The translations under genes and the position numbers were made by a program. This document shows, piece by piece, positions 1 through 64,000 of a stretch of 64,000 nt of DNA (positions are counted from its first letter, which is position 1; each line of letters opens with the position of its first letter). Origin of the DNA: an uncultured delta proteobacterium (GTDB lineage: Bacteria > Desulfobacterota > Binatia > UBA9968); NCBI GenBank assembly GCA_963745835.1, contig CAVUZH010000008.1, forward strand, positions 92,835 through 156,834, given 5' to 3'. The notes under the pieces are model-generated. The model saw only the letters and a list, made by a program, of their open reading frames with translations, searched no databases and had not been told where the DNA came from.

Positions 1-969
1 AAGCATCCAGTGATTGTTAGAAAATATCTTGGATCGGTGGTGCCGTACAGCGATAACTTTTTCGCCGCCTTGAACGCCGCTGTCTTCAGTGATGGATCGT
101 TCTGTTACATCCCCAGAGGCGTGCGCTGTCCGATGGAGCTTTCGACCTACTTTCGCATCAATGCCGCTGAAACAGGGCAATTTGAGCGCACCTTGATCAT
201 TGCCGATGAAGGCAGTTCCGTCAGCTACCTTGAGGGCTGCACTGCGCCGATGCGCGATGAGAATCAACTGCATGCCGCCGTGGTGGAGCTGGTTGCCCTG
301 GATAACGCCCAGATCAAGTACTCGACCGTACAGAACTGGTATCCGGGCGACAAGGACGGTAAAGGCGGAATCTACAATTTTGTCACCAAGCGCGGCAAGT
401 GCCTGGGCAACAACTCCAAGATCTCTTGGACCCAGGTCGAGACCGGCTCGGCAATTACCTGGAAGTATCCCAGCTGTATACTGCAGGGCGACAACTCGGT
501 GGGTGAATTTTACTCGGTGGCACTCACTAACAACTATCAGCAGGCGGATACCGGCACCAAGATGATCCATATCGGCAAGAACACCAAGAGCACGATTATT
601 TCGAAGGGGATCTCGGCCGGCCATGGACAGAACACCTATCGGGGGCTAGTGAAAGTCATGAAGGGCGCTGCCGGTGCTCGCAACTATTCGCAATGTGATT
701 CGTTGCTGCTGGGCGATAAATGCGGCGCGCATACCTTCCCCTACCTTGAGGTGATGAACAACTCATCACAGGTGGAGCATGAGGCCTCGACATCGAGAAT
801 CGGTGAGGATCAGCTTTTCTACTGCCGGCAGCGCGGCATTTCGCCTGAAGACGCTGTCACTCTCATCGTCAATGGTTTCTGTAAACAGGTCTTTCGCGAA
901 CTGCCGATGGAATTTGCCGTCGAGGCGCAGAAACTTCTGGGCGTGAGTCTTGAGGGTAGTGTCGGCTAA
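1..969 (+). CDS. sufB: Fe-S cluster assembly protein SufB, C-terminal ~320 aa (5' end outside window)
   Basis: Frame-1 ORF is open to the window edge. Translation is colinear with SufB/SufD-family text ([64 protein letters not shown]). Confidence 0.9.
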
Positions 970-1034
970 AATAGATGCACAGACGGGGAACGCTATGATC
1001 AACCCACATTGGAATTTAAACATCGGAGAATGAT

Positions 1035-1460
1035 ATGTATTCCAAACGTGCCCCAGTCAGCCCAAAACATCGCCGGTCCGAGGCTCGACAACGGCACGGC
1101 TTGCATGACCGCCGATCCGATGTAAACGCGCTTCCGGAACAGTTCTTCGATACTCGAATCAGCCTCGCTAACGTGTGCCCGGAGACAGCTCTGATGTATG
1201 CCGTGGTAGAGGATGCGTTACTCTGTTTTCAGGAAGAGTTCGCCGGCTCGCCTCATGAGCAGCGGTGCAGGGCCCAGGAGGCGGCGAGATGGTTCTTCAG
1301 CGATGATCAGCATTCGCCGTATTCGTTTGTGAGCATCTGTGTTGGGCTCGGCCTTGACGCGGAAGAGATCCGCGATAAGCTCGAATACCTGGAACAAGAT
1401 ATTCGAGGTAAACGATATCTAGCAAAAAGACGCTCCATCGCTCGCAACAACGACTCGTAA
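1035..1460 (+). CDS. hypothetical protein (141 aa, basic N-terminus)
   Basis: ATG preceded by GGAGA, 66 nt after the sufB stop. No motif I recognise. Confidence 0.4.
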   Translation: MYSKRAPVSPKHRRSEARQRHGLHDRRSDVNALPEQFFDTRISLANVCPETALMYAVVEDALLCFQEEFAGSPHEQRCRAQEAARWFFSDDQHSPYSFVSICVGLGLDAEEIRDKLEYLEQDIRGKRYLAKRRSIARNNDS

Positions 1461-1515
1461 TCGCACGGGGATTACCCGCCCCTCGCAATTATCGAGCTCA
1501 TTGGAAGGAGCCATT

Positions 1516-2196
1516 ATGATTCAAGACAATCCTGAGATAGACAAGTTCAAACAACAGCTACGTGATTCGTTGCAGAGTGAAACGCTCAATTCCCGCTCCG
1601 TCAAAGTGCCGCGACATGAAAATGTCTACAATACCGGCGATGGCGACGGGATGATCTATTTTATCGAGACCGGCCAAATAAAGCTGTTGATGCTCTCCAG
1701 CGAAGGCAAAGAATGCATACTGGGCATCCACACTGCGGGCGACATCTTCGGCGAGCTGTGCCTCTCCGGTTTGGGCGAACGCTTGGAGACAGCCACTGCG
1801 ATGAAGGCAACGAGCTTAAAGCAAATACCATCCATCCAATTCTTCGCGCGTTTGGGGCGGGATTCGTTATGGCAGGGATTCGTGCGTTACCTCGCCGTGC
1901 GCATCGCCGACCAGCAGCAGATCATCGCCAATCTGGTAACGGTCGATAGCGAGCAGCGACTGGGCCAGACATTGTTGCAGCTGGCCCGGACAATGGGCAA
2001 GAAAGACCCGCGCAGTATTCGCATCGAGCTTAGGATTACGCACGAAGAATTGTCGGAGATGGTCGGAACCACCCGGCCCCGGATCAGCTTGTTCATGCAA
2101 AGATTTCACAATCTGGGATTAATCGAGACCAACAAAGATCGTTTTCTCGTCATCAAAGAAAATAAGCTCACCGATTATCTCGCGCAAATCGCCTGA
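1516..2196 (+). CDS. Crp/Fnr-family transcriptional regulator
   Basis: cNMP-binding-like N-domain (IYFIETGQIKLL, GDIFGELCL) and C-terminal HTH (ITHEELSEMVGTTRPRISLFMQRFHNLGLIE). Start moved from the track TTG 1501 to ATG 1516, which sits behind GGAAGGAG. Confidence 0.85.
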   Translation: MIQDNPEIDKFKQQLRDSLQSETLNSRSVKVPRHENVYNTGDGDGMIYFIETGQIKLLMLSSEGKECILGIHTAGDIFGELCLSGLGERLETATAMKATSLKQIPSIQFFARLGRDSLWQGFVRYLAVRIADQQQIIANLVTVDSEQRLGQTLLQLARTMGKKDPRSIRIELRITHEELSEMVGTTRPRISLFMQRFHNLGLIETNKDRFLVIKENKLTDYLAQIA

Positions 2197-2223
2197 TTGC
2201 GGCGGCGCCGCGCAACATTTGAT

Positions 2224-3837
2224 CTAACTTTTTAAAGCCGGTAACGCAATGAAGAATGACGTCCCTTTGCCCGGTTCACTGTGGTACGTAATCGATCCGC
2301 CGTGGGCCGTGACTACTTGACGAACCACCACCATGCCGATACCCGTTCCGCAGACCTTGGTCGTGGCGAAGGGTTCGAAGATATCCATATCCGGCCGAAT
2401 CCCCGTGCCGGTGTCAGCAATTTCAGCAAGAACGCCAGTTTCCGTCGACGACGCCTTGACGGTGATCTTGCCGCCGCCGGGCATGGCCTCCGCGCTGTTC
2501 TTGTAGAGATTAAGGAGGACCTGTTTTAATTTGTCACGGTCGGCAGAGATCGATGGGAGATTCGGCTCAAAGACGTGGTCGAAATGAATTTTCTGATGCG
2601 CCCAAATCGCGCGGCAAGTGTCCGCTACCTCTTTGATCAGCGCAGCGATACTTACCGGATGAAAGTCATATGTCTCCTTCCGTGAGATCATGCGGAATTG
2701 CTGCAGCAATGCGTTCAGACGGGCAGTCTCGCTGATGATAGTCTTAAGATCGGATGCGAGCTGTCCATGCACCGGAATCTCCTCCTTCGCCAGCTCGCGC
2801 TCCAGTAATTGAGTGGTCATATAGATATTGTTAAGCGGATTGGCTATTTCATGGGCGATTTTGGCCGCCGTCGCGCCGATCGCCGAGAGCCGTTCGCTTT
2901 CGACCAATTGCTCCTGCAGCCTGGTCTTGTCGGATATGTCGCGAATAAACGCCGCATAGTGAACGTCCTCGTCGGTTGGAATTTCGGTGACAGACAGCTC
3001 AATGGGAAACACATCGCCGTTCTTGCGTTTCGCCGTCACCGTGCGAATTCGGCCAATGGCGTGAGCTTCGCCGGTCCTCTCGTAACGAGCAATGTATTCG
3101 TCATGCTGCGACACATAGGGTTCCGACATGAGTACGTTTACTTTTTGCCCCGCTATTTCGTTCCTGCTATAGCCGAAAGTTCGCTCTGCCGCCGCATTGA
3201 ACAGCACGATTCTGCCTTTTCTGTCGATGGATAAAACGGCGTCCTGGGTTGTTTCGACCAGCCTGCGGGACCAGCTTTCGGCCTTCTTTCTTTGTGAAAT
3301 GTCGAGGATGGCGACCTGGCTTTCATGCGCAACGCCCAGAGCAGGATCGGCTACCGCACCCCCGACCAATTCAACATCGATTAGAGCGCCGTCGTGGCGC
3401 GTGAGCTGCAACTCGCAGGATTCTCGATGTCCGGGTTGAAAAAGCTTGTGAAAGAGCCGGTCGAATTCATCCCGGAACCCGGGACTGACAAAACTCCGGA
3501 ACGATCTCTTATGCAGATAACGCTTCTCTGTGCGCAGCATCTGAGCACAGGCAAGGTTGACCTGCTGAATCTGTCCCTTTCGGTCAAAGCTGCAAAAGCC
3601 AATGGGGGCAAATTCGTACAACTCGGCATACTTGCGCTGCGACTCTTCCGCACTGACCTGACTTCTGCGCAGCTCTTCGTTTTGCATCTCCAGTTCGACA
3701 CGGTGCACATCCAATTCGTGGATCACCTCGGCAGCACGTTGATGGACGATCCGCGGCGTGCTCTTGCCGGCCTTTTTCAGCAAGTCCTCCGCCCTCTTAC
3801 GCAGGTTGACTTCTTCTTTATCTTTTTCGCCCATCAC
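2224..3837 (-). CDS. PAS-domain sensor histidine kinase
   Basis: Coiled coil plus two PAS-like modules. H-box AHEIANPLNNI, N box LYKNSAEAMPGGG, G boxes DTGTGI and GTGIGM. Confidence 0.85.
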   Translation of the reverse strand: MMGEKDKEEVNLRKRAEDLLKKAGKSTPRIVHQRAAEVIHELDVHRVELEMQNEELRRSQVSAEESQRKYAELYEFAPIGFCSFDRKGQIQQVNLACAQMLRTEKRYLHKRSFRSFVSPGFRDEFDRLFHKLFQPGHRESCELQLTRHDGALIDVELVGGAVADPALGVAHESQVAILDISQRKKAESWSRRLVETTQDAVLSIDRKGRIVLFNAAAERTFGYSRNEIAGQKVNVLMSEPYVSQHDEYIARYERTGEAHAIGRIRTVTAKRKNGDVFPIELSVTEIPTDEDVHYAAFIRDISDKTRLQEQLVESERLSAIGATAAKIAHEIANPLNNIYMTTQLLERELAKEEIPVHGQLASDLKTIISETARLNALLQQFRMISRKETYDFHPVSIAALIKEVADTCRAIWAHQKIHFDHVFEPNLPSISADRDKLKQVLLNLYKNSAEAMPGGGKITVKASSTETGVLAEIADTGTGIRPDMDIFEPFATTKVCGTGIGMVVVRQVVTAHGGSITYHSEPGKGTSFFIALPALKS

Positions 3838-3877
3838 TTAGTCCGCCTTCCGCAGAGTAAGAGGCCTCTGCTTGCGC

Positions 3878-6877
3878 TCACTGCGCTCCCGTAGTGTCCT
3901 CGATGGCGAGCAGAATTCTGCCCGTATCGATATCCTCCCGGTAAACTTTACGGGCGTTCAAGAGCATCTTCTTGTGTCCAATGCCAGGAAAATCATGCTC
4001 AACGGCGAAATCTTGAAAAGAAGCGTTAGTGGTTAGGATTTTCTCCAGCAATTCTCTCAGGCTGGGGATATTCCACTGCCCGTGGCCCAACTCGTAGAGC
4101 AACACCCCTTCCGTGGACCCGGGTTGCACTTGGAAGGTTTGGTAAAAAGACCGGCTAGCCGTAATTACCTTCAAATCACCATCCAGAACCACCAGTGAAT
4201 CGCGGATCGTCGCGACGATGCTCTTAGATAATCAAGCATCTCCTGCTGAACCAAAGCCCTCTTACTTTCAGTGATATCCGTGAATGTGATCACAACACCG
4301 TCAACCAAGTCGTCCACGGTACGGTAAGGCATGATGCGACTAAGGTAGGATCGACCCTCATTGTTTCTCACCTCCATCTCATTGGGGATGAGCGTCTCAA
4401 GGACTTTCTTCGCTTCCGCATGGACGGGCAATTCCAGGTTGAAAACAAGATGATTCAGGGGTCTTCCAATATCAGTTGGGATCAAATTCACGATTTTGGT
4501 CGCTGCAGGAGTGAATCGCTTGATGAGCAGACTGCTTATCGAGAATAAATGGTGCAATATTTGTGTTATCGAGCAGATTCCTCACGTCGTCGTTCATGAC
4601 CGTCAATTCGTCGATCTTACCCTGAAGCTCCGCATTGACTGTCACCAGTTCCTCGTTAATCGATTGCAGTTCCTCCTTCGAGGTTTCTAATTCTTCGTTA
4701 GCGCTTTGCAATTCCTCATTAGTGGACTGAGACTCTTCATTTGCCGATTTAAGCTCCTCGTTGGACACCTCCAAATCTTCGATGCTCCTTTTGAGATGCT
4801 GTCGAGCAAGCTTCAACTCGCTCTCCAGTTGAGTGCCATAGCCCGCTCCCCTGCGCTTTGGCGTGCCCTCTTTCATCTCAACGCCAATATCCTCAAAAGT
4901 AACCACCATCATCCCAACGCTTCCGTCCGGCTTGACCTGTAACGGCTCGATGCTGATTTTGATCTTCTTAAGTTCCGTCTCGGGGCTCAAGATCAAACCT
5001 TCCACCACAACCCGTTTCTTTCGGATAGCGGCTTCGTGAATGGCGGCGGCCAACGCATCTTTAATACCTGGATGGGCCATATCGTGAATATTCAACGCGG
5101 CGTGCCCCTGAGGCAGCTCCAGGTACTTTCCAGCTCGGCCGAAGGCATACACGATGTCGCCGTTCTGATTGATGAGCACAGATGGGGAAGTATATCCTTC
5201 CAGGAGCTTCTTTTCAGTCAGATTCGTGACGACCGGGCCGTTATCGTCCTTCTTCTTTCCGGGCCGCCCAGGCGCAAGGTCGGGTCGGGCATGCGTTAGA
5301 GGCCTGACAAGGATCTCCCCAACGGCTTCATTGGCGAAAGCTCCGCCATTCCTCCGTCTAAAAATTTTGGATTTCTTATCCACTGGAGAAAAGAGATGAC
5401 TGAAGATGCCGATGCTCTCTGAGGTGCCTAGAAAGAGAAGACCTCCGGGCTTCAGAGCATAGTGGAAAAGACGCAACAACTGCTTTTGTAATTCCGCTTC
5501 CAGGTAGATCAAGAGGTTTCTGCACGTAATTAAATCCAATTTGCTAAACGCCGGGTCCCTGATGAGATCTTGTTCGGCAAAAACCACCATGTCGCGGAAT
5601 TCTTTTTTGACGCGGTATACGCCGTTGTCTTTGAGGAAGAACCGCTTCAACCGCTCGGCCGTGAGTTCGGAGACAACGCTCCCTGAATACACGCCCGCGC
5701 GAGCCAAGCTGATTGCCTCGCTGTCGACATCCGTCGCGAAAATCTGTACTCGAAAGCGTTTCTTAAGTTTGCTCATGCACTCATAAAGCAGGATCGCGAG
5801 CGAGTAGGGCTCTTCCCCGGTGGAGCAGCCGGGAGTCCAGATCCGAAATGTGCTGTCCTTGGGGTGTTTCCGTAAAGTCGCACTGAGTACTTTGCTCAGG
5901 CTCTTAAATGCCTCAGGATCGCGAAAAAAGTGGGTGACACCGATGAGCAATTCTTTAAAAATGGCATCTATTTCCAATGGATTTCGTCGAATAAAACCAA
6001 GGTAGGAAGACAGGCTCTTGATGCGCTGCACGCCCATCCTTCTTTTAACCCGCCTGCTGATGGTGCTCTTTTTATACGATGAAAAATCATGGCCGGTTTG
6101 GGACTTAAGCAGACGGAATAACTCCTCCATCGATTCTGCAGGTTGTTCCACGTGCGTACCAACATCTCCTTTAAGATGTCGGTCGCTCACATATTTCATC
6201 AACTGGGCCGGCATCTTTTCCGCCGGCAAGCTATAATCGACGAGACCGGTTGCAATGGCGCTCCTGGGCATCCCATCGTATTCGGCCGACGCTGTCGCCT
6301 GGGCCATCGCCATGCCGCCTTCGGCTTTGACATCCCGGAGTCCCAACGTCCCGTCGGTACCGGTTCCCGAAAGGATGATGCAGATAGCCCGCTGCTTCCG
6401 GTCCCGCGCTAAAGAGCGAAAAAAAGTGTCTATGGGAAATCTCTGCCCATGCGGCTCCGAAGGTTTTTTCAATACCAACGTCCCGCGTACGAGGGTCATT
6501 TCTTTGTTGGGGGGTATGACGTAAATGCGGTCGCGCTCGACACGTATGCCGTCTTGGGCTCTGTCCACCATGATCTTGGTGTATCTCTTCAGCAAATCGG
6601 GCAGCATGCTGCTATGCTTTGGATCCAGGTGAGAAATTACGATGAAGCTCATCCCGCAATTGACCGGCATGGTTGAGAAAAAACTTTCAAGCGCTTTCAG
6701 ACCGCCCGCAGAAGCGCCGATTCCGACTATGTGAAAGCCGTCCTTCCGATCTTCAGATACTGCAGCGGAGTCGCTGGTTCGGCGCACCTTGGCTAATTTC
6801 CGACTGGCGGGCTTAGCGGCTTTTTTTGCAAAGATTTTTCCGCTTTTTCTAGCCACCATTGTCATAAACGGGGTCAA
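3878..6877 (-). pseudogene. CheB methylesterase / CheR methyltransferase / PAS fusion protein, interrupted by two apparent frameshifts
   Basis: Three colinear minus-strand ORFs (4472..6877, 4171..4557, 3878..4192). They carry the CheB motif GIGASAGGLKALESFF, a CheR SAM-MTase region, a coiled coil and two PAS-like modules. The frame switches inside conserved text at ~4530 (NIAPFILDKQS | LLIKRFTPAATKIVNLIP) and at ~4230 (QQEMLDY | LSKSIVATIRDSLVVLDGDLKVITASR). Confidence 0.75.
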
Positions 6878-7624
6878 ATATCCGATATACTAAGGCTCGT
6901 TGTGAACTTTCAAAAGCAAAAAAAACAGCTATTGTTGTATACTTTTGCTCCGCTTATTGATCACGATACGGATCGCGAGATGAGGGGTACATTCCTTATA
7001 CGCGCCTTATCAGGTTGCCGCAAACCCATAGACTCACCGTCCCATGCCGTTCAGACCCAGACTCATGAGCCTCTGCTGTGAGATTATCGTGATCTGCTGC
7101 CCTGAGTTTCATCTCTTGCAGTGCATCAAGTAATACTTTGCTTTGCCGAGCGGCGATATTCTTTGATGCCAAACACAACGAACGAACTTTGCTCTTCTTT
7201 TCCAAGCAAGCAATCCAACTCAAGCCTTGCAGAAAAAACAATTGCCATATCGCCCGACAGCTTCGATTCTGAAGCTATGGCAGGAGCTACCGAAACTGTT
7301 GAAGCGCCTGTTAAGTTTCGACGTCATGCAGGGGTAAGCACGCCGGCTCGCCGAACTACTCACTCCAGGATCGTTCACTATTAGACAGCAATCAATTCGG
7401 AGCGTGATATCTGTCATTAGAGATCCGGCAAATAACTACCCGGATGCCAGGGCAAGCTTTGTTCCAAGTGGATCCCTCGAGCAGTGTCCGTGAAGCTTCC
7501 GAAACCTTGGTGATCATGGCACCGCTGGGCCGAGCCAGGATCTGTCGCTCGCACATAGTTAGCGGCGCCGTCTGAGCGCGCCATTTCGTCAACTTAGCTC
7601 AACCGGTTAAATAAGGAGAAGTCG

Positions 7625-7723
7625 ATGCAAGCAGTAGCGCCCTTTGTGGTGATGATCCTTGTTTTGGCAGTCATTTTTTATTTGGCTCATTGGGATGCGA
7701 ACCGGGTTAAAGGCAAGCGCTGA
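7625..7723 (+). CDS. possible 32-aa single-TM peptide
   Basis: ATG sits 6 nt after AAGGAGAAG. Translation is MQAVAPFVVMILVLAVIFYLAHWDANRVKGKR. It lies in an otherwise ORF-poor 1.1-kb gap and is below the track cutoff. Confidence 0.3.
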   Translation: MQAVAPFVVMILVLAVIFYLAHWDANRVKGKR

Positions 7724-8006
7724 TCCTCCCCAACGTTCTCAGGTTCAGAGAAGACTTCAGCCGCTTAACTTCTCGCCGGCAGTGAGCGCACACATTTGCG
7801 CGGTGAGCCCACAGAGACGATCTGCCGACCATCAGTGCGGATGTCCGTAATAGACTTAGGAGCCGCACAAAATATTTTTTCACGATTGTCCACTATTAGA
7901 CAGTACCGATTTCGCTCTCGCGATACGCAGTGCTAGTCTAGAGATCTGACGTTTCGAATAGGGTCTCGGGCACGACAGAGCCATACATACTTCAAAGGAG
8001 CAACAA

Positions 8007-8820
8007 TTGATGGAGCGAACAAGCGAGGGAAACGGCTTTCCAAATAAATCCCCTGGCTCGGAATCTAAACATATCGCCGATGGGATTACGCCGCTTAAGG
8101 CAATAGCGGGCGGACTGCAGCCGCACCACAAACAGTCGCAGCAACGAGCGCAGGTGAGGCGGTTTACCGCTCTCTTGAATACGACGGCCGCCCTCTTTGC
8201 ACATGAAGTTGCCAGCCCTCTTCAAGGAATGGCCGCCTCACTCCAACTGATCGAGCGCGACCTCAAAACAAACCATGATCCGCTATTGACAACAACGATG
8301 CGCAGTTTCAGGCGAGAAGTCGATCGTTTGATTATCTTGCTTGAGGAGTTTCGCTCCGCTTCGGTTCCGCAAAATTTAAATCTTACCGGCAGTGATTTAC
8401 GACAGGTAGTCGAAGACGCCTTAGCGATACAGCTGGTCGTCTATCAGACTGCCGGAGTTAACATTAAACTAGAATTTAAGGACGGCTTGCCGGCTGTTAA
8501 ATTAGACACGGCAAAAATAAAGCAGGTAATCTTGAATCTCTGCAGAAATGCCCTCGATGCCATGCCCCAAGGAGGAGATCTAACGATTAGAGGTTACTCC
8601 TTGGGCGCCACTGTAGTTTTGGAGATCACAGATACGGGGATTGGTATGCCGGAGGGTATCAGATCCTTTCGCATTATTTCAGACCACGAAGGTGCATGGT
8701 AGCGGCTTGGGCCTGCCGATTGTAGAACAAATCGTCTTGGCCCATAACGGCACGATCGACTATACAAGCGAGCCTGACCTGGGTACGACATTCAAAATTA
8801 TTTTTCCCGCTGCAGTTTAG
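8007..8820 (+). CDS. small soluble histidine kinase with one apparent frameshift near 8655
   Basis: H-box [10 protein letters not shown] box [15 protein letters not shown] and G1 box DTGIGMP occur in ORF 8007..8702. The rest ([52 protein letters not shown]) continues in another frame to the TAG at 8818-8820. Confidence 0.7.
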
Positions 8821-8975
8821 ACAACGCCTCGTCGGAGCAGTTTCCGGCCGGCGACAGTGTACAGGTTTTACAGGTTTTACCTGCCAGGAGTGCTACACGG
8901 CGATTCTGGCTCTGCCAGCATCGATGCCGCACCTTCGTTCCGCTAATTTGCTGGCGTTTAAGTTTTAGGAGGACA

Positions 8976-10082
8976 ATGAAATCGAGCAGATCGTCCGAAC
9001 CATTGCTGGTCTGGCAAGTTCTTAGCCGCAGCAAGCATCAGAGGCTTCCCAATGCAGTTACTGCCAAACTGAAAAGATTCAAACCCACCTGGTACAAGAC
9101 GATTGCGACCTATGGATCTTCGGATCTTCGCAAATCGCTTTGGCAAGTGCTCAACACCTTCGTTCCTTATTGCCTTCTGTGGGCGCTGATGCTCCATTCA
9201 GTTCAACGAGATTATCCCTACTGGATCACTCTCGCTTTGGCGATCCTAGCAGGTGGAATGATGGTACGCATCTTCATTCTCTTCCATGACTGTTGTCACG
9301 GTTCTTTCTTCTCCTCTCGTTGGGGGAACACAGTCCTGGGCTATGTCTCAGGCATTTTCACATTCACACCGTTTGAAGACTGGAAGTATGGCCACAATTC
9401 GCACCATGCTACGGCTGGAGACCTCGACCGCCGGGGTATCGGCGATATCTGGACGATGACAAGAGAGGAGTATCTGGCAGCCTCCCCACGAAAACGACTC
9501 AGGTATCGATTCTATCGGAATCCCTTCGTCTTGTTCGGGCCGGGTGCAGCGCTCTTGTTCTTGATCATCCAGCGATTTCCTACCAAAGGCGCCGGAAAGA
9601 AGGAGCGCAGAAGCGTGCTCTTCACCAACTTGGCACTGCTGGCAATCGTCGCCATCGCCACCTTCGCGATCGGTTTTGAGACGTATCTGCTGATTCAGCT
9701 GCCGATTATTCTGATTGGCGGAACCTTTGGATTATTGTTGTTCTACGTCCAACATCAGTTTGAGAATGTGTATTGGGCACGGCACGACTCTTGTGATCCT
9801 ATGCGGGTCGCCCTAGAGGGTAGCTCGTATCTGAAGCTGCCGAAAGTTCTGCAATGGGTTACAGGCAACATCAACTTGCATCACATCCACCACGTTCGAC
9901 CCAATATTCCTAACTACAAACTGCAACGCTGCTACGATGAGGTTCCGGCGTTTCAGGAAGTTAAACCCATCACTCTCTGGAAAAGCTTCAGTTTGCTGCG
10001 ACTAGGACTGTATGATGAAGCGCAACGAAAGATGATAAGTTTTCGATCGTTGAAAGTTACGCCTTTTGATAGCCCCGCATGA
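8976..10082 (+). CDS. membrane fatty-acid desaturase
   Basis: Three histidine boxes (HDCCHGS, HNSHHA, HHIHH) with intervening hydrophobic spans. ATG follows AGGAGG. Confidence 0.85.
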   Translation: MKSSRSSEPLLVWQVLSRSKHQRLPNAVTAKLKRFKPTWYKTIATYGSSDLRKSLWQVLNTFVPYCLLWALMLHSVQRDYPYWITLALAILAGGMMVRIFILFHDCCHGSFFSSRWGNTVLGYVSGIFTFTPFEDWKYGHNSHHATAGDLDRRGIGDIWTMTREEYLAASPRKRLRYRFYRNPFVLFGPGAALLFLIIQRFPTKGAGKKERRSVLFTNLALLAIVAIATFAIGFETYLLIQLPIILIGGTFGLLLFYVQHQFENVYWARHDSCDPMRVALEGSSYLKLPKVLQWVTGNINLHHIHHVRPNIPNYKLQRCYDEVPAFQEVKPITLWKSFSLLRLGLYDEAQRKMISFRSLKVTPFDSPA

Positions 10083-10748
10083 GCAATATCCTCGCCGCGC
10101 CATTCCGACCTGACCGGTAACCAACGGCCAAACGCTCCCTTCCATCGGGCAATTTTTCAGCTCGTCCTAACTAAACTCGGGACATCGATTTTGCGAGATC
10201 GGTTCAAACGGCTCTCTTGCCGCACACGCATCTTCGGCCACAGCCGATTGACCTCGGAGCCCTAGATCTACTCAGGTGACTTTTGAAAGGACAGCCATAA
10301 TTCAGGGGGCTAAAGTGCGCCACAGCATCTACTCAGAGCGGGCGAGGAAGATCGGCTCATAAGCCGAAAATCCCAAGTTGTGGAAGTTGTACGAGGGCGA
10401 AACGAGAGATTAGCGCGGGTGTATTTCTGCCGGGAGATCCGTTATCACGCAAAAGCCACATGCAGGCCCCGGGAATCCGCTTTCAACGATGGCGTCGTAC
10501 CGGCGAGCACCACGGATCAGTACTGGATAGATCCCTTTCAGAGGGTCTGTGTTTAAACTCAATCGAATAGTATGTTGTCTGTCATTTACCGCGATACGAA
10601 GGCACGATAACGGAGAGTGCGAGAAAGAGCTCGTTCACCATCTATCACCTGCCTCTCTTCGTATATTCGCGGGCGAGCGGAGTGAAGACACTTGATTTTG
10701 GCCACTAGCTCTCTGACCTAAACACGTATCGAATCAAATCGAGACAGT

Positions 10749-11981
10749 ATGGCACCTTGGCTAAGACTTACGCCCACCGCACGCGGTTTGATCACGCTCT
10801 ATGCCAGCACGCTGCTTTCGGGAATGTGGTCGATGCTCGTGCCGAGTATTCCTGTTATGGCGACTCATTTCGGCATCACTCCAGGCACCGCCGCCCAAAT
10901 CGTCACCGCTTTAGCCTTCGGCAGGCTTGTAGGCATGCCGATCAGCGGAGTCGTTCTCGATCGTCTCGGGGCACGTACCGCACTGGTTGCGGGACCTGGA
11001 CTGGCCTGCGCGGTCGCGCTTTTGGCCGCCATCGTGCCGTGGTTCAGTATCATTCTGCTCTTGCTTTTTGTTCTCGGCATTGCCGAAAGCATTTGGGTGA
11101 TCGCGCGCGAGGTAGCCGGCATCGATCTGGCGCTTCCCAATCAACGTGGACGGGTCCTCAGTGGGTTTCACGGCGTTAATTATTTGGGGTTGGCGTTGGG
11201 CCCTCTAGCCGGAGGCTTCCTGGCTGAAACCAGCGGCTTTCGGGGAGCATTTATCGCCTACGCCGCGTGTGCGGCAATCTCTGTGCTGCTCGGCTTCACC
11301 GTAGAAAATTCTCGAACTCCTCACAACTTTCAAGCCGCCACTGCGACAGAAGGTTGGAGCATAACTGCTTGGGTGAAACGATTGCACACGGTGAGAGACC
11401 TGATCGATCAGATTCTGCCGCACTTGCGGGCAACTTACGTTGTGCTGGTATTTGCCACTTTCACCAGTTTCATACACCGGGTCACGACCCAAAGTATGTT
11501 GCCGCTGTTCGCGACAACTGGGCTGGGACTCTCACCCAAAGAAGTGGGACTCTTGTTCACAATCTCAGGGGTAGCTGCCTTTATAATGATTCTCCCTGCA
11601 GGTTTCGTGATCGACAAAGTGGGGCGTAAGTGGGCAACAGTGCCGAGTACCGGAATCCCAGCCCTGGCGTTTTTGCTCATTCCGTTCGCCGGTAATTTTT
11701 TCGAGCTGGCTCTACTAATGTTCTTTCTCGGCATCGCCAACGGCCTCTCCTTGGGCTCCCTAGCCACCTCCACTTTTGACGTTATCCCTATAAATGCTCG
11801 AGGACGCTTACAAGCGCTTCGACGAACCATCGCCGAACTTGGTGGCGTCGGCGCGCCTTTGGCGGGAGGCGTTCTCGCAGACAATTTCAATCCCGGAGTG
11901 CCGTTTCTCGTCTATGCTCCGCTGATCATCCTATCGGCTGTACTGCTGGCGTTTATCGCTCGTGAAACGTTGCAGAGATAG
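10749..11981 (+). CDS. MFS transporter
   Basis: About 12 hydrophobic spans. MFS loop motif GVVLDRLGAR after TM2, with a second-half repeat (IDKVGRKW). Confidence 0.85.
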   Translation: MAPWLRLTPTARGLITLYASTLLSGMWSMLVPSIPVMATHFGITPGTAAQIVTALAFGRLVGMPISGVVLDRLGARTALVAGPGLACAVALLAAIVPWFSIILLLLFVLGIAESIWVIAREVAGIDLALPNQRGRVLSGFHGVNYLGLALGPLAGGFLAETSGFRGAFIAYAACAAISVLLGFTVENSRTPHNFQAATATEGWSITAWVKRLHTVRDLIDQILPHLRATYVVLVFATFTSFIHRVTTQSMLPLFATTGLGLSPKEVGLLFTISGVAAFIMILPAGFVIDKVGRKWATVPSTGIPALAFLLIPFAGNFFELALLMFFLGIANGLSLGSLATSTFDVIPINARGRLQALRRTIAELGGVGAPLAGGVLADNFNPGVPFLVYAPLIILSAVLLAFIARETLQR

Positions 11982-12056
11982 ATGCGTGCCGAGAATTGCA
12001 AGACAACAAATGATGACGACAAGCCGGATGCAAGCACATGAGTTTCCAGATATTTG

Positions 12057-12954
12057 TTAAGCGCCTTTTTTTTCTCCTGGGGCTTTGCCTTCTGCGCTTG
12101 CATGTTCGAGTTCGGCATTGATTTCACCGCCCACCAAAATGACGAATCCGCTGACGTACATCCAGGTCAGCAGCACGATGATGGCGCCGATACTGCCGTA
12201 GGTCTTGTCATATGAGCCGAAGTTATTAACGTAGTACGAGAAACCCAGTGAGATGAGTATCCAAATAATCACGGCAAGAACGGATCCCGGAGTAATCCAT
12301 TTCCAACTCTGATCGACATCGGGTGCGAAGTAATAGATCGCGGCGACGGCGGTCATCAACCAGAATTAAGATGACCGGCCAGCGTAGAATATTCCAGGCG
12401 ATCTCGAAGGCTCTTCCCAACCCAACAAGGTCGGCAATCCAACCCCCGATCTGCGGCCCGAACATCAAGAGAACGATCGAGGCAATCAGAAAGATCGATA
12501 GACCAACGGTTAATAGGATCGCCATACCGCGAACTTTCCAAAAGGGCCGGCCTTCTTCAACGTCATAGGCATGGTTTAGAGCATCCGAAATCCCGGTAAG
12601 CGCGCTGGACGCGGTCCAAAGGGCCGCCACGATGCCAAATGAGAGCAGCCCGCCGCGTTGTTGTGAAACCAGCTTGCCGACATTATCTTTTACCAAGCTC
12701 AATGCTTCACCCGGCATAACCTCGGCTAGCAAGCCGATGATCCGGTCCATCAGATTTGGAATCGGCAGATAAGCCAACAATGCGGTCAAAAAAAGAAAGA
12801 ACGGAAAGAGCGCAAACAGGAAATAGTAGGCAAGCGAAGCCGCGTAGACTGCGCAATTGTCCTGCTGCACTTCGGCGATAACCCGTTTGATGAGTTGGGT
12901 CGCACGCACTCCACGCAGCGAAAAAGTATCTTTGAGATCTTGCTTGACGCTCAT
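12057..12954 (-). CDS. YihY/BrkB-family membrane protein with one apparent frameshift near 12360
   Basis: ORF 12226..12954 (SLAYYFLFALFPFFLFL, ALWTASSA) continues colinearly in ORF 12057..12359 (AAIYYFAPDV..., GSIGAIIVLLTWMYVSGFVILVGGEINAE). Confidence 0.75.
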
Positions 12955-13280
12955 CAGAATCTGCCGCGCTTTGCGACGCTCAACTAGAGCAACGGACCGC
13001 CGGCAAAAACCGCAAAGCCTATGCCATGAAAAAAAGAAAATCGTTCGGAGAGCATTCCGGCCACTGTCTCAGCCATGCGAAAACAAAGGCTTCAACTCTC
13101 CATCTACGGGACGATGGTAGAGCCGCCATTCGGTATAGATAAATAATAAGGAGGAAGGTTTATCATCGGCCTCGATGTGGTGGCGTGCAAGCGGAAACAG
13201 GAAGCGCAAAAAGCACGTTATGGGAGGTCTACTGGATTTTCAACGCTTTTGGTTTATCATATGTTTTCTCCGGGAATCAC

Positions 13281-14360
13281 ATGGAATATAGAACAGACGA
13301 TCTACGAATAAAGGAAATAAAGGAGCTACTGCCGCCGGCGCAAGTGCTGCGCGATATCGCGATCACGAGCAAGGCCGCCGAGACAGTATACCGGACGCGC
13401 CAAGCCATTCACCGAATCTTGCACGGTGCTGATGACCGTCTGCTGGTTATCTTGGGCCCATGTTCGATTCATGACGTTAACGCCGCTAAAGAGTATGCCG
13501 GCAAGCTCAGAGAAGTGAAGGAGCGCCTCAGCAGTGATCTACTGCTGGTGATGCGTGTGTATTTCGAGAAACCGCGCACCACCGTCGGTTGGAAGGGGCT
13601 GATCAACGACCCCCAACTTGACGGCAGCTTCCGCATCAACGAAGGCTTGCGTATCAGCCGTCGACTCTTGCTCGATCTTAACGAGATGGCGGTGCCGGCG
13701 GGTTCCGAGTTTCTCGACATGATTACCCCGCAGTATGTCGCTGACCTGGTTTCCTGGGGAGCTATCGGCGCGCGCACGACCGAGAGTCAAGTGCACCGCG
13801 AGCTTGCTTCCGGCCTATCCTGTCCCGTCGGTTTCAAAAACGGCACTGACGGCAACGTCCGCATCGCCGTTGACGCCATCCGCGCCGCGCAAGCTCCGCA
13901 TCATTTTCTCTCCGTAACCAAGGACGGTCATTCGGCGATCGTCTCAACCACCGGCAACGAAGATTGCCATGTCATTCTGCGAGGCGGTCGTAATCCCAAT
14001 TACGATGCAAAAAACATCGATGCAGCGGCGAAGGGTATGGCGGAAGCCGGCATATCGGCGAGAATTATGATCGATTGCAGCCATGGCAACAGCGGCAAAG
14101 AACCGGAAAAGCAGGTCGAGGTCGGTCGTCAGGTTGCCAGCCAAATTGCCGACGGCGATGCCCGGATCTTCGGCGTTATGATCGAAAGCCATCTCAAAGC
14201 AGGCCGTCAAGATCTGATGCCGGGCAAAGAACTCGTCTACGGTTTAAGCATCACAGACGCGTGTGTCGGCTGGGAAGACACCGGCAAATTGGTAGAGGAC
14301 CTCGCACATGCAGTTCGCCAGCGTCGCCTGAAGGCGGCTACTGAGGGCGAAGCGGAGTAG
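13281..14360 (+). CDS. aroG: 3-deoxy-7-phosphoheptulonate (DAHP) synthase, class I alpha (AroG/F/H type)
   Basis: Near-colinear with the E. coli AroG text I remember (DDLRIKEIKELLPP, RVYFEKPRTTVGWKGLINDP, WGAIGARTTESQVHRELASGLSCPVGFKNGTDG). Start moved to ATG 13281 (MEYRTDDLRIKE). The isozyme cannot be assigned. Confidence 0.9.
   Translation: MEYRTDDLRIKEIKELLPPAQVLRDIAITSKAAETVYRTRQAIHRILHGADDRLLVILGPCSIHDVNAAKEYAGKLREVKERLSSDLLLVMRVYFEKPRTTVGWKGLINDPQLDGSFRINEGLRISRRLLLDLNEMAVPAGSEFLDMITPQYVADLVSWGAIGARTTESQVHRELASGLSCPVGFKNGTDGNVRIAVDAIRAAQAPHHFLSVTKDGHSAIVSTTGNEDCHVILRGGRNPNYDAKNIDAAAKGMAEAGISARIMIDCSHGNSGKEPEKQVEVGRQVASQIADGDARIFGVMIESHLKAGRQDLMPGKELVYGLSITDACVGWEDTGKLVEDLAHAVRQRRLKAATEGEAE
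13911..14360 (+). repeat. direct repeat R1, copy a (3' ~150 codons of aroG)
   Basis: Hand alignment to 21421..21868 gives roughly 17 substitutions and two 1-nt indels. The repeat ends exactly at the stop codon. Confidence 0.9.
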
Positions 14361-14857
14361 GGTTAACGCTGGAAGGCCATAGCTGCTTGCAGATCCCCAG
14401 CAAGATCGGACCAACTCTTTAGTTTTCCTTCGGTATCACATTCCCCGGTGTTTCATCCTATGTAGCAATGTCATTGATAATTAATCCGCGAGTGCTTGAT
14501 CTTATCCTGTGACTTGCCCGTCCCACGTTGCCATCCACTCAAATAATTCCGTGCCGATCAATCACGGTTAAATTCCTTAAGATACTCTCAATCCTTTTCA
14601 CTGATGACGTGATTTTCCGCCGTGGAGTATCACTTTGCGATAAGCCGCACATACTTCCTCTTCAGAGAGCAGCCAATCGCATTATTGAGTTTTTTTGGTG
14701 AGGTGAACAAACATATAGCTAAAGTCTGGAATACACAGCCACTGCTTGACATCCACTTCCATTTCGAATAAGTCGCCCCGTCGCAGTTAACAGTTCAACG
14801 GCTCTATGACTGCCCCAGGATTAATCATAATCACTCGATCTGACACCGAGGGCGCCA

Positions 14858-17428
14858 ATGACAAGACAGCTTTGCTTCTGCTTCACTGTTGCGATTTGTG
14901 CCGTTCTTTCGCTTGCTCTTTTCCACCCTGTATCAGCGCAGCAACTCGGGAGAGTCCTCTACGTCAACAAAACTGACAACACCTGCAACGGTCGATCTCC
15001 CTGTCATCCGAAAATTCAGGCGGCGATTGACGTCTCTGCTCCCGGTGACACGATCCGGATACAAGCTGGGACCTATCCCGAACAGCTGAACATTCAAAAG
15101 AATGATTTTGCGAGCGCCGAGGAGGCAAGTCGTATCATCATTGAGGCGGATCCGGAGAGCGCTCCAGGCGCGGTTGTATTGACTGGATCTGCGGGTACCC
15201 AATGTACCAACAAATTTGCCATTCGTATCAGGCGCTCTAAATTCGTTACAATCCGAGGCCTAACGATCACCGGCACCGGCGCTGAAGCGATCTTCATGAT
15301 GGGTGGTGCCAATAGTAATCAGGGCATAAATATCGTCGAAAACCGCATTTACGGCAACGGTAGCAGTTCATGTAATGGTGGCATCACTATCGCTCGGGGA
15401 AACCCGGAGACGCTTATCGTCAACAACCTGATACACGCCAACGGACAAAATGGAATAGCCCTAATCGATGGGGACGGTGGCCCTCACTACATCATCAACA
15501 ACACCGTATACGCCAACCAATGGAACGGTGTCTCCATCGCCTCGGGGAGGGACGTATTTCTTGTCAACAATATTATCAATCAGAACGGTACCGCCTCAGG
15601 TACTAGTGGCGGACGTTTCGGCGTTCAGGTAGAAAGCTGGACCGCACCAACACCCGAGCGCGTTCATCTGCTGAATAACCTGGTTTGCGGAAACCGGCAA
15701 GGAGAGATCTTTGGACAAGCTCTCGATACCACGGATTCCGGCAATCTTTCGCCGCACGGAACCGAGGGCTCGGGCTTTACTCCCAGCGCGGGATGCAACA
15801 ACGCGGACGGTGTGCTGGCCAATGTGAAAGGTCCTGACGGCATCGCAAACACGAGAGACGATGATTATAGGTTATTAAGCGTTTCACCTGCGCTCGATAG
15901 CGGCCTAGACACCCGCACTCTAGGCCTAAGCCCACTCTTTAATCCCATCTTAGAAGGCGACTACTATATAGATCTAACACGCCCTAGAATAGGAAAGCGC
16001 GGAAATCATGCTCAGTTTGATATCGGCGCTCACGAATATATAATCGCCAACCAATCGCCAGTGGCCAACGCCGGCCAAACAGTGACAGTGACATCCGGCA
16101 CGATCGTCAGTCTTAACGGCAGTAGCAGCTTCGATCCCGACGGTGATTCGCTTAGCTATCATTGGGCACAGACCGCGGGTCCCGGCGTGACCATTTCAAA
16201 TCCTACTGCCGCCGGCCCGGTATTGACAGCGCCAACAGTCCAAGGGCTAACGATTTTAACTTTTCAACTCACGGTCAGCGACGGCTTAGTAGATAGCTCG
16301 GCAAGCGTCAACATTACAGTTACCAAACCAAACCAGCCGCCGGTGCTTTCATCTATTGGCGACAGAACAGTAACAGTCGGAAGCACTCTTCAATTCACCG
16401 TCAGCGCCAGCGATCCGGACGATGATCCTTTGATCTACTCCGTTGCGCCTTTACCGGCAAATGCTGCGTTCGATGCCGGCACGCGATTATTCGCATTCAC
16501 GCCGATTGTAAGCCAGGTAGGCTCGTTCAGTCTCACCGTAGCAGCGAGCGACGGCAAAGGAGGGACGGCATCAGAGAGCATCAGGATCACCGTGACGGCT
16601 GGGTTAGCGATCAACATCACGACTCCGACCAATGGCGCGACCGTGCCGTCAGGACAGCTCACCGTGCGTGGATCGATAACGAATCCCACTGGAGGTGAGG
16701 TAGGCGTAACGGTGAATGGGTTTCCGGCGTGGATTCAGGAGAATACGTTCACGGCATTGGTCTCCGTGGCACCTGAGACGACGAGCCTCACAGCGTCTGC
16801 AACTTCTCGGAACGGGGCGACAGCCACCCATATGATAAAGATTGGCCTTTCTGAGTCATCGATTCCCGCTCTTATGCTTCATGCCAGCCCGAATAGTGGT
16901 ACGGCGCCCCTTACGGTTACGTTCTCATTGCTTACTGATTTTCAGACTACGCACGTGAGCTTTGATGCGGACGGCAACGGTGAGATCGACTATAATAGTC
17001 CGCAACTGAACAATCAGATCTTCACTTTTACAGATCCGGGTGTTTACGTTGCTATAGGCACGGCGTTCGATGCTCAAGGGAATCAGTTTGGTGCGGATGC
17101 CATCATTCAAGTTTTCGATTCTTCACAGTTGGATATTATTCTGAAAGCCAAGTGGGTTGCGATGAAAGATGCCTTGCGAGTTGGAAATATCGAGCTGGCG
17201 TTAAATGAGATCGTAGCTCGGTCCCGCTCGCGCTATGAAGAAGCGTTTCAGATAATCGCGACACAACTACCAAACATTGATCAGATACTTCCGAATATCT
17301 CGTTGGTTCGCATTGGGAATCTCTCGGCAGTTTACGAAGCCATTCGTATAGATGATGGTTTGGGAATGTCCTTTGAGGTGCGCTTTGCAATTGATGGAGA
17401 CGGTATTTGGCGAATGGAAACATTCTAA
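14858..17428 (+). CDS. secreted parallel beta-helix protein with Ig/PKD/cadherin-like repeats (856 aa)
   Basis: Signal peptide ...ALFHPVSA|QQ. Beta-helix rungs (IVENRIYGNG, IVNNLIHANGQNGIAL, IINNTVYANQWNGVSI, LVNNIINQNG). DYRL..SPALDSG tail. Ig-like modules (FDPDGDSLSYHW, SASDPDDDPLIYS, APLTVTFS...DADGNGEIDY). Confidence 0.8.
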   Translation: MTRQLCFCFTVAICAVLSLALFHPVSAQQLGRVLYVNKTDNTCNGRSPCHPKIQAAIDVSAPGDTIRIQAGTYPEQLNIQKNDFASAEEASRIIIEADPESAPGAVVLTGSAGTQCTNKFAIRIRRSKFVTIRGLTITGTGAEAIFMMGGANSNQGINIVENRIYGNGSSSCNGGITIARGNPETLIVNNLIHANGQNGIALIDGDGGPHYIINNTVYANQWNGVSIASGRDVFLVNNIINQNGTASGTSGGRFGVQVESWTAPTPERVHLLNNLVCGNRQGEIFGQALDTTDSGNLSPHGTEGSGFTPSAGCNNADGVLANVKGPDGIANTRDDDYRLLSVSPALDSGLDTRTLGLSPLFNPILEGDYYIDLTRPRIGKRGNHAQFDIGAHEYIIANQSPVANAGQTVTVTSGTIVSLNGSSSFDPDGDSLSYHWAQTAGPGVTISNPTAAGPVLTAPTVQGLTILTFQLTVSDGLVDSSASVNITVTKPNQPPVLSSIGDRTVTVGSTLQFTVSASDPDDDPLIYSVAPLPANAAFDAGTRLFAFTPIVSQVGSFSLTVAASDGKGGTASESIRITVTAGLAINITTPTNGATVPSGQLTVRGSITNPTGGEVGVTVNGFPAWIQENTFTALVSVAPETTSLTASATSRNGATATHMIKIGLSESSIPALMLHASPNSGTAPLTVTFSLLTDFQTTHVSFDADGNGEIDYNSPQLNNQIFTFTDPGVYVAIGTAFDAQGNQFGADAIIQVFDSSQLDIILKAKWVAMKDALRVGNIELALNEIVARSRSRYEEAFQIIATQLPNIDQILPNISLVRIGNLSAVYEAIRIDDGLGMSFEVRFAIDGDGIWRMETF

Positions 17429-17440
17429 GGAACACGAAGG

Positions 17441-18067
17441 ATGATGATTTGCACATCGAAAACCGGCAAATTCCTGCAACGCCTAACGAGATGGTGGGCG
17501 GTCGCACTTTTGGTAGTCCTTACATTAAGTTGTCTTGGGGTGACTGAACGTGCAACTGCCGCTGGGCCCTGGAAAGGACAAATTGTCGATAAAGAAACGG
17601 GAAAGCCATTGGAGGGGGTTGTTGTGCTGGCGACTTGGTACAAAGCATACAGCACACACGGCGGGTGGGGTGGTGCTGGGTATCACGATTCGGAAGAAGT
17701 CGTGACGGACACGAACGGTCGATTTACGATTCAGTCAAAACAAACGTGGACGATAAATCCGTTCAGCACCATCAAAGGCCCGGAATTTTACATATTCAAA
17801 CCTGGGTATGGGCAATGGCAGTTTGAAGGTCAGGATCGATGGAGTAAAGACGCGCTGGAAAGTGAAGAACAACGAAAGCAAACATGGCAAAAATTCGTAG
17901 GCGAAGGTGTAACGTTGGAGTTGCCGAGACTGAGTTCGCGTGATGCTAGATTGAAATTTCTTAAAAGACCAGATGGTGAGATCCCATCGGACAGAATGCC
18001 ACAGTACCTCGAAGCACTTGATCAAGAGCGCATAAGCTTAGGTTTAAGACCAGGTTACGTGCAGTAA
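17441..18067 (+). CDS. secreted/anchored protein with CarboxypepD_reg-like fold (208 aa)
   Basis: Starts 12 nt after the upstream stop. N-terminal hydrophobic segment. GQIVDKETGKPLEGVVVLATW...TDTNGRFTI resembles carboxypeptidase regulatory-like beta-sandwich domains. Confidence 0.6.
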   Translation: MMICTSKTGKFLQRLTRWWAVALLVVLTLSCLGVTERATAAGPWKGQIVDKETGKPLEGVVVLATWYKAYSTHGGWGGAGYHDSEEVVTDTNGRFTIQSKQTWTINPFSTIKGPEFYIFKPGYGQWQFEGQDRWSKDALESEEQRKQTWQKFVGEGVTLELPRLSSRDARLKFLKRPDGEIPSDRMPQYLEALDQERISLGLRPGYVQ

Positions 18068-18078
18068 AGGAGTTTAAT

Positions 18079-21000
18079 TTGCGCAACTATAGTCTCGTAG
18101 GTCAACTACTCTCTCTGCTTGTAACTATCCTATTAGGCTGTCCTACTGCACTTGATGCGTATGACATTGGAACTCATCAGCGGATCGCTGAGCGAGCGAC
18201 AGACCAATCGGTCGTAAATACATATCTTCGTGACCAGTTAGATCTTCGAGAGGGAGCAAACGAAATCTTCCTTGGGCGCTCGGTACGGGACTGGATCACT
18301 TTCGGGACTCGATTCGAAGACGAACCTTCAGCTCGTGTCCTAAATCACTTTCACAATCCTTTACAGGCGTGGGGACAGGCAGGTCTCACTCTACCAGTGT
18401 TGGGACAACGCGGCCAGTCTTCCATTTTTTGGGGGCAGAACCCAAATCAAAACCCTGGAGGTAAATGGTCTTGGCTGGATTTGCGAAAGAAGTACGCGGA
18501 AGCGTTGAGCTTGCCGACGAGGTTCAGCCGTGACCGATCCTTTGCAGACCTGTTTCGTGGCCTCGGCCATCTGAGCCACCTGGTGCAAGATGCAACCGTT
18601 CCGGCACATGTGCGGAATGATTCTCATGTGTGCCTGCCGGTTCCTTTTATTAACATCTGTCCACCGATGAATCCTGATTGGTACGAAGATTGGGCTGAAA
18701 GAAGGCGAGATCAGGTAGATGCCTTCATAGCTTTACAACCCATCACACCGGCACACTCAATTTTTACGCCAACAAATGACAGCCAAGCTAGAGTTCCCAT
18801 AGCGCGGCTTGTTGATACTGACAGATTTCAGGACGGAGACTTTTCGATACTCTCCGACGCGAATCTTGGAACTTCAGAATTCACGAGCGGAAATTTCCTT
18901 AGTAGAGACCGTATCTTTAAAGTCTTTACGCTGCCCCGAACTAGTAGCTTAGACTTGGATAATCCAGTGGTTATCCCGGAGGGCATCAGTTTTAGGCGGT
19001 ATTACAGTAAAATTCGAGAGGGAGTCTCAGTGCATCGCTTTATCTCAGAAGGAATGCTTTGGAAAGCATTAGTAACCGCGAGACAAGCGCCGCCTCCATC
19101 TGGTGGTTGGACAATGGACGATCGAGTTCATGCGGATTACGCAAAACTTCTTCTTCCCCGCGCGGTCGGCTATTCAGCAAGCCTGTTCGATTATTTCTTC
19201 CGCGGCAAGCTCAACGTTGACGTGTCAACCGATCCGAACGATATGTCACTAGTGCGGGTTGAGGGAACCAACGGGTCGACGGAGAAACTCGATGGTGGAA
19301 CTCTCGAACTCTACAGCGAAGATATTACCGGAGCACGGATCGCGGCTACACCAGTTGGCACGAATACGGTAACGGCAGATCCGGGCCAGCCGATATCGGC
19401 TACTTTTAGATTGCCAGCCAATAGCGACAAGTTAATGGCGGTTTACAAAGGAAAGCTCGGTGACGAAGCGCCACAAGGTGATTTCCCGGGGGCTATTATC
19501 GGCAAGTCTCTTAGCCCGCAACGTGTTGAGCAAATCTTTTCGGATTCGATCCGTTGGTACATTAGAAATTCCAGCGGCGCGTTTCCGTTGTCACTTTTGA
19601 AATCCGACCTCGACGATCTCCAGTGGGGCGACAGTGGTAACACGCTTGTGGGGCGGAGCCGTATAGGACCAGGGCAGCCGAACTTATTTTACACATACAG
19701 AATCAATCGACTCGTCGGAGCGACGCACATCCCACTCACAGCGAACAATGAGGTGGATATTCACACCATACAGCAGTACTCGTTTCCAATGGGCGTAGGC
19801 ATTGGCACCAACGCACAATTTTCGCATACGTTGCCTTACAAGCAACATCTGTTGTGGAAACAGATTAAGGCCGTTCAAACCTGGGTGCCAACGGAGTTAG
19901 ACAATCCCGCGGCGGGTTCCTATATCTCGGGGCCATCTGAAGTTATGTACGGGATAAGCCTGCTCGTAGACGAAGTTAAGTCCACCAGCTTAAATTACTC
20001 ACTTCTGTTGGACGAAAGTTCGCATGTCTTCGGCACTGGTGCGTCTCAATACAACTGGAACGTCTGGAGTATTCATCTTACGGACGACGGAAGACCTCTG
20101 GCGCTTGTCCAGATTAATCTTACGAGCAACAGTCTTGGAACCGCCACCTTCTCTTCACGGACACTTGGCGGTGGAGGGAATGGAAGTGCCGCGCCGCCGA
20201 TTATTGAATTACCTTCAGTGCAGGTTCCGTTCGGATTGCCAGAACTGGGACCCATCTGGGCTTTGATCGATATAACAACGGGGCAGATTCTAGCCAATAC
20301 GGCTCCGCCGAACGTGGTGATCAACCACACCAACGGGCGAACGGTTTATCATCCGAGCCAGGCGCCGACATATCGAGTATTATCGACAACGCGGTACTTT
20401 GGCGGCCCACAAAATGGCGCAATCGAGCCCTGGACCGCTGCTGACGATTCTATTCCGCCAGTCCATAACCGAAATCAATGTACCGTCGATCGGCTAAATG
20501 CAATGAACGTGGTTGCCAGTCAATCGGTTAGTCCGCCTCATGTTCAAACCCAGTTAACGCAGAACCGTGCCGAAATCGGTCAGCTCGACTTCGGATCCGT
20601 CCCATTTACTTCCGGGAGTGTTCTTAACTTCGCGATCGATTGTGGTGATGCCCTTAGCCCGGCGCAGGGCTTCCGAATTGTTGTAGCTCCTGGGCCGTTG
20701 TTTGCGCCTAACAACATTGGCGAGTTTGGTGCCGGCGTGCTGCGCATTACACCTACGGCCGGAACTGAAAAGCTCGTGTTTCTCATGAGTCAGGCCCAGA
20801 ATGACTCGGTCTCCAGCCAGCGGACGAAGTTGATCGCATGGAATCCAGAGCTGTCTCGTATTGATGCGGTAAAAGAATTTACCGATCAGGGGCTTCACGC
20901 GCTTACGACGGCGAGCCGTGACGCCGCACTGTTTGTCACTATTGGCATCACTAGCAACCAGTCCAGGCTGGTCGATTTTTCGACAGAGAGCGCAACATCA

Positions 21001-21195
21001 GTTTCGAATCAGCTCCTGTTCGACTATTCCTTGTTGGATCCGTCCTATTTGTACAATACGAGCGATTTCAAGTTTCACAGCAAAGACCCCTCTTTGGCTT
21101 CGACCGGCACGCCGGTCAGTTTGGCGCCTGCGCTGAGCGGAAATCCGCGGGGGCGCTATCACCTGCTAAGGATCGGCGGAGGAGCGTTAAACTGA
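18079..21195 (+). CDS. large secreted protein, N-terminal zinc-phospholipase-C/P1-nuclease-like domain plus ~830 aa of unknown function (1038 aa)
   Basis: TTG start 6 nt after AAGGAG and 11 nt after the upstream stop. Signal-like N-terminus. His/Asp pattern THQRIAERA, FEDEPSARVLNHFHNP, LGHLSHLVQDATVPAHVRNDSH. The last 45 codons lie in repeat R2. Confidence 0.7.
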   Translation: MRNYSLVGQLLSLLVTILLGCPTALDAYDIGTHQRIAERATDQSVVNTYLRDQLDLREGANEIFLGRSVRDWITFGTRFEDEPSARVLNHFHNPLQAWGQAGLTLPVLGQRGQSSIFWGQNPNQNPGGKWSWLDLRKKYAEALSLPTRFSRDRSFADLFRGLGHLSHLVQDATVPAHVRNDSHVCLPVPFINICPPMNPDWYEDWAERRRDQVDAFIALQPITPAHSIFTPTNDSQARVPIARLVDTDRFQDGDFSILSDANLGTSEFTSGNFLSRDRIFKVFTLPRTSSLDLDNPVVIPEGISFRRYYSKIREGVSVHRFISEGMLWKALVTARQAPPPSGGWTMDDRVHADYAKLLLPRAVGYSASLFDYFFRGKLNVDVSTDPNDMSLVRVEGTNGSTEKLDGGTLELYSEDITGARIAATPVGTNTVTADPGQPISATFRLPANSDKLMAVYKGKLGDEAPQGDFPGAIIGKSLSPQRVEQIFSDSIRWYIRNSSGAFPLSLLKSDLDDLQWGDSGNTLVGRSRIGPGQPNLFYTYRINRLVGATHIPLTANNEVDIHTIQQYSFPMGVGIGTNAQFSHTLPYKQHLLWKQIKAVQTWVPTELDNPAAGSYISGPSEVMYGISLLVDEVKSTSLNYSLLLDESSHVFGTGASQYNWNVWSIHLTDDGRPLALVQINLTSNSLGTATFSSRTLGGGGNGSAAPPIIELPSVQVPFGLPELGPIWALIDITTGQILANTAPPNVVINHTNGRTVYHPSQAPTYRVLSTTRYFGGPQNGAIEPWTAADDSIPPVHNRNQCTVDRLNAMNVVASQSVSPPHVQTQLTQNRAEIGQLDFGSVPFTSGSVLNFAIDCGDALSPAQGFRIVVAPGPLFAPNNIGEFGAGVLRITPTAGTEKLVFLMSQAQNDSVSSQRTKLIAWNPELSRIDAVKEFTDQGLHALTTASRDAALFVTIGITSNQSRLVDFSTESATSVSNQLLFDYSLLDPSYLYNTSDFKFHSKDPSLASTGTPVSLAPALSGNPRGRYHLLRIGGGALN

Positions 21196-21420
21196 TGCGA
21201 TTAAACACCGGTCTACTCTTGGCGAAATGACGAGCATGAGTGTTTCAGACGGACACCATCCATGGACTAAAAACTTTTCGCATAAACTTTTTTGAAGCAC
21301 CGATCGACGGTCGATATATCGGGATAAGAATCCCATTCAGGCGCCCATGCGAGACATTTTGAACTCCAGAACCGCCTTCAGGTTATGCAGTGTACTCACA
21401 GAGCGCCCAATCATTTGCTG
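21045..21420 (+). repeat. direct repeat R2, copy a
   Basis: Aligns to ~33055..33430. The first ~235 nt are almost identical (a handful of substitutions and one 1-nt indel, clustered at ~21200-21225). The remainder is much more diverged. Confidence 0.85.
21337..21420 (-). pseudogene. 3'-terminal remnant of an MgtC-family gene
   Basis: Minus-strand translation ...MIGRSVSTLHNLKAVLEFKMSRMGA* parallels the C-terminus of the intact gene 33354..34049 (...VQRLVNTLHNMVTVQEFKMSPMGD*). Confidence 0.55.
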
Positions 21421-21868
21421 TCCGTCAAAAGGACGGTCATTCGGCCATCATCCCAACCACCGGCAACGAATATTGCCCTGTCATTCTCCGCGGCGGTCGT
21501 AATCCCAATTACGATGCAAAAAACATCGATGCAGCGGCCAAGGGTATGGCAGAAGCCGGCATACCGGCGAGAATTATGATCGATTGCAGCCATGGCAACA
21601 GCGGCAAAGAACCGGAAAAGCAGGTCGAGGTCGGTCGTCAGGTTGCCAGCCAAATTGCCGACGGCGATGCTAGGATTTTCGGCGTTATGATCGAAAGCCA
21701 TCTCAAAGCAGGCCGTCAAGATCTGATGCCGGGCAAAGAACTCGTCTACGGTTTAAGCATCACAGACGCGTGTGTCGGCTGGGAAGACACCGGAAATTGG
21801 TAGAGGACCTCGCACATGCAGTTCGCCAGCGTCGCCTGAAGGCGGCTACTGAGGGCGAAGCGGAATAG
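21421..21868 (+). pseudogene. 3' fragment of DAHP synthase gene (repeat R1, copy b), frameshifted near 21794
   Basis: It has no 5' two-thirds of the gene. ...KDGHSAIIPTTGNEYCPVILRGGRNPNYDAKNID... matches aroG residues from SVTKDGHSAI onward. A 1-nt deletion (accggaaattgg versus accggcaaattgg) creates a premature TAG. Confidence 0.9.
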
Positions 21869-22179
21869 ATTGTACTCGATGGCTATATAAGACCTCTTCC
21901 TCTTTTGTCTTACCCAATCGGCGACTGCTTAAACCTAGCAACGTCAATCGTCGGTTATCAGCAACTGCTTGGTTATCTGTGCGGGAATTTGCGCGTCGCC
22001 AGCACTCCGTCCGGGTCCCGGTCGCACTCCGACCAGGAACCAACTACGGCCAATTCCTCCTAAGATCCTAACAAAACCCTCGAACAACCTCCGCTCGATT
22101 ATGATGCCTTTGGGTATGTGTGTGCGCACGTTCTCGGACAATAGGGTATCACCACAAATCAATTGAAGGAGAATTCAGT

Positions 22180-22330
22180 TCAATCCTGGCGATACTTGAT
22201 CACCTTATCCGCCTGTGTGAGCACTCTCTGCGGGGATGGTGACCAATCTGCTTGGCTGCTTTCAGATTGATGATGAGTTCGAATTTCGTGGGTTGCTCAA
22301 TGGGCAGATCGGCGGGCTTGGCGCCCTTGA
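22180..22330 (-). pseudogene. C-terminal remnant of an ABC-type substrate-binding protein
   Basis: [31 protein letters not shown] is followed, across frame changes, by ...[17 protein letters not shown]. No upstream part of the gene is present. Confidence 0.4.
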
Positions 22331-22421
22331 GAATTTTATGGCGGCAACTGGCTGGAGAAAAGATTACGAATTTGACATCGCGGCGGCCCTCCCCTACAAG
22401 GAAACGTATGAAGGAGGCTTT

Positions 22422-23578
22422 ATGAGGAGCGCATACGGCTTGACGATTCCTGAGCACGATCCGGAATTGACCGAAGTAGGTCCTGGAACTCCTGGTGGCG
22501 AGCTCCTGCGCCGCTACTGGCAGCCTGTTTGTGTTTCAGAGGACCTACAGGCTTTACCCAAGCGCGTCCGGATTTTGGGTGAGGATCTTCTAGCTTTCCG
22601 GGACGGCAACGGCAGGCCTGGATTACTTTTCTTTCGTTGTAGCCACAGGGGAACGTCTTTGGAGTACGGGCGCATTGAGGATCGGGGAATACGTTGCTGC
22701 TATCACGGCTGGCTCTACGACGTCGAGGGCAATGTTCTCGACATGCCATTGGAGCCTGTGGAAAGCACTTTCAAAGAGCGCATTCAACACCCATGTTACC
22801 CCGTTAAAGAATTTGGGGGTTTAGTTTTCGGCTACATGGGACCATTGGAAAAAATGCCCCAACTCCCAATTTACGACGTCTGGATGAGAGAAGGTGGCTT
22901 TTTAAAAGCGCGTATGGGTCCTAGAGTCGGGGGCGCGGTTAATTGTAATTGGCTTCAAAGCGAAGAAAACCTCATGGATGCGCTCCATGGCGTCTGGCTC
23001 CATACTGTTCACAGCGGACCGCAATTTCCAACGGATCTGCACAACACATTGCCGGAAGAGATTAAATACGAAGAGACTGAGATGGGGATGAGGTTTGTAA
23101 TGACCAGGAAACTTCGGAACGGAAACTGGTGGGATGTCATATGGGAAATGATCATGCCGCTCAATATTCATCTAACTTATACGGACGAGCCCAAGACCGA
23201 GAAGGTCCGCTCCCTTGCCTTTTGTGTGCCGGTCGATGATACGCATCAGATTGGCGCCAGCATCCGATGGGTCCCGGAACGTGAGATAGAAACAAGAACG
23301 GGACGTGAAAAATTGGCCCCGGGAGGCATTTCGGACAGGACTTATGAATTTACGCAGAGGCATCCGATAGAAAAGAGGCGCAGGAAGGTCAGGGACCAAT
23401 CGCGATTCACGCTTTGGAACATCTTGCGAGCTCTGATAGGGGTGTCATCATGTTCCGCAAGATTCTGCGAGAAGCTATTGATGCTGTAAAGGAAGAAAGG
23501 GACCCGAAAGGAATTATTAGAGATCCCAACAAAGCCCGCTGTGTTGCCACCACCGGGGGAAGTATCATCAGGGACTGA
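22422..23578 (+). CDS. Rieske [2Fe-2S] oxygenase alpha-subunit-like protein with one apparent frameshift near 23360
   Basis: Rieske motif CSHRGTSL...CCYHGW. ATG 22422 follows AAGGAGG. The C-terminal text ([49 protein letters not shown]) continues in another frame to the TGA at 23576-23578. Confidence 0.8.
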
Positions 23579-23591
23579 CAAAAAACAGTTC

Positions 23592-24592
23592 ATGCAGCGA
23601 ATTACAAACAAAATCGATTATTTGTTGATTTTGGGGTTGATAACGCTTTTTGGACCCTATTATCTGCAAGCCGCAGATACCGATCGCATCGCGACGAGAA
23701 GTAGCTTTTACAACCACCGGAGCAATACAGTTACCCTTCTATTTGGCGAAGGAGACCGGCCTCTTCAAAAAGCACGGTATCGACGTGGAAGCCATACTGC
23801 GCAGGAAATATCGCCATGAGAGCTCTGGCTGCCGGGGAAGTGGAGGTCATTGGTGGGTCGGGAGCATTCCCGATTGTAGCGTCGCTGCAAGGCCTCGATA
23901 ATATAATTATAGCAGCGAGCCAGAAGTTTTTGGATTATCAGCTGCTTGTGCTTCCTCGCCTTGAGAAACCGACGGATTTGATCGGGAAGAAACTTGGTAT
24001 AAGCACATTTGGCACGGCCTCCGATTTTGCTCTTCGCGACATTTTACTTCAAGTGGGAATAGATCCGGCGAAGGTAGCCATCGTGCAAACTGGAGATACA
24101 TCTGCGCGACTCGCATCTCTTTTGTCCGGGAACATTGACGGGACCATCCTTAATCCACCAACATCGTTTATGGCCCGAAAAAGGGCTACGAATTCTCTTG
24201 GACAGCAGTGAACTCCGGATGCCTTACATGGAGGAGCGGTCATTACACGAAGGCAGATCATCAAAGATTCGCCGGAAAAACTTAGACGTTTCATGAGAGC
24301 CTACATAGAGGCTACTTATGTTTTTAAGACCAACAAGGAAATTTCCGTTTCAACACTACAAAAATATAGCCGACTCGGGGACGGCGAGATACTCGATGAA
24401 ACCTATTCCTACTATGAAACGCAATTCCCCTTGCTTCCGTACCCCTCGCGCGAGGGCATTGTAGCTATTCTAAAATCTATTGCCTCAAGAATTCCTTCGG
24501 CAACCGATGCCAAACCAGAGTCGTTCATCGACACGCGCTTTGTTGCCGAGTTGGAACGAGATGGGTTTATCGCTCGGCTCCCTGGCAAATAG
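23592..24592 (+). pseudogene. NMT1/THI5-like ABC substrate-binding protein, at least 3 frameshifts
   Basis: Colinear pieces lie in three frames: signal-like MQRITNKIDYLLILGLITLF; AIQLPFYLAKETGLFKKHGIDVEA; MRALAAGEVEVIGGSGAFPIVASLQGLDNIIIAAS...; MRAYIEATYVFKTNKEIS... Confidence 0.65.
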
Positions 24593-24652
24593 CCGTATGC
24601 AACCAATGCAACGTAGTCCTGCATAGAGCAGCCAAATACTTCTTTATGCTCC

Positions 24653-24856
24653 TCAAGGGGTCTGCCGATTTTTGGGTAATAGCGCCTTGCTTTTGAATAA
24701 GGTGATCTGCTTTTCATTGTGTCTTCTCTTTTTCTCCGCAATGACCTCTCCCAATTCGCAGACTTTTTCCCAATTCAACGCGCCGGCTTCGATCGCTTCA
24801 AAAATGTCCGCCGCGTGATCTTGCCGGCTTTGCTCCTCGGAAGCGAGCACAACCTA
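24653..24856 (-). pseudogene. C-terminal remnant of an ornithine cyclodeaminase/mu-crystallin-family gene
   Basis: VVLASEEQSRQDHAADIFEAIEAGALNWEKVCELGEVIAEKK...ITLFKS resembles the family C-terminus (...ELGEV..G...GR....ITLFKS.G). Upstream three-quarters are absent. Confidence 0.4.
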
Positions 24857-25002
24857 AAGCCGACCGGCACGGCGGCTTATCTACTTAACAATCGGCGGCT
24901 TATTTCGGCCAGACCATCTTGAAAAGCCGGGCAGGATTGAACTGATCGACGCTTCAATTCAACTGGCTAATTTAATAAGGAGTGGCGCCGTTGATGAGCA
25001 GT

Positions 25003-25410
25003 CTAGAAGCCCCGCTACTCCCTCGCCGCTTCATGGGAATTTATCATCTCGAGATCCGCTGAACTTGGCGTGTCTCAGGTGCATGTCAGGCGTCCATTCG
25101 GTAAACTCGATCTGCGCCACTAGCTGCGGTTTTAGCCAGACAGTTCTTCATTTCTTGGCGGGTGAGCGAAAACTGCGTGGGTTTTTTCTACGGTAGGTTA
25201 GCGAAACGGGCAATTGGTGATCTCCAATCGTTTCAACGTTTGCCAGACTTCCCGACGCACTCGCGGCACGAAGCCGATTCTGACCTTAGCTGCATAGATT
25301 AGCTTATCACCGTCGCAGTAGCCGACGATCACTGCATACAGCGGATTGGCCGTCGTATATCCGCCGATGACAAATTCCTGTGACTTGTTGACCTTGTATT
25401 TCAGCCATGC
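25003..25410 (-). pseudogene. degenerate extra copy of the 3' third of an ATP-dependent DNA ligase gene
   Basis: Minus-strand text AWLKYKVNKSQEFVIGGYTTANPLYAVIVGYCDGDKLIYAAKVRIGFVPRVRREVWQ... carries stops and frameshifts. At nucleotide level it is clearly related to 27216..27630. Confidence 0.6.
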
Positions 25411-25574
25411 GCTGCTTCGCTTGCCGATGTCGGTCAGAATTGACGCTCCCTTTCACAAGCGGCTTATGCTGAATTCTGCTTGGGAGGGTGTTTAGTTTGA
25501 CAGCGGCCCTTTCCCTAAGATAGGAACAGTCTTCGTTGGTAGAAAAAGAAAGAAGGAACACGAGTGGAGTTATC

Positions 25575-26603
25575 ATGTTAAATGGCAGGTTTTTTGTTAT
25601 TGCGATCCTCGCCTTGCTAATCAGCACTTCGCACGTGAATGGTACTACAGCTGCTTCTATAGACGAACTCGTCGCCGCCGCCAAAAAGGAAGGACGTCTG
25701 AGTTTCTACGCTCCATCGACGTTGACTCCAGCAGGTGCAAAAGAACTAGCGGCTGCGTTTAACGCAAAGTTTAATACAAGCATAGACGTTACATATTTTC
25801 CCTCCGGCAGCATGACTGCCGATGTTGGTAGGCTTGTTTCTCATGCCGCCACAGGCGTCCCCCCAGAATGGGATCTCTTAATCATTATAGACGCGCTCCA
25901 CGGTCCATTGTGGCAAAAAAAGCTCCATGTCCAATATGATTATCGAGCACTCGGTGTAGATGCCAGGACGATTCATTATGATAACGGCACGATTTCAATC
26001 GCTAACCAAGTCGTGTTACCAGCATACAATCCAAAGACCTTATCTGAGAAGGAGGCACCCAAAAGGTGGGAGGATCTGCTTGACCCAAAATGGAAAGGCA
26101 AGATTGGAGTTCCTACCGCCTCCGGTCAGATCGATTTTCTCGCGATTTTATGGGGTGAGAAGAAATTCCTAAATTTTGTACATGCGCTTGCCAAGCAGGA
26201 ACCCTTACCAGGCAAACTGGCCGAACTTGCTACGCGACTTGAGATTGGTGAGCTGCTAGTGGCATCAACTCTCACCGACAGCTTCATTCACCGGGCCAAA
26301 CGAACTGGCAGTCCGATCGTGCATGCCCAGGTTCAGCCGGTTATCTCCCCGGCATATCATGCAGGGGTGCTCAAAGGCGCACCTCATCCGAATGCGGCAC
26401 ATCTGTTCGCAGTATTTCTGACAACTTTGGAGGCCCAAAAACTCTGGGAAAAGTACGGCGGTCAGAGTTCGGCATTCATTCCGGGAACAGCAACGCACAG
26501 TTATGTCCAAGGAAAGTCGGTCATATACTTATCTCAGAAAGATGTTGGACTGGTGAATAAGATGGTGGCGGAAATCGGCAAAACGCTTGGTTTTCGTCCA
26601 TAG
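25575..26603 (+). CDS. ABC transporter substrate-binding protein (Fe3+/family-1-like), orphan
   Basis: Signal peptide. Paralogous text to the SBP at 51491..52594 (AKKEGRLSFYAPS versus AKKEGMLRGQW; LDPKWKGKIGVPTA versus LNPKWKGKIASTPYA). Confidence 0.8.
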   Translation: MLNGRFFVIAILALLISTSHVNGTTAASIDELVAAAKKEGRLSFYAPSTLTPAGAKELAAAFNAKFNTSIDVTYFPSGSMTADVGRLVSHAATGVPPEWDLLIIIDALHGPLWQKKLHVQYDYRALGVDARTIHYDNGTISIANQVVLPAYNPKTLSEKEAPKRWEDLLDPKWKGKIGVPTASGQIDFLAILWGEKKFLNFVHALAKQEPLPGKLAELATRLEIGELLVASTLTDSFIHRAKRTGSPIVHAQVQPVISPAYHAGVLKGAPHPNAAHLFAVFLTTLEAQKLWEKYGGQSSAFIPGTATHSYVQGKSVIYLSQKDVGLVNKMVAEIGKTLGFRP

Positions 26604-26666
26604 CGCACGCACCATATCGCGTGAATGGTAACGCGGACGTCGGTACAAAAAAGAAAGGAGATTCAA

Positions 26667-27080
26667 ATGGCAAAAAAGACACTCAATCCGGAGGGGATGC
26701 CGGTTCCGCGCGGCAGCTACTCTCAAGTGGTTATTTCTAAGCCTGGTCGCGTAGTGTTTATTGCAGGAAATACTGCCAGCGATCCCAGCGGCAACGTAAC
26801 TGGACTTGCCGACGTGCGCGCTCAGACGCGTTATATTCTTGAAAAGATCAAGATGGGAGTTGAAGCAGCAGGCGGAACAGTAGAAGACATTGTTTGCATG
26901 AATGTGTTTTCAACGGACGCACGGTATCATTCGCAAATAAACGAAGTCCGCAAAGAATTTCTCGGACGTGATTTCCCAACGAGCACCATGGTTCAGGTCG
27001 TGGCACTTGCCCGTCCGGAGTTGCTACTTGAAATCAATGCAATTGCGGTCGTACCCGAATCGGCTGTCAAGGACAATTGA
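26667..27080 (+). CDS. RidA/YjgF/L-PSP-family protein
   Basis: ATG follows AAAGGAG. Family text: GSYSQVV...VFIAGNTA...VRAQTRYILEKIK...LLEINAIAV. Confidence 0.85.
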   Translation: MAKKTLNPEGMPVPRGSYSQVVISKPGRVVFIAGNTASDPSGNVTGLADVRAQTRYILEKIKMGVEAAGGTVEDIVCMNVFSTDARYHSQINEVRKEFLGRDFPTSTMVQVVALARPELLLEINAIAVVPESAVKDN

Positions 27081-27215
27081 AGCGAACCCAGGGAACAGCT
27101 TGCCGAATGTAAGGTGTAAAAAGTACCGGTTCAGTACTTCTCAATGATTACGTTACAAGATTGAACCGTAAATGCTCACTTTAAGTGGGCCGAAGTGGCA
27201 TCATTGAGGAGCAGT

Positions 27216-27630
27216 CTAGAACCGTGACCCCTCCCGGACAACTTCACGCGGGTTTTTATCATCCCGCAATCCAACGAACTTCGAGTGCCGCAGGTGTCCA
27301 TCCGGTGTCCACTCGGTGAACTCGATCTGCGCGACCAGCTCGCGGCTTTAGCCAAACGCAGTTCTTCATTTCTTCACGGGTGAGCGAAAACTGCGTGCGT
27401 TTCTTCTCTGGCAGGTTAGCGAATGGGCAACTGGCGATCTCCAATCCTTTCAGCTTCTGCCAAACTTCACGGCGCAATCGTGGCACAAAGCCGTTTCTCA
27501 CCTTGCCAGCGTAGATCAACTTATCACCGTCGTAATAGCCGACGATCAGCGCATCGAGCGGATTGCCGGGCGTGTAACCGCCGATGACGAACTCCTGTGA
27601 TTTGTTGACCTTGTACTTGATCCTCTGTTT
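27216..27630 (-). pseudogene. ATP-dependent DNA ligase, C-terminal (OB-fold) part, frameshifted
   Basis: IKYKVNKSQEFVIGGYTPGNPLDALIVGYYDGDKLIYAGKVRNGFVPRLRREVWQKLKGLEIASCPFANLPEKK..., then in other frames ...HLRHSKFVGLRDDKNPREVVREGSRF*. Confidence 0.7.
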
Positions 27631-27900
27631 GGCCGTTCACTCACGATCACTCTGAACCAAAACGGGGTGAATATCACGATATTCACACGAGTGCGGAAGC
27701 GCAGTCACCTGCATCTGTCGCCAGCGGTTTAATCGTCAGACCTTTCAAAAATGTAATCTTTCGGAAGGCTTCCAGCAACGTTGTTTTGTTAGTTTACGGC
27801 CTAGTCGAGATAGCTCCCGATATTTGCGGGCACATTACGAACCGCCAGCGACGCGGCAAATATGCTCGACCCTGAGTTTTAGGTTATCAAAGATTCTAAA

Positions 27901-28665
27901 TTGGACGCAATTAAAGTGGCGATCTTTCGAGGCATCGATAGTCCAACATTCGCAACTTCCGGGTTTGTCTTATCCATCCGCCGTTTCCGCCGATATTTGC
28001 CGCTGCTCGTGGGGGTGATTATTCTTGTTGGGCTGCGACCGCGGTCATGGCAAGATGAATTTTTGAATAGTCTGACTACTTGGATCGGCATTGCATTCTG
28101 TGCCCTCGGGCAAGGATGGCGGTTATGGGCATGGGGGAGCAATGCCAATGCCGGAAAGCGCGCAGTTCGCAGTCGCGGTCCCTATGCTCTGATGCGTCAT
28201 CCGCTTTATACCGGGAATTTTTTTATTCTCCTGGGCGTTACGGTGAGCTTCAACAATCCCTGGGCCTATTTACTTTTGCTAGTTCCGTTTGCGTATCTTT
28301 ACCATCTCATCACCAACCTTGATGAACGACGGATGAGTGAACGTGTTGGCGTTGCCTATAAGACCTATACGGAGGAAACTCTGTCGCGATTTCTACCGCA
28401 ATTTAGGAATCTCAAGCGGGCCAACCGTACGACAGTGCCGTTCAATTTTCTGTACGCATGGCGCAAGGAATACAACTCCATCTGCGCATGGCTGGCGGGT
28501 GTCCCAACGCTCGGAATATATCGTGATGCCGTGACTTACGGCTGGGAGCAAGCATTATATGAAAACCCAATTTCGTTGGGTGTCAGCGGGTTTTGTGGCG
28601 CTCTTGCGATTCTACTGAATGTGCGAAGGCACATCGGTCGAAAAAAACGATTACTGAAGCATTAG
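27901..28665 (+). CDS. isoprenylcysteine carboxyl / phospholipid methyltransferase-family membrane protein
   Basis: RGPYALMRHPLYTGNFFILLGV...LITNLDERRMSERVGVAYKTY matches the ICMT/PEMT family signature. The start (TTG 27901) is uncertain. Confidence 0.7.
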   Translation: MDAIKVAIFRGIDSPTFATSGFVLSIRRFRRYLPLLVGVIILVGLRPRSWQDEFLNSLTTWIGIAFCALGQGWRLWAWGSNANAGKRAVRSRGPYALMRHPLYTGNFFILLGVTVSFNNPWAYLLLLVPFAYLYHLITNLDERRMSERVGVAYKTYTEETLSRFLPQFRNLKRANRTTVPFNFLYAWRKEYNSICAWLAGVPTLGIYRDAVTYGWEQALYENPISLGVSGFCGALAILLNVRRHIGRKKRLLKH

Positions 28666-28678
28666 AAAGAACCGACAA

Positions 28679-29267
28679 TGCGCCACTGCGCTTTCCCGAT
28701 TCGTAGCAGGAGTCTTTACGCTTGGCGATCACTCCCTCAAAGCCAAACTCTTTGACGACTTGGATCAGTTCGGCAGGCGTTGCGTCGATGCTCTCGGATA
28801 ACGCAATTGACGATGCGTTTCGGGTGAGCGGTTTCATTATGTCGCTCAGCACTTCACGTCGTTTCGAAAGTGGTTCGTTGAGCAGATTGATCCCGCGATA
28901 AATCAGGACATCAAACGCATAAAACAACAATGCTTGTGCTTGCGACCGATGATGTTGAAGCAGGTTGAACGAGATACGCCCGTTCTCGTCAATGGCTACG
29001 ATTTCGCCGTCGAGCAGTGTGCGCGGCGGGAGCTGTTCACATGCTTTGGCGATGTTCGGGAACTGCGCCGTGAAGTCATTGCCGCGCCGAGACCACAACG
29101 TCACTCCTGTGGCGTCTTTGCCAGCCAAACAGCGATAGCCGTCGAATTTGACTTCATAGAGCCAGTCGTTGCCATTCGGGTAGCTGCTGGACGAGCTGCG
29201 CGTACATCGGTTCGACGAACTGAATCGTAGCCGCTCTCGCAGCGGAGTTGGACTTTGCTTTTGGCAT
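28679..29267 (-). pseudogene. ATP-dependent DNA ligase, N-terminal adenylation part, one frameshift near 29180
   Basis: MPKAKSNSAARAATIQFVEPMYAQLVQQLP, then a frame change, then GNDWLYEVKFDGYRCLA (KxDG motif) ... EGVIAKRKDSCYESGKRSGA. Colinearity ends at ~28679. Confidence 0.7.
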
Positions 29268-29279
29268 TTCGCGGGAGGG

Positions 29280-29429
29280 TTACGACGTGAAAAGCGCCCA
29301 GGCGATTTCGTAGCCGCAGATGGCGCAGCGCCCGTGGATCGGCTGGTAGCCACTATCGCTTGGCTTTGCGATGACTACCCCAAAGTAGTTGCCGCATTTG
29401 GGGCAGTTTCTGGCGAGGTAAACGGCCAT
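29280..29429 (-). CDS. possible 49-aa zinc-ribbon protein upstream of the ligase
   Basis: MAVYLARNCPKCGNYFGVVIAKPSDSGYQPIHGRCAICGYEIAWALFTS has two CxxC pairs. Its TAA lies 12 nt before the ligase ATG. Below the track cutoff. Confidence 0.4.
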   Translation of the reverse strand: MAVYLARNCPKCGNYFGVVIAKPSDSGYQPIHGRCAICGYEIAWALFTS

Positions 29430-30089
29430 GTAAGTACAAGTTTAACTCTGCTGGCGGTTTCTCTCAACCTGAAGTCAAACCGGAAGCTCTTTGAGCATTT
29501 AGTCAGGGTTCTGACTTGGTGTTCGAGTTTACATTCCCATTACCAAGCCGTTCGACAAGAAGCGGTAGACCCGCCAACCACGCTGTGAAGAGGACAAGGT
29601 TTTTGCTAAGCTTCTTGGCTATGAATTTCTTTAAAACAAAAGTCTCCGTTATTTACGCAATCATCCCTGCGATAGGTTGGGTCTTAACGTTTCTTTCGGT
29701 ATGGGTGTTTTCTGGGAACGAACAAAAATAGATTTAGTGAATTTAGTAAATCGCGGGACGGCTGGGGTGAAGCTTTACGCAGAAAAAGGCGCGGCGGCGC
29801 TTGAAGATTTATCCCGCCCTGAAGTAGCTAAGAGGTTCCGCTGACCGAGTTTGGCAAGCAAAGATGGATGGCTTGAATGCCATCGAAAAACGCATAGCTC
29901 AAGTAGAAGGCCGAAAGGCAGTCATGTACGGCAGACCGAATCGGTCTCTGTTAAGATGAACCGACGCACTACCTGCAATGCGCGATCCTGAAAGATCCAC
30001 TGGAGAGCGTAATATTTTCACCTTCACCGTATCCGGCAAGCAGATTAATGACGCATATTGCCTTTCATTTCAATGTATTATTACCGGCT

Positions 30090-30269
30090 CTAACTTTTTT
30101 TCCACGCTCTGTATTGTCTGCAATCACGTCGGAAAAGTTCGCTCAACATTCGTTGCATTGTGGAAAAAGCATTGATGACTTCGAGAGTCGCTTTTTGCTT
30201 ATCCAAATAACTTTGCGACCCACAGTATCCAAGCATACAACAAAAACAGCTCATAATTTTAGTAAACAT
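30090..30269 (-). CDS. possible 59-aa Cys-rich small protein
   Basis: ATG sits 6 nt after AGGAGG. Translation is MFTKIMSCFCCMLGYCGSQSYLDKQKATLEVINAFSTMQRMLSELFRRDCRQYRAWKKS. Below the track cutoff. Confidence 0.3.
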   Translation of the reverse strand: MFTKIMSCFCCMLGYCGSQSYLDKQKATLEVINAFSTMQRMLSELFRRDCRQYRAWKKS

Positions 30270-31324
30270 AGTAACCTCCTAACAGAGCCCATGCTTTTGC
30301 AGAAGGTGAGTTTGAAACGCAAGCGGTTCGGCAAGGTGGTGGAGATAAATCATTTGAGAAAAACTGCGACGGCGTATGGTATACGCGAGACGTAAGCCCG
30401 GAGGATAATAGTGCCCAACGAAGCCGCCTTTTCACTCGAATACCTCTGCTGAGATGCGAATTTCTCACGATTGATCAAATATTTTCCAGTTTCCCAGAAC
30501 CTAAAACTGCGCTGGACATACGCATTCTGGCGTACGCCAGAATATCAACGGAAAATGAAAGTGCAACAAGCGAAAGGTGCATCCGAAAGTGCTCTCGACA
30601 CGATCCGGAATCATGGAGATACGAACAGGCCTTGATTTATAAAAAAAGAAAGGCGAGGGCTCATTACAGAGAAGTATATACGCAAAGCCCATAGCCTGTT
30701 TGTACCGGTTCACTCAGTTTCACGTTTGGAATTGATGATAATGATAAAAGCTGGGAAACAGGAACGAATGGCTATTCGCCGTATTCTCAACCGATAAAGG
30801 ATTAGCCATAGTTCGCGCGGAAATCGAGAAGGAGGAAAAGAGAAACGCCGAGAAGCACGAAAGCATTGGCTCCATTGGCCGTAGCGGCGTTTATCTGACG
30901 GTATGATCTGTATATCATCGGCTTCTTCTTCGTATTAGACAAATAACGTCGCGCAACGTCAATGTCTCAATAATCCCGTACAGGTCTTAAGATTATGGTT
31001 TCGCGTGGGCCGGTTGCGATAAGATTTGTCTAGTAACAAAAAAGAGCGCATACATATTGCTTATGGATCTCGGTCTGATACTCAGCATCGCCTCACTTCT
31101 AAAGACATCATTGTCTTCGCCTACCCGCTTTATAAAAAAATCTAATTTTGGCAATCGCATCCAAGTTGGCGTTCATGTTTAATCAACGCCACAACAAAAA
31201 AGCCCGTCGCGGGGCGATTTTGTTCTCGAATAGATGTTTTATATTCTAGTCGGCCAATTCCACTCGCATGGACCATCGCCTTGCTTGAGAGCTGGCTGAA
31301 TAATGAGCCTTTGTCGGTGAAGAC

Positions 31325-31582
31325 GTGATGAATCAAATGCAACGAAAGCTCTTTCTTATTTTTTTCTTGGTGTTGGCAGTCTTGGTCGGGAGTCTGACCG
31401 CAATAATTTCATATCTAATCTATCGAGGTGATTTAGTGAGGTACGGAGATATCTTTGATCGTATCGCTTTGGAGCAAATACAGGGCGGGGGTAAGCTAGC
31501 CGTTTTTATGATCTTTGGAATTACTCTGATGGCAATTCTGGTGATCATCGGTCTCTGGAAATTCTATGGGGGTGACGCGTGA
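31325..31582 (+). CDS. hypothetical two-TM small membrane protein (85 aa)
   Basis: Two clear hydrophobic spans. Lies in the AT-rich orphan region. Confidence 0.3.
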   Translation: MMNQMQRKLFLIFFLVLAVLVGSLTAIISYLIYRGDLVRYGDIFDRIALEQIQGGGKLAVFMIFGITLMAILVIIGLWKFYGGDA

Positions 31583-32095
31583 AACGCGTGTTAAGAATAA
31601 GCGGGTGAAGTAGGGCGACAAGATCATATGCTTGCGATCAGACACCTTCGTGTACGTCCTAATGGGCGCCTAACAATAGTAATTTCGGTTCTCGGCAGTC
31701 GCTCAGCAGAGAAAACCATCGTTTTCGCACCCTCTTTGATAGCATGACTGGGCATTAAGGTTAGTCTTCTGCGTGCGTCTTGATATGCTGCCTGACTATT
31801 ACATAATAAATATGTTTGAGCTCCAACACCAGCCAGCTCACTTCACAGGAATCGTCACACGGCACTTTACACATGCCCGTTCCGGCCACTCACCATCACA
31901 CCCACGGCCACCAATCACAGGCCGTCCTATCAGGCTAGTATGCGCACGGCCGTATCGTTAAAATGTTCGGAACAAGTATGGTTGGTTGCTGACCGGCGAG
32001 TGACAGTTTTTGCTACGTAGCGACATTCGTCAAGTTCGGAAATTCAAGATTTACTTCAGGCTACTGTATTCTAGGCAAGGGGAGAAATCCGGGAG

Positions 32096-32398
32096 ATGTC
32101 CGACGTTACCATTCGAATCGTAGATCTCGATTACGCCGATCAACAGATGCAGTCTGGGAAGTGGACTTTAGTATCCCTGCGGAAAGGTGAACAGCATTTC
32201 TCATTTCCATCGCCAACCAGGTATACCGGACTTTACAAGCCGCTGTATTCGTTTAAGCCAGGTCCAGACCAGGTTTCTCGGCGATTTAACGTCTTCATTT
32301 TTGCGCGGAATGTGGCACTTTACACAAAATATTCGACTACGGCGTATCGCTACTGGATGGACAGTTGCAGTACGCGTAGTAGCGTCCTTCTACGATAA
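32096..32398 (+). CDS. hypothetical protein (100 aa)
   Basis: ATG preceded by GGGAG. No recognisable motif. Confidence 0.3.
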   Translation: MSDVTIRIVDLDYADQQMQSGKWTLVSLRKGEQHFSFPSPTRYTGLYKPLYSFKPGPDQVSRRFNVFIFARNVALYTKYSTTAYRYWMDSCSTRSSVLLR

Positions 32399-32528
32399 GC
32401 GAAATCGGAATAGTGCTTGAAGACATAGATCGCGCCTCACCAAAGGATATAATTAAGGCGAGGTATTAAGGCGACGAAAAATTGAAAGACTTAAATTAGA
32501 GTCGTATAACAGTCGCACAACCTGCATT

Positions 32529-32957
32529 ATGCGACCATACTCGAATCGAGGTAGTGGGATGGCCTTTACTATCGACCAAATTAAGACATACCGCCGTTGG
32601 TTTGGATGGGGGTTTGTCGGATCATTTTTAGTGTTCGCGATTCTATTAGCTGTTGCGCTGATGCCGGCGGCTCCTAGTGGTTATACTCTACCTGATGATA
32701 ATAGGATGTCGCCACCGCTTAAGGCCGAGATGGTGCTGGCACTTGGCTTCTTTGTAACTTCTCTTACAACGCTTATCGGATTCGTAATTACCACGATTAT
32801 TATGTGGCGCAAAGAACCGATAAAGAGTAACCACGCGAGTATTGAGTTGGAGAAAAAGCAACCAGCGCTTGACAAACTTCGTCGAGAGATCGCCGATAAA
32901 AACGCCGCTGCTCAAGAAAAAAGGAAGAAAACGACTAAGCCAAAGCGCGTCGTTTAA
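32529..32957 (+). CDS. hypothetical two-TM protein with Lys-rich coiled C-terminus (142 aa)
   Basis: Two hydrophobic spans, then ELEKKQPALDKLRREIADKNAAAQEKRKKTTKPKR. The start could be the internal ATG (MAFTIDQ). Confidence 0.4.
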   Translation: MRPYSNRGSGMAFTIDQIKTYRRWFGWGFVGSFLVFAILLAVALMPAAPSGYTLPDDNRMSPPLKAEMVLALGFFVTSLTTLIGFVITTIIMWRKEPIKSNHASIELEKKQPALDKLRREIADKNAAAQEKRKKTTKPKRVV

Positions 32958-33054
32958 TCTTCCCACGCCGGTCACCGGAGGTGCTGAACTACGGCCACAG
33001 GGACTCCCAACTCGGTTTACCGGGTTTTCCCGTCCTAAAACAACGATTTTGATC

Positions 33055-33430
33055 GTTTGCTTACAATCGAGCGATTTCAAGTTTCACAGCAAAGACCCCT
33101 CTTTGGCTTCGACCGGCACGCCGGTCAGTTTGGCGCCTGCGCTGAGCGGAAATCCGCGGGGGCGCTATCACCTGCTAAGGATCGGCGGAGGAGCGTTAAA
33201 CTGATGCGGTTAAACACCGGCCTCCCTCTTTGCGAAATGACGAGCATGAGTGTTTCAGACGGACACCATCCATGGACTAAAAACTTTTCGCATAATGCCC
33301 TCTTTTCGAAGCAACGATCGAGAAGAGCCGACATGCCGAAATAAGGATCCCAATCAATCGCCCATGGGCGACATTTTGAACTCCTGAACCGTGACCATGT
33401 TATGCAGCGTATTCACCAAGCGCTGCACAT
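33055..33430 (+). repeat. direct repeat R2, copy b
   Basis: See 21045..21420. It contains an orphan copy of the last 45 codons of the 1038-aa gene (33070-33204) and overlaps the 3' end of intact mgtC. Confidence 0.85.
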
Positions 33431-34049
33431 TGGCAGCGTTGTCAGTCCGAATCACCATGCCGTACTCCGAGAAGCCCCGGTTTTTATCATGATGGTAGTT
33501 CATATTGGCTATAGTAAAGCCATGCTCGCCGATTAACCGCTGCAGTTCTTGTTCAGAATTCGGCGCATCCCGGGGCAGTTTCACTTCTAATCGAGCGTAG
33601 AACTGGACGGGCATCTTGGCTTCGATCCATCTGAAAACTGAAAGAGTGCCCAACGTAAGCACAGTGGCGACGATGACAGGAAAGTAGAAGCCAATGCCTG
33701 CGAGAATGCCAATCGCTGCGGTGATCCAGATTGAGGCCGCGGTCGTCAGACCGCGTACAGTCAATCCCTCTTTGAAAATTACGCCAGCGCCGAGAAAGCC
33801 AATGCCGGTCATGATGCCTTGTGCCATGCGCGTCGGATCTACACTAACGCTGCCCGATACAGGATCAGGAAACCATCGTCCCGGATAGAGCGTCACCAAC
33901 ATCAAAGTGCTGGAGGCGATGCAGACTAAAGTGTGGGTCCGGAAACCCGCCGGGCGACCGTGGTAGCTCCGCTCGAGGCCGATCAGTGCGCCTGCTGTAA
34001 GAGCCACAAGTAAATGTTCAAGTATCGTCCTGGTTTCGGCTTGCATCAT
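33354..34049 (-). CDS. mgtC: MgtC/SapB-family membrane protein
   Basis: GLERSYHGRPAGFRTHTLVCIAS, GIGFLGAGVIFKEG, RGLTTAASIWITAAIGILAG, plus a soluble ACT-like C-domain. Confidence 0.85.
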   Translation of the reverse strand: MMQAETRTILEHLLVALTAGALIGLERSYHGRPAGFRTHTLVCIASSTLMLVTLYPGRWFPDPVSGSVSVDPTRMAQGIMTGIGFLGAGVIFKEGLTVRGLTTAASIWITAAIGILAGIGFYFPVIVATVLTLGTLSVFRWIEAKMPVQFYARLEVKLPRDAPNSEQELQRLIGEHGFTIANMNYHHDKNRGFSEYGMVIRTDNAANVQRLVNTLHNMVTVQEFKMSPMGD

Positions 34050-34156
34050 TCGAAGCTCCTTGCGGCCTTCCTAAACCGGTGCTCTAAAGAACATAACAAC
34101 AGGAACCTACCGGGCTCGCCGTGCGGACCGCCACCAGGCAATACAGCGTACCAGGA

Positions 34157-36085
34157 TCAAAGGTTATCGATTTGTACCGGCTGGATATCATCGGCCAGAC
34201 CGAACCCGAATACTTTCGAATAGAAGTAGAGTTCGGCCTCCAAAACTCGCTTGATATTCTCCGCCTTGCGAAACCCATGCTGCTCGCCGTCGAATGTAAG
34301 ATACGCCACGGGTAGTCCCTTGGCACGCACTGCCTCGACCATCATCTCCGCTTGATTCGGCGGCACAACCTTATCTTCCAAGCCTTGAAAGAGAATCATC
34401 GGACAGGCCAGAAGCTCGGTAAAGTGAATCGGCGATCGTTCGATGTAGAGATCACGCCGTTCCGGATAGGGACCAATCAGCCCGTCAAGATAGCGCGATT
34501 CGAATTTGTGCGTGTCCTTTGCCAATGCCTCCAAATCGCTTATGCCATAGTGGCTTGCGCCGGCTTTGAACGTGTCGCGAAAAGTCAGCGCGCATAGCGT
34601 CGTATAGCCGCCGGCGCTGCCCCCTCTAATCGCCAGCCGGTTGCCGTCGACCTGGCCGGTTTCTGCTAAATATCGAGCGCCGTTGACGCAGTCATCGACA
34701 TCGACGATTCCCCACCCGCCTTTCAGCAGTTCTCGATAGGCGCGCCCATAGCCCGAGCTGCCACGGTAATTGACGTCGAGCACAGCAAGCCCTCGACTGG
34801 TCCAATATTGAACTGAGTATTGCAGCGACGTCGAAGCGGCCGAGGTCGGTCCGCCATGACTCATCACCAGCAGCGGCGGCTTTTCATTTTCACGGCCCAC
34901 GCAATCGCGATTCTGTGGCGGATAGAAAATTGCGTGGGCCGTCTCACCGTTTTCGGTCGGAAACTCCAGCGGCCTCGGCGTGGAGAAGTATCCAGGCTCT
35001 AGCTCGACCTGTCGGGAGCGGCGCAGTACTTTGAGAGCGCGCGTAGCGAGGTTCACCTCGACAACACAGGTTGGCTCAGTCGCAGACGCGGCGATTAACA
35101 CGGCTCGACCAGCCGCTGTTTGAACACGCGAGATTGCCGAATAGGCTAACTCCAATAGCGCCAGCACGCCCGTCGTGGTATCGATCTGGGCTAAGTACGA
35201 TCGGCCGGATTTTGAGTAGCTGCAGATAATTTTCGATTCGGAGTCGAAGGCGTACAGCGAACCGCCGAATACCCACTGCGGCTGGCCAAACTCCGCTTCC
35301 ATCGGGCACACTGCTTCTACTCGGTTTTTCGTCCAGCGATATAGATTCCACCAGCCGGTGCGATCAGAAGTAAAATAGAGCGTCCCGCCCGGCGACCACT
35401 CCGGCTGGAAAATGGATTCCGCCGGCCCGCCTGCAATTGCTCTTGCCTGATTCACCGAACCGTCGGGGCTCAATTCCCCGACCCAAAGTTCAGTACCGTC
35501 CCACGGCATGGCCGGATGATTCCACGTCAGCCAAGCGAGTCGAGAGCCGTCCGGGCTCAAACGTGGCGAAGAGTAAAAGTCATTTCCAGAAACCAAAACT
35601 CTTCCCGAGTTTTCCTGATCGAGCTCGATGCTAACCAAAGTATTAACCGTCTGGCCAGGGACGCTATGGTCCTCGCGCACGCAAAACAATCGATTCCCAT
35701 TCGGGTGAATCACACCATCTGCATAGCGCAGCTCTCCTGCTGGCGTTAGAGACTTGAGTTCGCTCCCGGCACGTTGCAAATAGAGCCGCTGATCGGCAAA
35801 ATTCGCGAACACAACCGTTTCGGCTAAAACCGCAAAGTCTCCGCCTCCATATTCGTGCACCCGCGTCCGAGCGTTAAATGGCGAAGGCGTCACATCGACG
35901 ATTGTTCCGTCGGAAGAATATCGGACGACGACCTTTCTCCCACCATCTCGAGCTCGCCTCTCGATCCAATACACGTCATTGCCATCAATCTTTACCTGCT
36001 CGAGCCCAACCTCACCTCGAGCGACAAGGTCCGCGGCAATTGGCGACTTCCACGAGCCGTAATTCGCTAGCTGCGCAGCGGCCAT
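34157..36085 (-). CDS. S9-family serine peptidase (prolyl oligopeptidase / acylaminoacyl-peptidase type)
   Basis: N-terminal propeller-like repeats. Catalytic motif IRGGSAGGYTT. C-terminal ...FDGEQHGFRK (His). Confidence 0.85.
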   Translation of the reverse strand: MAAAQLANYGSWKSPIAADLVARGEVGLEQVKIDGNDVYWIERRARDGGRKVVVRYSSDGTIVDVTPSPFNARTRVHEYGGGDFAVLAETVVFANFADQRLYLQRAGSELKSLTPAGELRYADGVIHPNGNRLFCVREDHSVPGQTVNTLVSIELDQENSGRVLVSGNDFYSSPRLSPDGSRLAWLTWNHPAMPWDGTELWVGELSPDGSVNQARAIAGGPAESIFQPEWSPGGTLYFTSDRTGWWNLYRWTKNRVEAVCPMEAEFGQPQWVFGGSLYAFDSESKIICSYSKSGRSYLAQIDTTTGVLALLELAYSAISRVQTAAGRAVLIAASATEPTCVVEVNLATRALKVLRRSRQVELEPGYFSTPRPLEFPTENGETAHAIFYPPQNRDCVGRENEKPPLLVMSHGGPTSAASTSLQYSVQYWTSRGLAVLDVNYRGSSGYGRAYRELLKGGWGIVDVDDCVNGARYLAETGQVDGNRLAIRGGSAGGYTTLCALTFRDTFKAGASHYGISDLEALAKDTHKFESRYLDGLIGPYPERRDLYIERSPIHFTELLACPMILFQGLEDKVVPPNQAEMMVEAVRAKGLPVAYLTFDGEQHGFRKAENIKRVLEAELYFYSKVFGFGLADDIQPVQIDNL

Positions 36086-36174
36086 AAACTTCCTCTTCTT
36101 TGAAGATGCACGATCAAATTTACCATCCGACTCTGCGATGCGTTACCGGAAATTTCCGATCTGCCCAGAACTTA

Positions 36175-36445
36175 TCATAGCACCGGCGCCAGCCGCACCC
36201 ACATAATCTGGAAGACGATGTTACCTGCGGCAAAAAGCGCGGCGGCACCTTGTTAACTTGTCAGGTGAATCAAGCTGTGCCCAACCCGCAGCGCGACATA
36301 GCTGCAGGCGAGCACTATGAAATTTACATCGGTGCGGCCCATGAACATGACGGCAAGACAGATGAACTAGAACAGCGACGGCAGCTCGGTCAGATTGCGA
36401 AAAATGATTGCCGCTCTTTTGAACGGATTGCGTCTGTATTGTAAA
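36175..36445 (-). pseudogene. MAPEG-family membrane protein remnant with two in-frame stops
   Basis: One frame reads ...RNPFKRAAIIFRNLTELPSLF-TAG-FICLAVMFMGRTDVNFIVLACSYVALRVGHSLIHLTS-TAA-QGAAALFAAGNIVFQIMWVRLAPVL*. No N-terminal TM or start codon is present. Confidence 0.4.
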
Positions 36446-36478
36446 TTCTCATCACACCCTCTCTCCGACTTTGACGCC

Positions 36479-37507
36479 TTACGCCAGCGGCGGTAACCCA
36501 TCATTTTGCGGCTCATAATCGCGATCTTCTTTGCGCCGCTTGCCCACCGATTCATCTACACTCTCGTTGCCGAATGGGCTTGCACCGATGGCGCGATAAT
36601 GACGCGGGTTTTTCTTGGCGTACACGCCACCGAGAAATTTCCCGTAAGAATCGGTAAAGGCGCCGCGGTAGTTATTTGGTCCCACCGTGATCAAGTCAAG
36701 TGCCAGCCCCGCAGCGGCGGCGTTGTCTTGCATCCATCGCAGTGCGAGGTCGGATAACCGGCGATCTTCGTAGCCGCCGCCGACATCGCAGTGTGCGCCA
36801 AGAAACCAGCGCTGTTGCAGAGCCTGCTCCGGCTTTACTTCGGGATTCCACAGGCAGGCATCGTAATCGACTCGGTGCTCGTCGACGGCGATCGCGTGAC
36901 AGGCGTTTTCAACGATCGCGCTGAGTCGGGTATCGTGAAACTCATAAAAATGCATATTCCAGCGCTTCAACAAATCTAATGGGATGCCGAGCGCGCCCAC
37001 AGTATCCCAAACTCCAAGAAACTTTATCTTGATTTCGCGCGAGAACCGGTTTTTGAATTGCAGCGCGGTGGGCGAATCTGGGCCATCATCTCGGGTGCGG
37101 TAAATGCCATACGCCATAGCGATTCGCAAAGGCAACTGTTTGTTCTCCACCAAGCCGCAGTTTCGAATCATGCCAACGAGACTTCTCGCGGTATAAGCGC
37201 CGCGGCTGAAACCAAGCACGTAAACTTCATCGCCTTCACGATACTTTTGGGCGAGAAATTTGTAGCCATCGAGAATATTCTTCTCGAGTCCAACTCCAAG
37301 CCCGCCGCCGATAAACCGATCATACCATTTTGTGCCGACACCCTCATCGTACCATTTGAGCTGCTGCGCGCCGTCGGCGCCGGCCTCCTTAACCGACTTG
37401 TAAAACCGGCACACGTTGGTTTCGACCTGCTCGTTTGCAGCCAAGTTCTCATCGGCTGGTTTGTTCCAGGTGCCGTCAAAACAAAGAACTATTCTTCTCA
37501 TGGTCAT
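36479..37507 (-). CDS. DUF2235 (Tle1-like) alpha/beta-hydrolase-domain protein
   Basis: IVLCFDGTWNKP start and GFSRGAYTARSLVGMI nucleophile-elbow text, typical of DUF2235. Confidence 0.8.
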   Translation of the reverse strand: MTMRRIVLCFDGTWNKPADENLAANEQVETNVCRFYKSVKEAGADGAQQLKWYDEGVGTKWYDRFIGGGLGVGLEKNILDGYKFLAQKYREGDEVYVLGFSRGAYTARSLVGMIRNCGLVENKQLPLRIAMAYGIYRTRDDGPDSPTALQFKNRFSREIKIKFLGVWDTVGALGIPLDLLKRWNMHFYEFHDTRLSAIVENACHAIAVDEHRVDYDACLWNPEVKPEQALQQRWFLGAHCDVGGGYEDRRLSDLALRWMQDNAAAAGLALDLITVGPNNYRGAFTDSYGKFLGGVYAKKNPRHYRAIGASPFGNESVDESVGKRRKEDRDYEPQNDGLPPLA

Positions 37508-37601
37508 CCCTTCTATGCGGAATTAAGCCATTTTTCAGCGTAGCCATTTCGAAATTCCCAACATCATACGCCATGTGCCGGAACCGGAATGATCGCCCCC
37601 G

Positions 37602-38669
37602 CTACAATAATCTCGGCATGTGCGCAAACGCGCTCATCTCGTGGGTCAGCGCGATGGGCTGAGATTTACATAAGTACTCGGGCTTTAGCTGATCGATGCG
37701 GGTTACACCGAGAAGCGCCATGGAGGTGATGATCTCGCTTTCGAGAATTTCCAATACCCGCACTAAGCCTTGCTGTCCCCCCGCTCCGAGGCCCCAGCCT
37801 TGAAGCTTGCCGATGGCCACAGCCTGGGCGCCAAGCGCGAGCGCTTTCAACACATCGCTGCCGCGCACGATGCCGCCGTCCAAAACCACCGCGGCTCTGC
37901 CGGCCACGGCTTCGACGATTTCCGGCAGCATCTCGAGCGTTCCCCGGTTGTGATCGAGTTGGCGTCCGCCGTGATTGGATACATAGATTGCGCTGACGCC
38001 ATGTTCGACAGCCAATGCCGCGTCTTCGGCGGTCGCAACTCCCTTGAGAATAAATGGCAGACCGGCGAACTTTTTGATCGCGACCATTGTCTCCCAAGTG
38101 ATCGCGGAGCGGTGCTCGTATCCCGATAAGCGCCGACTCGGCGGCAGCCAGCGATCCATCATCTGGCGCTCGCGCCTGCCGTAGTATGCGGTATCGACAG
38201 TCAAACAGAGAGCCTGATAACCCGCAGTCTTGACCCGAGCCAGAAGAGTCTCCACCCATCTCATATCGCCTTGGACGTAAAGCTGGAAAATTTTCGGGTG
38301 CGGCGTTGCCGCAGCGGTCTCCTCGAGGCTCGGCTGGGTAACCGAGCTGACGAAGTTAAGCGTGCCGAACTCGTGCGCAGCTTTGGCGACAGCCACGGCG
38401 CCTTCAGGCGTCATAATCTGCAGCGAACCGATCGGCGCCAGCATGACCGGAATTCTGAGCCTGTTCCCGAGAAACATTGTCGACGCATCGATCTTCGGCA
38501 CTTCGACGAGCACGCGGGGGCGCAATGCGAGACTATCTAGCGCGAGCCGGTTACGGCACATGGTCGTCTCCGACTCGGCGCCGCCAGTCAAATAATGCCA
38601 GACATGCTGGCTTAGATTGCGTCTCGCCTGGGTGATGATTTCCTGAGTCGTGACGAAGCTCGATGGCAT
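37602..38669 (-). CDS. FMN-dependent alpha-hydroxy-acid dehydrogenase/oxidase (lactate/glycolate/mandelate type)
   Basis: Family text including the active-site stretch IYVSNHGGRQLD and VLDGGIVRGSDVLKALALGA. Confidence 0.85.
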   Translation of the reverse strand: MPSSFVTTQEIITQARRNLSQHVWHYLTGGAESETTMCRNRLALDSLALRPRVLVEVPKIDASTMFLGNRLRIPVMLAPIGSLQIMTPEGAVAVAKAAHEFGTLNFVSSVTQPSLEETAAATPHPKIFQLYVQGDMRWVETLLARVKTAGYQALCLTVDTAYYGRRERQMMDRWLPPSRRLSGYEHRSAITWETMVAIKKFAGLPFILKGVATAEDAALAVEHGVSAIYVSNHGGRQLDHNRGTLEMLPEIVEAVAGRAAVVLDGGIVRGSDVLKALALGAQAVAIGKLQGWGLGAGGQQGLVRVLEILESEIITSMALLGVTRIDQLKPEYLCKSQPIALTHEMSAFAHMPRLL

Positions 38670-38679
38670 AAGATTACCT

Positions 38680-38865
38680 CGTGTTTACGTGTTCGTGTCG
38701 GGGAAGTACCGTGTTCGTGATTCGGAAGAAGCCGTGCTCGTGTACGTGACTCGCAAACCGCTGTTATTCGCCCCCATGCCCAAATCTCTTTTTCCGCTCA
38801 GACCACGAACACGGCACTTTTCACACCACGAACACGATTTTTTTCCGAGTCACGATTACGTCTGA
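38680..38865. repeat. periodic palindromic element: 3 x CGTGYTCGTG units (38688, 38710, 38733) facing 3 x CACGAWYACG units (38804, 38827, 38851)
   Basis: Decamers read directly from the sequence. Spacing is 22-24 nt on each arm and the arms are symmetric about ~38773. Confidence 0.8.
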
Positions 38866-38887
38866 ACTCGAAAACACTATATGGGTC

Positions 38888-39262
38888 TCACCGAGAATGT
38901 GATTTCGATTTCTCATTCAGCGATTGCGACAGGCGCAAAAGCATTCGGATAACGCGGTCGTAACCGGAGCGCAGTTCCAGGTAAGTTTCATTTGAAATGT
39001 ACTTCAAATCCCGCGCGAGAAGCAGTTGATAACATACTTCCCCTGCCGACCCTCTAGCGATTCCAACAAACTGCCGATATTCACGGCTACCTAACCTCAT
39101 AGCTCCTTCCATCAGGTTCATGCCCACTGAAGTTGCCGCTCGTCTGGTCTGTTCAATGAGGCTGAACAATTCTCTTTTCGGAAAAGCTTTCGTTATCAAA
39201 TAAATTTTGAGCGCCAGCTCATGAGCGAGCTTGAAGACATCAAGATCTTCCACCCGATTCAT
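38888..39262 (-). CDS. four-helix-bundle protein (23S rRNA intervening-sequence protein / Avd-like family)
   Basis: 124 aa. Family-typical text: FKLAHELALKIYLITKAFPKRELFSLIEQTRRAATSVGMNLMEG...GSAGEVCYQLLLARDLKYI. Confidence 0.85.
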   Translation of the reverse strand: MNRVEDLDVFKLAHELALKIYLITKAFPKRELFSLIEQTRRAATSVGMNLMEGAMRLGSREYRQFVGIARGSAGEVCYQLLLARDLKYISNETYLELRSGYDRVIRMLLRLSQSLNEKSKSHSR

Positions 39263-39335
39263 CGTTGCCTCCTGCGTTAAATCAACTCGCGATTAGATTC
39301 TTTCTCTCGCGGCCCCTCGTTCTTCTTTTTCCCTG

Positions 39336-39428
39336 ACGATCACGTTGCACGAACACGTAACTTTCCCAAGACGATCACGCTTTTCGATTCACGATCACGA
39401 GCACGATATTTCTCCGATCACGATCACG
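39336..39428. repeat. one-armed array of CACGAWCACG units (39348, ~39371, 39390, 39419)
   Basis: Same motif and orientation as the right arm of 38680..38865. No facing arm lies between it and the four-helix-bundle gene. Confidence 0.7.
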
Positions 39429-39431
39429 TCC

Positions 39432-40301
39432 TTACCCACGCGTCTTTGTCAACCTCGGATCCAGCGCGTCCCGTAGCGCGTCACCGAGCAGATTGAAGCT
39501 CATCAGGGCGAAGAAAATGAAGATGCCCGGTAGGAACACTTGCAGCGGGGCGATGAAGATGTTGGTTGAGGCATTGGTGAGGAGATTTCCCCAGCTTGGC
39601 GTCGGCGGCTGAATACCGAGGCCAAGAAAACTCAAGGTGGTTTCGGCTCGGATAGCAGCGCCGGCGTCGAGGGTGGCGGCGACAATTAGCGGTGCCAGCG
39701 AGTTTGGCAGCAGATGACGCAGCATAACGCGCCAGCGCGATGCGCCCAGGCAGTGCGCCGCCACCACGAACTCTTGCTCGCGAAAAGAAAGCACCGCGCT
39801 GCGCGCCAGCCGGGCGGCATTGGTCCATTCCAGTGCGACCAGAATGATGATGATGTTCAACAGCCCCGGCCCGGCTACTTTGGACAGCACCAGTAACAGG
39901 ACGATACGCGGAACCGTGTAAATAGTATCCACCATGCGCATCAGGATGTTGTCCAGAGTTCCACCGACATAACCTGCGAGAATGCCGATCAGTCCGCCCA
40001 GAACTACCGTGCTCAACCCGACGATCAGGCCTACCGCCAGCGAGACTCTGCCGCCGTGCATGATCCTGACCCAGGTATCGCGCCCCAGTTCATCGGTGCC
40101 GAACCAGTGCGTCGCGGACGGTCCATGCATGCGCTCTGCGAGCGAAACTTGATCAAGTTCGTACGGGACAAAGTGAGGACCGGCAATCACCAGAAGCAAA
40201 AGAAAAACAAAGAAAAAAAATCCCACATAGGCGACGCGGTGCTGTTTAAAGCGTCGCCAGACGATGCGCCAGTTTCCTATTGGAAGCGGGGTCGACTCCA
40301 T
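39432..40301 (-). CDS. ABC transporter permease (DppC/OppC type)
   Basis: GTDELGRDTWVRIMHGGRVSL and six hydrophobic spans. Start moved to ATG 40301, 4 nt after the upstream stop. Confidence 0.85.
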   Translation of the reverse strand: MESTPLPIGNWRIVWRRFKQHRVAYVGFFFFVFLLLLVIAGPHFVPYELDQVSLAERMHGPSATHWFGTDELGRDTWVRIMHGGRVSLAVGLIVGLSTVVLGGLIGILAGYVGGTLDNILMRMVDTIYTVPRIVLLLVLSKVAGPGLLNIIIILVALEWTNAARLARSAVLSFREQEFVVAAHCLGASRWRVMLRHLLPNSLAPLIVAATLDAGAAIRAETTLSFLGLGIQPPTPSWGNLLTNASTNIFIAPLQVFLPGIFIFFALMSFNLLGDALRDALDPRLTKTRG

Positions 40302-40305
40302 CGGG

Positions 40306-41271
40306 TCAATTTTGGTAGCGGATGCGTGGATCAAGCCAGCCATAAAGAATGTCGGCCAGCAGATTAAAGAACACCACCGCGACGGCGAGAATCATGACCA
40401 CCGTCATGGCAATGACATAATCATTGCCCATCACCGAAGTGTAGAGGAGCCGGCCCATTCCGGGATAAGCAAAAACAGTTTCGACCACAGTCGAACCGCC
40501 GATTACCCGCGGCATCGTCACCGCGATAATGGTGACCACGGGAATGAGCGCGTTCTTCAGAGCATGACGGCCGATCACGGTCTGTTCGCTCAATCCCTTC
40601 GCCCGAGCCGTGGTCAAATAGTCCTGCCGCAACACCTCCAGCAAACTTGAACGCATAAATCGCTGCACCTGAATGATTTCCGAAATCGCCAGCACCGACA
40701 CCGGCAATATGAGATGTTTCATCCAATCGACCGTCGCTTCCCAGGTGCCCGGCGTCAGGTCGGGATTGACGATGCCGGAAGTGGGCAGCCATCCGAGTTT
40801 CACGGAAAAAAGGATGATCATCATCAACCCGAGCCAGAACGCCGGAACCGAATAGGCGACAAAGGTCAGCGCCGTCAGCAGGTAATCGCCGATGGAATAT
40901 TGCCGAACCGCGGAAAAAATTCCCAAGGCGATTGCGATCAGTTTGCCGATGACCACCGCCGTGATCGTCAGCACCAGAGTATTTTTCAACGCCGGAATAA
41001 TGATATCGATCACCGGCTGTCCATACTCGCGCGAGTAACCGGGGTTCAGTTGAAGCAACTGCCAGAGCCACTTCCAATATTGAATGTAGAAAGGATCGTC
41101 GAAACCGTAGAGCTTGCGCAACCGTTCATAATCTTCCGGACGAAGGTTGGGGATTCCCTCGAGCATCCGGTAGAGCGGATCCCCTGGCATGGAATAGAGC
41201 AGGAAAAAAATCAGAGCGGAGACGAAGAAGAGCAGCGGCACGAGCTGGATCAGACGACGGAAAATATACAA
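40306..41271 (-). CDS. ABC transporter permease (DppB/OppB type)
   Basis: N-terminus MYIFRRLIQLVPLLFFVSALIFFLL and LTTARAKGLSE text typical of the family. Confidence 0.85.
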   Translation of the reverse strand: MYIFRRLIQLVPLLFFVSALIFFLLYSMPGDPLYRMLEGIPNLRPEDYERLRKLYGFDDPFYIQYWKWLWQLLQLNPGYSREYGQPVIDIIIPALKNTLVLTITAVVIGKLIAIALGIFSAVRQYSIGDYLLTALTFVAYSVPAFWLGLMMIILFSVKLGWLPTSGIVNPDLTPGTWEATVDWMKHLILPVSVLAISEIIQVQRFMRSSLLEVLRQDYLTTARAKGLSEQTVIGRHALKNALIPVVTIIAVTMPRVIGGSTVVETVFAYPGMGRLLYTSVMGNDYVIAMTVVMILAVAVVFFNLLADILYGWLDPRIRYQN

Positions 41272-41297
41272 AAGACATTAAAGCTCAACTGAAAGTC

Positions 41298-41424
41298 GTT
41301 CCACACGTTCCACCTGTTCCAACGGTTCCAGCCGTTTCAAGAATTGAGAACCGCTAAATCAACAGCCGATTCCGCTTCCGCTTTTAACGATTGGAACGTT
41401 TGGAACTACTTGAACGACTGGAAC
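41298..41424. repeat. periodic palindromic element: 5 x GTTCCA-NNN (exact 9-nt phase 41298/307/316/325/334) facing 4-5 x TGGAAC (41392/401/410/419)
   Basis: Hexamers read directly. There is a ~43-nt spacer. Lies between the SBP stop (41572) and the permease start (41271). Confidence 0.85.
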
Positions 41425-41571
41425 GCTTTGATTTAAGTCTTATCCCACTGCTGCATGTTCCAACTGCTAGAGTTTTGCCCGCCGCTTTCCTGCCGCGGCG
41501 TCACTCCCGTGAGGCCTCTTTTCACCACGAGGATTTCCGGCGAGTAGTATAGCGGCAGGTGCGGCAGCGCT

Positions 41572-43161
41572 TCAGCTAAACATTTTGAGAAAGTCCAGTT
41601 GCAGCTGCTCCGAGCGCGCTTCCGGAATAATCGAGTTGATCTCGTCCAGAATCGCGTCTTTACGCGGATCATTCCAACCGGAGACGTTTTCTGGAGCATA
41701 CTTGTTCTCGGCCGTGGGAATGTTCTTGGTGTGAAACCGCTCGGGCCATTCTTCCACTGTAACGTTATGCGAACCGATGAACGCGCCGGGCCAACGATTG
41801 CGGTTATCCGCTGAGTTGAGCAATCGGTTCGGCAGATTTTTGATATTGCCGCGCACGCCGATCTTCTTCCAGTAATCGGCGATAATCGCCTCGGCCTGCT
41901 CATGGTCGCGCCGTTCGGCGGTGACACGGAATTCGAACTCCATCCGCTCGCCTTTAGCATTCGTCAAAATGCCGTCGGAGCCCGGCTTCCAGCCGGCTTC
42001 GGCGAGAAGTTTTTTTGCCCGTTCCGGGTCGTACTTATAGATGGTCACCGTCGACAGCGCTTTTTTGTAAGTCTTGCGGACCCGCGACAGCGGGATATCC
42101 GAGACCACTTTCTCTCCCCTGAACATGTTCTGCACCATCGCGTCGCGGTCTATGGCATGCAGCAACGCACGGCGCACACTGACATCACTGAACAGTGGGT
42201 TGTCGCGGCTCAGGTTGAGCCAGGTCCAGGAGGCAGGGCTGATATGCACTTTGCCTTTTCCCGTCTTCTCCCACTGATCGCGCAGGATCATCGCGCCATC
42301 GAAAGAAATAGTGCTGCGCATGCACAGGTCCACTTCTCCGGCCAGCACCGCCGCAAGATTGGTATTGTTGTCCTCGACGGTTTTGTAAGTCACCCGGTCG
42401 ATCTTGGGCTTGCCGAGCGCAAAGTCATTGAAGGCTTCGAGCTCCATGCGGCTGCCGGCGTCCCATTCCACGACGCGGTATGCCCCGGCGCCGATGAAGT
42501 TTTTGTTCCAATAAGGCAAATTGGCAAATGCCTTCATATCGCCGGCGTTGAAGGCTTCCTGCAACAGGTGGCGCGGAAAGGCGCGCACGTGAGTGTACTG
42601 GATCGCATAAGCCTCGTTGTAGAGATCATTCCAATGAATCACGAGGGTGCGATCGTCTGGCGTTTCGATCTTTGAAATCATTTCCGGCACGAGCCGATCC
42701 GGCATAGGAAATTGCGGATGTTTCGCAATCTGCCAGCCAAACTCGAAATCTTTGGAAGTGTACGGCTTGCCGTCATGCCATTTGAGATTGGGACGGAGCT
42801 TATAGACCGTGATCATGGTTTTTTTCTGAGGATCGATCTTCCACGTTCCCTTCTTAACCGAAGGCAGTTCCTCGGCCAGCACCGGTACGCGTTCGAGAGT
42901 TGCAGGGTTTTGACCGACCAGGCCGGCATCCACCATGGACACATGCTCTGTCTCGCGACGATTGTGATAGCCGAGACTCGTCACTTGACGCTCGCCATGA
43001 ATGATGATTCTTTTTCGCGCGGGTTGAGCGGCAAAGAGTGGCGCTTTCGGCCACGGCAGAGTGCCCAGCGCCGCCGCGCTCGTGCCGGCCAATTTGATGA
43101 ATTGCCGCCGGCTCAGATTCCCGCCGGTATTCCTATCTGATTTCTTGTTCCGGTCTGACAT
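41572..43161 (-). CDS. ABC transporter substrate-binding protein, family 5 (peptide/nickel type)
   Basis: Twin-arginine-like leader SRRQFIKLAGTSAAALG. Start moved to ATG 43161 behind AAGGGAGGA. Confidence 0.85.
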   Translation of the reverse strand: MSDRNKKSDRNTGGNLSRRQFIKLAGTSAAALGTLPWPKAPLFAAQPARKRIIIHGERQVTSLGYHNRRETEHVSMVDAGLVGQNPATLERVPVLAEELPSVKKGTWKIDPQKKTMITVYKLRPNLKWHDGKPYTSKDFEFGWQIAKHPQFPMPDRLVPEMISKIETPDDRTLVIHWNDLYNEAYAIQYTHVRAFPRHLLQEAFNAGDMKAFANLPYWNKNFIGAGAYRVVEWDAGSRMELEAFNDFALGKPKIDRVTYKTVEDNNTNLAAVLAGEVDLCMRSTISFDGAMILRDQWEKTGKGKVHISPASWTWLNLSRDNPLFSDVSVRRALLHAIDRDAMVQNMFRGEKVVSDIPLSRVRKTYKKALSTVTIYKYDPERAKKLLAEAGWKPGSDGILTNAKGERMEFEFRVTAERRDHEQAEAIIADYWKKIGVRGNIKNLPNRLLNSADNRNRWPGAFIGSHNVTVEEWPERFHTKNIPTAENKYAPENVSGWNDPRKDAILDEINSIIPEARSEQLQLDFLKMFS

Positions 43162-43366
43162 CAAGTATCCTCCCTTACCGCTACGATGGTCGGCATCCAT
43201 ATAACTAACCTCGAACTTGAGTGTCAATCGATATGGTCCGATAGCCTATTTGTTGCCGCGCTGCCGATCACCGCCGCTTGCGGAAATATCTCTGTCACTG
43301 GCTTCCTTGACAAGGCTTTAATCGAGGGGATAGAACAAACAATCTAATTTATTAAGGAGAAGCCCC

Positions 43367-44071
43367 ATGGCAGTGGATAATTTTGAGGATCATTGTTGGA
43401 AAGACGTTGTCACCCCGGAAATTCTTAAGACCTACACCCCGTATCATCGCGAGACCTTTATCGGCCAGAGACCGGCGCTGCTGGCCATCGATCTTTACAA
43501 CCTCGCCTACGAAGGCGGCCCTAAAGAGCCTCATGAGCTGGTCGATACCCATAAGAGCTCATGCGGCGTCTACGCTTACAACGCCATCAAGCCGACCCAG
43601 GAACTGTTTGCGCTGGCGCGTTCGCTAAAAATTCCGATCTTCTACACCACGACGGAAACTCGCAAGGAAGCCAATCCTGATAAGGTTTATGCAACCAACC
43701 GGCAGCGGGTTAAGATCGATCCGCAAGCCTTTGAAATCCGCGAAGAGTTCAAACCCGAAGCCGATGACGTGGTCATCTTCAAGGAGCGCGCCAGCGGCTT
43801 CTTCGGCACGCCGCTAATCGCTCATTTGACACAGAAAGGGATCGACAGCCTGATCGTCTGTGGCGAAAGCACCAGCGGCTGCGTCCGCGCCAGCTCAGTG
43901 GACGGTTATTCGCTGGGATATCACGTTTCGATTGTCGAAGAGTGCGTCTTTGATCGCAGCCCGCTATCGCACAAGGTCAACCTCTTCGATATGCATCACA
44001 AGTACTGCGACGTGATGAAGCTCGATGAAGTAAAAGAAAAGATCAAACAAGAGCGCCCGCGCGCTAAGTAA
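43367..44071 (+). CDS. isochorismatase-family cysteine hydrolase
   Basis: LIVCGESTSGCVRASSVDG catalytic-Cys text. ATG follows AAGGAGAAG. Confidence 0.85.
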   Translation: MAVDNFEDHCWKDVVTPEILKTYTPYHRETFIGQRPALLAIDLYNLAYEGGPKEPHELVDTHKSSCGVYAYNAIKPTQELFALARSLKIPIFYTTTETRKEANPDKVYATNRQRVKIDPQAFEIREEFKPEADDVVIFKERASGFFGTPLIAHLTQKGIDSLIVCGESTSGCVRASSVDGYSLGYHVSIVEECVFDRSPLSHKVNLFDMHHKYCDVMKLDEVKEKIKQERPRAK

Positions 44072-44076
44072 TAGAC

Positions 44077-44180
44077 GTTCCAATTGTTGCAATCGTTTCA
44101 AATTGTTCCACTGAGATGGTGCTAACACCTCGCGGCGTTAGAAACACTGGAACGGCTGGAACATTTGGAACTGTTGGAAC
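44077..44180. repeat. second copy of the 9-nt GTTCCA / TGGAAC periodic palindromic element
   Basis: GTTCCA-like hexamers at 44077/086/095/104 face TGGAAC at 44148/157/166/175, with exact 9-nt phase on both arms. Confidence 0.85.
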
Positions 44181-44195
44181 CTGTTTTTCAATCCG

Positions 44196-44993
44196 ATGCC
44201 CTACAGCACCGCCAACGGTCTCAAAATCTACTACGAAGTCTCTGGCGAAGGATTTCCCTTCGTCATGGTCCATGCCAATCCGTTCGATCATAACTTGTGG
44301 ATGTATCAGATCGCGCACTTCTCGACCTATTTCAAAGTCATCGCCATCGATATCCGCGGTTACGGTCGTTCGGACAAGCCAAGCACACCATTCACACTAA
44401 AAGACATGGCCGACGATGTTCTTGGGGTGTGCCGCGATGAGAGCGTCACGGAAGCCATTCTGGGCGGCGTGAGTGTTGGCTCAGGAATGGCGCTTCTGCT
44501 TGGCCTGGATTATCCGGAACTGTTCAAGGCTCTGATCCTGGTCGGCGGCAGCAGTGGTCCCGGCGGCGCCATCGATGAGCGAATTCATGGTTATACAAAA
44601 ATCGGCGTCGAGAAATACCACATTCAACACCTGAAGGAACTGGTCGCGCCGGATTTTCCCCAAACCAAACTCGGTAAATATCTGCTCAACACCTACGTCG
44701 AGAGGGATCCGTGGCTCTCCGGAGAATCCATCGCCCAGATCTTTCGCGCCCGTGGCGGGACCGACATGACGCCGCGGCTCGGATCGATGAAGGTGCCGAC
44801 ATTGGTGATCAACGGTGAATACGACAACTCTCTCAAAGCCGGCCAACGCACCGCCTCGCTGATTCCGGGCGCCATGCACAGGATCTTGCCGAAGACCGGC
44901 CACGCCTGCTGCATCGAAGATCCAGCCGGCTTCGATGAGTTCGTCATTGAATTCTTGCGCGCCAATCGTCTCCTGCCGAGTTCGCCGAGTTGA
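44196..44993 (+). CDS. alpha/beta-fold hydrolase
   Basis: HG-type oxyanion region FVMVHANP, nucleophile elbow GVSVGSG, C-terminal GHACCIEDP. Confidence 0.8.
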   Translation: MPYSTANGLKIYYEVSGEGFPFVMVHANPFDHNLWMYQIAHFSTYFKVIAIDIRGYGRSDKPSTPFTLKDMADDVLGVCRDESVTEAILGGVSVGSGMALLLGLDYPELFKALILVGGSSGPGGAIDERIHGYTKIGVEKYHIQHLKELVAPDFPQTKLGKYLLNTYVERDPWLSGESIAQIFRARGGTDMTPRLGSMKVPTLVINGEYDNSLKAGQRTASLIPGAMHRILPKTGHACCIEDPAGFDEFVIEFLRANRLLPSSPS

Positions 44994-45050
44994 AAGAGCT
45001 CCACTGCGCTTCTCACCCCTGCGCTGCGCCTGAACGGCGAGAGGAGGAAC

Positions 45051-45606
45051 ATGACAATCAATATAGATAAATTAAAGAGCATGAATCCTCCGCAGGGAAT
45101 GGACTTTCGTATCGGTAAACTCGGTCATATCGTGCTGCAGGTCAGCGACCTGGAAAAATCCACCGCTTTTTACACCCAAGTGCTCGGCCTGAGAGTCTCC
45201 GATGTTTATCCCGAAACGATGATGCCTGGCGGGATGGTTTTCCTGCGCTGCAACCCGGACCATCATTGCCTTGCGTTGGTCGGCGCCGGCGAGCGACAAG
45301 CGGCTAACCAAGAGCTCCATCACTTCGCCTTTGAAGTCCCGACACTCGCTGAAGTTATCCGTGCTCGTGATCGCTTGCGCGCCAATCACGTTCAGATCGA
45401 TTTTGAGGGACGCCGCCGGGCCGGTTGCCAGATCGCCGTAGAGTTCCGCGATCCGGACAACCATTCGGTGGAAATCTACTGGGGCGTAGATCAAGTCGGC
45501 AGCGATGGTCGTGTCCGGCCGCAAAATGAATGGCATGGTGTGAAATCACTGGAGGAAGCTATCGCTCAATCCCGTCCCCGGTCAGGACACTCACCTTCCG
45601 AAATGA
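45051..45606 (+). CDS. VOC-family (glyoxalase/extradiol dioxygenase-like) protein with one apparent frameshift near 45565
   Basis: Paralog of 49683..50192. After ...SLEEAIA the expected tail (NPVPGQDTHLPK*) is in the +1 frame. It ends in a TGA that overlaps the next ATG (ATGA at 45603). Confidence 0.7.
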
Positions 45607-46567
45607 GTTCCGCCTCTCCTTCTCTCGAGGATATAATAGGCGAATCTTCGCGCAGCCTGGTAATCGGCATCGGTGGTGGCGGCGATGTTGCCGGCGCATT
45701 GGCGACGGCCAGATTTCTCGAATTCTGCGGCCTGGAATTTGTCCTCGGCGGGCTTTCTTGGGAGCGCCGGGTTTTCGACCCGCTGCCGGGCCCGCGCATG
45801 CTGAGCGAAGTCGAGAATGTTCGCGCTCTGCATCAGTACGCATGGATGGCTAATCGCCGAGAGCCAGACCAAGACCGGCGTTTACTTCGCCGAGTCGAGG
45901 ATGGCGGAATTTTTAGCGAAAGAAGTTTTACTCGTCGATATCAGCGGCGGCGTCCAAGGAGTCGTGGCGAGGGTTGGAGCGCGCTATCGAAGAACTGCAA
46001 ACCGACCTGCTCGTCGGCCTGGATGTCGGCGGCGATTCCTTGGCACAAGGCACCGAACCGGGCTTGCGTAGCCCGTTAGCGGATTCCGTGATGCTGGCGA
46101 GCATTTGTCGAAGTTGGAGAAGCGCGGACTATCGCGTGTTTTGGGGAGTATTCGGCTATGGCAGCGACGGCGAATTAACCGTCAACGAAATCGAAGCCGC
46201 GCTGAGCATATTGGCGAGCGCCGGTGGCTTGTTGGGCGCGTGGTCACTGACTCCCAAAACCGCAGCGGAGCTCGAAGAAGCGATCAAAACAGTTCCCACA
46301 GAAGCGAGCGCGATCCCAGTCCAGGGCTTCCGCGGCGCGTCGGGAGAAAGCAGAATTCGCGACGGCAGCAGACCCGTGAAGCTCACACCATTGAGCGCTC
46401 TAACCTTTTTCATTCGGCTACCAAACTGTTCGAAGCCCTTTCGCGCCCCGCTCAAGCAGTCTACGGCAGCTCCTCTCTCGATCAAGCAAACGACGCTTTG
46501 CATGCTATCGGCATCAAGACCGAGTTGGATTCCGAGCGGGAATACTACCAGACTCAGAAAGCTCTAG
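45603..46567 (+). pseudogene. DUF1152-like protein, about 3 frameshifts
   Basis: Colinear text lies in three frames: SLVIGIGGGGDVAGALATARFLEFCGLEFVLGGLSWERRVFDPLPGPR; TKTGVYFAESRMAEFLAKEVLLVDISGG; LLVGLDVGGDSLAQGTEPGLRSPLADSVMLASI. The C-terminal end is uncertain. Confidence 0.55.
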
Positions 46568-46575
46568 CGGATTTG

Positions 46576-47821
46576 ATGTTCAAAGAATTGCATCGCGATG
46601 TGGCCGTCCTCATGGCTTCACGCGGCGTCAGGGCCTTCGCTTTTTCTTATTTAAATGTGATTTTCGCAATCTACCTGACTCAACTAGGTTACTCGACAAT
46701 AACGGTGGGGCTGGTGATTTCAACAGCGTATGCTAGTGGCGCCGTGCTGACGGCCTGTGGGGTTATCTTTCGGACCGCTTCGGCCGCAAAAAGATTCTCA
46801 TCCTGCTCGCCGCGCTAACGATTGTCTCCAATCTGATTTATCTTTTTTTCGATCACCTCTTTTTCATTCTCCTCGCTGTCATCATCGCCAATGTCGGAGC
46901 TGGGGGAGCGGGTGCCGGCGGTCAAGGCGGAGGGCCTTTCAATCCGGTGGAGCAGGCCTTGCTGGCCGAGAAATGTACTGCGGCGAATCGCAACCGGATT
47001 TTCGCCACCAACTCTTTTGTCGGCTCGATTATGGGTGCGCTGGGCGCGCTTGTGAGCGGCCTCCCTGAATACCTGCAACAAAATCGGGGCTGGCCATCTG
47101 TGGCGTCATACAAGCCGCTCTTTGCATTGACGATCCTTTTCAGCATCGTGCTCATCTTCGCCTATTCCAGCATCAGCGAACAACATGTCTTTGTGCCGCG
47201 ACAACGCGAACAGAAGTCGCGACGAAAAGAACCGGCGGGTTTGTCATGAAGATGTCTCTTTTGGGCATGCTGGATAATCTGGGAGCCGGGTTGATCAGCC
47301 CATTGATCGCTTATTGGTTTTTCTTGCGTTACGGTGTCGAATTGAAATCGCTGGGACTGATGTTTTTTCTTTCTCACTTTGTCGCAGCGCTTTCTTTCCT
47401 GGCCGCTCCTGTGATCGCGCGCAAAATTGGCGTAGTTAAAACCATGGCGTTTTCTCACGGCGCCGCGTCTTTAATCTATCTGTTCGTGCCGTTTGCGCCC
47501 AACTTTACCGTGGCGGCGGCTTTGACGGTGTTTCGTTCGTTTCTGGCTTATATGGATAACCCGCTGCGCAGTTCCTTCATTATGGGCGTCGTCAGACCCG
47601 AAGATCGCGGCTCGGCGGCGGGGATCACCACCCTATCGCGCCATGTTCCCATGGCGGTAAGCCCGACTTTGTCGGCGTACATAATGCAGGCATTTTCATT
47701 AAATGTGCCGATCTTCTTGGGCGGTTTTTTACAACTCTTTCATGACTGTGTTTTTTATTATCTGTTCCACGGCGTTAAACCGCCCGAGGAGCAGAATTCC
47801 GAACCGAGATCGGCGGCTTGA
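46576..47821 (+). pseudogene. MFS transporter, upstream tandem paralog, at least 2 frameshifts (~46755, ~47235)
   Basis: Colinear with 47821..49071 across three frames (MASRGVRAFAFSYLNVIFAIYLTQLGY; GGGPFNPVEQALLAEKCTAANRNRIFATNSFVGSIMG; WFFLRYGVELKSLGLMFF...AYMDNPLRSSF). Confidence 0.7.
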
Positions 47822-49071
47822 TGAAATTTTTTCCAGATCTGCACCACGACGCCAAGCTGCTCATGGCATCGCGCGGTATCCGATCCTTCGCTTTTTCTTA
47901 TTTAAACGTCGTGTTCGCCATCTATCTGGATCAGCTCGGCTATACCCCAGTGATGATCGGCATTATCTTCTCTGTCGCTTACCTGGCCGGGGCGCTCCTG
48001 ACTGCGGTATGGGGCTACCTATCGGACCGTTACGGGCGCCGCAAAATTCTAATGTTGTTAGCCGTGCTGACGATTATCTCCAATGGCATTTATATTTTTT
48101 TCAGCGGCCTGGTGTTTATCTTGCTGGCGGTCGTCATCGCCAATGTCGGCGCGGGCGGTTCCGGTGGCGGTGGTTCCGGCGGCGGACCGTTCAATCCGGT
48201 CGAAGAGGCGTTGCTCGCCGAAAAATGTAAGCCGGAGAACAGAAATCAGGTGTTTGCTCTGAACTCGTTTGTTGGCTCGATCATGGGCTCGGTCGGCGCC
48301 CTCGGCGCCGGCTTGCCGCAGTACCTGCAGGAGATCCGAGGCTGGACCACCGTGTCCTCCTACAAGCCGCTGTTCATGCTGACGATCATCTTCAGCGTTA
48401 TCCTGCTCTATGTTTACAGCGCGATCGGGGAAGAGCATCAGCCGCATAGGACCGAAAAAAAAATCTCAAAGGCCACAGGTGTTTTCGTAACCAAAATGTC
48501 GCTGTTGTCGTTCGTCGATAATTTCGGCGCCGGTCTGGCCGGTTCATTGGTGTCATACTGGTTTTTCCTGCGTTATGGCGTGGAGTTGAAGTCTCTCGGC
48601 TTGTTGTTCTTTATCTCCTATTTTCTGGCGGCGTTGTCTTTTTTGAGCGCACCGATCATCGCGCGCTACATCGGGCTGGTTAAAACGATGGCGTTTTCCC
48701 ATGGCCTGGCATCGATGATTTATCTTCTGATCCCGCTGGCCTCCACATTTAAGATCGCGGCGACCATGCTTGCTGTGCGCTCTTATTTTGCCTACATGGA
48801 CAACCCGCTGCGTTCCTCTTTTACTATGGCGATGGTGCGGTCGAGCGAGAGAGGTTCGGCGGCCGGAGTCACCAGCCTAGCGCGCATCGTTCCATTCGGC
48901 ATCAGCCCGACGATCTCGACTTATCTGATGCAAAGCGTATCCCTGACTCTTCCGTTGTTCATCGGCGGCGGGTTACAATTGATCAACGATGTCGCCTTTT
49001 ATCTGATGTTTCGCCACATCAGGCCGCCGGAGGAGATCCAGCAACCTGCCGTGGAAAGGAGTCCCGCGTGA
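47821..49071 (+). CDS. MFS transporter (intact tandem paralog)
   Basis: 12 hydrophobic spans. The ATG overlaps the upstream TGA by 1 nt. Confidence 0.85.
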   Translation: MKFFPDLHHDAKLLMASRGIRSFAFSYLNVVFAIYLDQLGYTPVMIGIIFSVAYLAGALLTAVWGYLSDRYGRRKILMLLAVLTIISNGIYIFFSGLVFILLAVVIANVGAGGSGGGGSGGGPFNPVEEALLAEKCKPENRNQVFALNSFVGSIMGSVGALGAGLPQYLQEIRGWTTVSSYKPLFMLTIIFSVILLYVYSAIGEEHQPHRTEKKISKATGVFVTKMSLLSFVDNFGAGLAGSLVSYWFFLRYGVELKSLGLLFFISYFLAALSFLSAPIIARYIGLVKTMAFSHGLASMIYLLIPLASTFKIAATMLAVRSYFAYMDNPLRSSFTMAMVRSSERGSAAGVTSLARIVPFGISPTISTYLMQSVSLTLPLFIGGGLQLINDVAFYLMFRHIRPPEEIQQPAVERSPA

Positions 49072-49439
49072 GTTACTTCTGGCGCCTCGCCGAAGAGCGG
49101 ATAAAGGAAGCTCAACGGGCGGGCGCTTTCGACAATCTGCCAGGCAAGGGAAAACCGCTGGATCTCGAGGATCTGAGCTGGGTGCCCGAGGATTTGCGCA
49201 TCGGCTATTTGGTTCTCAAGAACGCCCATGTGCTGCCGCCTGAAGCCCAACTGCTAAAAGACATCCACACCATCGAAGATCTTTTGAAGCATGTAGAAGA
49301 TGAAGGCGAGCGGCGCGCCCTGGCCAAGAGTATCCAGTTCAAGCTAATCCGCTTGGACATGCTCAAGCGGCGCTCCATGCCTTTGCGCTCGGTGCGAGAC
49401 TACAGCCGAAAATTGGTCGACAAGCTACGCGCTAAGTAG
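49068..49439 (+). CDS. DUF1992 (DnaJ-C28-like) protein
   Basis: RIKEAQRAGAFDNLPGKGKPLDLED text. GTG start overlaps the MFS stop. Confidence 0.7.
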   Translation: MSYFWRLAEERIKEAQRAGAFDNLPGKGKPLDLEDLSWVPEDLRIGYLVLKNAHVLPPEAQLLKDIHTIEDLLKHVEDEGERRALAKSIQFKLIRLDMLKRRSMPLRSVRDYSRKLVDKLRAK

Positions 49440-49513
49440 GCGAAACGGGGGCCTGGCGGCGCTGCTTTTGGTTTTGCCTTGAATGTTCATCCATGATAGA
49501 CAACGCTCAGTTA

Positions 49514-49638
49514 GCAGGCTGCTGAAAAATACCCATATGCTTCGTTGCGCTCAATCGCCTCGCTGCAACGTACTGTAAGTACGCCTCCGCTCGTCGATTT
49601 TCGCGCGCCTCGCCTCTGGATCTTTTTGAGCAGCCTGC
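49514..49638. repeat. 125-bp imperfect palindromic element
   Basis: Termini GCAGGCTGCTGAAAAA / TTTTTGAGCAGCCTGC match at 15 of 16 positions as an inverted repeat. A central hairpin CGTACT-GTA-AGTACG sits exactly at the midpoint (49576). Confidence 0.8.
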
Positions 49639-49682
49639 GACCAGAGTTTTCAGCAGCATGCTAGACTACGACAGGAGGACTT

Positions 49683-50192
49683 ATGGCGGACGAACAATCT
49701 CCAATCAAGATAAAAAAAATCGGCCATGTGGTTTACACGGTCAGCGACTTGGAACGGACCAGTAAATTCTGGACTGAGATCATGGGCTTCAAATTCTCGG
49801 ATCGTAATGAAACCGGCATGGTCTTCTTCCGCAATGCAACCGATCATCATACGGTTGCGTTGATGCAAGCCAAGGAAAACAGGCCGCTCCCGAAACGGGG
49901 CCAAGTGGGGTTCGATCATTTTGCTCTCGAGGTGGCCACCGTTTCAGAGCTCTTCAAAATTCGTGATTTTCTCAAATCCAAGGGAGTGACCATCACATAT
50001 GAGGGCCGCCGCGGACCGGGCGGAAATCCCGGGGTCGAATTTCTTGACCCTGACGGTTATCAAATCGAAATTTACGCTTCCATGGACCAGATTGGCGAAG
50101 ACGGGAGAAGCCGTCCGGCAAACGAGTGGCGGCGCGCAACTACCCTGGAAGAGGCGGTTGCCAATCCATTACCGGGCGCCGAATATCGCTGA
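49683..50192 (+). CDS. VOC-family (glyoxalase/extradiol dioxygenase-like) protein
   Basis: KIGHVVYTVSDLERTSKFW...DHFALEV...GVEFLDPDGYQIEIY. ATG follows AGGAGGA. Confidence 0.85.
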   Translation: MADEQSPIKIKKIGHVVYTVSDLERTSKFWTEIMGFKFSDRNETGMVFFRNATDHHTVALMQAKENRPLPKRGQVGFDHFALEVATVSELFKIRDFLKSKGVTITYEGRRGPGGNPGVEFLDPDGYQIEIYASMDQIGEDGRSRPANEWRRATTLEEAVANPLPGAEYR

Positions 50193-50365
50193 ATTTGCTC
50201 TCAAAAGATTGGCTCGTCTGGCCGGACTTGTTTCGGCCATCGACGCGTTAGTGATCTCCGGAGGTATTTCGACAAAATCTGCGCCGACAATCCTCGCGCA
50301 TGGCACGACGGAAACGATTGACAATTCGCGCCGAGACCAACACAGCAATTAGCTAGCCTCATTCT

Positions 50366-51442
50366 ATGATCTCAATCCGCCGTTTGCAGAAACGTTTCGA
50401 CGTTAGCGACGGCGTCATCGCAGCCATCAGGTCTCTCGATCTTGAAATAGCGGAGGGTGAACTCTTCGTCATCGTCGGCGCCAGCGGCTCAGGAAAAACT
50501 ACTCTACTGCGCTGCATTGCCGGCCTGGAAACCCCTGATGCCGGCGAAATCCGCATCGGCGACAGAGTCGTCTCCTCTGACAATCCTCCAACCTGGATCC
50601 CTCCTCAGCAGCGCAAGCTGGGCATGGTTTTTCAGTCCTACGCAGTCTGGCCGCACCTTTCCGTTTGCGAGAACATCGCGTTACCTCTGGCTGAGGGATC
50701 GCAGCGGATTCCTCGCCGCGAGGTCGCCCAACGGGTCAAGGAAGCTTTACGGCTGGTGCAATTGGAAGAACAAGCCGATCGACCCGCGACTTTGCTCAGC
50801 GGCGGGCAGCAACAGCGGGTCGCGTTGGCGCGTGCCATCGCGGTGAATTCACGGATCGTATTGATGGACGAGCCGCTAAGTAACTTGGATGCGCGGCTGC
50901 GAGAAGAAGTTCGCGGTAAAATCCGCGAGCTGGCAAAGCAGCTCGGCTCGACGATGCTCTACGTCACCCACGACCAAATAGAGGCTATGGCGATCGCCGA
51001 CAGGATTGCTCTCATGCAAGCCGGCGAACTTCTGCAAGTGGGCGCGCCCTTGGAAATCTATCACAAGCCCAGCTGCGCCGACGTAGCCGAGTTTTTCGGC
51101 TCGGTAAATTGGTTGGACGCTCAAGTGGTCGAATTTGGCGTAGCCGATTCGGCCATCGGCAAATTAAAAATCGAGAGCTCATCAAAGATCGGCGAAAAAG
51201 TGTTGCTGGGGTTTCGTCCCGAGTGTCTTTCGTTGTTCGATCCTGGCGCGCAACTCGACGGCAGTTCCTTCCGCGCCAAGATCGGTTCGAGCACGTTTCT
51301 TGGCGACCAATTTGTCTACACGGCGGTGGTAAACGGCCATCAACTGTTTGGAAAAAGCCGCACGGTTCCGGAAAGTTCCGGCGGCGCGACATTATGCCAT
51401 GTGAATCCGTCCGATATCATGGTGTTTCCATCCCGAGTATAA
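50366..51442 (+). CDS. ABC transporter ATP-binding protein (PotA/FbpC/MalK type)
   Basis: Walker A GASGSGKTT, signature LSGGQQQRVALARA, Walker B VLMDEPLSNLD, plus a C-terminal regulatory/OB-like domain. Confidence 0.9.
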   Translation: MISIRRLQKRFDVSDGVIAAIRSLDLEIAEGELFVIVGASGSGKTTLLRCIAGLETPDAGEIRIGDRVVSSDNPPTWIPPQQRKLGMVFQSYAVWPHLSVCENIALPLAEGSQRIPRREVAQRVKEALRLVQLEEQADRPATLLSGGQQQRVALARAIAVNSRIVLMDEPLSNLDARLREEVRGKIRELAKQLGSTMLYVTHDQIEAMAIADRIALMQAGELLQVGAPLEIYHKPSCADVAEFFGSVNWLDAQVVEFGVADSAIGKLKIESSSKIGEKVLLGFRPECLSLFDPGAQLDGSSFRAKIGSSTFLGDQFVYTAVVNGHQLFGKSRTVPESSGGATLCHVNPSDIMVFPSRV

Positions 51443-51490
51443 ACCCAGCATCAACTTGTTTTGTGATCAATGTTAACCGAAGGAGGCTAT

Positions 51491-52594
51491 ATGATCGTGC
51501 ACAAATCAATAGCGCGGCTCGCAACTTGGGCACTGACAGTGATGATGACTCTAGCCACCATGGCTGCGCTGGCTGAGGCCGAGACACTGGCCCAGATCAT
51601 CGAGGGTGCCAAGAAGGAAGGCATGTTGCGCGGTCAATGGGGCCAAAACAGCTTTGGCGGGAGCGAGGGATTTAAAGAAATTCTTGCCGGCATGAACAAA
51701 AAGTACAAGCTTGACCTGAAAGGCCAGTACACGCCGGGCCCTGACATGCAGCGTTTGATGCTGCGCATTATCCAGGAAAACGCCGCTGGCCAACCCGCCA
51801 GCACTGACGTCTATCTGGGCAACGCTCAAGCAATGTTCGATGGCTTGAAGTCGAACCTGCTAAAGCCCATGACTTATAACACCTTTATCGCAGACAAACC
51901 CAGTCCCGAAGGAAAATTCAACGCCATAGCCGCCGACGGCACCCATGTGGCGATCGCCACAGCCGTGGTCGGAATTCAGTACAATACCTCTCTGGTAAAA
52001 GGCGCCGACATTCCCCGGCGCCTCGAAGACGTCCTCAATCCGAAGTGGAAAGGCAAGATCGCTTCAACTCCCTATGCTGCGGGCATGCGGGAATTTGCCA
52101 CACCCGATTTTCTGGGGCGCGAAAAAATGATCGACTTCACCAGAAAATTATCCAAGCAGATTGGCGGCTTGATGCGATGCGGCGAGGCAGAGCGGATCAC
52201 CAGCGGTGAATTCCTCATGTTGGCCTTCACCTGCGGCGGCAACGACGTCAATGTCTTGAAGCGCGCCGGCGCCCCTCTGGGTCACACGGTAATCGAGGAA
52301 GGCACCGTGCTGCACATGCGATACGCCGCCGTGCCGAAAAATTCCCGCTCGCCTAACGCCGGCGCGCTGCTGATCAACTATCTGATGAGCGCGGAAGGGC
52401 AAGAACTATTATGGAGGCATGATGGTTTGGACCTGCATCTATTTCCCGGCTCCCAGACCAAAAGAGAGCTCGAGACAGTCCGCGCCGCCAAAGGCAAGGT
52501 CATCATCAGCTCGCCTGAGTGGCTCGCCTCTTTTAAGAACTATGCGGAAACACAAAAGGAGCTGGAAGCGATTCTACGCGATGCCGGCAAGTAG
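51491..52594 (+). CDS. ABC transporter substrate-binding protein (Fe3+/family-1-like)
   Basis: Signal peptide ...MAALAEA. Start moved to ATG 51491 behind AAGGAGG. Confidence 0.8.
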   Translation: MIVHKSIARLATWALTVMMTLATMAALAEAETLAQIIEGAKKEGMLRGQWGQNSFGGSEGFKEILAGMNKKYKLDLKGQYTPGPDMQRLMLRIIQENAAGQPASTDVYLGNAQAMFDGLKSNLLKPMTYNTFIADKPSPEGKFNAIAADGTHVAIATAVVGIQYNTSLVKGADIPRRLEDVLNPKWKGKIASTPYAAGMREFATPDFLGREKMIDFTRKLSKQIGGLMRCGEAERITSGEFLMLAFTCGGNDVNVLKRAGAPLGHTVIEEGTVLHMRYAAVPKNSRSPNAGALLINYLMSAEGQELLWRHDGLDLHLFPGSQTKRELETVRAAKGKVIISSPEWLASFKNYAETQKELEAILRDAGK

Positions 52595-52755
52595 ACGAGC
52601 GCGGAATTTCGCTCAAGAGCGCACGGACTCTGTTCGAAAGTCGTTCCGTAGCATGTCGAGGCGAGTTTCACCATCCTTACTTTGCTTCTCAGGATGATAT
52701 TGGCGGTGTAACGAAATATTCGTTTAAACAAGAGAGTTCGTTTTAGGCTACACAT

Positions 52756-54498
52756 ATGAAACAACTCTTATCGCGATTCGTCGCCGGCCTTGATCAAAGA
52801 GGTCAAACTTCCTCGGCTCTCTTGTCCATCGCCCTTGTGCCGATGGCGGCAATCCTGACGCTGGTGATGGTAATGTTCTGGGTCAGCGTTCAGAAAGGCG
52901 CCGTCGGCACGCCCAGCGCGATCTACACACTCGGCAATTATATCGAGGTTTTCAGCGATCCTTTTGTGCTGCGTGTCGCCGCTAATACGATAATTTTCAC
53001 AATCACCGCAACCGCGGTCGCGCTGATATTCGGCTTGCCGATCGCCTGGTTGGCGGAACGAAGCGACCTTCCAGGCAAGACGCTGATCTACGGGATTATG
53101 ACACTCGGGCTGCTGATTCCGGGCATCTATACGGCGATGGGATGGACGCTGATCGCCCATCCGCGCATTGGGATTTTAAACCGCTGGCTCGTCGATATTT
53201 TCAGCCTGAATGACGCTCCGATCAATATCGCCACCCCCATCGGTATGGGTTTCGTGCAAGGATTGAGTCTCTCCGCGTTGGCGTTCATCCTGACCGCGCA
53301 GATGTTTCGCGCCATGAATCCAACTCTCGAGGAAGCGGCGCGCGTCCACGGAATGGGCTACGGTAAAATCCTTTGGCGCGTGACCCTACCCTTGGCCCGC
53401 CCGGGCATTTTGGCGGCCGTAATCTACATATTGACTATCGGGATCGCCACGTTTGACATTCCGGCGATCCTCGGCTTGGGCAATCGAGTCTACATGCTCA
53501 GCACTTTTATCTATTTGAAAGTTCACCCGCAGGGCGCCGGCTTGCCCGAATACGGCATTACCGGAGTCGTCGGCGCGTTCATGATCATTGTCGCCGGCCT
53601 GCTCACTCTCTGGTACAGCCAGGTGCTACGGCAGGGTCATCGCTTCGAAGTCGTAACCGGAAAGGGATACAAGCCGACGCTCTTGCCGCTTGGCAAGTGG
53701 TCCATCGCCGCGTGGTGCTTCATCGGCGCTTATACGTTGATGTCGAAGCTCCTGCCATTACTTTTAATTACATACGCCGCTCTGACACCCTATTTCGTTC
53801 CGCCTTCGGTGGCGATGCTGGGAAACCTTTCGTTCAGCCATTTCTACGGCATGGATTGGGAACTGGTCACGCGCGGCTTGGCCAACACCGCGATTCTGGT
53901 AGCAGTGGTTCCAGTGGCGGTGTTGTTGCTGGCCTTTAGCATCTCATGGCTGATCGTGCGGTCGCGCAGCCGGGCACGTTACGCTCTCGAGTTTGGCGCG
54001 TTCCTACCTCATGCTCTGCCGGAGGTGATCCTCGCGATCGGCGCGTTGCTCCTGTCCTTGTTCGTTTTCGGCAACAGCATCCCGCTCTATGGCTCTGTCT
54101 GGCTGATCGCGGTGGTCTATGTCGTTGCCCGCCTCGCCTTTGCCACTCGCGCGCTCAACGGCTCGCTCTTGCAAATTCATCGGGAGCTCGAAGAGGCCGC
54201 TTTCGTTTCAGGTCTTTCCACCATCCGAACCGCTTGGCGCGTGCTATTTCCCTTAATTCGCCCTACCCTGTTTTCGGTTTGGATCTGGTCCGCGCTGTTG
54301 GTGTATCGCGAGTTGACTGTGGCGGTTTTTCTCGCAGTACATGACAACATCACATTGCCTGCAGTCATTTGGAGCTACTGGTACAGCGGCAGTATCAACA
54401 AGGCATCGGCCGTTACGTTGCTCATGACAGTGGTTCTTGCCCCGCTGATCCTGACGGCGTGGTGGTACGGCCGGCGCAGTCAGATCTCCGCCCAGTAA
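52756..54498 (+). CDS. ABC transporter permease, fused double-module (FbpB/ThiP-like)
   Basis: 580 aa, with two tandem six-span permease modules. Confidence 0.85.
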   Translation: MKQLLSRFVAGLDQRGQTSSALLSIALVPMAAILTLVMVMFWVSVQKGAVGTPSAIYTLGNYIEVFSDPFVLRVAANTIIFTITATAVALIFGLPIAWLAERSDLPGKTLIYGIMTLGLLIPGIYTAMGWTLIAHPRIGILNRWLVDIFSLNDAPINIATPIGMGFVQGLSLSALAFILTAQMFRAMNPTLEEAARVHGMGYGKILWRVTLPLARPGILAAVIYILTIGIATFDIPAILGLGNRVYMLSTFIYLKVHPQGAGLPEYGITGVVGAFMIIVAGLLTLWYSQVLRQGHRFEVVTGKGYKPTLLPLGKWSIAAWCFIGAYTLMSKLLPLLLITYAALTPYFVPPSVAMLGNLSFSHFYGMDWELVTRGLANTAILVAVVPVAVLLLAFSISWLIVRSRSRARYALEFGAFLPHALPEVILAIGALLLSLFVFGNSIPLYGSVWLIAVVYVVARLAFATRALNGSLLQIHRELEEAAFVSGLSTIRTAWRVLFPLIRPTLFSVWIWSALLVYRELTVAVFLAVHDNITLPAVIWSYWYSGSINKASAVTLLMTVVLAPLILTAWWYGRRSQISAQ

Positions 54499-54620
54499 GA
54501 CGGCTAGAAGCCGAAAACATGAGCGAGGAAACCTGAACCTTGATTTTCAGGCAAGCTTGTTGTGCTTCTTACTTTCGACTTTTTATGCGATGAATTCTTT
54601 CGAGAGGGCAAAAATCAAAG

Positions 54621-55277
54621 GTGTCATTCATGGATCCCAAGAATCTACTTGAAGTCATCCGGACACGGCGCAGCGTCCGCGTTTACAAAAGGGGGAAAGT
54701 CACTGACCAGCAGCTCGAGACGATCTTGGAAGCAGCTCGTTGGGCGCCTTCCGGCGCCAACACTCAACCCTGGGAGTTGGTGGTGACTCGGGACCGCGAG
54801 AAAATGAGACGTATCCGGCAGATCTATGACAATGAATGGCGGGAGAGAAAACGCGAAGATCCGATCAACTACAAAGGCTTGAAGAAGGACTACGTCGGCG
54901 ATGTCAGTGTCATTGTCCTGGTCTGTGGCGACGCCAGGACCAAACAAGTTTATCTGACGACGCGGCAACCGGCAGACCGCGAGAAGCTCTTTCAGGCCAG
55001 CATCGCCAATGCGGTGCAGCAGATGATGCTCGCCGCCGCGAGTATGAATTTGGGCACCGTTTGGGTTTCCGTGCGCGAGGAAGTTGAGCCCGAACTCAGA
55101 GAGTTGTTCAAAGTTCCAACGACCCTGCGCCTTCTCTGGGTCGTGCCCATAGGGCATGCGCGCAGTTGGCCCGCCGCAAAGCCGAGGCGCAATCCCGCCG
55201 CATTCACTCATCTGGAAGTTTACGATTCGCGGAAGCTAAGGAAGGAATCCGAAATCCGAGCTTGGCCCAAGAGCTAG
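54621..55277 (+). CDS. nitroreductase-family protein
   Basis: RRSVRVYK, ARWAPSGANTQPWE and LGTVWV text. The start may be ATG 54630 instead of GTG 54621. Confidence 0.85.
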   Translation: MSFMDPKNLLEVIRTRRSVRVYKRGKVTDQQLETILEAARWAPSGANTQPWELVVTRDREKMRRIRQIYDNEWRERKREDPINYKGLKKDYVGDVSVIVLVCGDARTKQVYLTTRQPADREKLFQASIANAVQQMMLAAASMNLGTVWVSVREEVEPELRELFKVPTTLRLLWVVPIGHARSWPAAKPRRNPAAFTHLEVYDSRKLRKESEIRAWPKS

Positions 55278-55279
55278 AC

Positions 55280-56791
55280 TCAGGTTGTGGAGATTTCGTA
55301 TTGCTGGTGGCCCAATTCCTCGCTCACTTTGATGATGATTTTGTGATTGATTTCCCGCTCCAGCGCCTCTAGGCTGTTGGCCTTCTCATCATAAAGAAAA
55401 TTGGCCACGCTTGGATGAAGCCGCAGCACGATGTTCTTGCCATTTTCCAAGCTCGTCTGCTGTTTCTTGACTGCGCGCAAAATATCGTAGGCGACGGTGA
55501 CAGACGACTTGATGCGGCCCCGGCCATCACAATGGGGACAGGGACTTAGCAGTTGATTTTCCAAACTCTCGCGGGTTCTTTGCCGGGTCATCTCGACTAA
55601 ACCCAGCTCTGAAATCTTCAGGATGTTGGTGCGGGCTTTATCTTTCTTGAGCGCGTTCTTGAGCGCTTCATAGACCTTCTTGCGGTTTCCTTCTTTCTCC
55701 ATGTCAATGAAATCGATGATGATGATTCCGCCGAGATTTCTTAACCTAAGTTGGCGCACCACCTCCGAGGTGGCTTCCATGTTGGTCTTGAGAATGGTCT
55801 CTTCTTGATCTCTTTTGCCGACGAAGCGTCCGGTATTGACATCAATAGCGGTGAGCGCCTCGGTCCTCTCGATGATGATGTAACCGCCCGAACGTAGCCA
55901 GACGCGCCGGTCCAGAGCCTTCTCGATCTTCTCTTCAATACCGTGTCGGTCAAAAAGCGCCTCTTTGTCAGAATATAACACGAGCTTGGATTTGAGCCGG
56001 GGCATGAAATGGCCGACGAAATCGGCGATGCGGCGGTGGTCTTTGGCCGAATCGATGACCACATGTTCGGTATCGGTAGTGAAGAAATCCCGTATCGTGC
56101 GCGTAATCAAGTCGAGATCCTGGTGAATCAATGCAGGCGCCGGGGCCTTGTCAGCTTTCTCCTGAATTCGTTTCCAGAGCTTGGTGAGAAACCTGAGATC
56201 TCGGTGGATTTCCCGTTTGCTTTGTCCTTCTGAAGCCGTTCGGAGGATGAAACCGCCTTCGGTTGTACCTAGGGATTGGGCAATCTCCTTAAGGCGTTTG
56301 CGTTCCTCTTCGCTCTCGATCCGCCTGGAAATGCCGATGTGCTTGGTGCTCGGCATAAAGACCATATAACGGCCCGGAAGCGATACATGCGAGGTTATCC
56401 GAGCGCCTTTTGTGCCTAGTGGGTCCTTGGCAACTTGGACTAAAATTTCTTCACCCCGTGAAACCTGTTTCTCGAGCGGCAGCCGCCGGTTAGGCGCGGG
56501 TTTAGGGACGTCATCGAACTCGACGTCGTCTCCGGACGGCGAGATCAGTTGCACATCTTCGGGAACACTAAAGAAGTCCGATGCATGTAAAAAGGCCGCT
56601 TTGTCCATGCCGATATCGACGAACGCGGCCTGCATGCCGGGCAAAACCCGTTCGACCTTGCCCTTGTAAATGTTGCCTGCGATGCCTCGCTCCTCTTTGC
56701 GTTCAATCAAAAATTCGGCGAGAACGCCGTCTTCCATGATCGCGATGCGGCTCTCCTGGGGAGACGAGTTGATGAAAATTTCTTGCTTCAT
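55280..56791 (-). CDS. rng: ribonuclease G/E-family endoribonuclease
   Basis: N-terminus MKQEIFINSSPQESRIAIMEDG, S1 domain GNIYKGKVERVLPGMQAAFVDIG, catalytic-core text IDVNTGRFVGK and GGIIIIDFIDM. Start moved to ATG 56791. Confidence 0.85.
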   Translation of the reverse strand: MKQEIFINSSPQESRIAIMEDGVLAEFLIERKEERGIAGNIYKGKVERVLPGMQAAFVDIGMDKAAFLHASDFFSVPEDVQLISPSGDDVEFDDVPKPAPNRRLPLEKQVSRGEEILVQVAKDPLGTKGARITSHVSLPGRYMVFMPSTKHIGISRRIESEEERKRLKEIAQSLGTTEGGFILRTASEGQSKREIHRDLRFLTKLWKRIQEKADKAPAPALIHQDLDLITRTIRDFFTTDTEHVVIDSAKDHRRIADFVGHFMPRLKSKLVLYSDKEALFDRHGIEEKIEKALDRRVWLRSGGYIIIERTEALTAIDVNTGRFVGKRDQEETILKTNMEATSEVVRQLRLRNLGGIIIIDFIDMEKEGNRKKVYEALKNALKKDKARTNILKISELGLVEMTRQRTRESLENQLLSPCPHCDGRGRIKSSVTVAYDILRAVKKQQTSLENGKNIVLRLHPSVANFLYDEKANSLEALEREINHKIIIKVSEELGHQQYEISTT

Positions 56792-56951
56792 AGATACCTT
56801 ATAGAAGTCGACGGGATGTACGGAAGAGGCGGGAAATGCGGGAACGGAGTGCCGTTCGGCATCGAAAGTCCCAACAGTCATCGGGGGCGGCTGGTGTCTT
56901 TATAGAGGAAATCAGTTGCGACTTCAAGCAGCATCGCGAATTTGCGCTCGT

Positions 56952-56980
56952 TTGACATTGACTGACCTGACCCGTATTTT
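56952..56980 (+). promoter_or_regulatory. candidate sigma70-type promoter (TTGACA-17 nt-TATTTT)
   Basis: Read directly from the sequence, ~45 nt upstream of the HNH gene start. Confidence 0.3.
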
Positions 56981-57025
56981 AGCTGTAATCGCGGACTGTA
57001 ATCGTCGAGCCATGCCAAAGCTTTA

Positions 57026-57658
57026 ATGAACTATTCCGCTACTATCCCGGTTTATTCCGTACTCAACACCAAGGTACTGATTCTCAATCGTTCCTATTTA
57101 CCGATCCATGTTACTTCCGTGCGCCGCGCCTTTACCCTCCTTTACCAGGGGATCGCCAAGGCGGTTAATGAACAATACCAAACTTTCGATTTTGAGAGCT
57201 GGAGCGACCTGTCGGTCACTGTGCACGACGAATCGGTGGGCATGGTCAATCGGGTAATCCGGGTCCCGCGGGTGATTCTGCTCGTCAGTTATGACCGCAT
57301 GCCCAAGCGTCAGGTTCGCTTTAGTCGCTATAATATTTATGCCCGCGATAAGTGCACTTGCCAGTATTGCGGCCACAGACGGCCGCGGCACGAACTCAAC
57401 CTGGATCACGTCATACCCCGGACGCAAGGGGGCACATCCACATGGGAAAATGTCGTCTGTTCATGCCAGGACTGTAATCGATTGAAGGGCGGCTGTACCC
57501 CGCAACAGGCGGGTATGACATTGGCGCGCCGGCCGGTGAGACCCCAGTGGACCCCTTTTATGCAGGAAACCTTCAGTCTTTCTCGTTATAAGGAATGGCT
57601 ACCTTTCTTGAACACCGTCGACGCATCCTACTGGAACACTGAGCTGCTCGAGAAATAG
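57026..57658 (+). CDS. HNH endonuclease-domain protein
   Basis: CQYCGHRRPRHELNLDHVIPRTQGGTSTWENVVCSCQDCNRLKG. Confidence 0.8.
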   Translation: MNYSATIPVYSVLNTKVLILNRSYLPIHVTSVRRAFTLLYQGIAKAVNEQYQTFDFESWSDLSVTVHDESVGMVNRVIRVPRVILLVSYDRMPKRQVRFSRYNIYARDKCTCQYCGHRRPRHELNLDHVIPRTQGGTSTWENVVCSCQDCNRLKGGCTPQQAGMTLARRPVRPQWTPFMQETFSLSRYKEWLPFLNTVDASYWNTELLEK

Positions 57659-57732
57659 GCGCCTCCGCTTCTCCTATAATCCTATATATAGTAGCGAATG
57701 GCGCCTTTAGCCACTTTATATGGTCAATTTTC

Positions 57733-57762
57733 TTGACAGTTATCCGCCTCATGGACTATATT
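57733..57762 (+). promoter_or_regulatory. candidate sigma70-type promoter (TTGACA-18 nt-TATATT)
   Basis: Read directly from the sequence, ~60 nt upstream of smc. Confidence 0.35.
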
Positions 57763-57819
57763 GCCAAACAATCCATTGATTCACTCCGTCGTTTCGTAAG
57801 TGTCTGACATTAAACGATT

Positions 57820-60800
57820 ATGCGCCTAAAACGCCTTGAGATGGTGGGCTTTAAATCGTTCGCCGATAAAACATTGGTGGAACTCAACCCCGGAATTACC
57901 GCGATTGTTGGTCCGAATGGCTGCGGGAAATCGAATATAGTCGACGCTTTGCGCTGGGCCATGGGCGAGCAAAGCGCGCGTCACCTGCGCGGCCAACAAA
58001 TGGAAGATGTGGTCTTCGCAGGCAGCGACAGCCTGTCCGCAACGGGAATGGCCGAAGTCTCGCTGACCTTCGACAATGAAGATGCGCGCGGCCCCGTTGA
58101 ATACAGCAGCTTCAGCGAAATTATGGTGACCCGGCGTCTCTTCCGCTCCGGGGAATCTGAATACGCAATCAACAAGACCCCATGCCGCCTTAAAGACGTT
58201 ACTGAACTATTTCTAGGCACCGGGGTCGGCAGCAAGGCATATTCAATCGTCGAGCAAGGCCGAGTCGATGAGCTAGTCAATTCAAAACCCGAAGAACGTA
58301 GAGTTCTGATCGAAGAGGCAGCCGGCACCAGTAAATACAAAAGCCGCAAGCTAGTAGCCGAGCGAAAACTCGAGCGCACACAACAGAACCTGTTTCGAGT
58401 TACTGACATCGTTCGGGAGATTGAACGACAGATCCGCACCATGGAGTTGCAGGCCAGGAAGGCAGAGCGCTACAAGGCTCTTAAAGCGGAACTTCGAGAA
58501 AAGGATCTGCTATGCGCAAGTCTGCATCGGCAGTCTCTGAACCAGGAAATCGCCACCCAGCAAGGCTATCTCGCTGATGCGGAGAATCGCCTGGCTGAAT
58601 ATTTGAACAGTTTGCACGGCAAAGAATCCGAGAGCGAAGCGGTCCGCTTTTCCCTGATGGAGCTGGAGAAAGAACTCAGTTTACAACAGGAGAATGTCTA
58701 CCAGGCAAAGATGCAGCTTCAATCGGAAGAGCAGCGCATCGACGTCTTCAAAAAGGATTTGTCGCAACTAAACGAGAATGAAGCCGAAACCCTGACCGCG
58801 TTAGCGCAGCTCGATGACAAGCTCAAAACGCTCGCCCGGGAGATCGAAGAACTCAACAAAGCCAAAGAAGGCTTCATCCAGTTGTCGCTTTTTGAGGAGA
58901 GTTTTTTGCGCGAAAACGAAGCCGAGCTGGAAAAACTCCAGGCCGAGATCCAGGCTCTGCAGTCTGACCTTGAGAGCGAAAAAGCGGCGCTCATCGACAT
59001 CGCCAACCATCTTGTTTATCTGAAGAATGATCTGACTGCTAAGGAACGGCGGCGCGATGAAACCGACCGCGCTCTGGAGCGAAGCCGGGAGGAGCACTCG
59101 GCCGCGGCCACCTCTTTGGAGCTAATCGAAAGCAAAAGAAATGAAGCCGAACGCGCTCTAGAGGCGTCTCTGGAACAATCCGGAGAGCGGAACGTTGAGT
59201 ATACCCAAGTCGTCGCCCTGATCCAAAGCCTAACCCGAAGCAAAGACGAGCAGGAAAAAAAGATCGAAACTCTCAAGGAACGGATTCAAGAAAGCCGCTC
59301 TCGGTTATTATCTCTCGAAGATTTACAAAAAAACTATGAAGGTTACCAAGAGGGCGTCCGGGCCATCATGTTAAAGCGGCAAGAGGAAGCCGCTGCCGAG
59401 GGCGTCTACGGTTTGGTAACCGAAGTGATTGAGGCTCCCGTTATCTACGAAAAAGCGTTAACTGCGGTTTTGGGAGACCGGCTGCAGTACATGATTGTTA
59501 AAGGCCATGACGAAGGCATCGAGGCCATTGAATTCCTAAAGGAAAAGGCCTCCGGGAGAGGCAGCTTTATTCCGGTCCAGATGACGCGCAAGTGTGATCG
59601 TCCGTTACCCGTGGGGGAGGCGGAGGTGGTCGCCCCATTGCTGGAATTAATCTCGGTCAAAGAAGGTTATCGAGATGTCGCCGAATATCTCCTATCAGAT
59701 GTCGTTGTTGTGCAGGATCTGAGATCCGGTTTGGCCTTATGGCATCGCAATGGTTATTACAGCACTCTGGTGACTCCCGAAGGAGAGGTCATCGACCCCA
59801 TGGGAGTGGTCACCGGAGGCAGCGAAGACTCGCTGGAAGGCAGCTTCTTAAGCCAGCGCCGGCGCATGAAAGAGCTTGGGCTTCTGCTTACTGAGCTTGA
59901 AAGTGAGATGCAAGTCGAAGAGCGGGAGCTCCTTGAACTTAAAACTAATCTACAACAAGCCGAAGCTAAAAAGACGCTCTTAGGGAGTGAAATTCATCGT
60001 CTCGAATTGGAGCGGGTGCGCAACGAGCACGAACATCGTTCGACTCAACAAGATTCGCAACGGCTCAGACAAACCATTGACGTGCTGCTTCAAGAGCAAC
60101 GTGATTTAAACGCGACCTTGGAAGATCTGATAGACGAAATCAAAGAAGATAATGCGGTTCGCGAAAAACGGGCGATTGAAAAGGCCGAACGGGAGGAGAA
60201 GCTCGCCGAAATCCAAGCTGGATTCCTGGAACGCAAGAAGTCATTGGAGTCCGTCGAAGCCGCGGTGACACAGTCGCGGATTCGCGCTGCCGCTTTAGGC
60301 GAAAAACGCGAAAATACTCATGTGAATCTTGATAACCGGATCAAGCTTCAGGAGGAAGCCGGCGAGCAAATTGGTAGCCGCCGCGGACAAATTGCCGATA
60401 TCGAGCGGCGAAGAGGCGAAATCCAAAATGCGCTTACGCAAATGGAAGAAACAGTGGCCTCGAGCCGCGCGACGGTGCAGCAGCTAGAGGAAAAGCTGCA
60501 GAACGAGCGCCAGAGATATCGAGAAATTTCGAAACAGCTGACGGAGATTGACGAGTTGATAAAAGAGCTGCGACCTCGCGCCGAAACGTGTCAGGAGGAA
60601 AAGAACCGGCTTCAGGTGACACTTACCGAGAAGCGGCTCAATCTGCAGCATCTTGCCGATGGCGTGCGCGATAAGTACGGCGTCGATCTCGGATCGGTAG
60701 AAGCCCCGGATGGCGGCGCGGCCGCGTCAAATGAGCTGATGATCGAAATCGAAGAGCTGCGCGCGCGCATCGAACGTATGGGCGACGTTAACATGGCGGC

Positions 60801-61371
60801 TATCGGGGAGTACGAAGAACTGACTACGCGCTTCCAGTTCATGAACCGGCAAAAAGAAGATCTGGAGAAATCGATCGCCGATCTTCAGCAAACAATTGTT
60901 AAGCTCAACCGTGTCTGTCGCGTTCGTTTCAAGGAGAGCTTCGAAGAGATCAACCAGAAGTTTCAATCGATTTTTCCGCGCATGTTCCGCGGCGGCAAAG
61001 CCAGGCTGGTGTTGACCGATGAAAATGACTATCTTGAAACAGGCGTGGACATCGTGGTTCAACCGCCCGGGAAAAAACTGCAATCGATCACACTGCTCTC
61101 CGGCGGTGAGAAAGCGTTGACGGCCGTCAGCTTGCTGTTTGCGATTTTTCTTACAAAACCAAGTCCATTTTGCTTCCTTGACGAAGTCGACGCTCCCCTC
61201 GACGACGCCAACGTTGATCGTTTTAATGAGCTGATTAAAGAAATGAGCGAATTTTCACAGTTTGTGCTGATCACACACAACAAAAAGACCATGCAAGCCG
61301 CCGAGGTTCTCTATGGGATTACCATGGCAGAGCCCGGGATATCTAAAGTGGTTTCAGTAAGGATGAGCTAA
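57820..61371 (+). CDS. smc: chromosome segregation protein SMC
   Basis: Walker A GPNGCGKSN, long coiled coils, hinge (...GLVTEVIEAP...GGS), signature LSGGEKALTAVSLLFA, Walker B FCFLDEVDAPLD. Confidence 0.95.
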   Translation: MRLKRLEMVGFKSFADKTLVELNPGITAIVGPNGCGKSNIVDALRWAMGEQSARHLRGQQMEDVVFAGSDSLSATGMAEVSLTFDNEDARGPVEYSSFSEIMVTRRLFRSGESEYAINKTPCRLKDVTELFLGTGVGSKAYSIVEQGRVDELVNSKPEERRVLIEEAAGTSKYKSRKLVAERKLERTQQNLFRVTDIVREIERQIRTMELQARKAERYKALKAELREKDLLCASLHRQSLNQEIATQQGYLADAENRLAEYLNSLHGKESESEAVRFSLMELEKELSLQQENVYQAKMQLQSEEQRIDVFKKDLSQLNENEAETLTALAQLDDKLKTLAREIEELNKAKEGFIQLSLFEESFLRENEAELEKLQAEIQALQSDLESEKAALIDIANHLVYLKNDLTAKERRRDETDRALERSREEHSAAATSLELIESKRNEAERALEASLEQSGERNVEYTQVVALIQSLTRSKDEQEKKIETLKERIQESRSRLLSLEDLQKNYEGYQEGVRAIMLKRQEEAAAEGVYGLVTEVIEAPVIYEKALTAVLGDRLQYMIVKGHDEGIEAIEFLKEKASGRGSFIPVQMTRKCDRPLPVGEAEVVAPLLELISVKEGYRDVAEYLLSDVVVVQDLRSGLALWHRNGYYSTLVTPEGEVIDPMGVVTGGSEDSLEGSFLSQRRRMKELGLLLTELESEMQVEERELLELKTNLQQAEAKKTLLGSEIHRLELERVRNEHEHRSTQQDSQRLRQTIDVLLQEQRDLNATLEDLIDEIKEDNAVREKRAIEKAEREEKLAEIQAGFLERKKSLESVEAAVTQSRIRAAALGEKRENTHVNLDNRIKLQEEAGEQIGSRRGQIADIERRRGEIQNALTQMEETVASSRATVQQLEEKLQNERQRYREISKQLTEIDELIKELRPRAETCQEEKNRLQVTLTEKRLNLQHLADGVRDKYGVDLGSVEAPDGGAAASNELMIEIEELRARIERMGDVNMAAIGEYEELTTRFQFMNRQKEDLEKSIADLQQTIVKLNRVCRVRFKESFEEINQKFQSIFPRMFRGGKARLVLTDENDYLETGVDIVVQPPGKKLQSITLLSGGEKALTAVSLLFAIFLTKPSPFCFLDEVDAPLDDANVDRFNELIKEMSEFSQFVLITHNKKTMQAAEVLYGITMAEPGISKVVSVRMS

Positions 61372-61442
61372 CAGCGAACTCTGCGCGTCACCGGCATCGA
61401 CTGCTGTCCTCTCCCCCTCGCAAGCGCCCCAAGGATTCAGAA

Positions 61443-62367
61443 GTGGCAGGTTCTTTCTTTCAACGATTAAAGGACGGACTTACCAAGAGCCGGGAAACCT
61501 GGGTCCAAAAAATAGGATTCATCTTTCAGAATCGGGAATGGGATGAGCAATCGCTCGAGGAGATGGAAGAGAATCTGCTTACTGCTGATCTTGGGGTTAA
61601 AGCAACGCAGAAGTTGATGGAGACGTTGCGAGGGCTGACCCCTAGCGGCAGCGAGGATCTGGCGCGGGACATGTCATCACAATTGCAGCAGGCCATGGTA
61701 AAGCTGCTGCAAGACTCTGCCGCAGCATCACGAGTGGAAGCATTGTCTGTGCGGCCTTGGGTGGTGCTGTTTCTCGGGGTCAATGGCGTGGGCAAAACCA
61801 CCACCATCGGAAAGCTCGCTGCTCAATACAAGGCCGACGGCAAGAAGGTTCTCCTAGTCGCGGGCGACACGTTTCGCGCGGCGGCCGTCGAACAACTCGA
61901 AGCCTGGGGCCGCCGAGCCGGTGCGGAGATTGATTAAACACCGAGCCGGTGCCGATCCGTCCGCGGTCGTCTACGATGGGATGCAGGCTGCAAAGAGCAG
62001 AGGTATCGACGTACTCCTCATCGATACCGCCGGCCGTCTTCATACCAAGGTGCATCTGGTGGAGGAATTAAAAAAGATTCGGCGGGTGATCGCACGCGAA
62101 CAGCCGGGGGCGCCGCATGAAACACTCCTGGTGCTCGATGCTACCACCGGCCAAAATGGTCTCCAGCAGGCGAAAATCTTCAAAGAAGCCACGGACATTG
62201 ACGGCATTGTTTTGACCAAACTGGACGGAACGGCCAAAGGCGGAGTCATCATTAGCATTCAGGAGGAGCTTGGGGTTTCGGTGCGCTACATCGGGGTAGG
62301 CGAAGACGTGGAAGACCTGCAGCCATTTGAGGCTGAGCGCTTCGTCGAGGCGCTCTTCGAGAGATAA
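61443..62367 (+). CDS. ftsY: signal recognition particle receptor FtsY with one apparent frameshift near 61925
   Basis: GVNGVGKTTTIGKLA occurs in ORF 61443..61937. DTAGRLH and TKLDGTAKGG occur in ORF 61921..62367. The junction reads ...WGRRAGAE | (L)IKHRAGADPSAVVYDG. Confidence 0.85.
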
Positions 62368-62396
62368 AGCACGCGTTGGCTGAGTGGTTGTCGACT

Positions 62397-62425
62397 TGAC
62401 ATCAGGCGAGGTCGTCGTTACGATT
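62397..62425 (+). promoter_or_regulatory. candidate sigma70-type promoter (TTGACA-17 nt-TACGAT)
   Basis: Read directly from the sequence, ~25 nt upstream of the erpA-like start. Confidence 0.3.
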
Positions 62426-62449
62426 TAGGCTCTGGGTTTTGAGGCTAAA

Positions 62450-62800
62450 ATGACGCAAACCATGGAAAGCGCGATTGATCTTAAGCTAACTGCCAAAGCT
62501 GTTGAGCAAGTAAAATCATTGCTTGCTCGTAGCGAATATATCGATCACGCATTGAGAATTTCGGTTTCTGATGGAGGTTGTTCCGGCTTTTCCTACCAGC
62601 TCAATTTTGAGAAACAACCAAAACCAAGCGACATCACTTTAGATTGCGCAAGCCTAACTGTTTACGTTGATCCTGAAAGTATCCCCTTCCTCCAAGGCAC
62701 AGTTATAGACTTCGTCTCAGGACTCTATGGGGGCGGCTTTAAATTCGCCAACCCCAACGCAACCGGCACCTGCGGCTGCGGCACATCGTTTTCCGCGTGA
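62450..62800 (+). CDS. erpA: HesB/IscA/ErpA-family iron-sulfur cluster insertion protein
   Basis: GGCSGFSY and C-terminal CGCGTSFS motifs. Confidence 0.85.
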   Translation: MTQTMESAIDLKLTAKAVEQVKSLLARSEYIDHALRISVSDGGCSGFSYQLNFEKQPKPSDITLDCASLTVYVDPESIPFLQGTVIDFVSGLYGGGFKFANPNATGTCGCGTSFSA

Positions 62801-63226
62801 CATAAGCGTTCGGCGAAGGCCCGATTCCAGCGACACTGCTATCAAACTCGGCCGTTGCTTTAATCATTCAGATATCTCCTAACGGACAAGAAGCTGTTCG
62901 AGGGTTTGTGAAAGCAGTCTAGTTCTACGCCCATGGCATCATGGACCAGCTTTGCTAAAAAGCCAATGGCGACCGCGATACTATGAGCGAGCCGTTATGC
63001 TAGATCTCCGCTCCTCTTCGTTAAAACCCAACGGTGTCTAGCTGCAGCGAATTCTTTAAGATTAGCCTTGCGCATGGTATTCGGCCGCGGTTCGCGCCAG
63101 GACAATGGTTGCCCGGCCCTTCGTGTTACAAACTTTGCCGTTCGCTTTGGCAAAATCATTCTTGTGCATGGAGATAAGTCACACGATGGCAAAGATAGAT
63201 CGCCGAGAGAGAAGCGCTGATCCAGG

Positions 63227-63781
63227 ATGCGAGTCATAGGCGGAAACGCAAGAGGGAGGCGTCTGAAAGTACCGAAAGGACAAGCCGTGCGTCCAACATC
63301 GGACCGGGTGAAGGAATCGTTGTTTAATATCCTGCCCCACGATCTCTCCGGCATCAAGCTTTTGGATCTCTTCTCGGGTACGGGAAACGTCAGCATCGAA
63401 GCCATCAGCCGCGGAGCTGCGGAAGCAATATTGATAGACTCGTCGGACAAATCTGGTAAGGTGATCCGCGAGAATCTCCGCAGATTAGGTTTCGCGGATC
63501 GTGCTAGTGTTCGGATTGCGCCGGTCTCCCGAGCCCTACGCTTGCTGGCACGGCGCGGGGAATCCTTTGATATGATTTTTCTCGACCCGCCCTACCAACG
63601 GAACTGGGTTCGAGCCTCCCTAGAGGCGATCGCGCGCGGAAACCTGTTGCGGGCCTCCGGAACATTGGTGGTGGAACACAGTGCCCGCGAACAACCCGGC
63701 GCGGAATATGGCTCGCTGATTTTGAAAGATCAGCGAAACTACGGCGACACTTGGCTCTCCTTCTTTGAACATAAAGCGTGA
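63227..63781 (+). CDS. rsmD: 16S rRNA (guanine966-N2)-methyltransferase RsmD
   Basis: MRVIGGNARGRRLKVPKG, PTSDRVKESLFN, LDLFSGTGNVSIEA, FLDPPY. Confidence 0.85.
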   Translation: MRVIGGNARGRRLKVPKGQAVRPTSDRVKESLFNILPHDLSGIKLLDLFSGTGNVSIEAISRGAAEAILIDSSDKSGKVIRENLRRLGFADRASVRIAPVSRALRLLARRGESFDMIFLDPPYQRNWVRASLEAIARGNLLRASGTLVVEHSAREQPGAEYGSLILKDQRNYGDTWLSFFEHKA

Positions 63782-63808
63782 AGGATCTCAGCTGATGGGG
63801 ACACCTAG

Positions 63809-64000
<192 letters not shown>

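Follow-up and report, generated by a model that had tools for sequence, protein, structure and literature searches.

How two pairs of long direct repeats came to lie chained between the convergent core genes aroG and mgtC is the question raised by this stretch of 64,000 nt (hereafter the window) from an uncultured soil bacterium. Our analysis shows that the repeats are the real and old scar of one illegitimate joining of DNA, which gene conversion has since blurred, and that they lie in a spot of fast gene turnover. The locus is a clear case of known processes and holds no new molecular system; the spacer between aroG and mgtC is a gene-turnover hotspot without mobile-element genes, and the repeat structure has no function of its own.

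Both repeat pairs of the original prediction were recovered by repeat search, gapped self-BLAST and global alignment, i.e. by the self-alignment check that it had proposed, and self-BLAST and global alignment gave the order R1, R2, R1', R2' along the window (Table 1). R1 and R1' align over 469 columns with 21 mismatches (95.1 % identity, BLAST E = 0), and R1' carries two 1 nt deletions, at 21427/8 and 21793/4. The repeat starting at 13911 in the original prediction begins in fact ~20 nt earlier, at 13892, and for the interval 13911–14360 a recount gave 16 substitutions and two indels, in agreement with the hand count of ~17 and two. R1 terminates at the TAG of aroG, similarity to R1' reaches at most ~8 nt past this stop, and alignment of the sequences downstream of R1 and R1' showed them to be mutually unrelated. 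L001, L002 and L027 lack the frameshift at 21793/4, which is peculiar to the window and may be either a mutation of recent date or an error of assembly. There is also a lesson for annotation here, since the ORFs of 137–161 aa called as 'DAHP synthase' in these genomes are pseudogene stubs.

The step in identity noticed within the R2 pair is likewise real. The first 235 columns of the alignment with R2' contain 4 mismatches and 2 gaps (97.4 % identity), with 0 substitutions across the 134 nt encoding the last 45 codons of the 1038 aa gene, and the other 128 columns, in which an mgtC 3' end lies on the minus strand, are 71.9 % identical with gaps and 78 % ungapped. The mgtC stub is nearest to mgtC of its own clade (80–83 %) as compared with outgroups (71–77 %); an exact look-up of the intact mgtC of the window returned no record. 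R2 and R1' overlap by 5 nt at 21402–21406, and this, not ~21420 as first read, is the site of the joint. The stubs meet head-to-head on opposite strands, so the supposed mgtC'|aroG' fusion is not a translational one.

Table 1. Features of the aroG–mgtC region, in window coordinates
Feature	Position	Strand	Evidence and remarks
aroG, intact class-I DAHP synthase, 359 aa	13281..14360	+	Pfam DAHP_synth_1, E = 2.7e-93; identical protein in L001 and L002
R1, last 469 nt of aroG, functional copy	13892..14360	+	Repeat search, self-BLAST, global alignment
a1, spacer from aroG stop to operon	14361..14857	+	Kept together with the operon among relatives; no relation to what follows R1'; L025 has aroG, then a1
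Operon gene 1, 856 aa beta-helix/PKD/Ig-domain protein	14858..17428	+	Pfam; homologues found
Operon gene 2, 208 aa, weak CarboxypepD_reg-like signal	17441..18067	+	Pfam
Operon gene 3, 1038 aa, putative lipobox (LLGC), N-terminal zinc-phospholipase-C-like domain (putative), beta-rich domains	18079..21195	+	
R2: last 45 codons of gene 3 (21052–21195), spacer (21196–~21311), mgtC 3'-end stub on minus strand (~21312–21406)	21052..21406		
J, novel join point, mgtC-internal/aroG-internal	21402..21406		Microhomology CAAGC(G/T)C; BLAST overlap and alignments
R1', aroG 3'-end pseudogene stub, two 1 nt deletions	21402..21868	+	Self-BLAST, alignments
F-left, 317 nt	21869..22185		Kept after R1' in all duplication-bearing relatives; first ~50 nt also follow intact aroG in L021
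ABC_sub_bind (PF04392) gene 3'-end stub	22193..22339	-	74–77 % to ABC_sub_bind genes of L002, L005, L016 and L017
Rieske oxygenase ORF, 417 aa	22236..23489	+	447 aa in L027
NMT1-like binding-protein gene, three ORFs	23541..24592	+	Broken by 5 indels relative to the intact 334 aa gene of L027
ATP-dependent DNA ligase C-terminal stub (copy A)	24981..25401	-	79 % to 27194–27618; reading-frame translation
Intact genes for a solute-binding protein (355 aa) and RidA/L-PSP (151 aa)	25536..27080	+	Pfam
ATP-dependent DNA ligase, interrupted	27194..29566	-	Pfam DNA_ligase_A_M, DNA_ligase_A_C
Low-GC (44–47 %) stretch, no recognisable genes	29567..32510		
Membrane protein, 142 aa	32529..32957	+	Conserved in L003 and L004, where it is intact
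R2': remnant of last 45 codons of gene 3 (33062–33195), spacer (33196–33353), 3' end of intact mgtC	33062..33423		Same left break in L004
mgtC, intact, 231 aa	33354..34049	-	Pfam MgtC, E = 3.2e-40
S9 prolyl oligopeptidase, core gene flanking the variable region	34157..36085	-	Synteny in L003, L006, L019 and L020

The same mgtC'|aroG' joint was found in seven assemblies from several samples, i.e. the window, L001, L002, L005, L017, L027 and L028 (samples ERZ25039531, -494, -532, -550, -504 and ERZ27274783), with 88–99 % identity across it, so that neither a recent origin nor an artefact of assembly can explain it. Every sequence stems from a metagenome assembly, and one and the same project contains different strain variants of the cargo, which might raise the suspicion that two strain haplotypes were chained in one contig. 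However, the joint links non-homologous sequences through 5 nt, beyond what assembler overlap would bridge, the repeat copies differ by 5–28 %, and independent assembly yielded the joint in seven contigs, the window among them, whose names suggest both a long-read assembler and the short-read assembler MEGAHIT, so that an artefact is next to impossible to credit.

Two more junction types exist, one in L003 and L016 and one in L004. In both, the spacer ends at ...GAAGCAAC(G), just 5' of CGATCG, after which aroG' is entered at different points, i.e. the three junction variants enter aroG' at three separate positions. We considered a hairpin loop at the left end that the L003/L016 and L004 joints share and rejected it, folding being significant only in R2' of the window (z = -2.2) and unconserved in relatives. 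The L003/L016 type conflicts with the core-gene tree, in which L016 is the sister of L005 (96.2 %), and therefore more events must have taken place in the history of the locus, or lineages have exchanged it.

As suggested originally, the neighbourhoods of aroG and mgtC were compared in relatives, a comparison that left the mgtC side of L001, L002, L005, L016, L017, L027 and L028 outside. Besides the common joint, it revealed the convergent adjacency of both genes and the adjacency of operon and mgtC, and five arrangements in all: an empty site, the operon by mgtC, cargo only, both, and no mgtC. In the sister lineage (L006–L015), aroG and mgtC are adjacent and convergent with a spacer of 132 nt; L006 and eight short contigs read S9 peptidase, mgtC, then convergent aroG, BrkB and MFS. 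The intact three-gene operon adjoins an intact mgtC in L019, which is collinear with the window over 19103–21209 and then over 33061–36432, the switch lying exactly at the start of R2'. Considering L019 together with the segment shared by R2 and R2', the adjacency of operon and mgtC therefore predates the joint. A contig with aroG, operon and intact mgtC but no duplication was not found among the relatives, and a JGI metagenome scan for a 20-mer of the 3' end of aroG yielded six contigs, too few for state frequencies. Insertion sequences were seen in some relatives (L001, L004 and L005) and none in the window.

This bears on the possibility that a small duplication (~700 nt) of the empty aroG–mgtC site came first, and that operon and cargo were inserted separately into the two spacer copies. 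With an empty site just 132 nt wide, such a duplication would indeed be small and easily formed. Yet R2 and R2' both carry the operon 3' end, the spacer and the mgtC 3' end, the whole operon stands beside an intact mgtC in L019, and no contig has the small duplication alone. We therefore regard this order of events as very improbable, the operon-spacer-mgtC segment in both repeats effectively refuting it.

Elements whose target is the 3' end of a gene duplicate that end beyond the inserted DNA, as does phage e14 in icd, and the repeated aroG end resembles the outcome of such an insertion. A classical integrative island that entered site-specifically at the aroG 3' end and brought a replacement end is nevertheless extremely improbable, in line with the original prediction, to which this did not look like an island. 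Pfam searches detected no integrase or transposase in the operon, most of the longer cargo ORFs and ~30 flanking ORFs (of the ORF-poor low-GC stretch at 29.6–32.5 kb, two ORFs were included), and the window contains no tRNA or Rfam element. Short att-like core repeats are absent from the ends, the flanking repeats being gene ends of 355–469 nt; at its far end, the 'element' consists of a fragment of mgtC, the gene next door; and the three junction types with their three entry positions into aroG', as well as an undistinctive GC content, also speak against an island. Regarding integrons, no integrase was detected in that scan, and the sole hairpin (33300–33327; z = -2.2 in the window) is not kept in relatives. 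Integron-like and island-like models were thus both rejected for want of a recombinase and of att or attC sites.

Sequence comparison of the repeat copies within and between genomes points to concerted evolution. Sites of orthology type (13895, 13910, 13982 and 14042) are common to R1' of the window and of L005, and the duplication therefore predates the split between these two. In contrast, seven sites, clustered at 14306–14342, are the same in R1 and R1' within a genome and different between genomes, and over the last 100 nt the R1/R1' paralogues are 97–99 % identical, compared with 91–93 % for orthologues. The first 109 nt of R1' show 87 % identity to R1, the other 360 nt 97–98 %. Between the window and L005, the mgtC stubs are 72 % and the functional mgtC 3' ends 94 % identical. 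Some states of R1' also occur in L021 and L006, R1 having others, and such states could be ancestral. Judged from these alignments, the inner parts of both repeat pairs were homogenised by gene conversion and the joint-side edges decayed neutrally, and it is because of these opposite fates that identity would change so abruptly within the repeats. The concerted-evolution sites are concentrated well inside the repeats, in line with the conversion tract suspected originally. Gene conversion thus appears to hold useless gene stubs near-identical to their functional copies, even as the edges of the joint drift.

Both events first named as possible origins, a tandem duplication or a Campbell-type insertion, find support in the adjacency of aroG and mgtC in L006–L015, the operon beside mgtC in L019, the shared joint and its microhomology. 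From these data, the concerted evolution and the variable cargo, we infer an order of events and an intrachromosomal origin as follows. In the ancestor, aroG and mgtC would have lain ~130 nt apart, until an operon of three genes, encoding surface or secreted proteins, arrived between them. Illegitimate recombination at CAAGC would then have joined a point ~100 nt inside the mgtC 3' end with one 469 nt ahead of the stop codon of aroG, resulting, most simply by unequal sister-chromosome exchange, in tandem copies of the interval comprising the aroG 3' end, the operon and the mgtC 3' end. The operon of copy 2, being redundant, would have been replaced from ~8 nt past the aroG' stop to 45 codons before the operon end. 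Thereafter, RecA-type conversion from the functional copies would repeatedly have overwritten the inner aroG' and the operon remnant, with ~100 nt on either side of the joint, at the edge of homology, left to neutral drift, and homologous exchange, together with new insertions, would keep altering the cargo of copy 2 from strain to strain.

What copy 2 retains of the operon is its last 45 codons, and L004 shares the break on their left. Of the proposed loss or replacement of content in each copy, only that in copy 2 is required, copy 1 (aroG, operon and mgtC stub) being the ancestral interval. Against a duplication speaks the unexplained coincidence that, had copy 2 begun as an exact copy, the replacement must have started right at the end of a pseudogene in no further need of protection, ~8 nt past its stop. 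The two additional junction types, the lack of a contig with aroG, operon and intact mgtC in single copy, and the sequence that follows intact aroG in L021 (see below) also count against it. Weighing both sides, we consider a tandem duplication that began in mid-aroG, took in the operon and ended in the mgtC 3' end, followed by replacement in copy 2, to be evenly poised between right and wrong.

The sequence following R1' could instead be the native region downstream of aroG in a recipient strain. A cargo strain without the operon (aroG, F, operon remnant, mgtC) might have regained the operon from a related strain by importing a fragment that ran from mid-aroG to ~100 nt into mgtC, so that R1 would be the aroG end of the donor and R1' that of the recipient before the import. 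This fragment could have entered as a circle through one homologous crossover in aroG (Campbell type), or it could have been joined through a homologous end in aroG and an illegitimate end at CAAGC, i.e. by homology-facilitated illegitimate recombination; the product would be topologically identical to a tandem duplication. An import would account for the similarity of R1 and R1' that stops ~8 nt past the stop, with unrelated sequences beyond, and for L021, a recipient-type contig without operon in which intact aroG directly precedes the first ~50 nt of F-left and then a SnoaL gene, although L021 may equally be a derivative of recombination between R1 and R1'.

Exchange between lineages is evident at this locus: L027 is a mosaic, 99.2 % identical to the window over 19115–27359 and 93.6 % upstream, window positions 17413–19114 hold a foreign allele (52–54 % identity), a junction type conflicts with the core-gene tree, and the cargo changes among strains of 99 % identity. 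Moreover, the pattern of a gene 3'-end stub plus cargo recurs within the cargo itself, in the ligase and ABC_sub_bind stubs. However, the mgtC stub is nearest to the clade's own mgtC, so that the donor must have been a close relative, and nothing marks R1 as foreign; the recipient needs to have lost the operon before regaining it; and neither a circular form nor transfer machinery was seen. We therefore retain the import as a tentative alternative, possible but less probable than the duplication.

Whichever way the copies arose, the 11 kb between R1' and R2' is not the decayed filler described originally: it is a gene set that relatives also carry and that, in the window, is broken only in part. 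It is 99.2 % identical to that of L027, where the Rieske, NMT1, solute-binding protein (SBP), RidA and ligase genes were called intact. The ligase, uninterrupted in L003 (331 aa), is interrupted in the window by ~1.06 kb (27619–28677) with an ICMT/PEMT-like ORF on the plus strand (27901–28665), and ligase stubs (24981–25401 and 27194–27618) bracket the SBP–RidA pair. ABC_sub_bind stubs are present in the window and in L002. For the stretch 29567–32510, plasmid and phage collections gave no match, and its two scanned ORFs are without a Pfam domain. Among strains 98–99 % identical to the window, the cargo differs after position 22185 or 22334.

With the two repeat pairs, the arrangements with operon only and with cargo only can be deleted or formed anew, and contigs with operon only (L019), cargo only (L021) and both (window type) exist. 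It is tempting to speculate that the repeats are 'handles' maintained by conversion, with which housekeeping recombination switches between these states, i.e. that the locus is an integrase-free cassette-exchange site fed by captured DNA ends, though we think this unlikely. L004 may represent a cargo unit after excision or amplification. The endpoint that two independent junction types have in common, down to the base and immediately 5' of a GATC/CGATCG motif, could indicate that defined DNA ends, for example those of restriction-cut or nicked DNA, are repeatedly captured here.

The most useful by-product of the analysis is a conserved three-gene surface-protein module with a large putative lipoprotein bearing a phospholipase-C-like head. 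The operon also occurs in a distant genome (L018) in an unrelated context. The 1038 aa protein had no Pfam match above threshold (Zn_dep_PLPC: E = 0.22, 11.9 bits versus a cut-off of 26.8 bits), no match in a sequence search of the PDB and no record in an exact look-up. Its AlphaFold model (pLDDT 84.9), when searched with Foldseek, matched alpha-toxin and Bacillus cereus PC-PLC (1kho, 1ca1 and 2ffz) over the N-terminus with probability 1.0, the TM score on the target being 0.43 for 2ffz, and the His/Asp metal-ligand motif H167, D171 and H177 is invariant in 29 homologues. By likeness of the model, the N-terminus is thus a putative zinc-dependent phospholipase C fold. In the window strain, the lipoprotein has undergone a sharp allelic replacement.

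In comparison with known systems, joints at 0–5 bp of identity are a documented rule for spontaneous bacterial duplications (PMC9997567), and the locus resembles the cat amplicons of Acinetobacter baylyi described there, with a chained unit-joint-unit order and one novel junction at ~5 nt of identity. As in spontaneous duplications generally, no mobile-element genes are needed, and the direct repeats are substrates for RecA. In contrast to laboratory duplications, which are young, identical and unstable, the scar in the window is old and common to lineages 6–9 % apart in core DNA, the content of one copy has been lost, and only its repeat ends survive. It therefore offers a natural example of a duplication joint lasting long in uncultured soil bacteria. 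The stubs are 97–100 % identical to the functional copy of the same genome and share its genome-specific substitutions, whereas orthologous stubs and unconverted edges diverge by 10–28 %, as in the concerted evolution of paralogues; unlike in the conversion of multicopy genes, the partners here are non-functional stubs of 134–360 nt, and the unconverted edges abut the joint.

Hotspots without mobile elements, in which gene turnover proceeds via recombination in flanking core genes, have been documented (Oliveira et al. 2017, PMC5635113). The region between aroG and mgtC or the S9 peptidase is similar in its mosaic identity, a sign of homologous exchange, and in a content that varies even at 99 % identity, so that a site between two convergent core genes gains and swaps cargo without mobile-element genes; it differs in that an internal duplication scar provides extra handles for recombination. 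Finally, Campbell-type or homology-facilitated integration, combining homologous exchange with a microhomology joint, would give the same order and the same displaced gene 3' end, but no donor, circle or vector can be identified in this case, and the stubs of the window look endogenous to the clade.

Both chained repeat pairs of the original prediction were reproduced in the window, with a repeat search, gapped self-BLAST and global alignments all in agreement. The first pair, R1 and R1', i.e. the 3' end of the DAHP synthase gene aroG and the pseudogene stub aroG', shows 95.1% identity (21 mismatches and two 1-nt deletions), and the predicted substitution and indel counts were accurate. The second pair, R2 and R2', falls into two parts: the first 235 alignment columns, comprising the last 45 codons of a 1038-aa gene plus around 100 nt of spacer, are 97.4% identical, with 0 substitutions in the 134 nt of coding sequence, and the remaining 128 columns, representing the mgtC 3' end on the minus strand, are only about 72% identical when gapped (78% ungapped). 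R2 and R1' have 5 nt in common (21402-21406), which places the joint around 15 nt further left than predicted. Since the mgtC and aroG stubs lie head-to-head on opposite strands, there is also no fused reading frame, contrary to the proposed mgtC'/aroG' fusion. At the joint, the parental sequences are ...caccAAGCGCtgca (mgtC) and ...gcgcAAGCTCcgca (aroG) and the product is ...CAGAGCGCC, joined to CAATC..., with a microhomology of 5-7 nt.

Coordinates of the repeats, genes and cargo features in the window
Feature	Position	Strand	Remark
aroG, intact class-I DAHP synthase gene	13281-14360		Pfam E = 2.7e-93
R1, last 469 nt of aroG	13892-14360
Operon gene 3, 1038-aa protein	18079-21195	+	lipobox-like LLGC
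R2	21052-21406
R1', second copy of R1	21402-21868
ABC_sub_bind gene stub	22193-22339
Ligase C-terminal stub, second copy	24981-25401	-
Ligase-splitting 1.06-kb insertion	27619-28677		ICMT/PEMT-like ORF 27901-28665 (+)
Low-GC (44-47%) stretch of around 3 kb	29567-32510		no recognisable genes
R2', second copy of R2	33062-33423
mgtC, intact; its 3' end is the mgtC part of R2'	33354-34049	-

The 28 related loci, obtained through exact-protein look-ups, a single genome scan and a single metagenome scan, sort into five states. The first is an empty site, in which S9 peptidase and mgtC genes are followed by convergent aroG, BrkB and MFS genes, the stop codons of mgtC and aroG being just 132 nt apart (L006, a 284-kb contig of around 80% nt identity, and eight short contigs). 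In L026, which is further removed (around 78% identity; 1353-1574), aroG directly faces the S9 peptidase gene without mgtC, and therefore mgtC itself may have been an earlier arrival. In the second state, found in L019, the operon adjoins an intact mgtC; this locus is collinear with window 19103-21209 and then with 33061-36432, switching exactly at the start of R2'. The three-gene operon is also present in an unrelated context in the distant L018 (44% protein identity) and thus reached the aroG-mgtC site as a module. The third state, cargo without operon, is seen in L021, where an intact aroG is followed by the first 50 nt or so of the window's post-R1' sequence; next comes a SnoaL gene, which the L017 cargo contains too. 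The fourth is the window arrangement with the identical joint (mgtC stub, then aroG' from 13892), shared by L001, L002, L005, L017, L027 and L028. These loci come from six different samples and, as their contig names suggest, from both long-read and MEGAHIT assemblies; an assembly artefact is thus excluded, and the repeats and their joint are real.

The fifth state comprises variant joints. In L003 and L016 the spacer stops at ...TTTTTTGAAGCAAC, followed by aroG' from 14141 (13173-13176 and 13034-13037, respectively), and in L004 at ...GAAGCAACG, followed by aroG' from 13943 (4076-4079), the left side of the L004 joint being the right end of the cargo plus the operon remnant. Both types break the spacer at the same base (...GAAGCAAC / ...GCAACG), just 5' of GATC/CGATCG, and GATCG comes next in copies with a continuing spacer. 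These joints may be deletions of decayed edges or independent events; the L003/L016 type is incongruent with the core-gene tree, L016 being the sister of L005 in core genes.

Being common to lineages that now differ by 6-9% in their MFS-BrkB-aroG core, the window joint predates their split. Since R2 and R2' have the operon 3' end, the spacer and the mgtC 3' end in common, the operon already adjoined mgtC when the joint formed, which excludes a small duplication of the empty site as the first event. Copy 1 (aroG, the spacer behind it, operon and mgtC stub) would represent the ancestral interval, and copy 2 (aroG', cargo, operon remnant and mgtC) would have lost that spacer and all of the operon except 45 codons. 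This loss is also old, since L004 has the same left break of the operon remnant. The prediction of either a tandem duplication or a Campbell-type insertion, followed by divergent loss or replacement, was essentially right: under both readings, the locus would go back to one old joint formed illegitimately, together with homologous exchange, and to the conversion and turnover of cargo that came after; our confidence in this common core is high.

As to how the joint arose, an internal tandem duplication between sister chromosomes has about an even chance of being correct. The joint carries the signature of tandem-duplication join points, i.e. the interior of the downstream gene joined to the interior of the upstream gene, and its 5-7 nt of microhomology compare with the 0-5 bp of identity documented as the rule where duplications arise spontaneously in Acinetobacter (PMC9997567). 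A related strain could instead have supplied a mid-aroG-to-mgtC fragment, by Campbell insertion of a circle or by homology-facilitated illegitimate recombination; such an import predicts an identical topology and is a possible, if somewhat doubtful, alternative. It would fit the end of R1/R1' likeness around 8 nt past the stop codon, with unrelated sequence beyond, the beginning of which stands behind an intact aroG in L021, and the arrangement of a stub from the 3' end of a gene with cargo behind it, which is repeated within the cargo. Exchange between lineages is moreover evident from the mosaic identity to L027, the L003 joint in L016 and the apparently foreign allele at window 17413-19114. 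However, the mgtC stub seems native to the clade, and internal duplication needs no earlier loss and regain of the operon.

The step in identity within R2 had been attributed to a later recombination or conversion tract, which is borne out here. The mgtC stubs serve as a neutral clock: those of the window and L005 or L017 are only 72 and 75% alike, respectively, versus 94% for functional mgtC 3' ends, and the window stub is closer to in-clade mgtC (80-83%) than to that of L019 or L006 (71-77%); it thus probably derives from the clade and has drifted freely. Set against this clock, three observations indicate conversion. First, the operon remnant does not differ from the operon 3' end. Second, R1' is 97-98% identical to R1 over the last 360 nt and just 87% over the 109 nt beside the joint. 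Third, between the window and L005, seven sites (mostly in 14306-14342) are common to both paralogues within a genome and differ between genomes, and four, all in 13895-14042, pair R1 with R1 and R1' with R1', so that the duplication predates the split of these lineages. We infer that, since the duplication, gene conversion has overwritten both repeat pairs in their inner parts; the edges beside the joint, without homology on one side, would escape it, hence the step. The last 200 nt or so of the 1038-aa gene are 97% identical between the window and L005, and the sequence just upstream 73-87%; the high identity on the functional side is therefore partly due to constraint, to which the operon remnant itself is not subject.

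The operon encodes a beta-helix/PKD/Ig protein, a small protein (208 aa) with a weak CarboxypepD_reg-like signal and the 1038-aa protein, all of which are reasonably regarded as putative secreted or surface proteins. For the last, Pfam gave no domain above threshold and a sequence search of the PDB no relative; it belongs to a large, uncharacterised family (>500 homologues) lacking a Pfam model. In an AlphaFold model made from 29 homologues (pLDDT 84.9), the predicted fold of its N-terminal domain resembles zinc phospholipase C (Foldseek probability 1.0 against clostridial alpha-toxin and Bacillus cereus PC-PLC) and is followed by beta-rich, propeller-like domains; a His/Asp motif (H167, D171, H177) is invariant in the family.

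The segment 17413-19114, i.e. the 208-aa gene and the first 345 or so codons of the 1038-aa gene, is only 52-54% identical at the nt level to L001, L003, L005, L016, L017, L027 and L028, which are 75-91% alike there, and the flanking DNA is 85-99% identical, with sharp edges at 17412 and 19115. By these alignments, a distant homologue appears to have replaced the allele here, a change that only L002 shares. In L001 (around 98% identical to the window), an HTH_28/HTH_29 transposase-like gene interrupts the first operon gene (13048-17273), and a further copy of the 3' part of the PKD gene, diverged (75%), lies behind it.

The cargo between R1' and R2' had been described as decayed filler, which holds for some broken genes and stubs, but it amounts to more than debris. 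L027 matches window 19115-27359 at 99.2% identity, and its genes for a Rieske oxygenase (447 aa), two binding proteins (one of NMT1 type, 334 aa), RidA and an ATP-dependent DNA ligase are called intact. The window differs by one indel in the Rieske gene and by five in the NMT1 gene, which is broken; these are either true decay or assembly errors. Twelve indels separate the two loci in all (sites including 19418, 21793 and 23365-24229), one of them in the 1038-aa gene, where the L027 copy is broken, and sequencing errors may account for some of the pseudogenes apparent in these assemblies. Intact SBP and RidA genes sit between the ligase C-terminal stub and a direct copy of it at 27194-27618 (79% identical, both on the minus strand), the same pattern of 3'-end stub and cargo as aroG/aroG', nested in the cargo. 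The ligase, split in the window, is contiguous in L003 (331 aa). The ABC_sub_bind stub, the second ligase stub, the insertion in the ligase and the low-GC stretch are further differences of the window from L027. For the low-GC stretch, no Pfam domain was found in the two ORFs scanned and no match in plasmid or phage collections, and it is unlike the cargo of the relatives. The window also carries a 142-aa membrane protein, which L003 and L004 conserve. An insertion of around 4 kb with a ligase fragment and a SnoaL gene splits aroG' in L017 (4389-8425), whose cargo also has an internal mgtC fragment (11679-11781, equivalent to window 33564-33665).

The surroundings are ordinary chromosome (GC around 52.6%), with SufBD-type, Crp-type, two-component kinase, fatty-acid desaturase, MFS and BrkB genes before aroG, and S9 peptidase, Tle1-like lipase, FMN dehydrogenase, Opp-type transporter, RNase G and SMC genes past mgtC. 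A PAS histidine kinase and a CheB-CheR fusion protein lie on a 5.1-kb segment (2197-7350) that L001 and L028 lack, 2196 being joined straight to 7351. Two tandem paralogous MFS transporter genes (46609-47688 and 47860-48932) share 66% DNA identity, the first appearing split into shorter ORFs.

No tRNA or Rfam family was found in the window and no integrase or transposase among its scanned ORFs, in keeping with the earlier view that this is not a classical genomic island; IS elements are present in L001, L004 and L005. While the 317 nt past R1' are conserved in every duplication-bearing relative, the cargo beyond varies even in strains 98-99% identical (L001 from 22185, L002 from 22334) and spans only around 6 kb in L003. 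As a well-preserved example of known processes, the locus combines a joint from an illegitimate duplication with repeats that evolve in concert and a hotspot that lacks an integrase; it is not a new kind of element. By its variable cargo, it matches the described class of transfer hotspots without mobile elements, in which turnover proceeds via recombination in flanking core genes (PMC5635113).

Follow-up and report, generated by a model that had tools for sequence, protein, structure and literature searches.

A lineage-wide superfamily of intergenic mosaic palindromes built from phased GTTC(C/A)A arrays in an uncultured Binatia bacterium

Two array elements and their gene neighbours

The window, i.e., the whole stretch of 64,000 nt of DNA that was analysed, originates from an uncultured delta proteobacterium of the Binatia and contains an operon on the minus strand, where Pfam analysis confirmed the SBP_bac_5 (SBP) gene and two BPD_transp_1 permease genes. 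The first permease gene spans positions 40306–41271 (minus strand) with a TTG start at 41271; in congeners, an in-frame ATG lies a few bases upstream of this TTG. The SBP open reading frame covers 41572–43227 on the same strand, and its end at 41572 was found to be the result of shortening by a 1-nt frameshift (indel) near 41576. In three congeners, the C-terminus of the protein is encoded in a single frame ending in NMQQWDKT* (...LDFLKMFTEALPHLPLYYSPEILVVKRGLTGVTPRQESGGQNSSSWNMQQWDKT*), and the window sequence requires a change of frame near 41576 to yield the same; an RNA contig of a relative has one base fewer at 41576. It follows that the true SBP stop is at 41433–41435, with the real C-terminal coding part (...EALPHLPLYYSPEILVVKRGLTGVTPRQESGGQNSSSWNMQQWDKT*) at 41433–41575 of the minus strand, out of frame with the upstream part, and that the true SBP-permease gap comprises 41272–41432 (161 nt). 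In the initial annotation, the gap had been extended to 41571; of that interval, 41433–41571 is coding, and the bounds were corrected.

The gap is occupied by a two-armed array of the GTTCCA type with a 9-nt period (element 1; 41291–41431), which starts 8 nt after the true SBP stop. Its left arm (41298–41339, plus strand) consists of GTTCCA units at 41298, 41307, 41316 and 41325 and GTTTCA at 41334, all in exact 9-nt period and separated by the linkers CAC, CCT, ACG and GCC. The right arm (41392–41424, plus strand) carries TGGAAC at 41392, 41401 and 41419 and TTGAAC at 41410, again in 9-nt steps. The variable core between the arms (41340–41391) showed no relation to the cores of other copies or to those of the orthologous congener elements. 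The phased positions of five GTTCCA-like hexamers facing four TGGAAC-type hexamers, as described initially, were confirmed; the distance between the arms was found to be 52 nt instead of about 43 nt. The arrangement is far above chance, as evident from a search for pairs of units with no more than one mismatch, which gave 11 matches in the window against an expectation of 0.19, and none of 100 shuffles reached 11.

A second element (element 2; 44072–44190) fills the gap between an isochorismatase-family gene and an alpha/beta hydrolase gene, both recognised by Pfam, and has CTGTTTTTC as its end, with the hydrolase ATG (44196) 6 nt further on. Its right arm (44148–44180, plus strand) is composed of four perfect TGGAAC units in 9-nt period; the left arm (44077–44110, plus strand) reads GTTCCA, GTTGCA and GTTTCA, followed by GTTCCA after a 10-nt step. 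The second full copy reported at 44077–44180 is thus real and perfect in its right arm, with a left arm that is partly decayed. A 12-nt match, GAAAGTCGTTCC, had been regarded as a further trace of the element at 52637–52648. It was located at 52636–52647 (plus strand) without a surrounding array and recurs once only, where about two such chance matches are expected over the approximately 290 12-mers of the region according to our own arithmetic; it was rejected as a third copy and is regarded as a lone chance match.

Folding of 41285–41440 as RNA of the minus strand predicted a minimum free energy of −53.9 kcal/mol (z = −4.1), and 44065–44195 as RNA gave −40.2 kcal/mol (z = −3.7). For both window copies, the predicted structures are long stems of 6–7-bp helices with internal loops, and for element 1 this agrees with the stem of 6-bp helices and 3 × 3 loops suggested initially. 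The Rfam search proposed in the initial annotation returned no match at the gathering score for the whole window and none at E ≤ 1 for 41200–44300.

Genome-wide census, hexamer constraint and gene context

The genome scanned comprised 7.28 Mb in 25 contigs with 53.8% G+C. A three-unit pattern with at most one mismatch gave 152 matches in the genome versus 0 for the backwards control, and the spacing between successive GTTCCA words peaked at 9 nt (177 cases). When every hexamer of the genome was counted in triple repeats with periods of 7–12 nt, there were 78 matches for GTTCCA at 9 nt, 37 for GTTCAA at 8 nt and 17 for GTTCAA at 9 nt. Besides a frame-shifted reading of the GTTCCA arrays, the only other repeat with more than 15 matches was AAAATC at a 7-nt period (17 matches), which is probably one tandem array. 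GTTCCA at 9 nt and GTTCAA at 8–9 nt are, thus, the sole strongly phased hexamers of the genome. Arrays of at least three exact GTTCMA units (M being C or A) numbered 167 at 128 loci, with 0 in the reversed genome. Further copies are plentiful, and the dispersed repeat family for which a genome-wide count had been proposed was thereby established.

Two subtypes of the superfamily were discerned, one with GTTCCA at a 9-nt period and one with GTTCAA at a period of mostly 8 nt, ranging from 7 to 10 nt. An arm is made up of 3–7 tandem units, each consisting of the hexamer GTTC(C/A)A and a 2–3-nt linker. In two-armed loci, the orientation was convergent (GTTCMA array, core, TKGAAC array) in 28 cases and divergent in one, and the two arms mostly agreed in subtype and period (19 loci with both arms GTTCCA and 13 with both arms GTTCAA, against 5 discordant ones). 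The cores are 15–270 nt long and unrelated from copy to copy; the modules found were the units, a CGCTKCGCTCC motif and an inner palindrome, GTCAGA..TCTGAC. No partner arm was present at 26 of the 97 loci that are one-armed or have arrays in the same orientation, about a quarter, yet their hexamers are perfect. We conclude that element 1 is securely identified as a member of a superfamily of intergenic mosaic palindromes that extends throughout the lineage.

Nine orthologous pairs with congeners could be aligned. Hexamer positions were 96.2% identical in these and linker positions 64.8%, compared to 80.8% in the cores and 86.2% in the 40-nt flanks; the linker value overstates point mutation because the aligner favours hexamer-on-hexamer placement and unit slippage reshuffles linkers. 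A less biased measure agreed with this, since between two exact GTTCCA words 18 nt apart, the middle word was intact in 78 of 108 cases. Linker composition was found to be genus-specific, with the hexamer constant across genera. Within the linkers, position 7 was a purine in 93%, position 8 was G in 3 of 210 and position 9 was C in about half, and the linkers seen most often appear to lie one step away from ATC. Linker covariation between arms was not detectable in 56 linker pairs genome-wide, with 60 Watson–Crick matches versus 66.7 ± 5.6 for shuffled partners. This implies that selection is not simply for a stable stem. Of the initial description of the linkers, the lack of complementarity between the arms was upheld; the linkers are not free, as seen from the purine at position 7, the rarity of G at position 8 and the C bias at position 9.

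Gene context was taken from our own crude codon-bias calls (6259 genes, 80% coding), according to which 87% of the element bases lie outside genes. The elements often fill a gap to within 2–30 nt of both neighbours. Based on the same crude calls, element density per 100 kb of intergenic sequence was 12.5 in convergent, 7.5 in tandem and 3.8 in divergent gaps, and 31 of 867 convergent gaps were occupied versus 12 of 870 divergent ones (chi-square about 8.7, p about 0.003; own arithmetic). Just outside the arms, at least five T within 8 nt were present at 39% of the element ends, compared to 8.6% of random intergenic 12-mers, corresponding to a 4.6-fold enrichment. With respect to transcription, the asymmetric CGCTKCGCTCC motif was antisense in five cases and sense in two, which is too few for a trend. 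Placement after SBP genes had been taken initially as a trait of the element. An array was found downstream of only 1 of 12 SBP_bac_5 paralogues (all genes: 1.9%), so that the SBP link is a coincidence of this window and was abandoned.

Several known sequence types were compared with the arrays and rejected. A coding repeat does not agree with a word fixed at the nucleotide level, inverted arms and intergenic location. Integron attC sites are built from R''/L''...L'/R' boxes with GTTRRRY and RYYYAAC cores and are found downstream of promoterless cassettes, close to an integrase; neither GTTCCA nor GTTCAA conforms to GTTRRRY, and the arrays lie at 128 dispersed, ordinary intergenic sites. The sigma-54 promoter, the IHF site, the DnaA box, the CsrA GGA motif and the Rho rut site were dropped upon comparison by eye. 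The tRNA T-loop (GTTCRANNC), also compared by eye, fits the 9-nt GTTCAA units and fails for GTTCCA and for the 8-nt period.

Site persistence and turnover in relatives

GTTCAA arrays were present in all 25 genomes of the organism's own taxonomic family, with 2–164 matches each and 0 in the controls; in 16 sister-family genomes, 0–1 match each was found. Triple GTTCCA units were detected in 17 of 41 relatives, i.e., in 10 of 18 genera of the family, and in none of 16 genomes of two sister families. The GTTCCA subtype is most expanded in the genome under study, with 78 triple-unit matches versus 54 in the next-richest genome, which belongs to another genus, and at most 23 in congeners. The closest named relatives are metagenome-assembled genomes (MAGs) labelled delta-proteobacterium or Candidatus Binatia, some of which share 88–96% DNA identity with this genome.

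At the SBP-permease site, an element of the GTTCAA type whose core differs is found in four congeners with flanks 92–98% identical; another variant occurs in a second genus, and a third genus has no element. At the site of element 2, an inverted GTTCMA element was found in all 12 relatives' loci that were recovered with both flanks, representing at least six genera; it is of the GTTCCA type in two of these relatives and of the GTTCAA type in most. When 14 further elements were tested for empty sites in four congeners, 13 of the 14 sites were occupied wherever the locus was found. Among 12 sites examined in detail, five have the GTTCCA type here versus the GTTCAA type with unrelated cores in congeners. 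Thus, subtype and core have been replaced at many sites, with the flanks remaining 90–98% identical. The number of units varies by whole units, exemplified by one congener (G004) with two units fewer at the C18:206724 site. We conclude that the sites are old and that their occupants turn over.

A rival explanation regards the elements as mobile or recombinogenic DNA of a purely selfish kind, similar to MITEs or REPINs and without host function. Arrays would then persist through new copies that insert into existing ones or convert them, and a mobilising enzyme would target or recognise the hexamer. The exchange of subtype and core between almost unchanged flanks and the expansion of GTTCCA in this genome are in line with such an origin, as is the birth and decay of arrays that was observed. 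A further indication came from a decayed family of Y1 paralogues, in which a one-armed array together with a CGCTGCGCTCC motif lies inside the open reading frame, the insert starting exactly after a native CAGTTCC; the paralogous copies C20:75336 and C15:31714 are empty at the array position. This family is the only one among the Y1 paralogues in which arrays were found. The insert in the pseudogene represents one historical event and hints that a pre-existing GTTCC may seed or attract an array.

The tests for mobility pointed in the opposite direction. Target-site duplications were not found above the shuffled-partner control, and no autonomous partner was found between forward and reverse arrays 0.3–6 kb apart, the three open reading frames that were read being unlike any transposase by eye. 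No core is shared among copies, so that no master copy is evident. A MITE was rejected on these grounds, i.e., the lack of target-site duplication, the unrelated cores and the lack of an autonomous partner among open reading frames read by eye. The intact Y1 (RAYT-like) genes of this genome do not have arrays on both flanks, and PF01797 (Y1) genes occur in 39 of 41 relatives, array-free genomes included. Since Y1 genes are independent of the arrays and the intact ones are unflanked, a RAYT-mobilised REP/REPIN was likewise rejected. In addition, 13 of 14 sites are common to congeners, and occupation of the element-2 site across at least six genera implies little recent movement. Overall, a purely selfish nature of the elements is considered unlikely.

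A pattern scan of a species-genome collection revealed at least 119 stretches, many of them in MAGs labelled delta-proteobacterium, Binatia or Syntrophobacteraceae. Among the matches listed, two-armed GTTCCA arrays with a 9-nt period were present in MAGs labelled Vicinamibacterales, Acidobacterium, Microthrixaceae and cyanobacterium, and two-armed GTTCCA arrays were also seen in a MAG of 45% GC that is mislabelled Citrobacter; the linker composition differed in each of these other-phylum MAGs. Other listed matches (Streptomyces, Saccharothrix, Alphaproteobacteria) appear to be coding sequences or simple tandem repeats with identical linkers. Their resemblance to such repeats is the one observation in favour of attributing the pattern to chance, to low-complexity sequence or to a tri-peptide repeat in coding DNA. 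In the genome under study, this explanation is refuted and its probability is practically negligible, considering that the backwards and reversed controls gave 0, the arrays are intergenic with inverted arms, and the hexamer shows no synonymous variation.

Transcription, related systems and possible function

Transcription was assessed on assembled contigs of soil metatranscriptomes that derive from related strains (90–99% identical) and may include DNA carry-over. On a 915-nt RNA contig, the isochorismatase and hydrolase genes are joined, and 148 other letters stand where element 2 would be; a 151-nt contig covers 44037–44188, i.e., element 2 itself. At the operon, a 399-nt contig links the 5' end of the permease gene to 41432–41462, with 192 other letters in between. 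This suggests that the elements are transcribed together with their neighbouring genes. Contig depth was about 10–25 for the SBP gene and 0–9 for the permease gene, depth of metatranscriptome contigs being a poor measure. Differential stability of the malE-malF type, as considered initially, is weakly hinted at by this difference and otherwise found no support.

An intrinsic terminator has a G+C-rich stem with a U-tract immediately behind it, at which transcripts end. Resemblance to intrinsic terminators is given by a predicted hairpin directly 3' of the stop codon and the U-rich tail at 39% of the ends, and the symmetric build would suit convergent gene pairs where the element is the sole intergenic sequence. 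Unlike intrinsic terminators, the stems of 30–45 nt are broken every 6 bp and are AU-rich beside the tail, and many elements lie inside operons. A simple terminator scan called neither window copy. U-rich tails and convergent gaps are enriched, yet RNA contigs read through both copies, implying that transcription is apparently not fully stopped there. With 128 loci, the elements are also far too few to serve as general terminators of about 6000 genes.

REP/BIME sequences are interspersed, co-transcribed intergenic hairpins of mosaic build with a bias for gene 3' ends and operon interiors, and species-specific variants occupy the same sites. A REP is a single imperfect palindrome of 20–40 nt with a GTAG-type head and a covarying stem, which is mobilised by RAYT genes flanked by REPs. 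REPs cause differential mRNA stability, the paradigm being malE-malF. As in REP/BIME/REPIN systems, the array elements are interspersed, intergenic, hairpin-forming, modular mosaics that are biased towards gene 3' ends, apparently co-transcribed with their flanks and found at the same sites in relatives. The REP-like behaviour envisaged in the initial annotation is therefore supported by intergenic location, 3'-end bias, RNA contigs running through the elements, and shared sites with subtype swaps. Unlike REPs, the arms repeat a 6-nt word in phase and have linkers that do not pair, and neither a GTAG head nor a RAYT association was found. Identity with a REP as a single palindrome was rejected, given that the arms are arrays of 8–9-nt units, the linkers lack covariation and a conserved head is missing outside the array.

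A REP/BIME-like transcript hairpin at gene ends, together with a factor that reads the hexamer, is the best explanation of the data, and we give it about an even chance of being correct. The REP/BIME-like hairpin itself is inferred as the most economical account of function from circumstantial evidence, i.e., location, tails, arm concordance and transcription. According to this proposal, both arms would pair in the transcript to form a long interrupted hairpin right after the stop codon, with a U-rich tail downstream of it at about 40% of the element ends. Like REP/BIME elements, this hairpin might serve as a leaky terminator that also blocks 3'-exonucleases; in the case of element 1, the relative amounts of binding-protein and permease mRNA could be adjusted in this way.

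The use of one and the same hexamer in all copies and genera is not accounted for by a hairpin on its own. The strict conservation of this hexamer beside free linkers, across all copies and genera, implies a hexamer-reading factor, and perfect one-armed arrays, which a hairpin leaves unexplained as well, point to the same. The putative factor would be either a spreading or homogenising enzyme or a host nucleic-acid-binding protein. The two ideas, hairpin and hexamer reader, are compatible.

Reading of a short word in arrays is familiar from ribbon-helix-helix proteins, whose operator arrays have a 4–7-bp word with a fixed 7–9-bp period in direct and inverted blocks and are read cooperatively. 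Examples are the omega heptads of pSM19035 and the ACTC boxes with 8-bp period in the parH centromere of TP228. Unlike these single plasmid loci beside the gene of their binder, the arrays described here are about 130 dispersed chromosomal sites without a linked gene.

The alternative put forward initially, namely arrayed protein-binding sites, stays viable, the hexamers being far better conserved than the linkers. It assumes the arrays to be cis-sites of a multimeric protein that is specific to the lineage and binds DNA or RNA, for instance as a global regulator, as a nucleoid protein or as an RNA binder of ring shape, where the hexamer would provide the contact and the linker the spacing; the hairpin potential would be secondary or controlled by the protein. 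This is consistent with 96% versus 65% conservation of hexamers and linkers at orthologous sites, with an identical hexamer in all copies and 18 genera at lineage-specific linker composition, with strict phasing within a subtype and linker preferences at positions 7 and 8, and with truly one-armed arrays of perfect units. On the other hand, a candidate protein was not found, and the spread of periods in the GTTCAA subtype (7 to 10 nt) does not sit easily with a protein that binds double-stranded DNA in phase with the helix. Convergent orientation, arm concordance, U-rich tails and 3'-end bias fit a transcript hairpin rather than a DNA operator. As an explanation in place of the REP/BIME-like hairpin, protein-binding sites are possible but not likely.

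To our knowledge, the Binatia have no cultured members, and we know of nothing on how they shape their transcripts. The elements mark about 130 gene boundaries per genome and provide a clean lineage marker, with 25 of 25 genomes of one family on the one hand and essentially none of 16 sister-family genomes on the other. The contrast of 96% hexamer versus 65% linker identity is a sharp signal that some putative factor reads a 6-nt word at fixed spacing. For annotation, the elements are intergenic polymorphism hotspots at risk of being mistaken for small RNAs or CRISPR-like arrays.

A literature search on GTTCCA/TGGAAC repeats, periodic REPs and Binatia repeats did not reveal a description of this array family. 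The architecture as such, which could not be assigned to a named repeat family in the initial annotation, is not without precedent. The closest one, as judged from the text and legends of the paper, is formed by the paired tandem-repeat sites of Geobacter metallireducens, where paired tandem 7–9-nt repeats were catalogued in three classes (Aklujkar et al. 2009; PMC2700814). These are GTTGCTYN ×4, TCTCCGTS[Y] ×3 and MTYCTGA ×5 with 24, 21 and 8 pairs, respectively, each site comprising 3–5 tandem repeats of 7–9 nt, and the two sites of a pair lying on opposite strands at variable distance (PMC2700814). As far as described there, both systems share paired opposite-strand tandem arrays at a variable, non-conserved distance that are multicopy, intergenic and lineage-specific. 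The arrays of the present study differ in the unit word, the phylum, the number of loci (about 130) and their presence throughout a taxonomic family. Relative to the text and legends of that paper, orthologous persistence with subtype replacement, the hexamer/linker contrast, the 3'-end bias, the U-rich tails and the evidence of transcription are new. The hypothesis advanced for the Geobacter sites, i.e., binding of global regulators, possibly IHF/HU (PMC2700814), lends some support to a binding protein of this type for the GTTCMA arrays, too. Two questions become testable with the present superfamily, namely the maintenance of REP-like repeats and the role of paired tandem-repeat sites of the Geobacter type.

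Given the two-armed 9-nt GTTCCA arrays in other-phylum MAGs, a broader role is conceivable if the reader interpretation holds. GTTCMA arrays would then be cis-sites of a sequence-specific multimeric nucleic-acid binder, or of a writing or homogenising enzyme, the hexamer being read and the linker setting no more than the spacing. They would constitute a cross-phylum device of soil bacteria, acting post-transcriptionally or on chromosome structure at about a hundred gene boundaries per genome. We regard this generalisation as doubtful.

A patchy distribution across phyla is also displayed by the TAACTGA heptamer repeats of Beggiatoaceae, Cyanobacteria and Bacteroidetes (PMC4679880). Similar to these and to cyanobacterial STRR sequences, the arrays rely on a short fixed word, there in 2–6 or more copies, that is intergenic and found at many loci (PMC4679880). 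The TAACTGA units are contiguous without a variable linker, direct (with one indirect among 170 sets) and situated just upstream of gene starts (PMC4679880). In contrast, the arrays described here are inverted pairs around a core with a preference for gene 3' ends.

A second palindromic array in the ABC operon

At the end of the ABC operon that holds element 1, a second kind of palindromic array element was found at window 38670-38887, in which CGTGTTCGTG-type decamers spaced 22-23 nt apart lie opposite CACGAACACG units across a core. Its design of array, core and inverted array is that of the GTTCMA elements, whereas word and period are different. The element adjoins an Avd-like gene on the minus strand (38888-39262; PF05635, 23S_rRNA_IVP).

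Reading frames and gene starts next to the arms

Comparison with three congeners and an RNA contig of a relative revealed a 1-nt indel in the SBP gene near window 41576, because of which about 46 codons are lost from the called ORF. The conserved permease ATG at 41278 is likewise offset by 1 nt from the frame of the ORF that starts at TTG; its counterpart in the congener G004 is in frame. Both the indel (41570-41580) and the frame offset (41271-41280) could reflect either long-read assembly errors or true pseudogenisation.

At element 2 (stretch 44181-44198), the hydrolase ATG (44196) comes after the element's T-rich tail, CTGTTTTTCAATCCG, and no Shine-Dalgarno sequence is visible before it. 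For several other downstream genes, the distance from arm to start is 4-25 nt.

Element sites in relatives and in decayed transposase genes

In the relatives' loci orthologous to window 44072-44195 (L148-L157), two right-arm TTGAAC units are separated by an asymmetric 12-nt insert, GGAGCGCAGCG(A), which is kept in several genera and would, in the hairpin, form a bulge of fixed sequence. The GTTCAA subtype characteristically has an inner palindrome, GTCAGA...TCTGAC. In one congener (G006:C2:143400-144400), an 865-nt insert replaces the 117-nt element found in our genome at C16:362203-362319.

A decayed family of Y1-transposase (PF01797) paralogues (PRANRHFLPGYVWHITHQC...) carries, within the ORF and at a native CAGTTCC, a one-armed GTTCMA array together with CGCTGCGCTCC, and an additional 30-nt palindromic insert was observed in the family. 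Copies lie at C2:12449-12782, C5:167230-167534, C5:170451-170558, C13:590950-591217, C22:96792, C22:103958 and C22:281099-283348; the array is absent from those at C20:75336 and C15:31714.

Clustered modules and other phased words

Modules of the form GGATCGAGCC-GTTCCA-NNN-GTTCCA-(C)CGCTTCGCTCC-GTTCAA, all in one orientation, are clustered at C13:17000-38000. Behind several of these modules come (GTTCAANN)4 and a recurring leader-like box, TTCCACGTTTCGAGAATTCCCGAAA, which lies immediately ahead of small ORFs. The region has a cassette-style look.

Genome-wide, the commonest 9-mers among the 9-nt GTTCAA units (GTTCAAAAC, GTTCAAGCC and GTTCAAATC) match the tRNA T-loop consensus GTTCRANNC. Since neither the GTTCCA units nor the 8-nt period fit this consensus, the likeness is probably coincidental. 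Two minor phased words were also detected across the genome, namely ACTCCA, with 5 triple hits at a period of 8 nt, and AAAATC, whose 17 hits at a period of 7 nt probably belong to a single tandem array.
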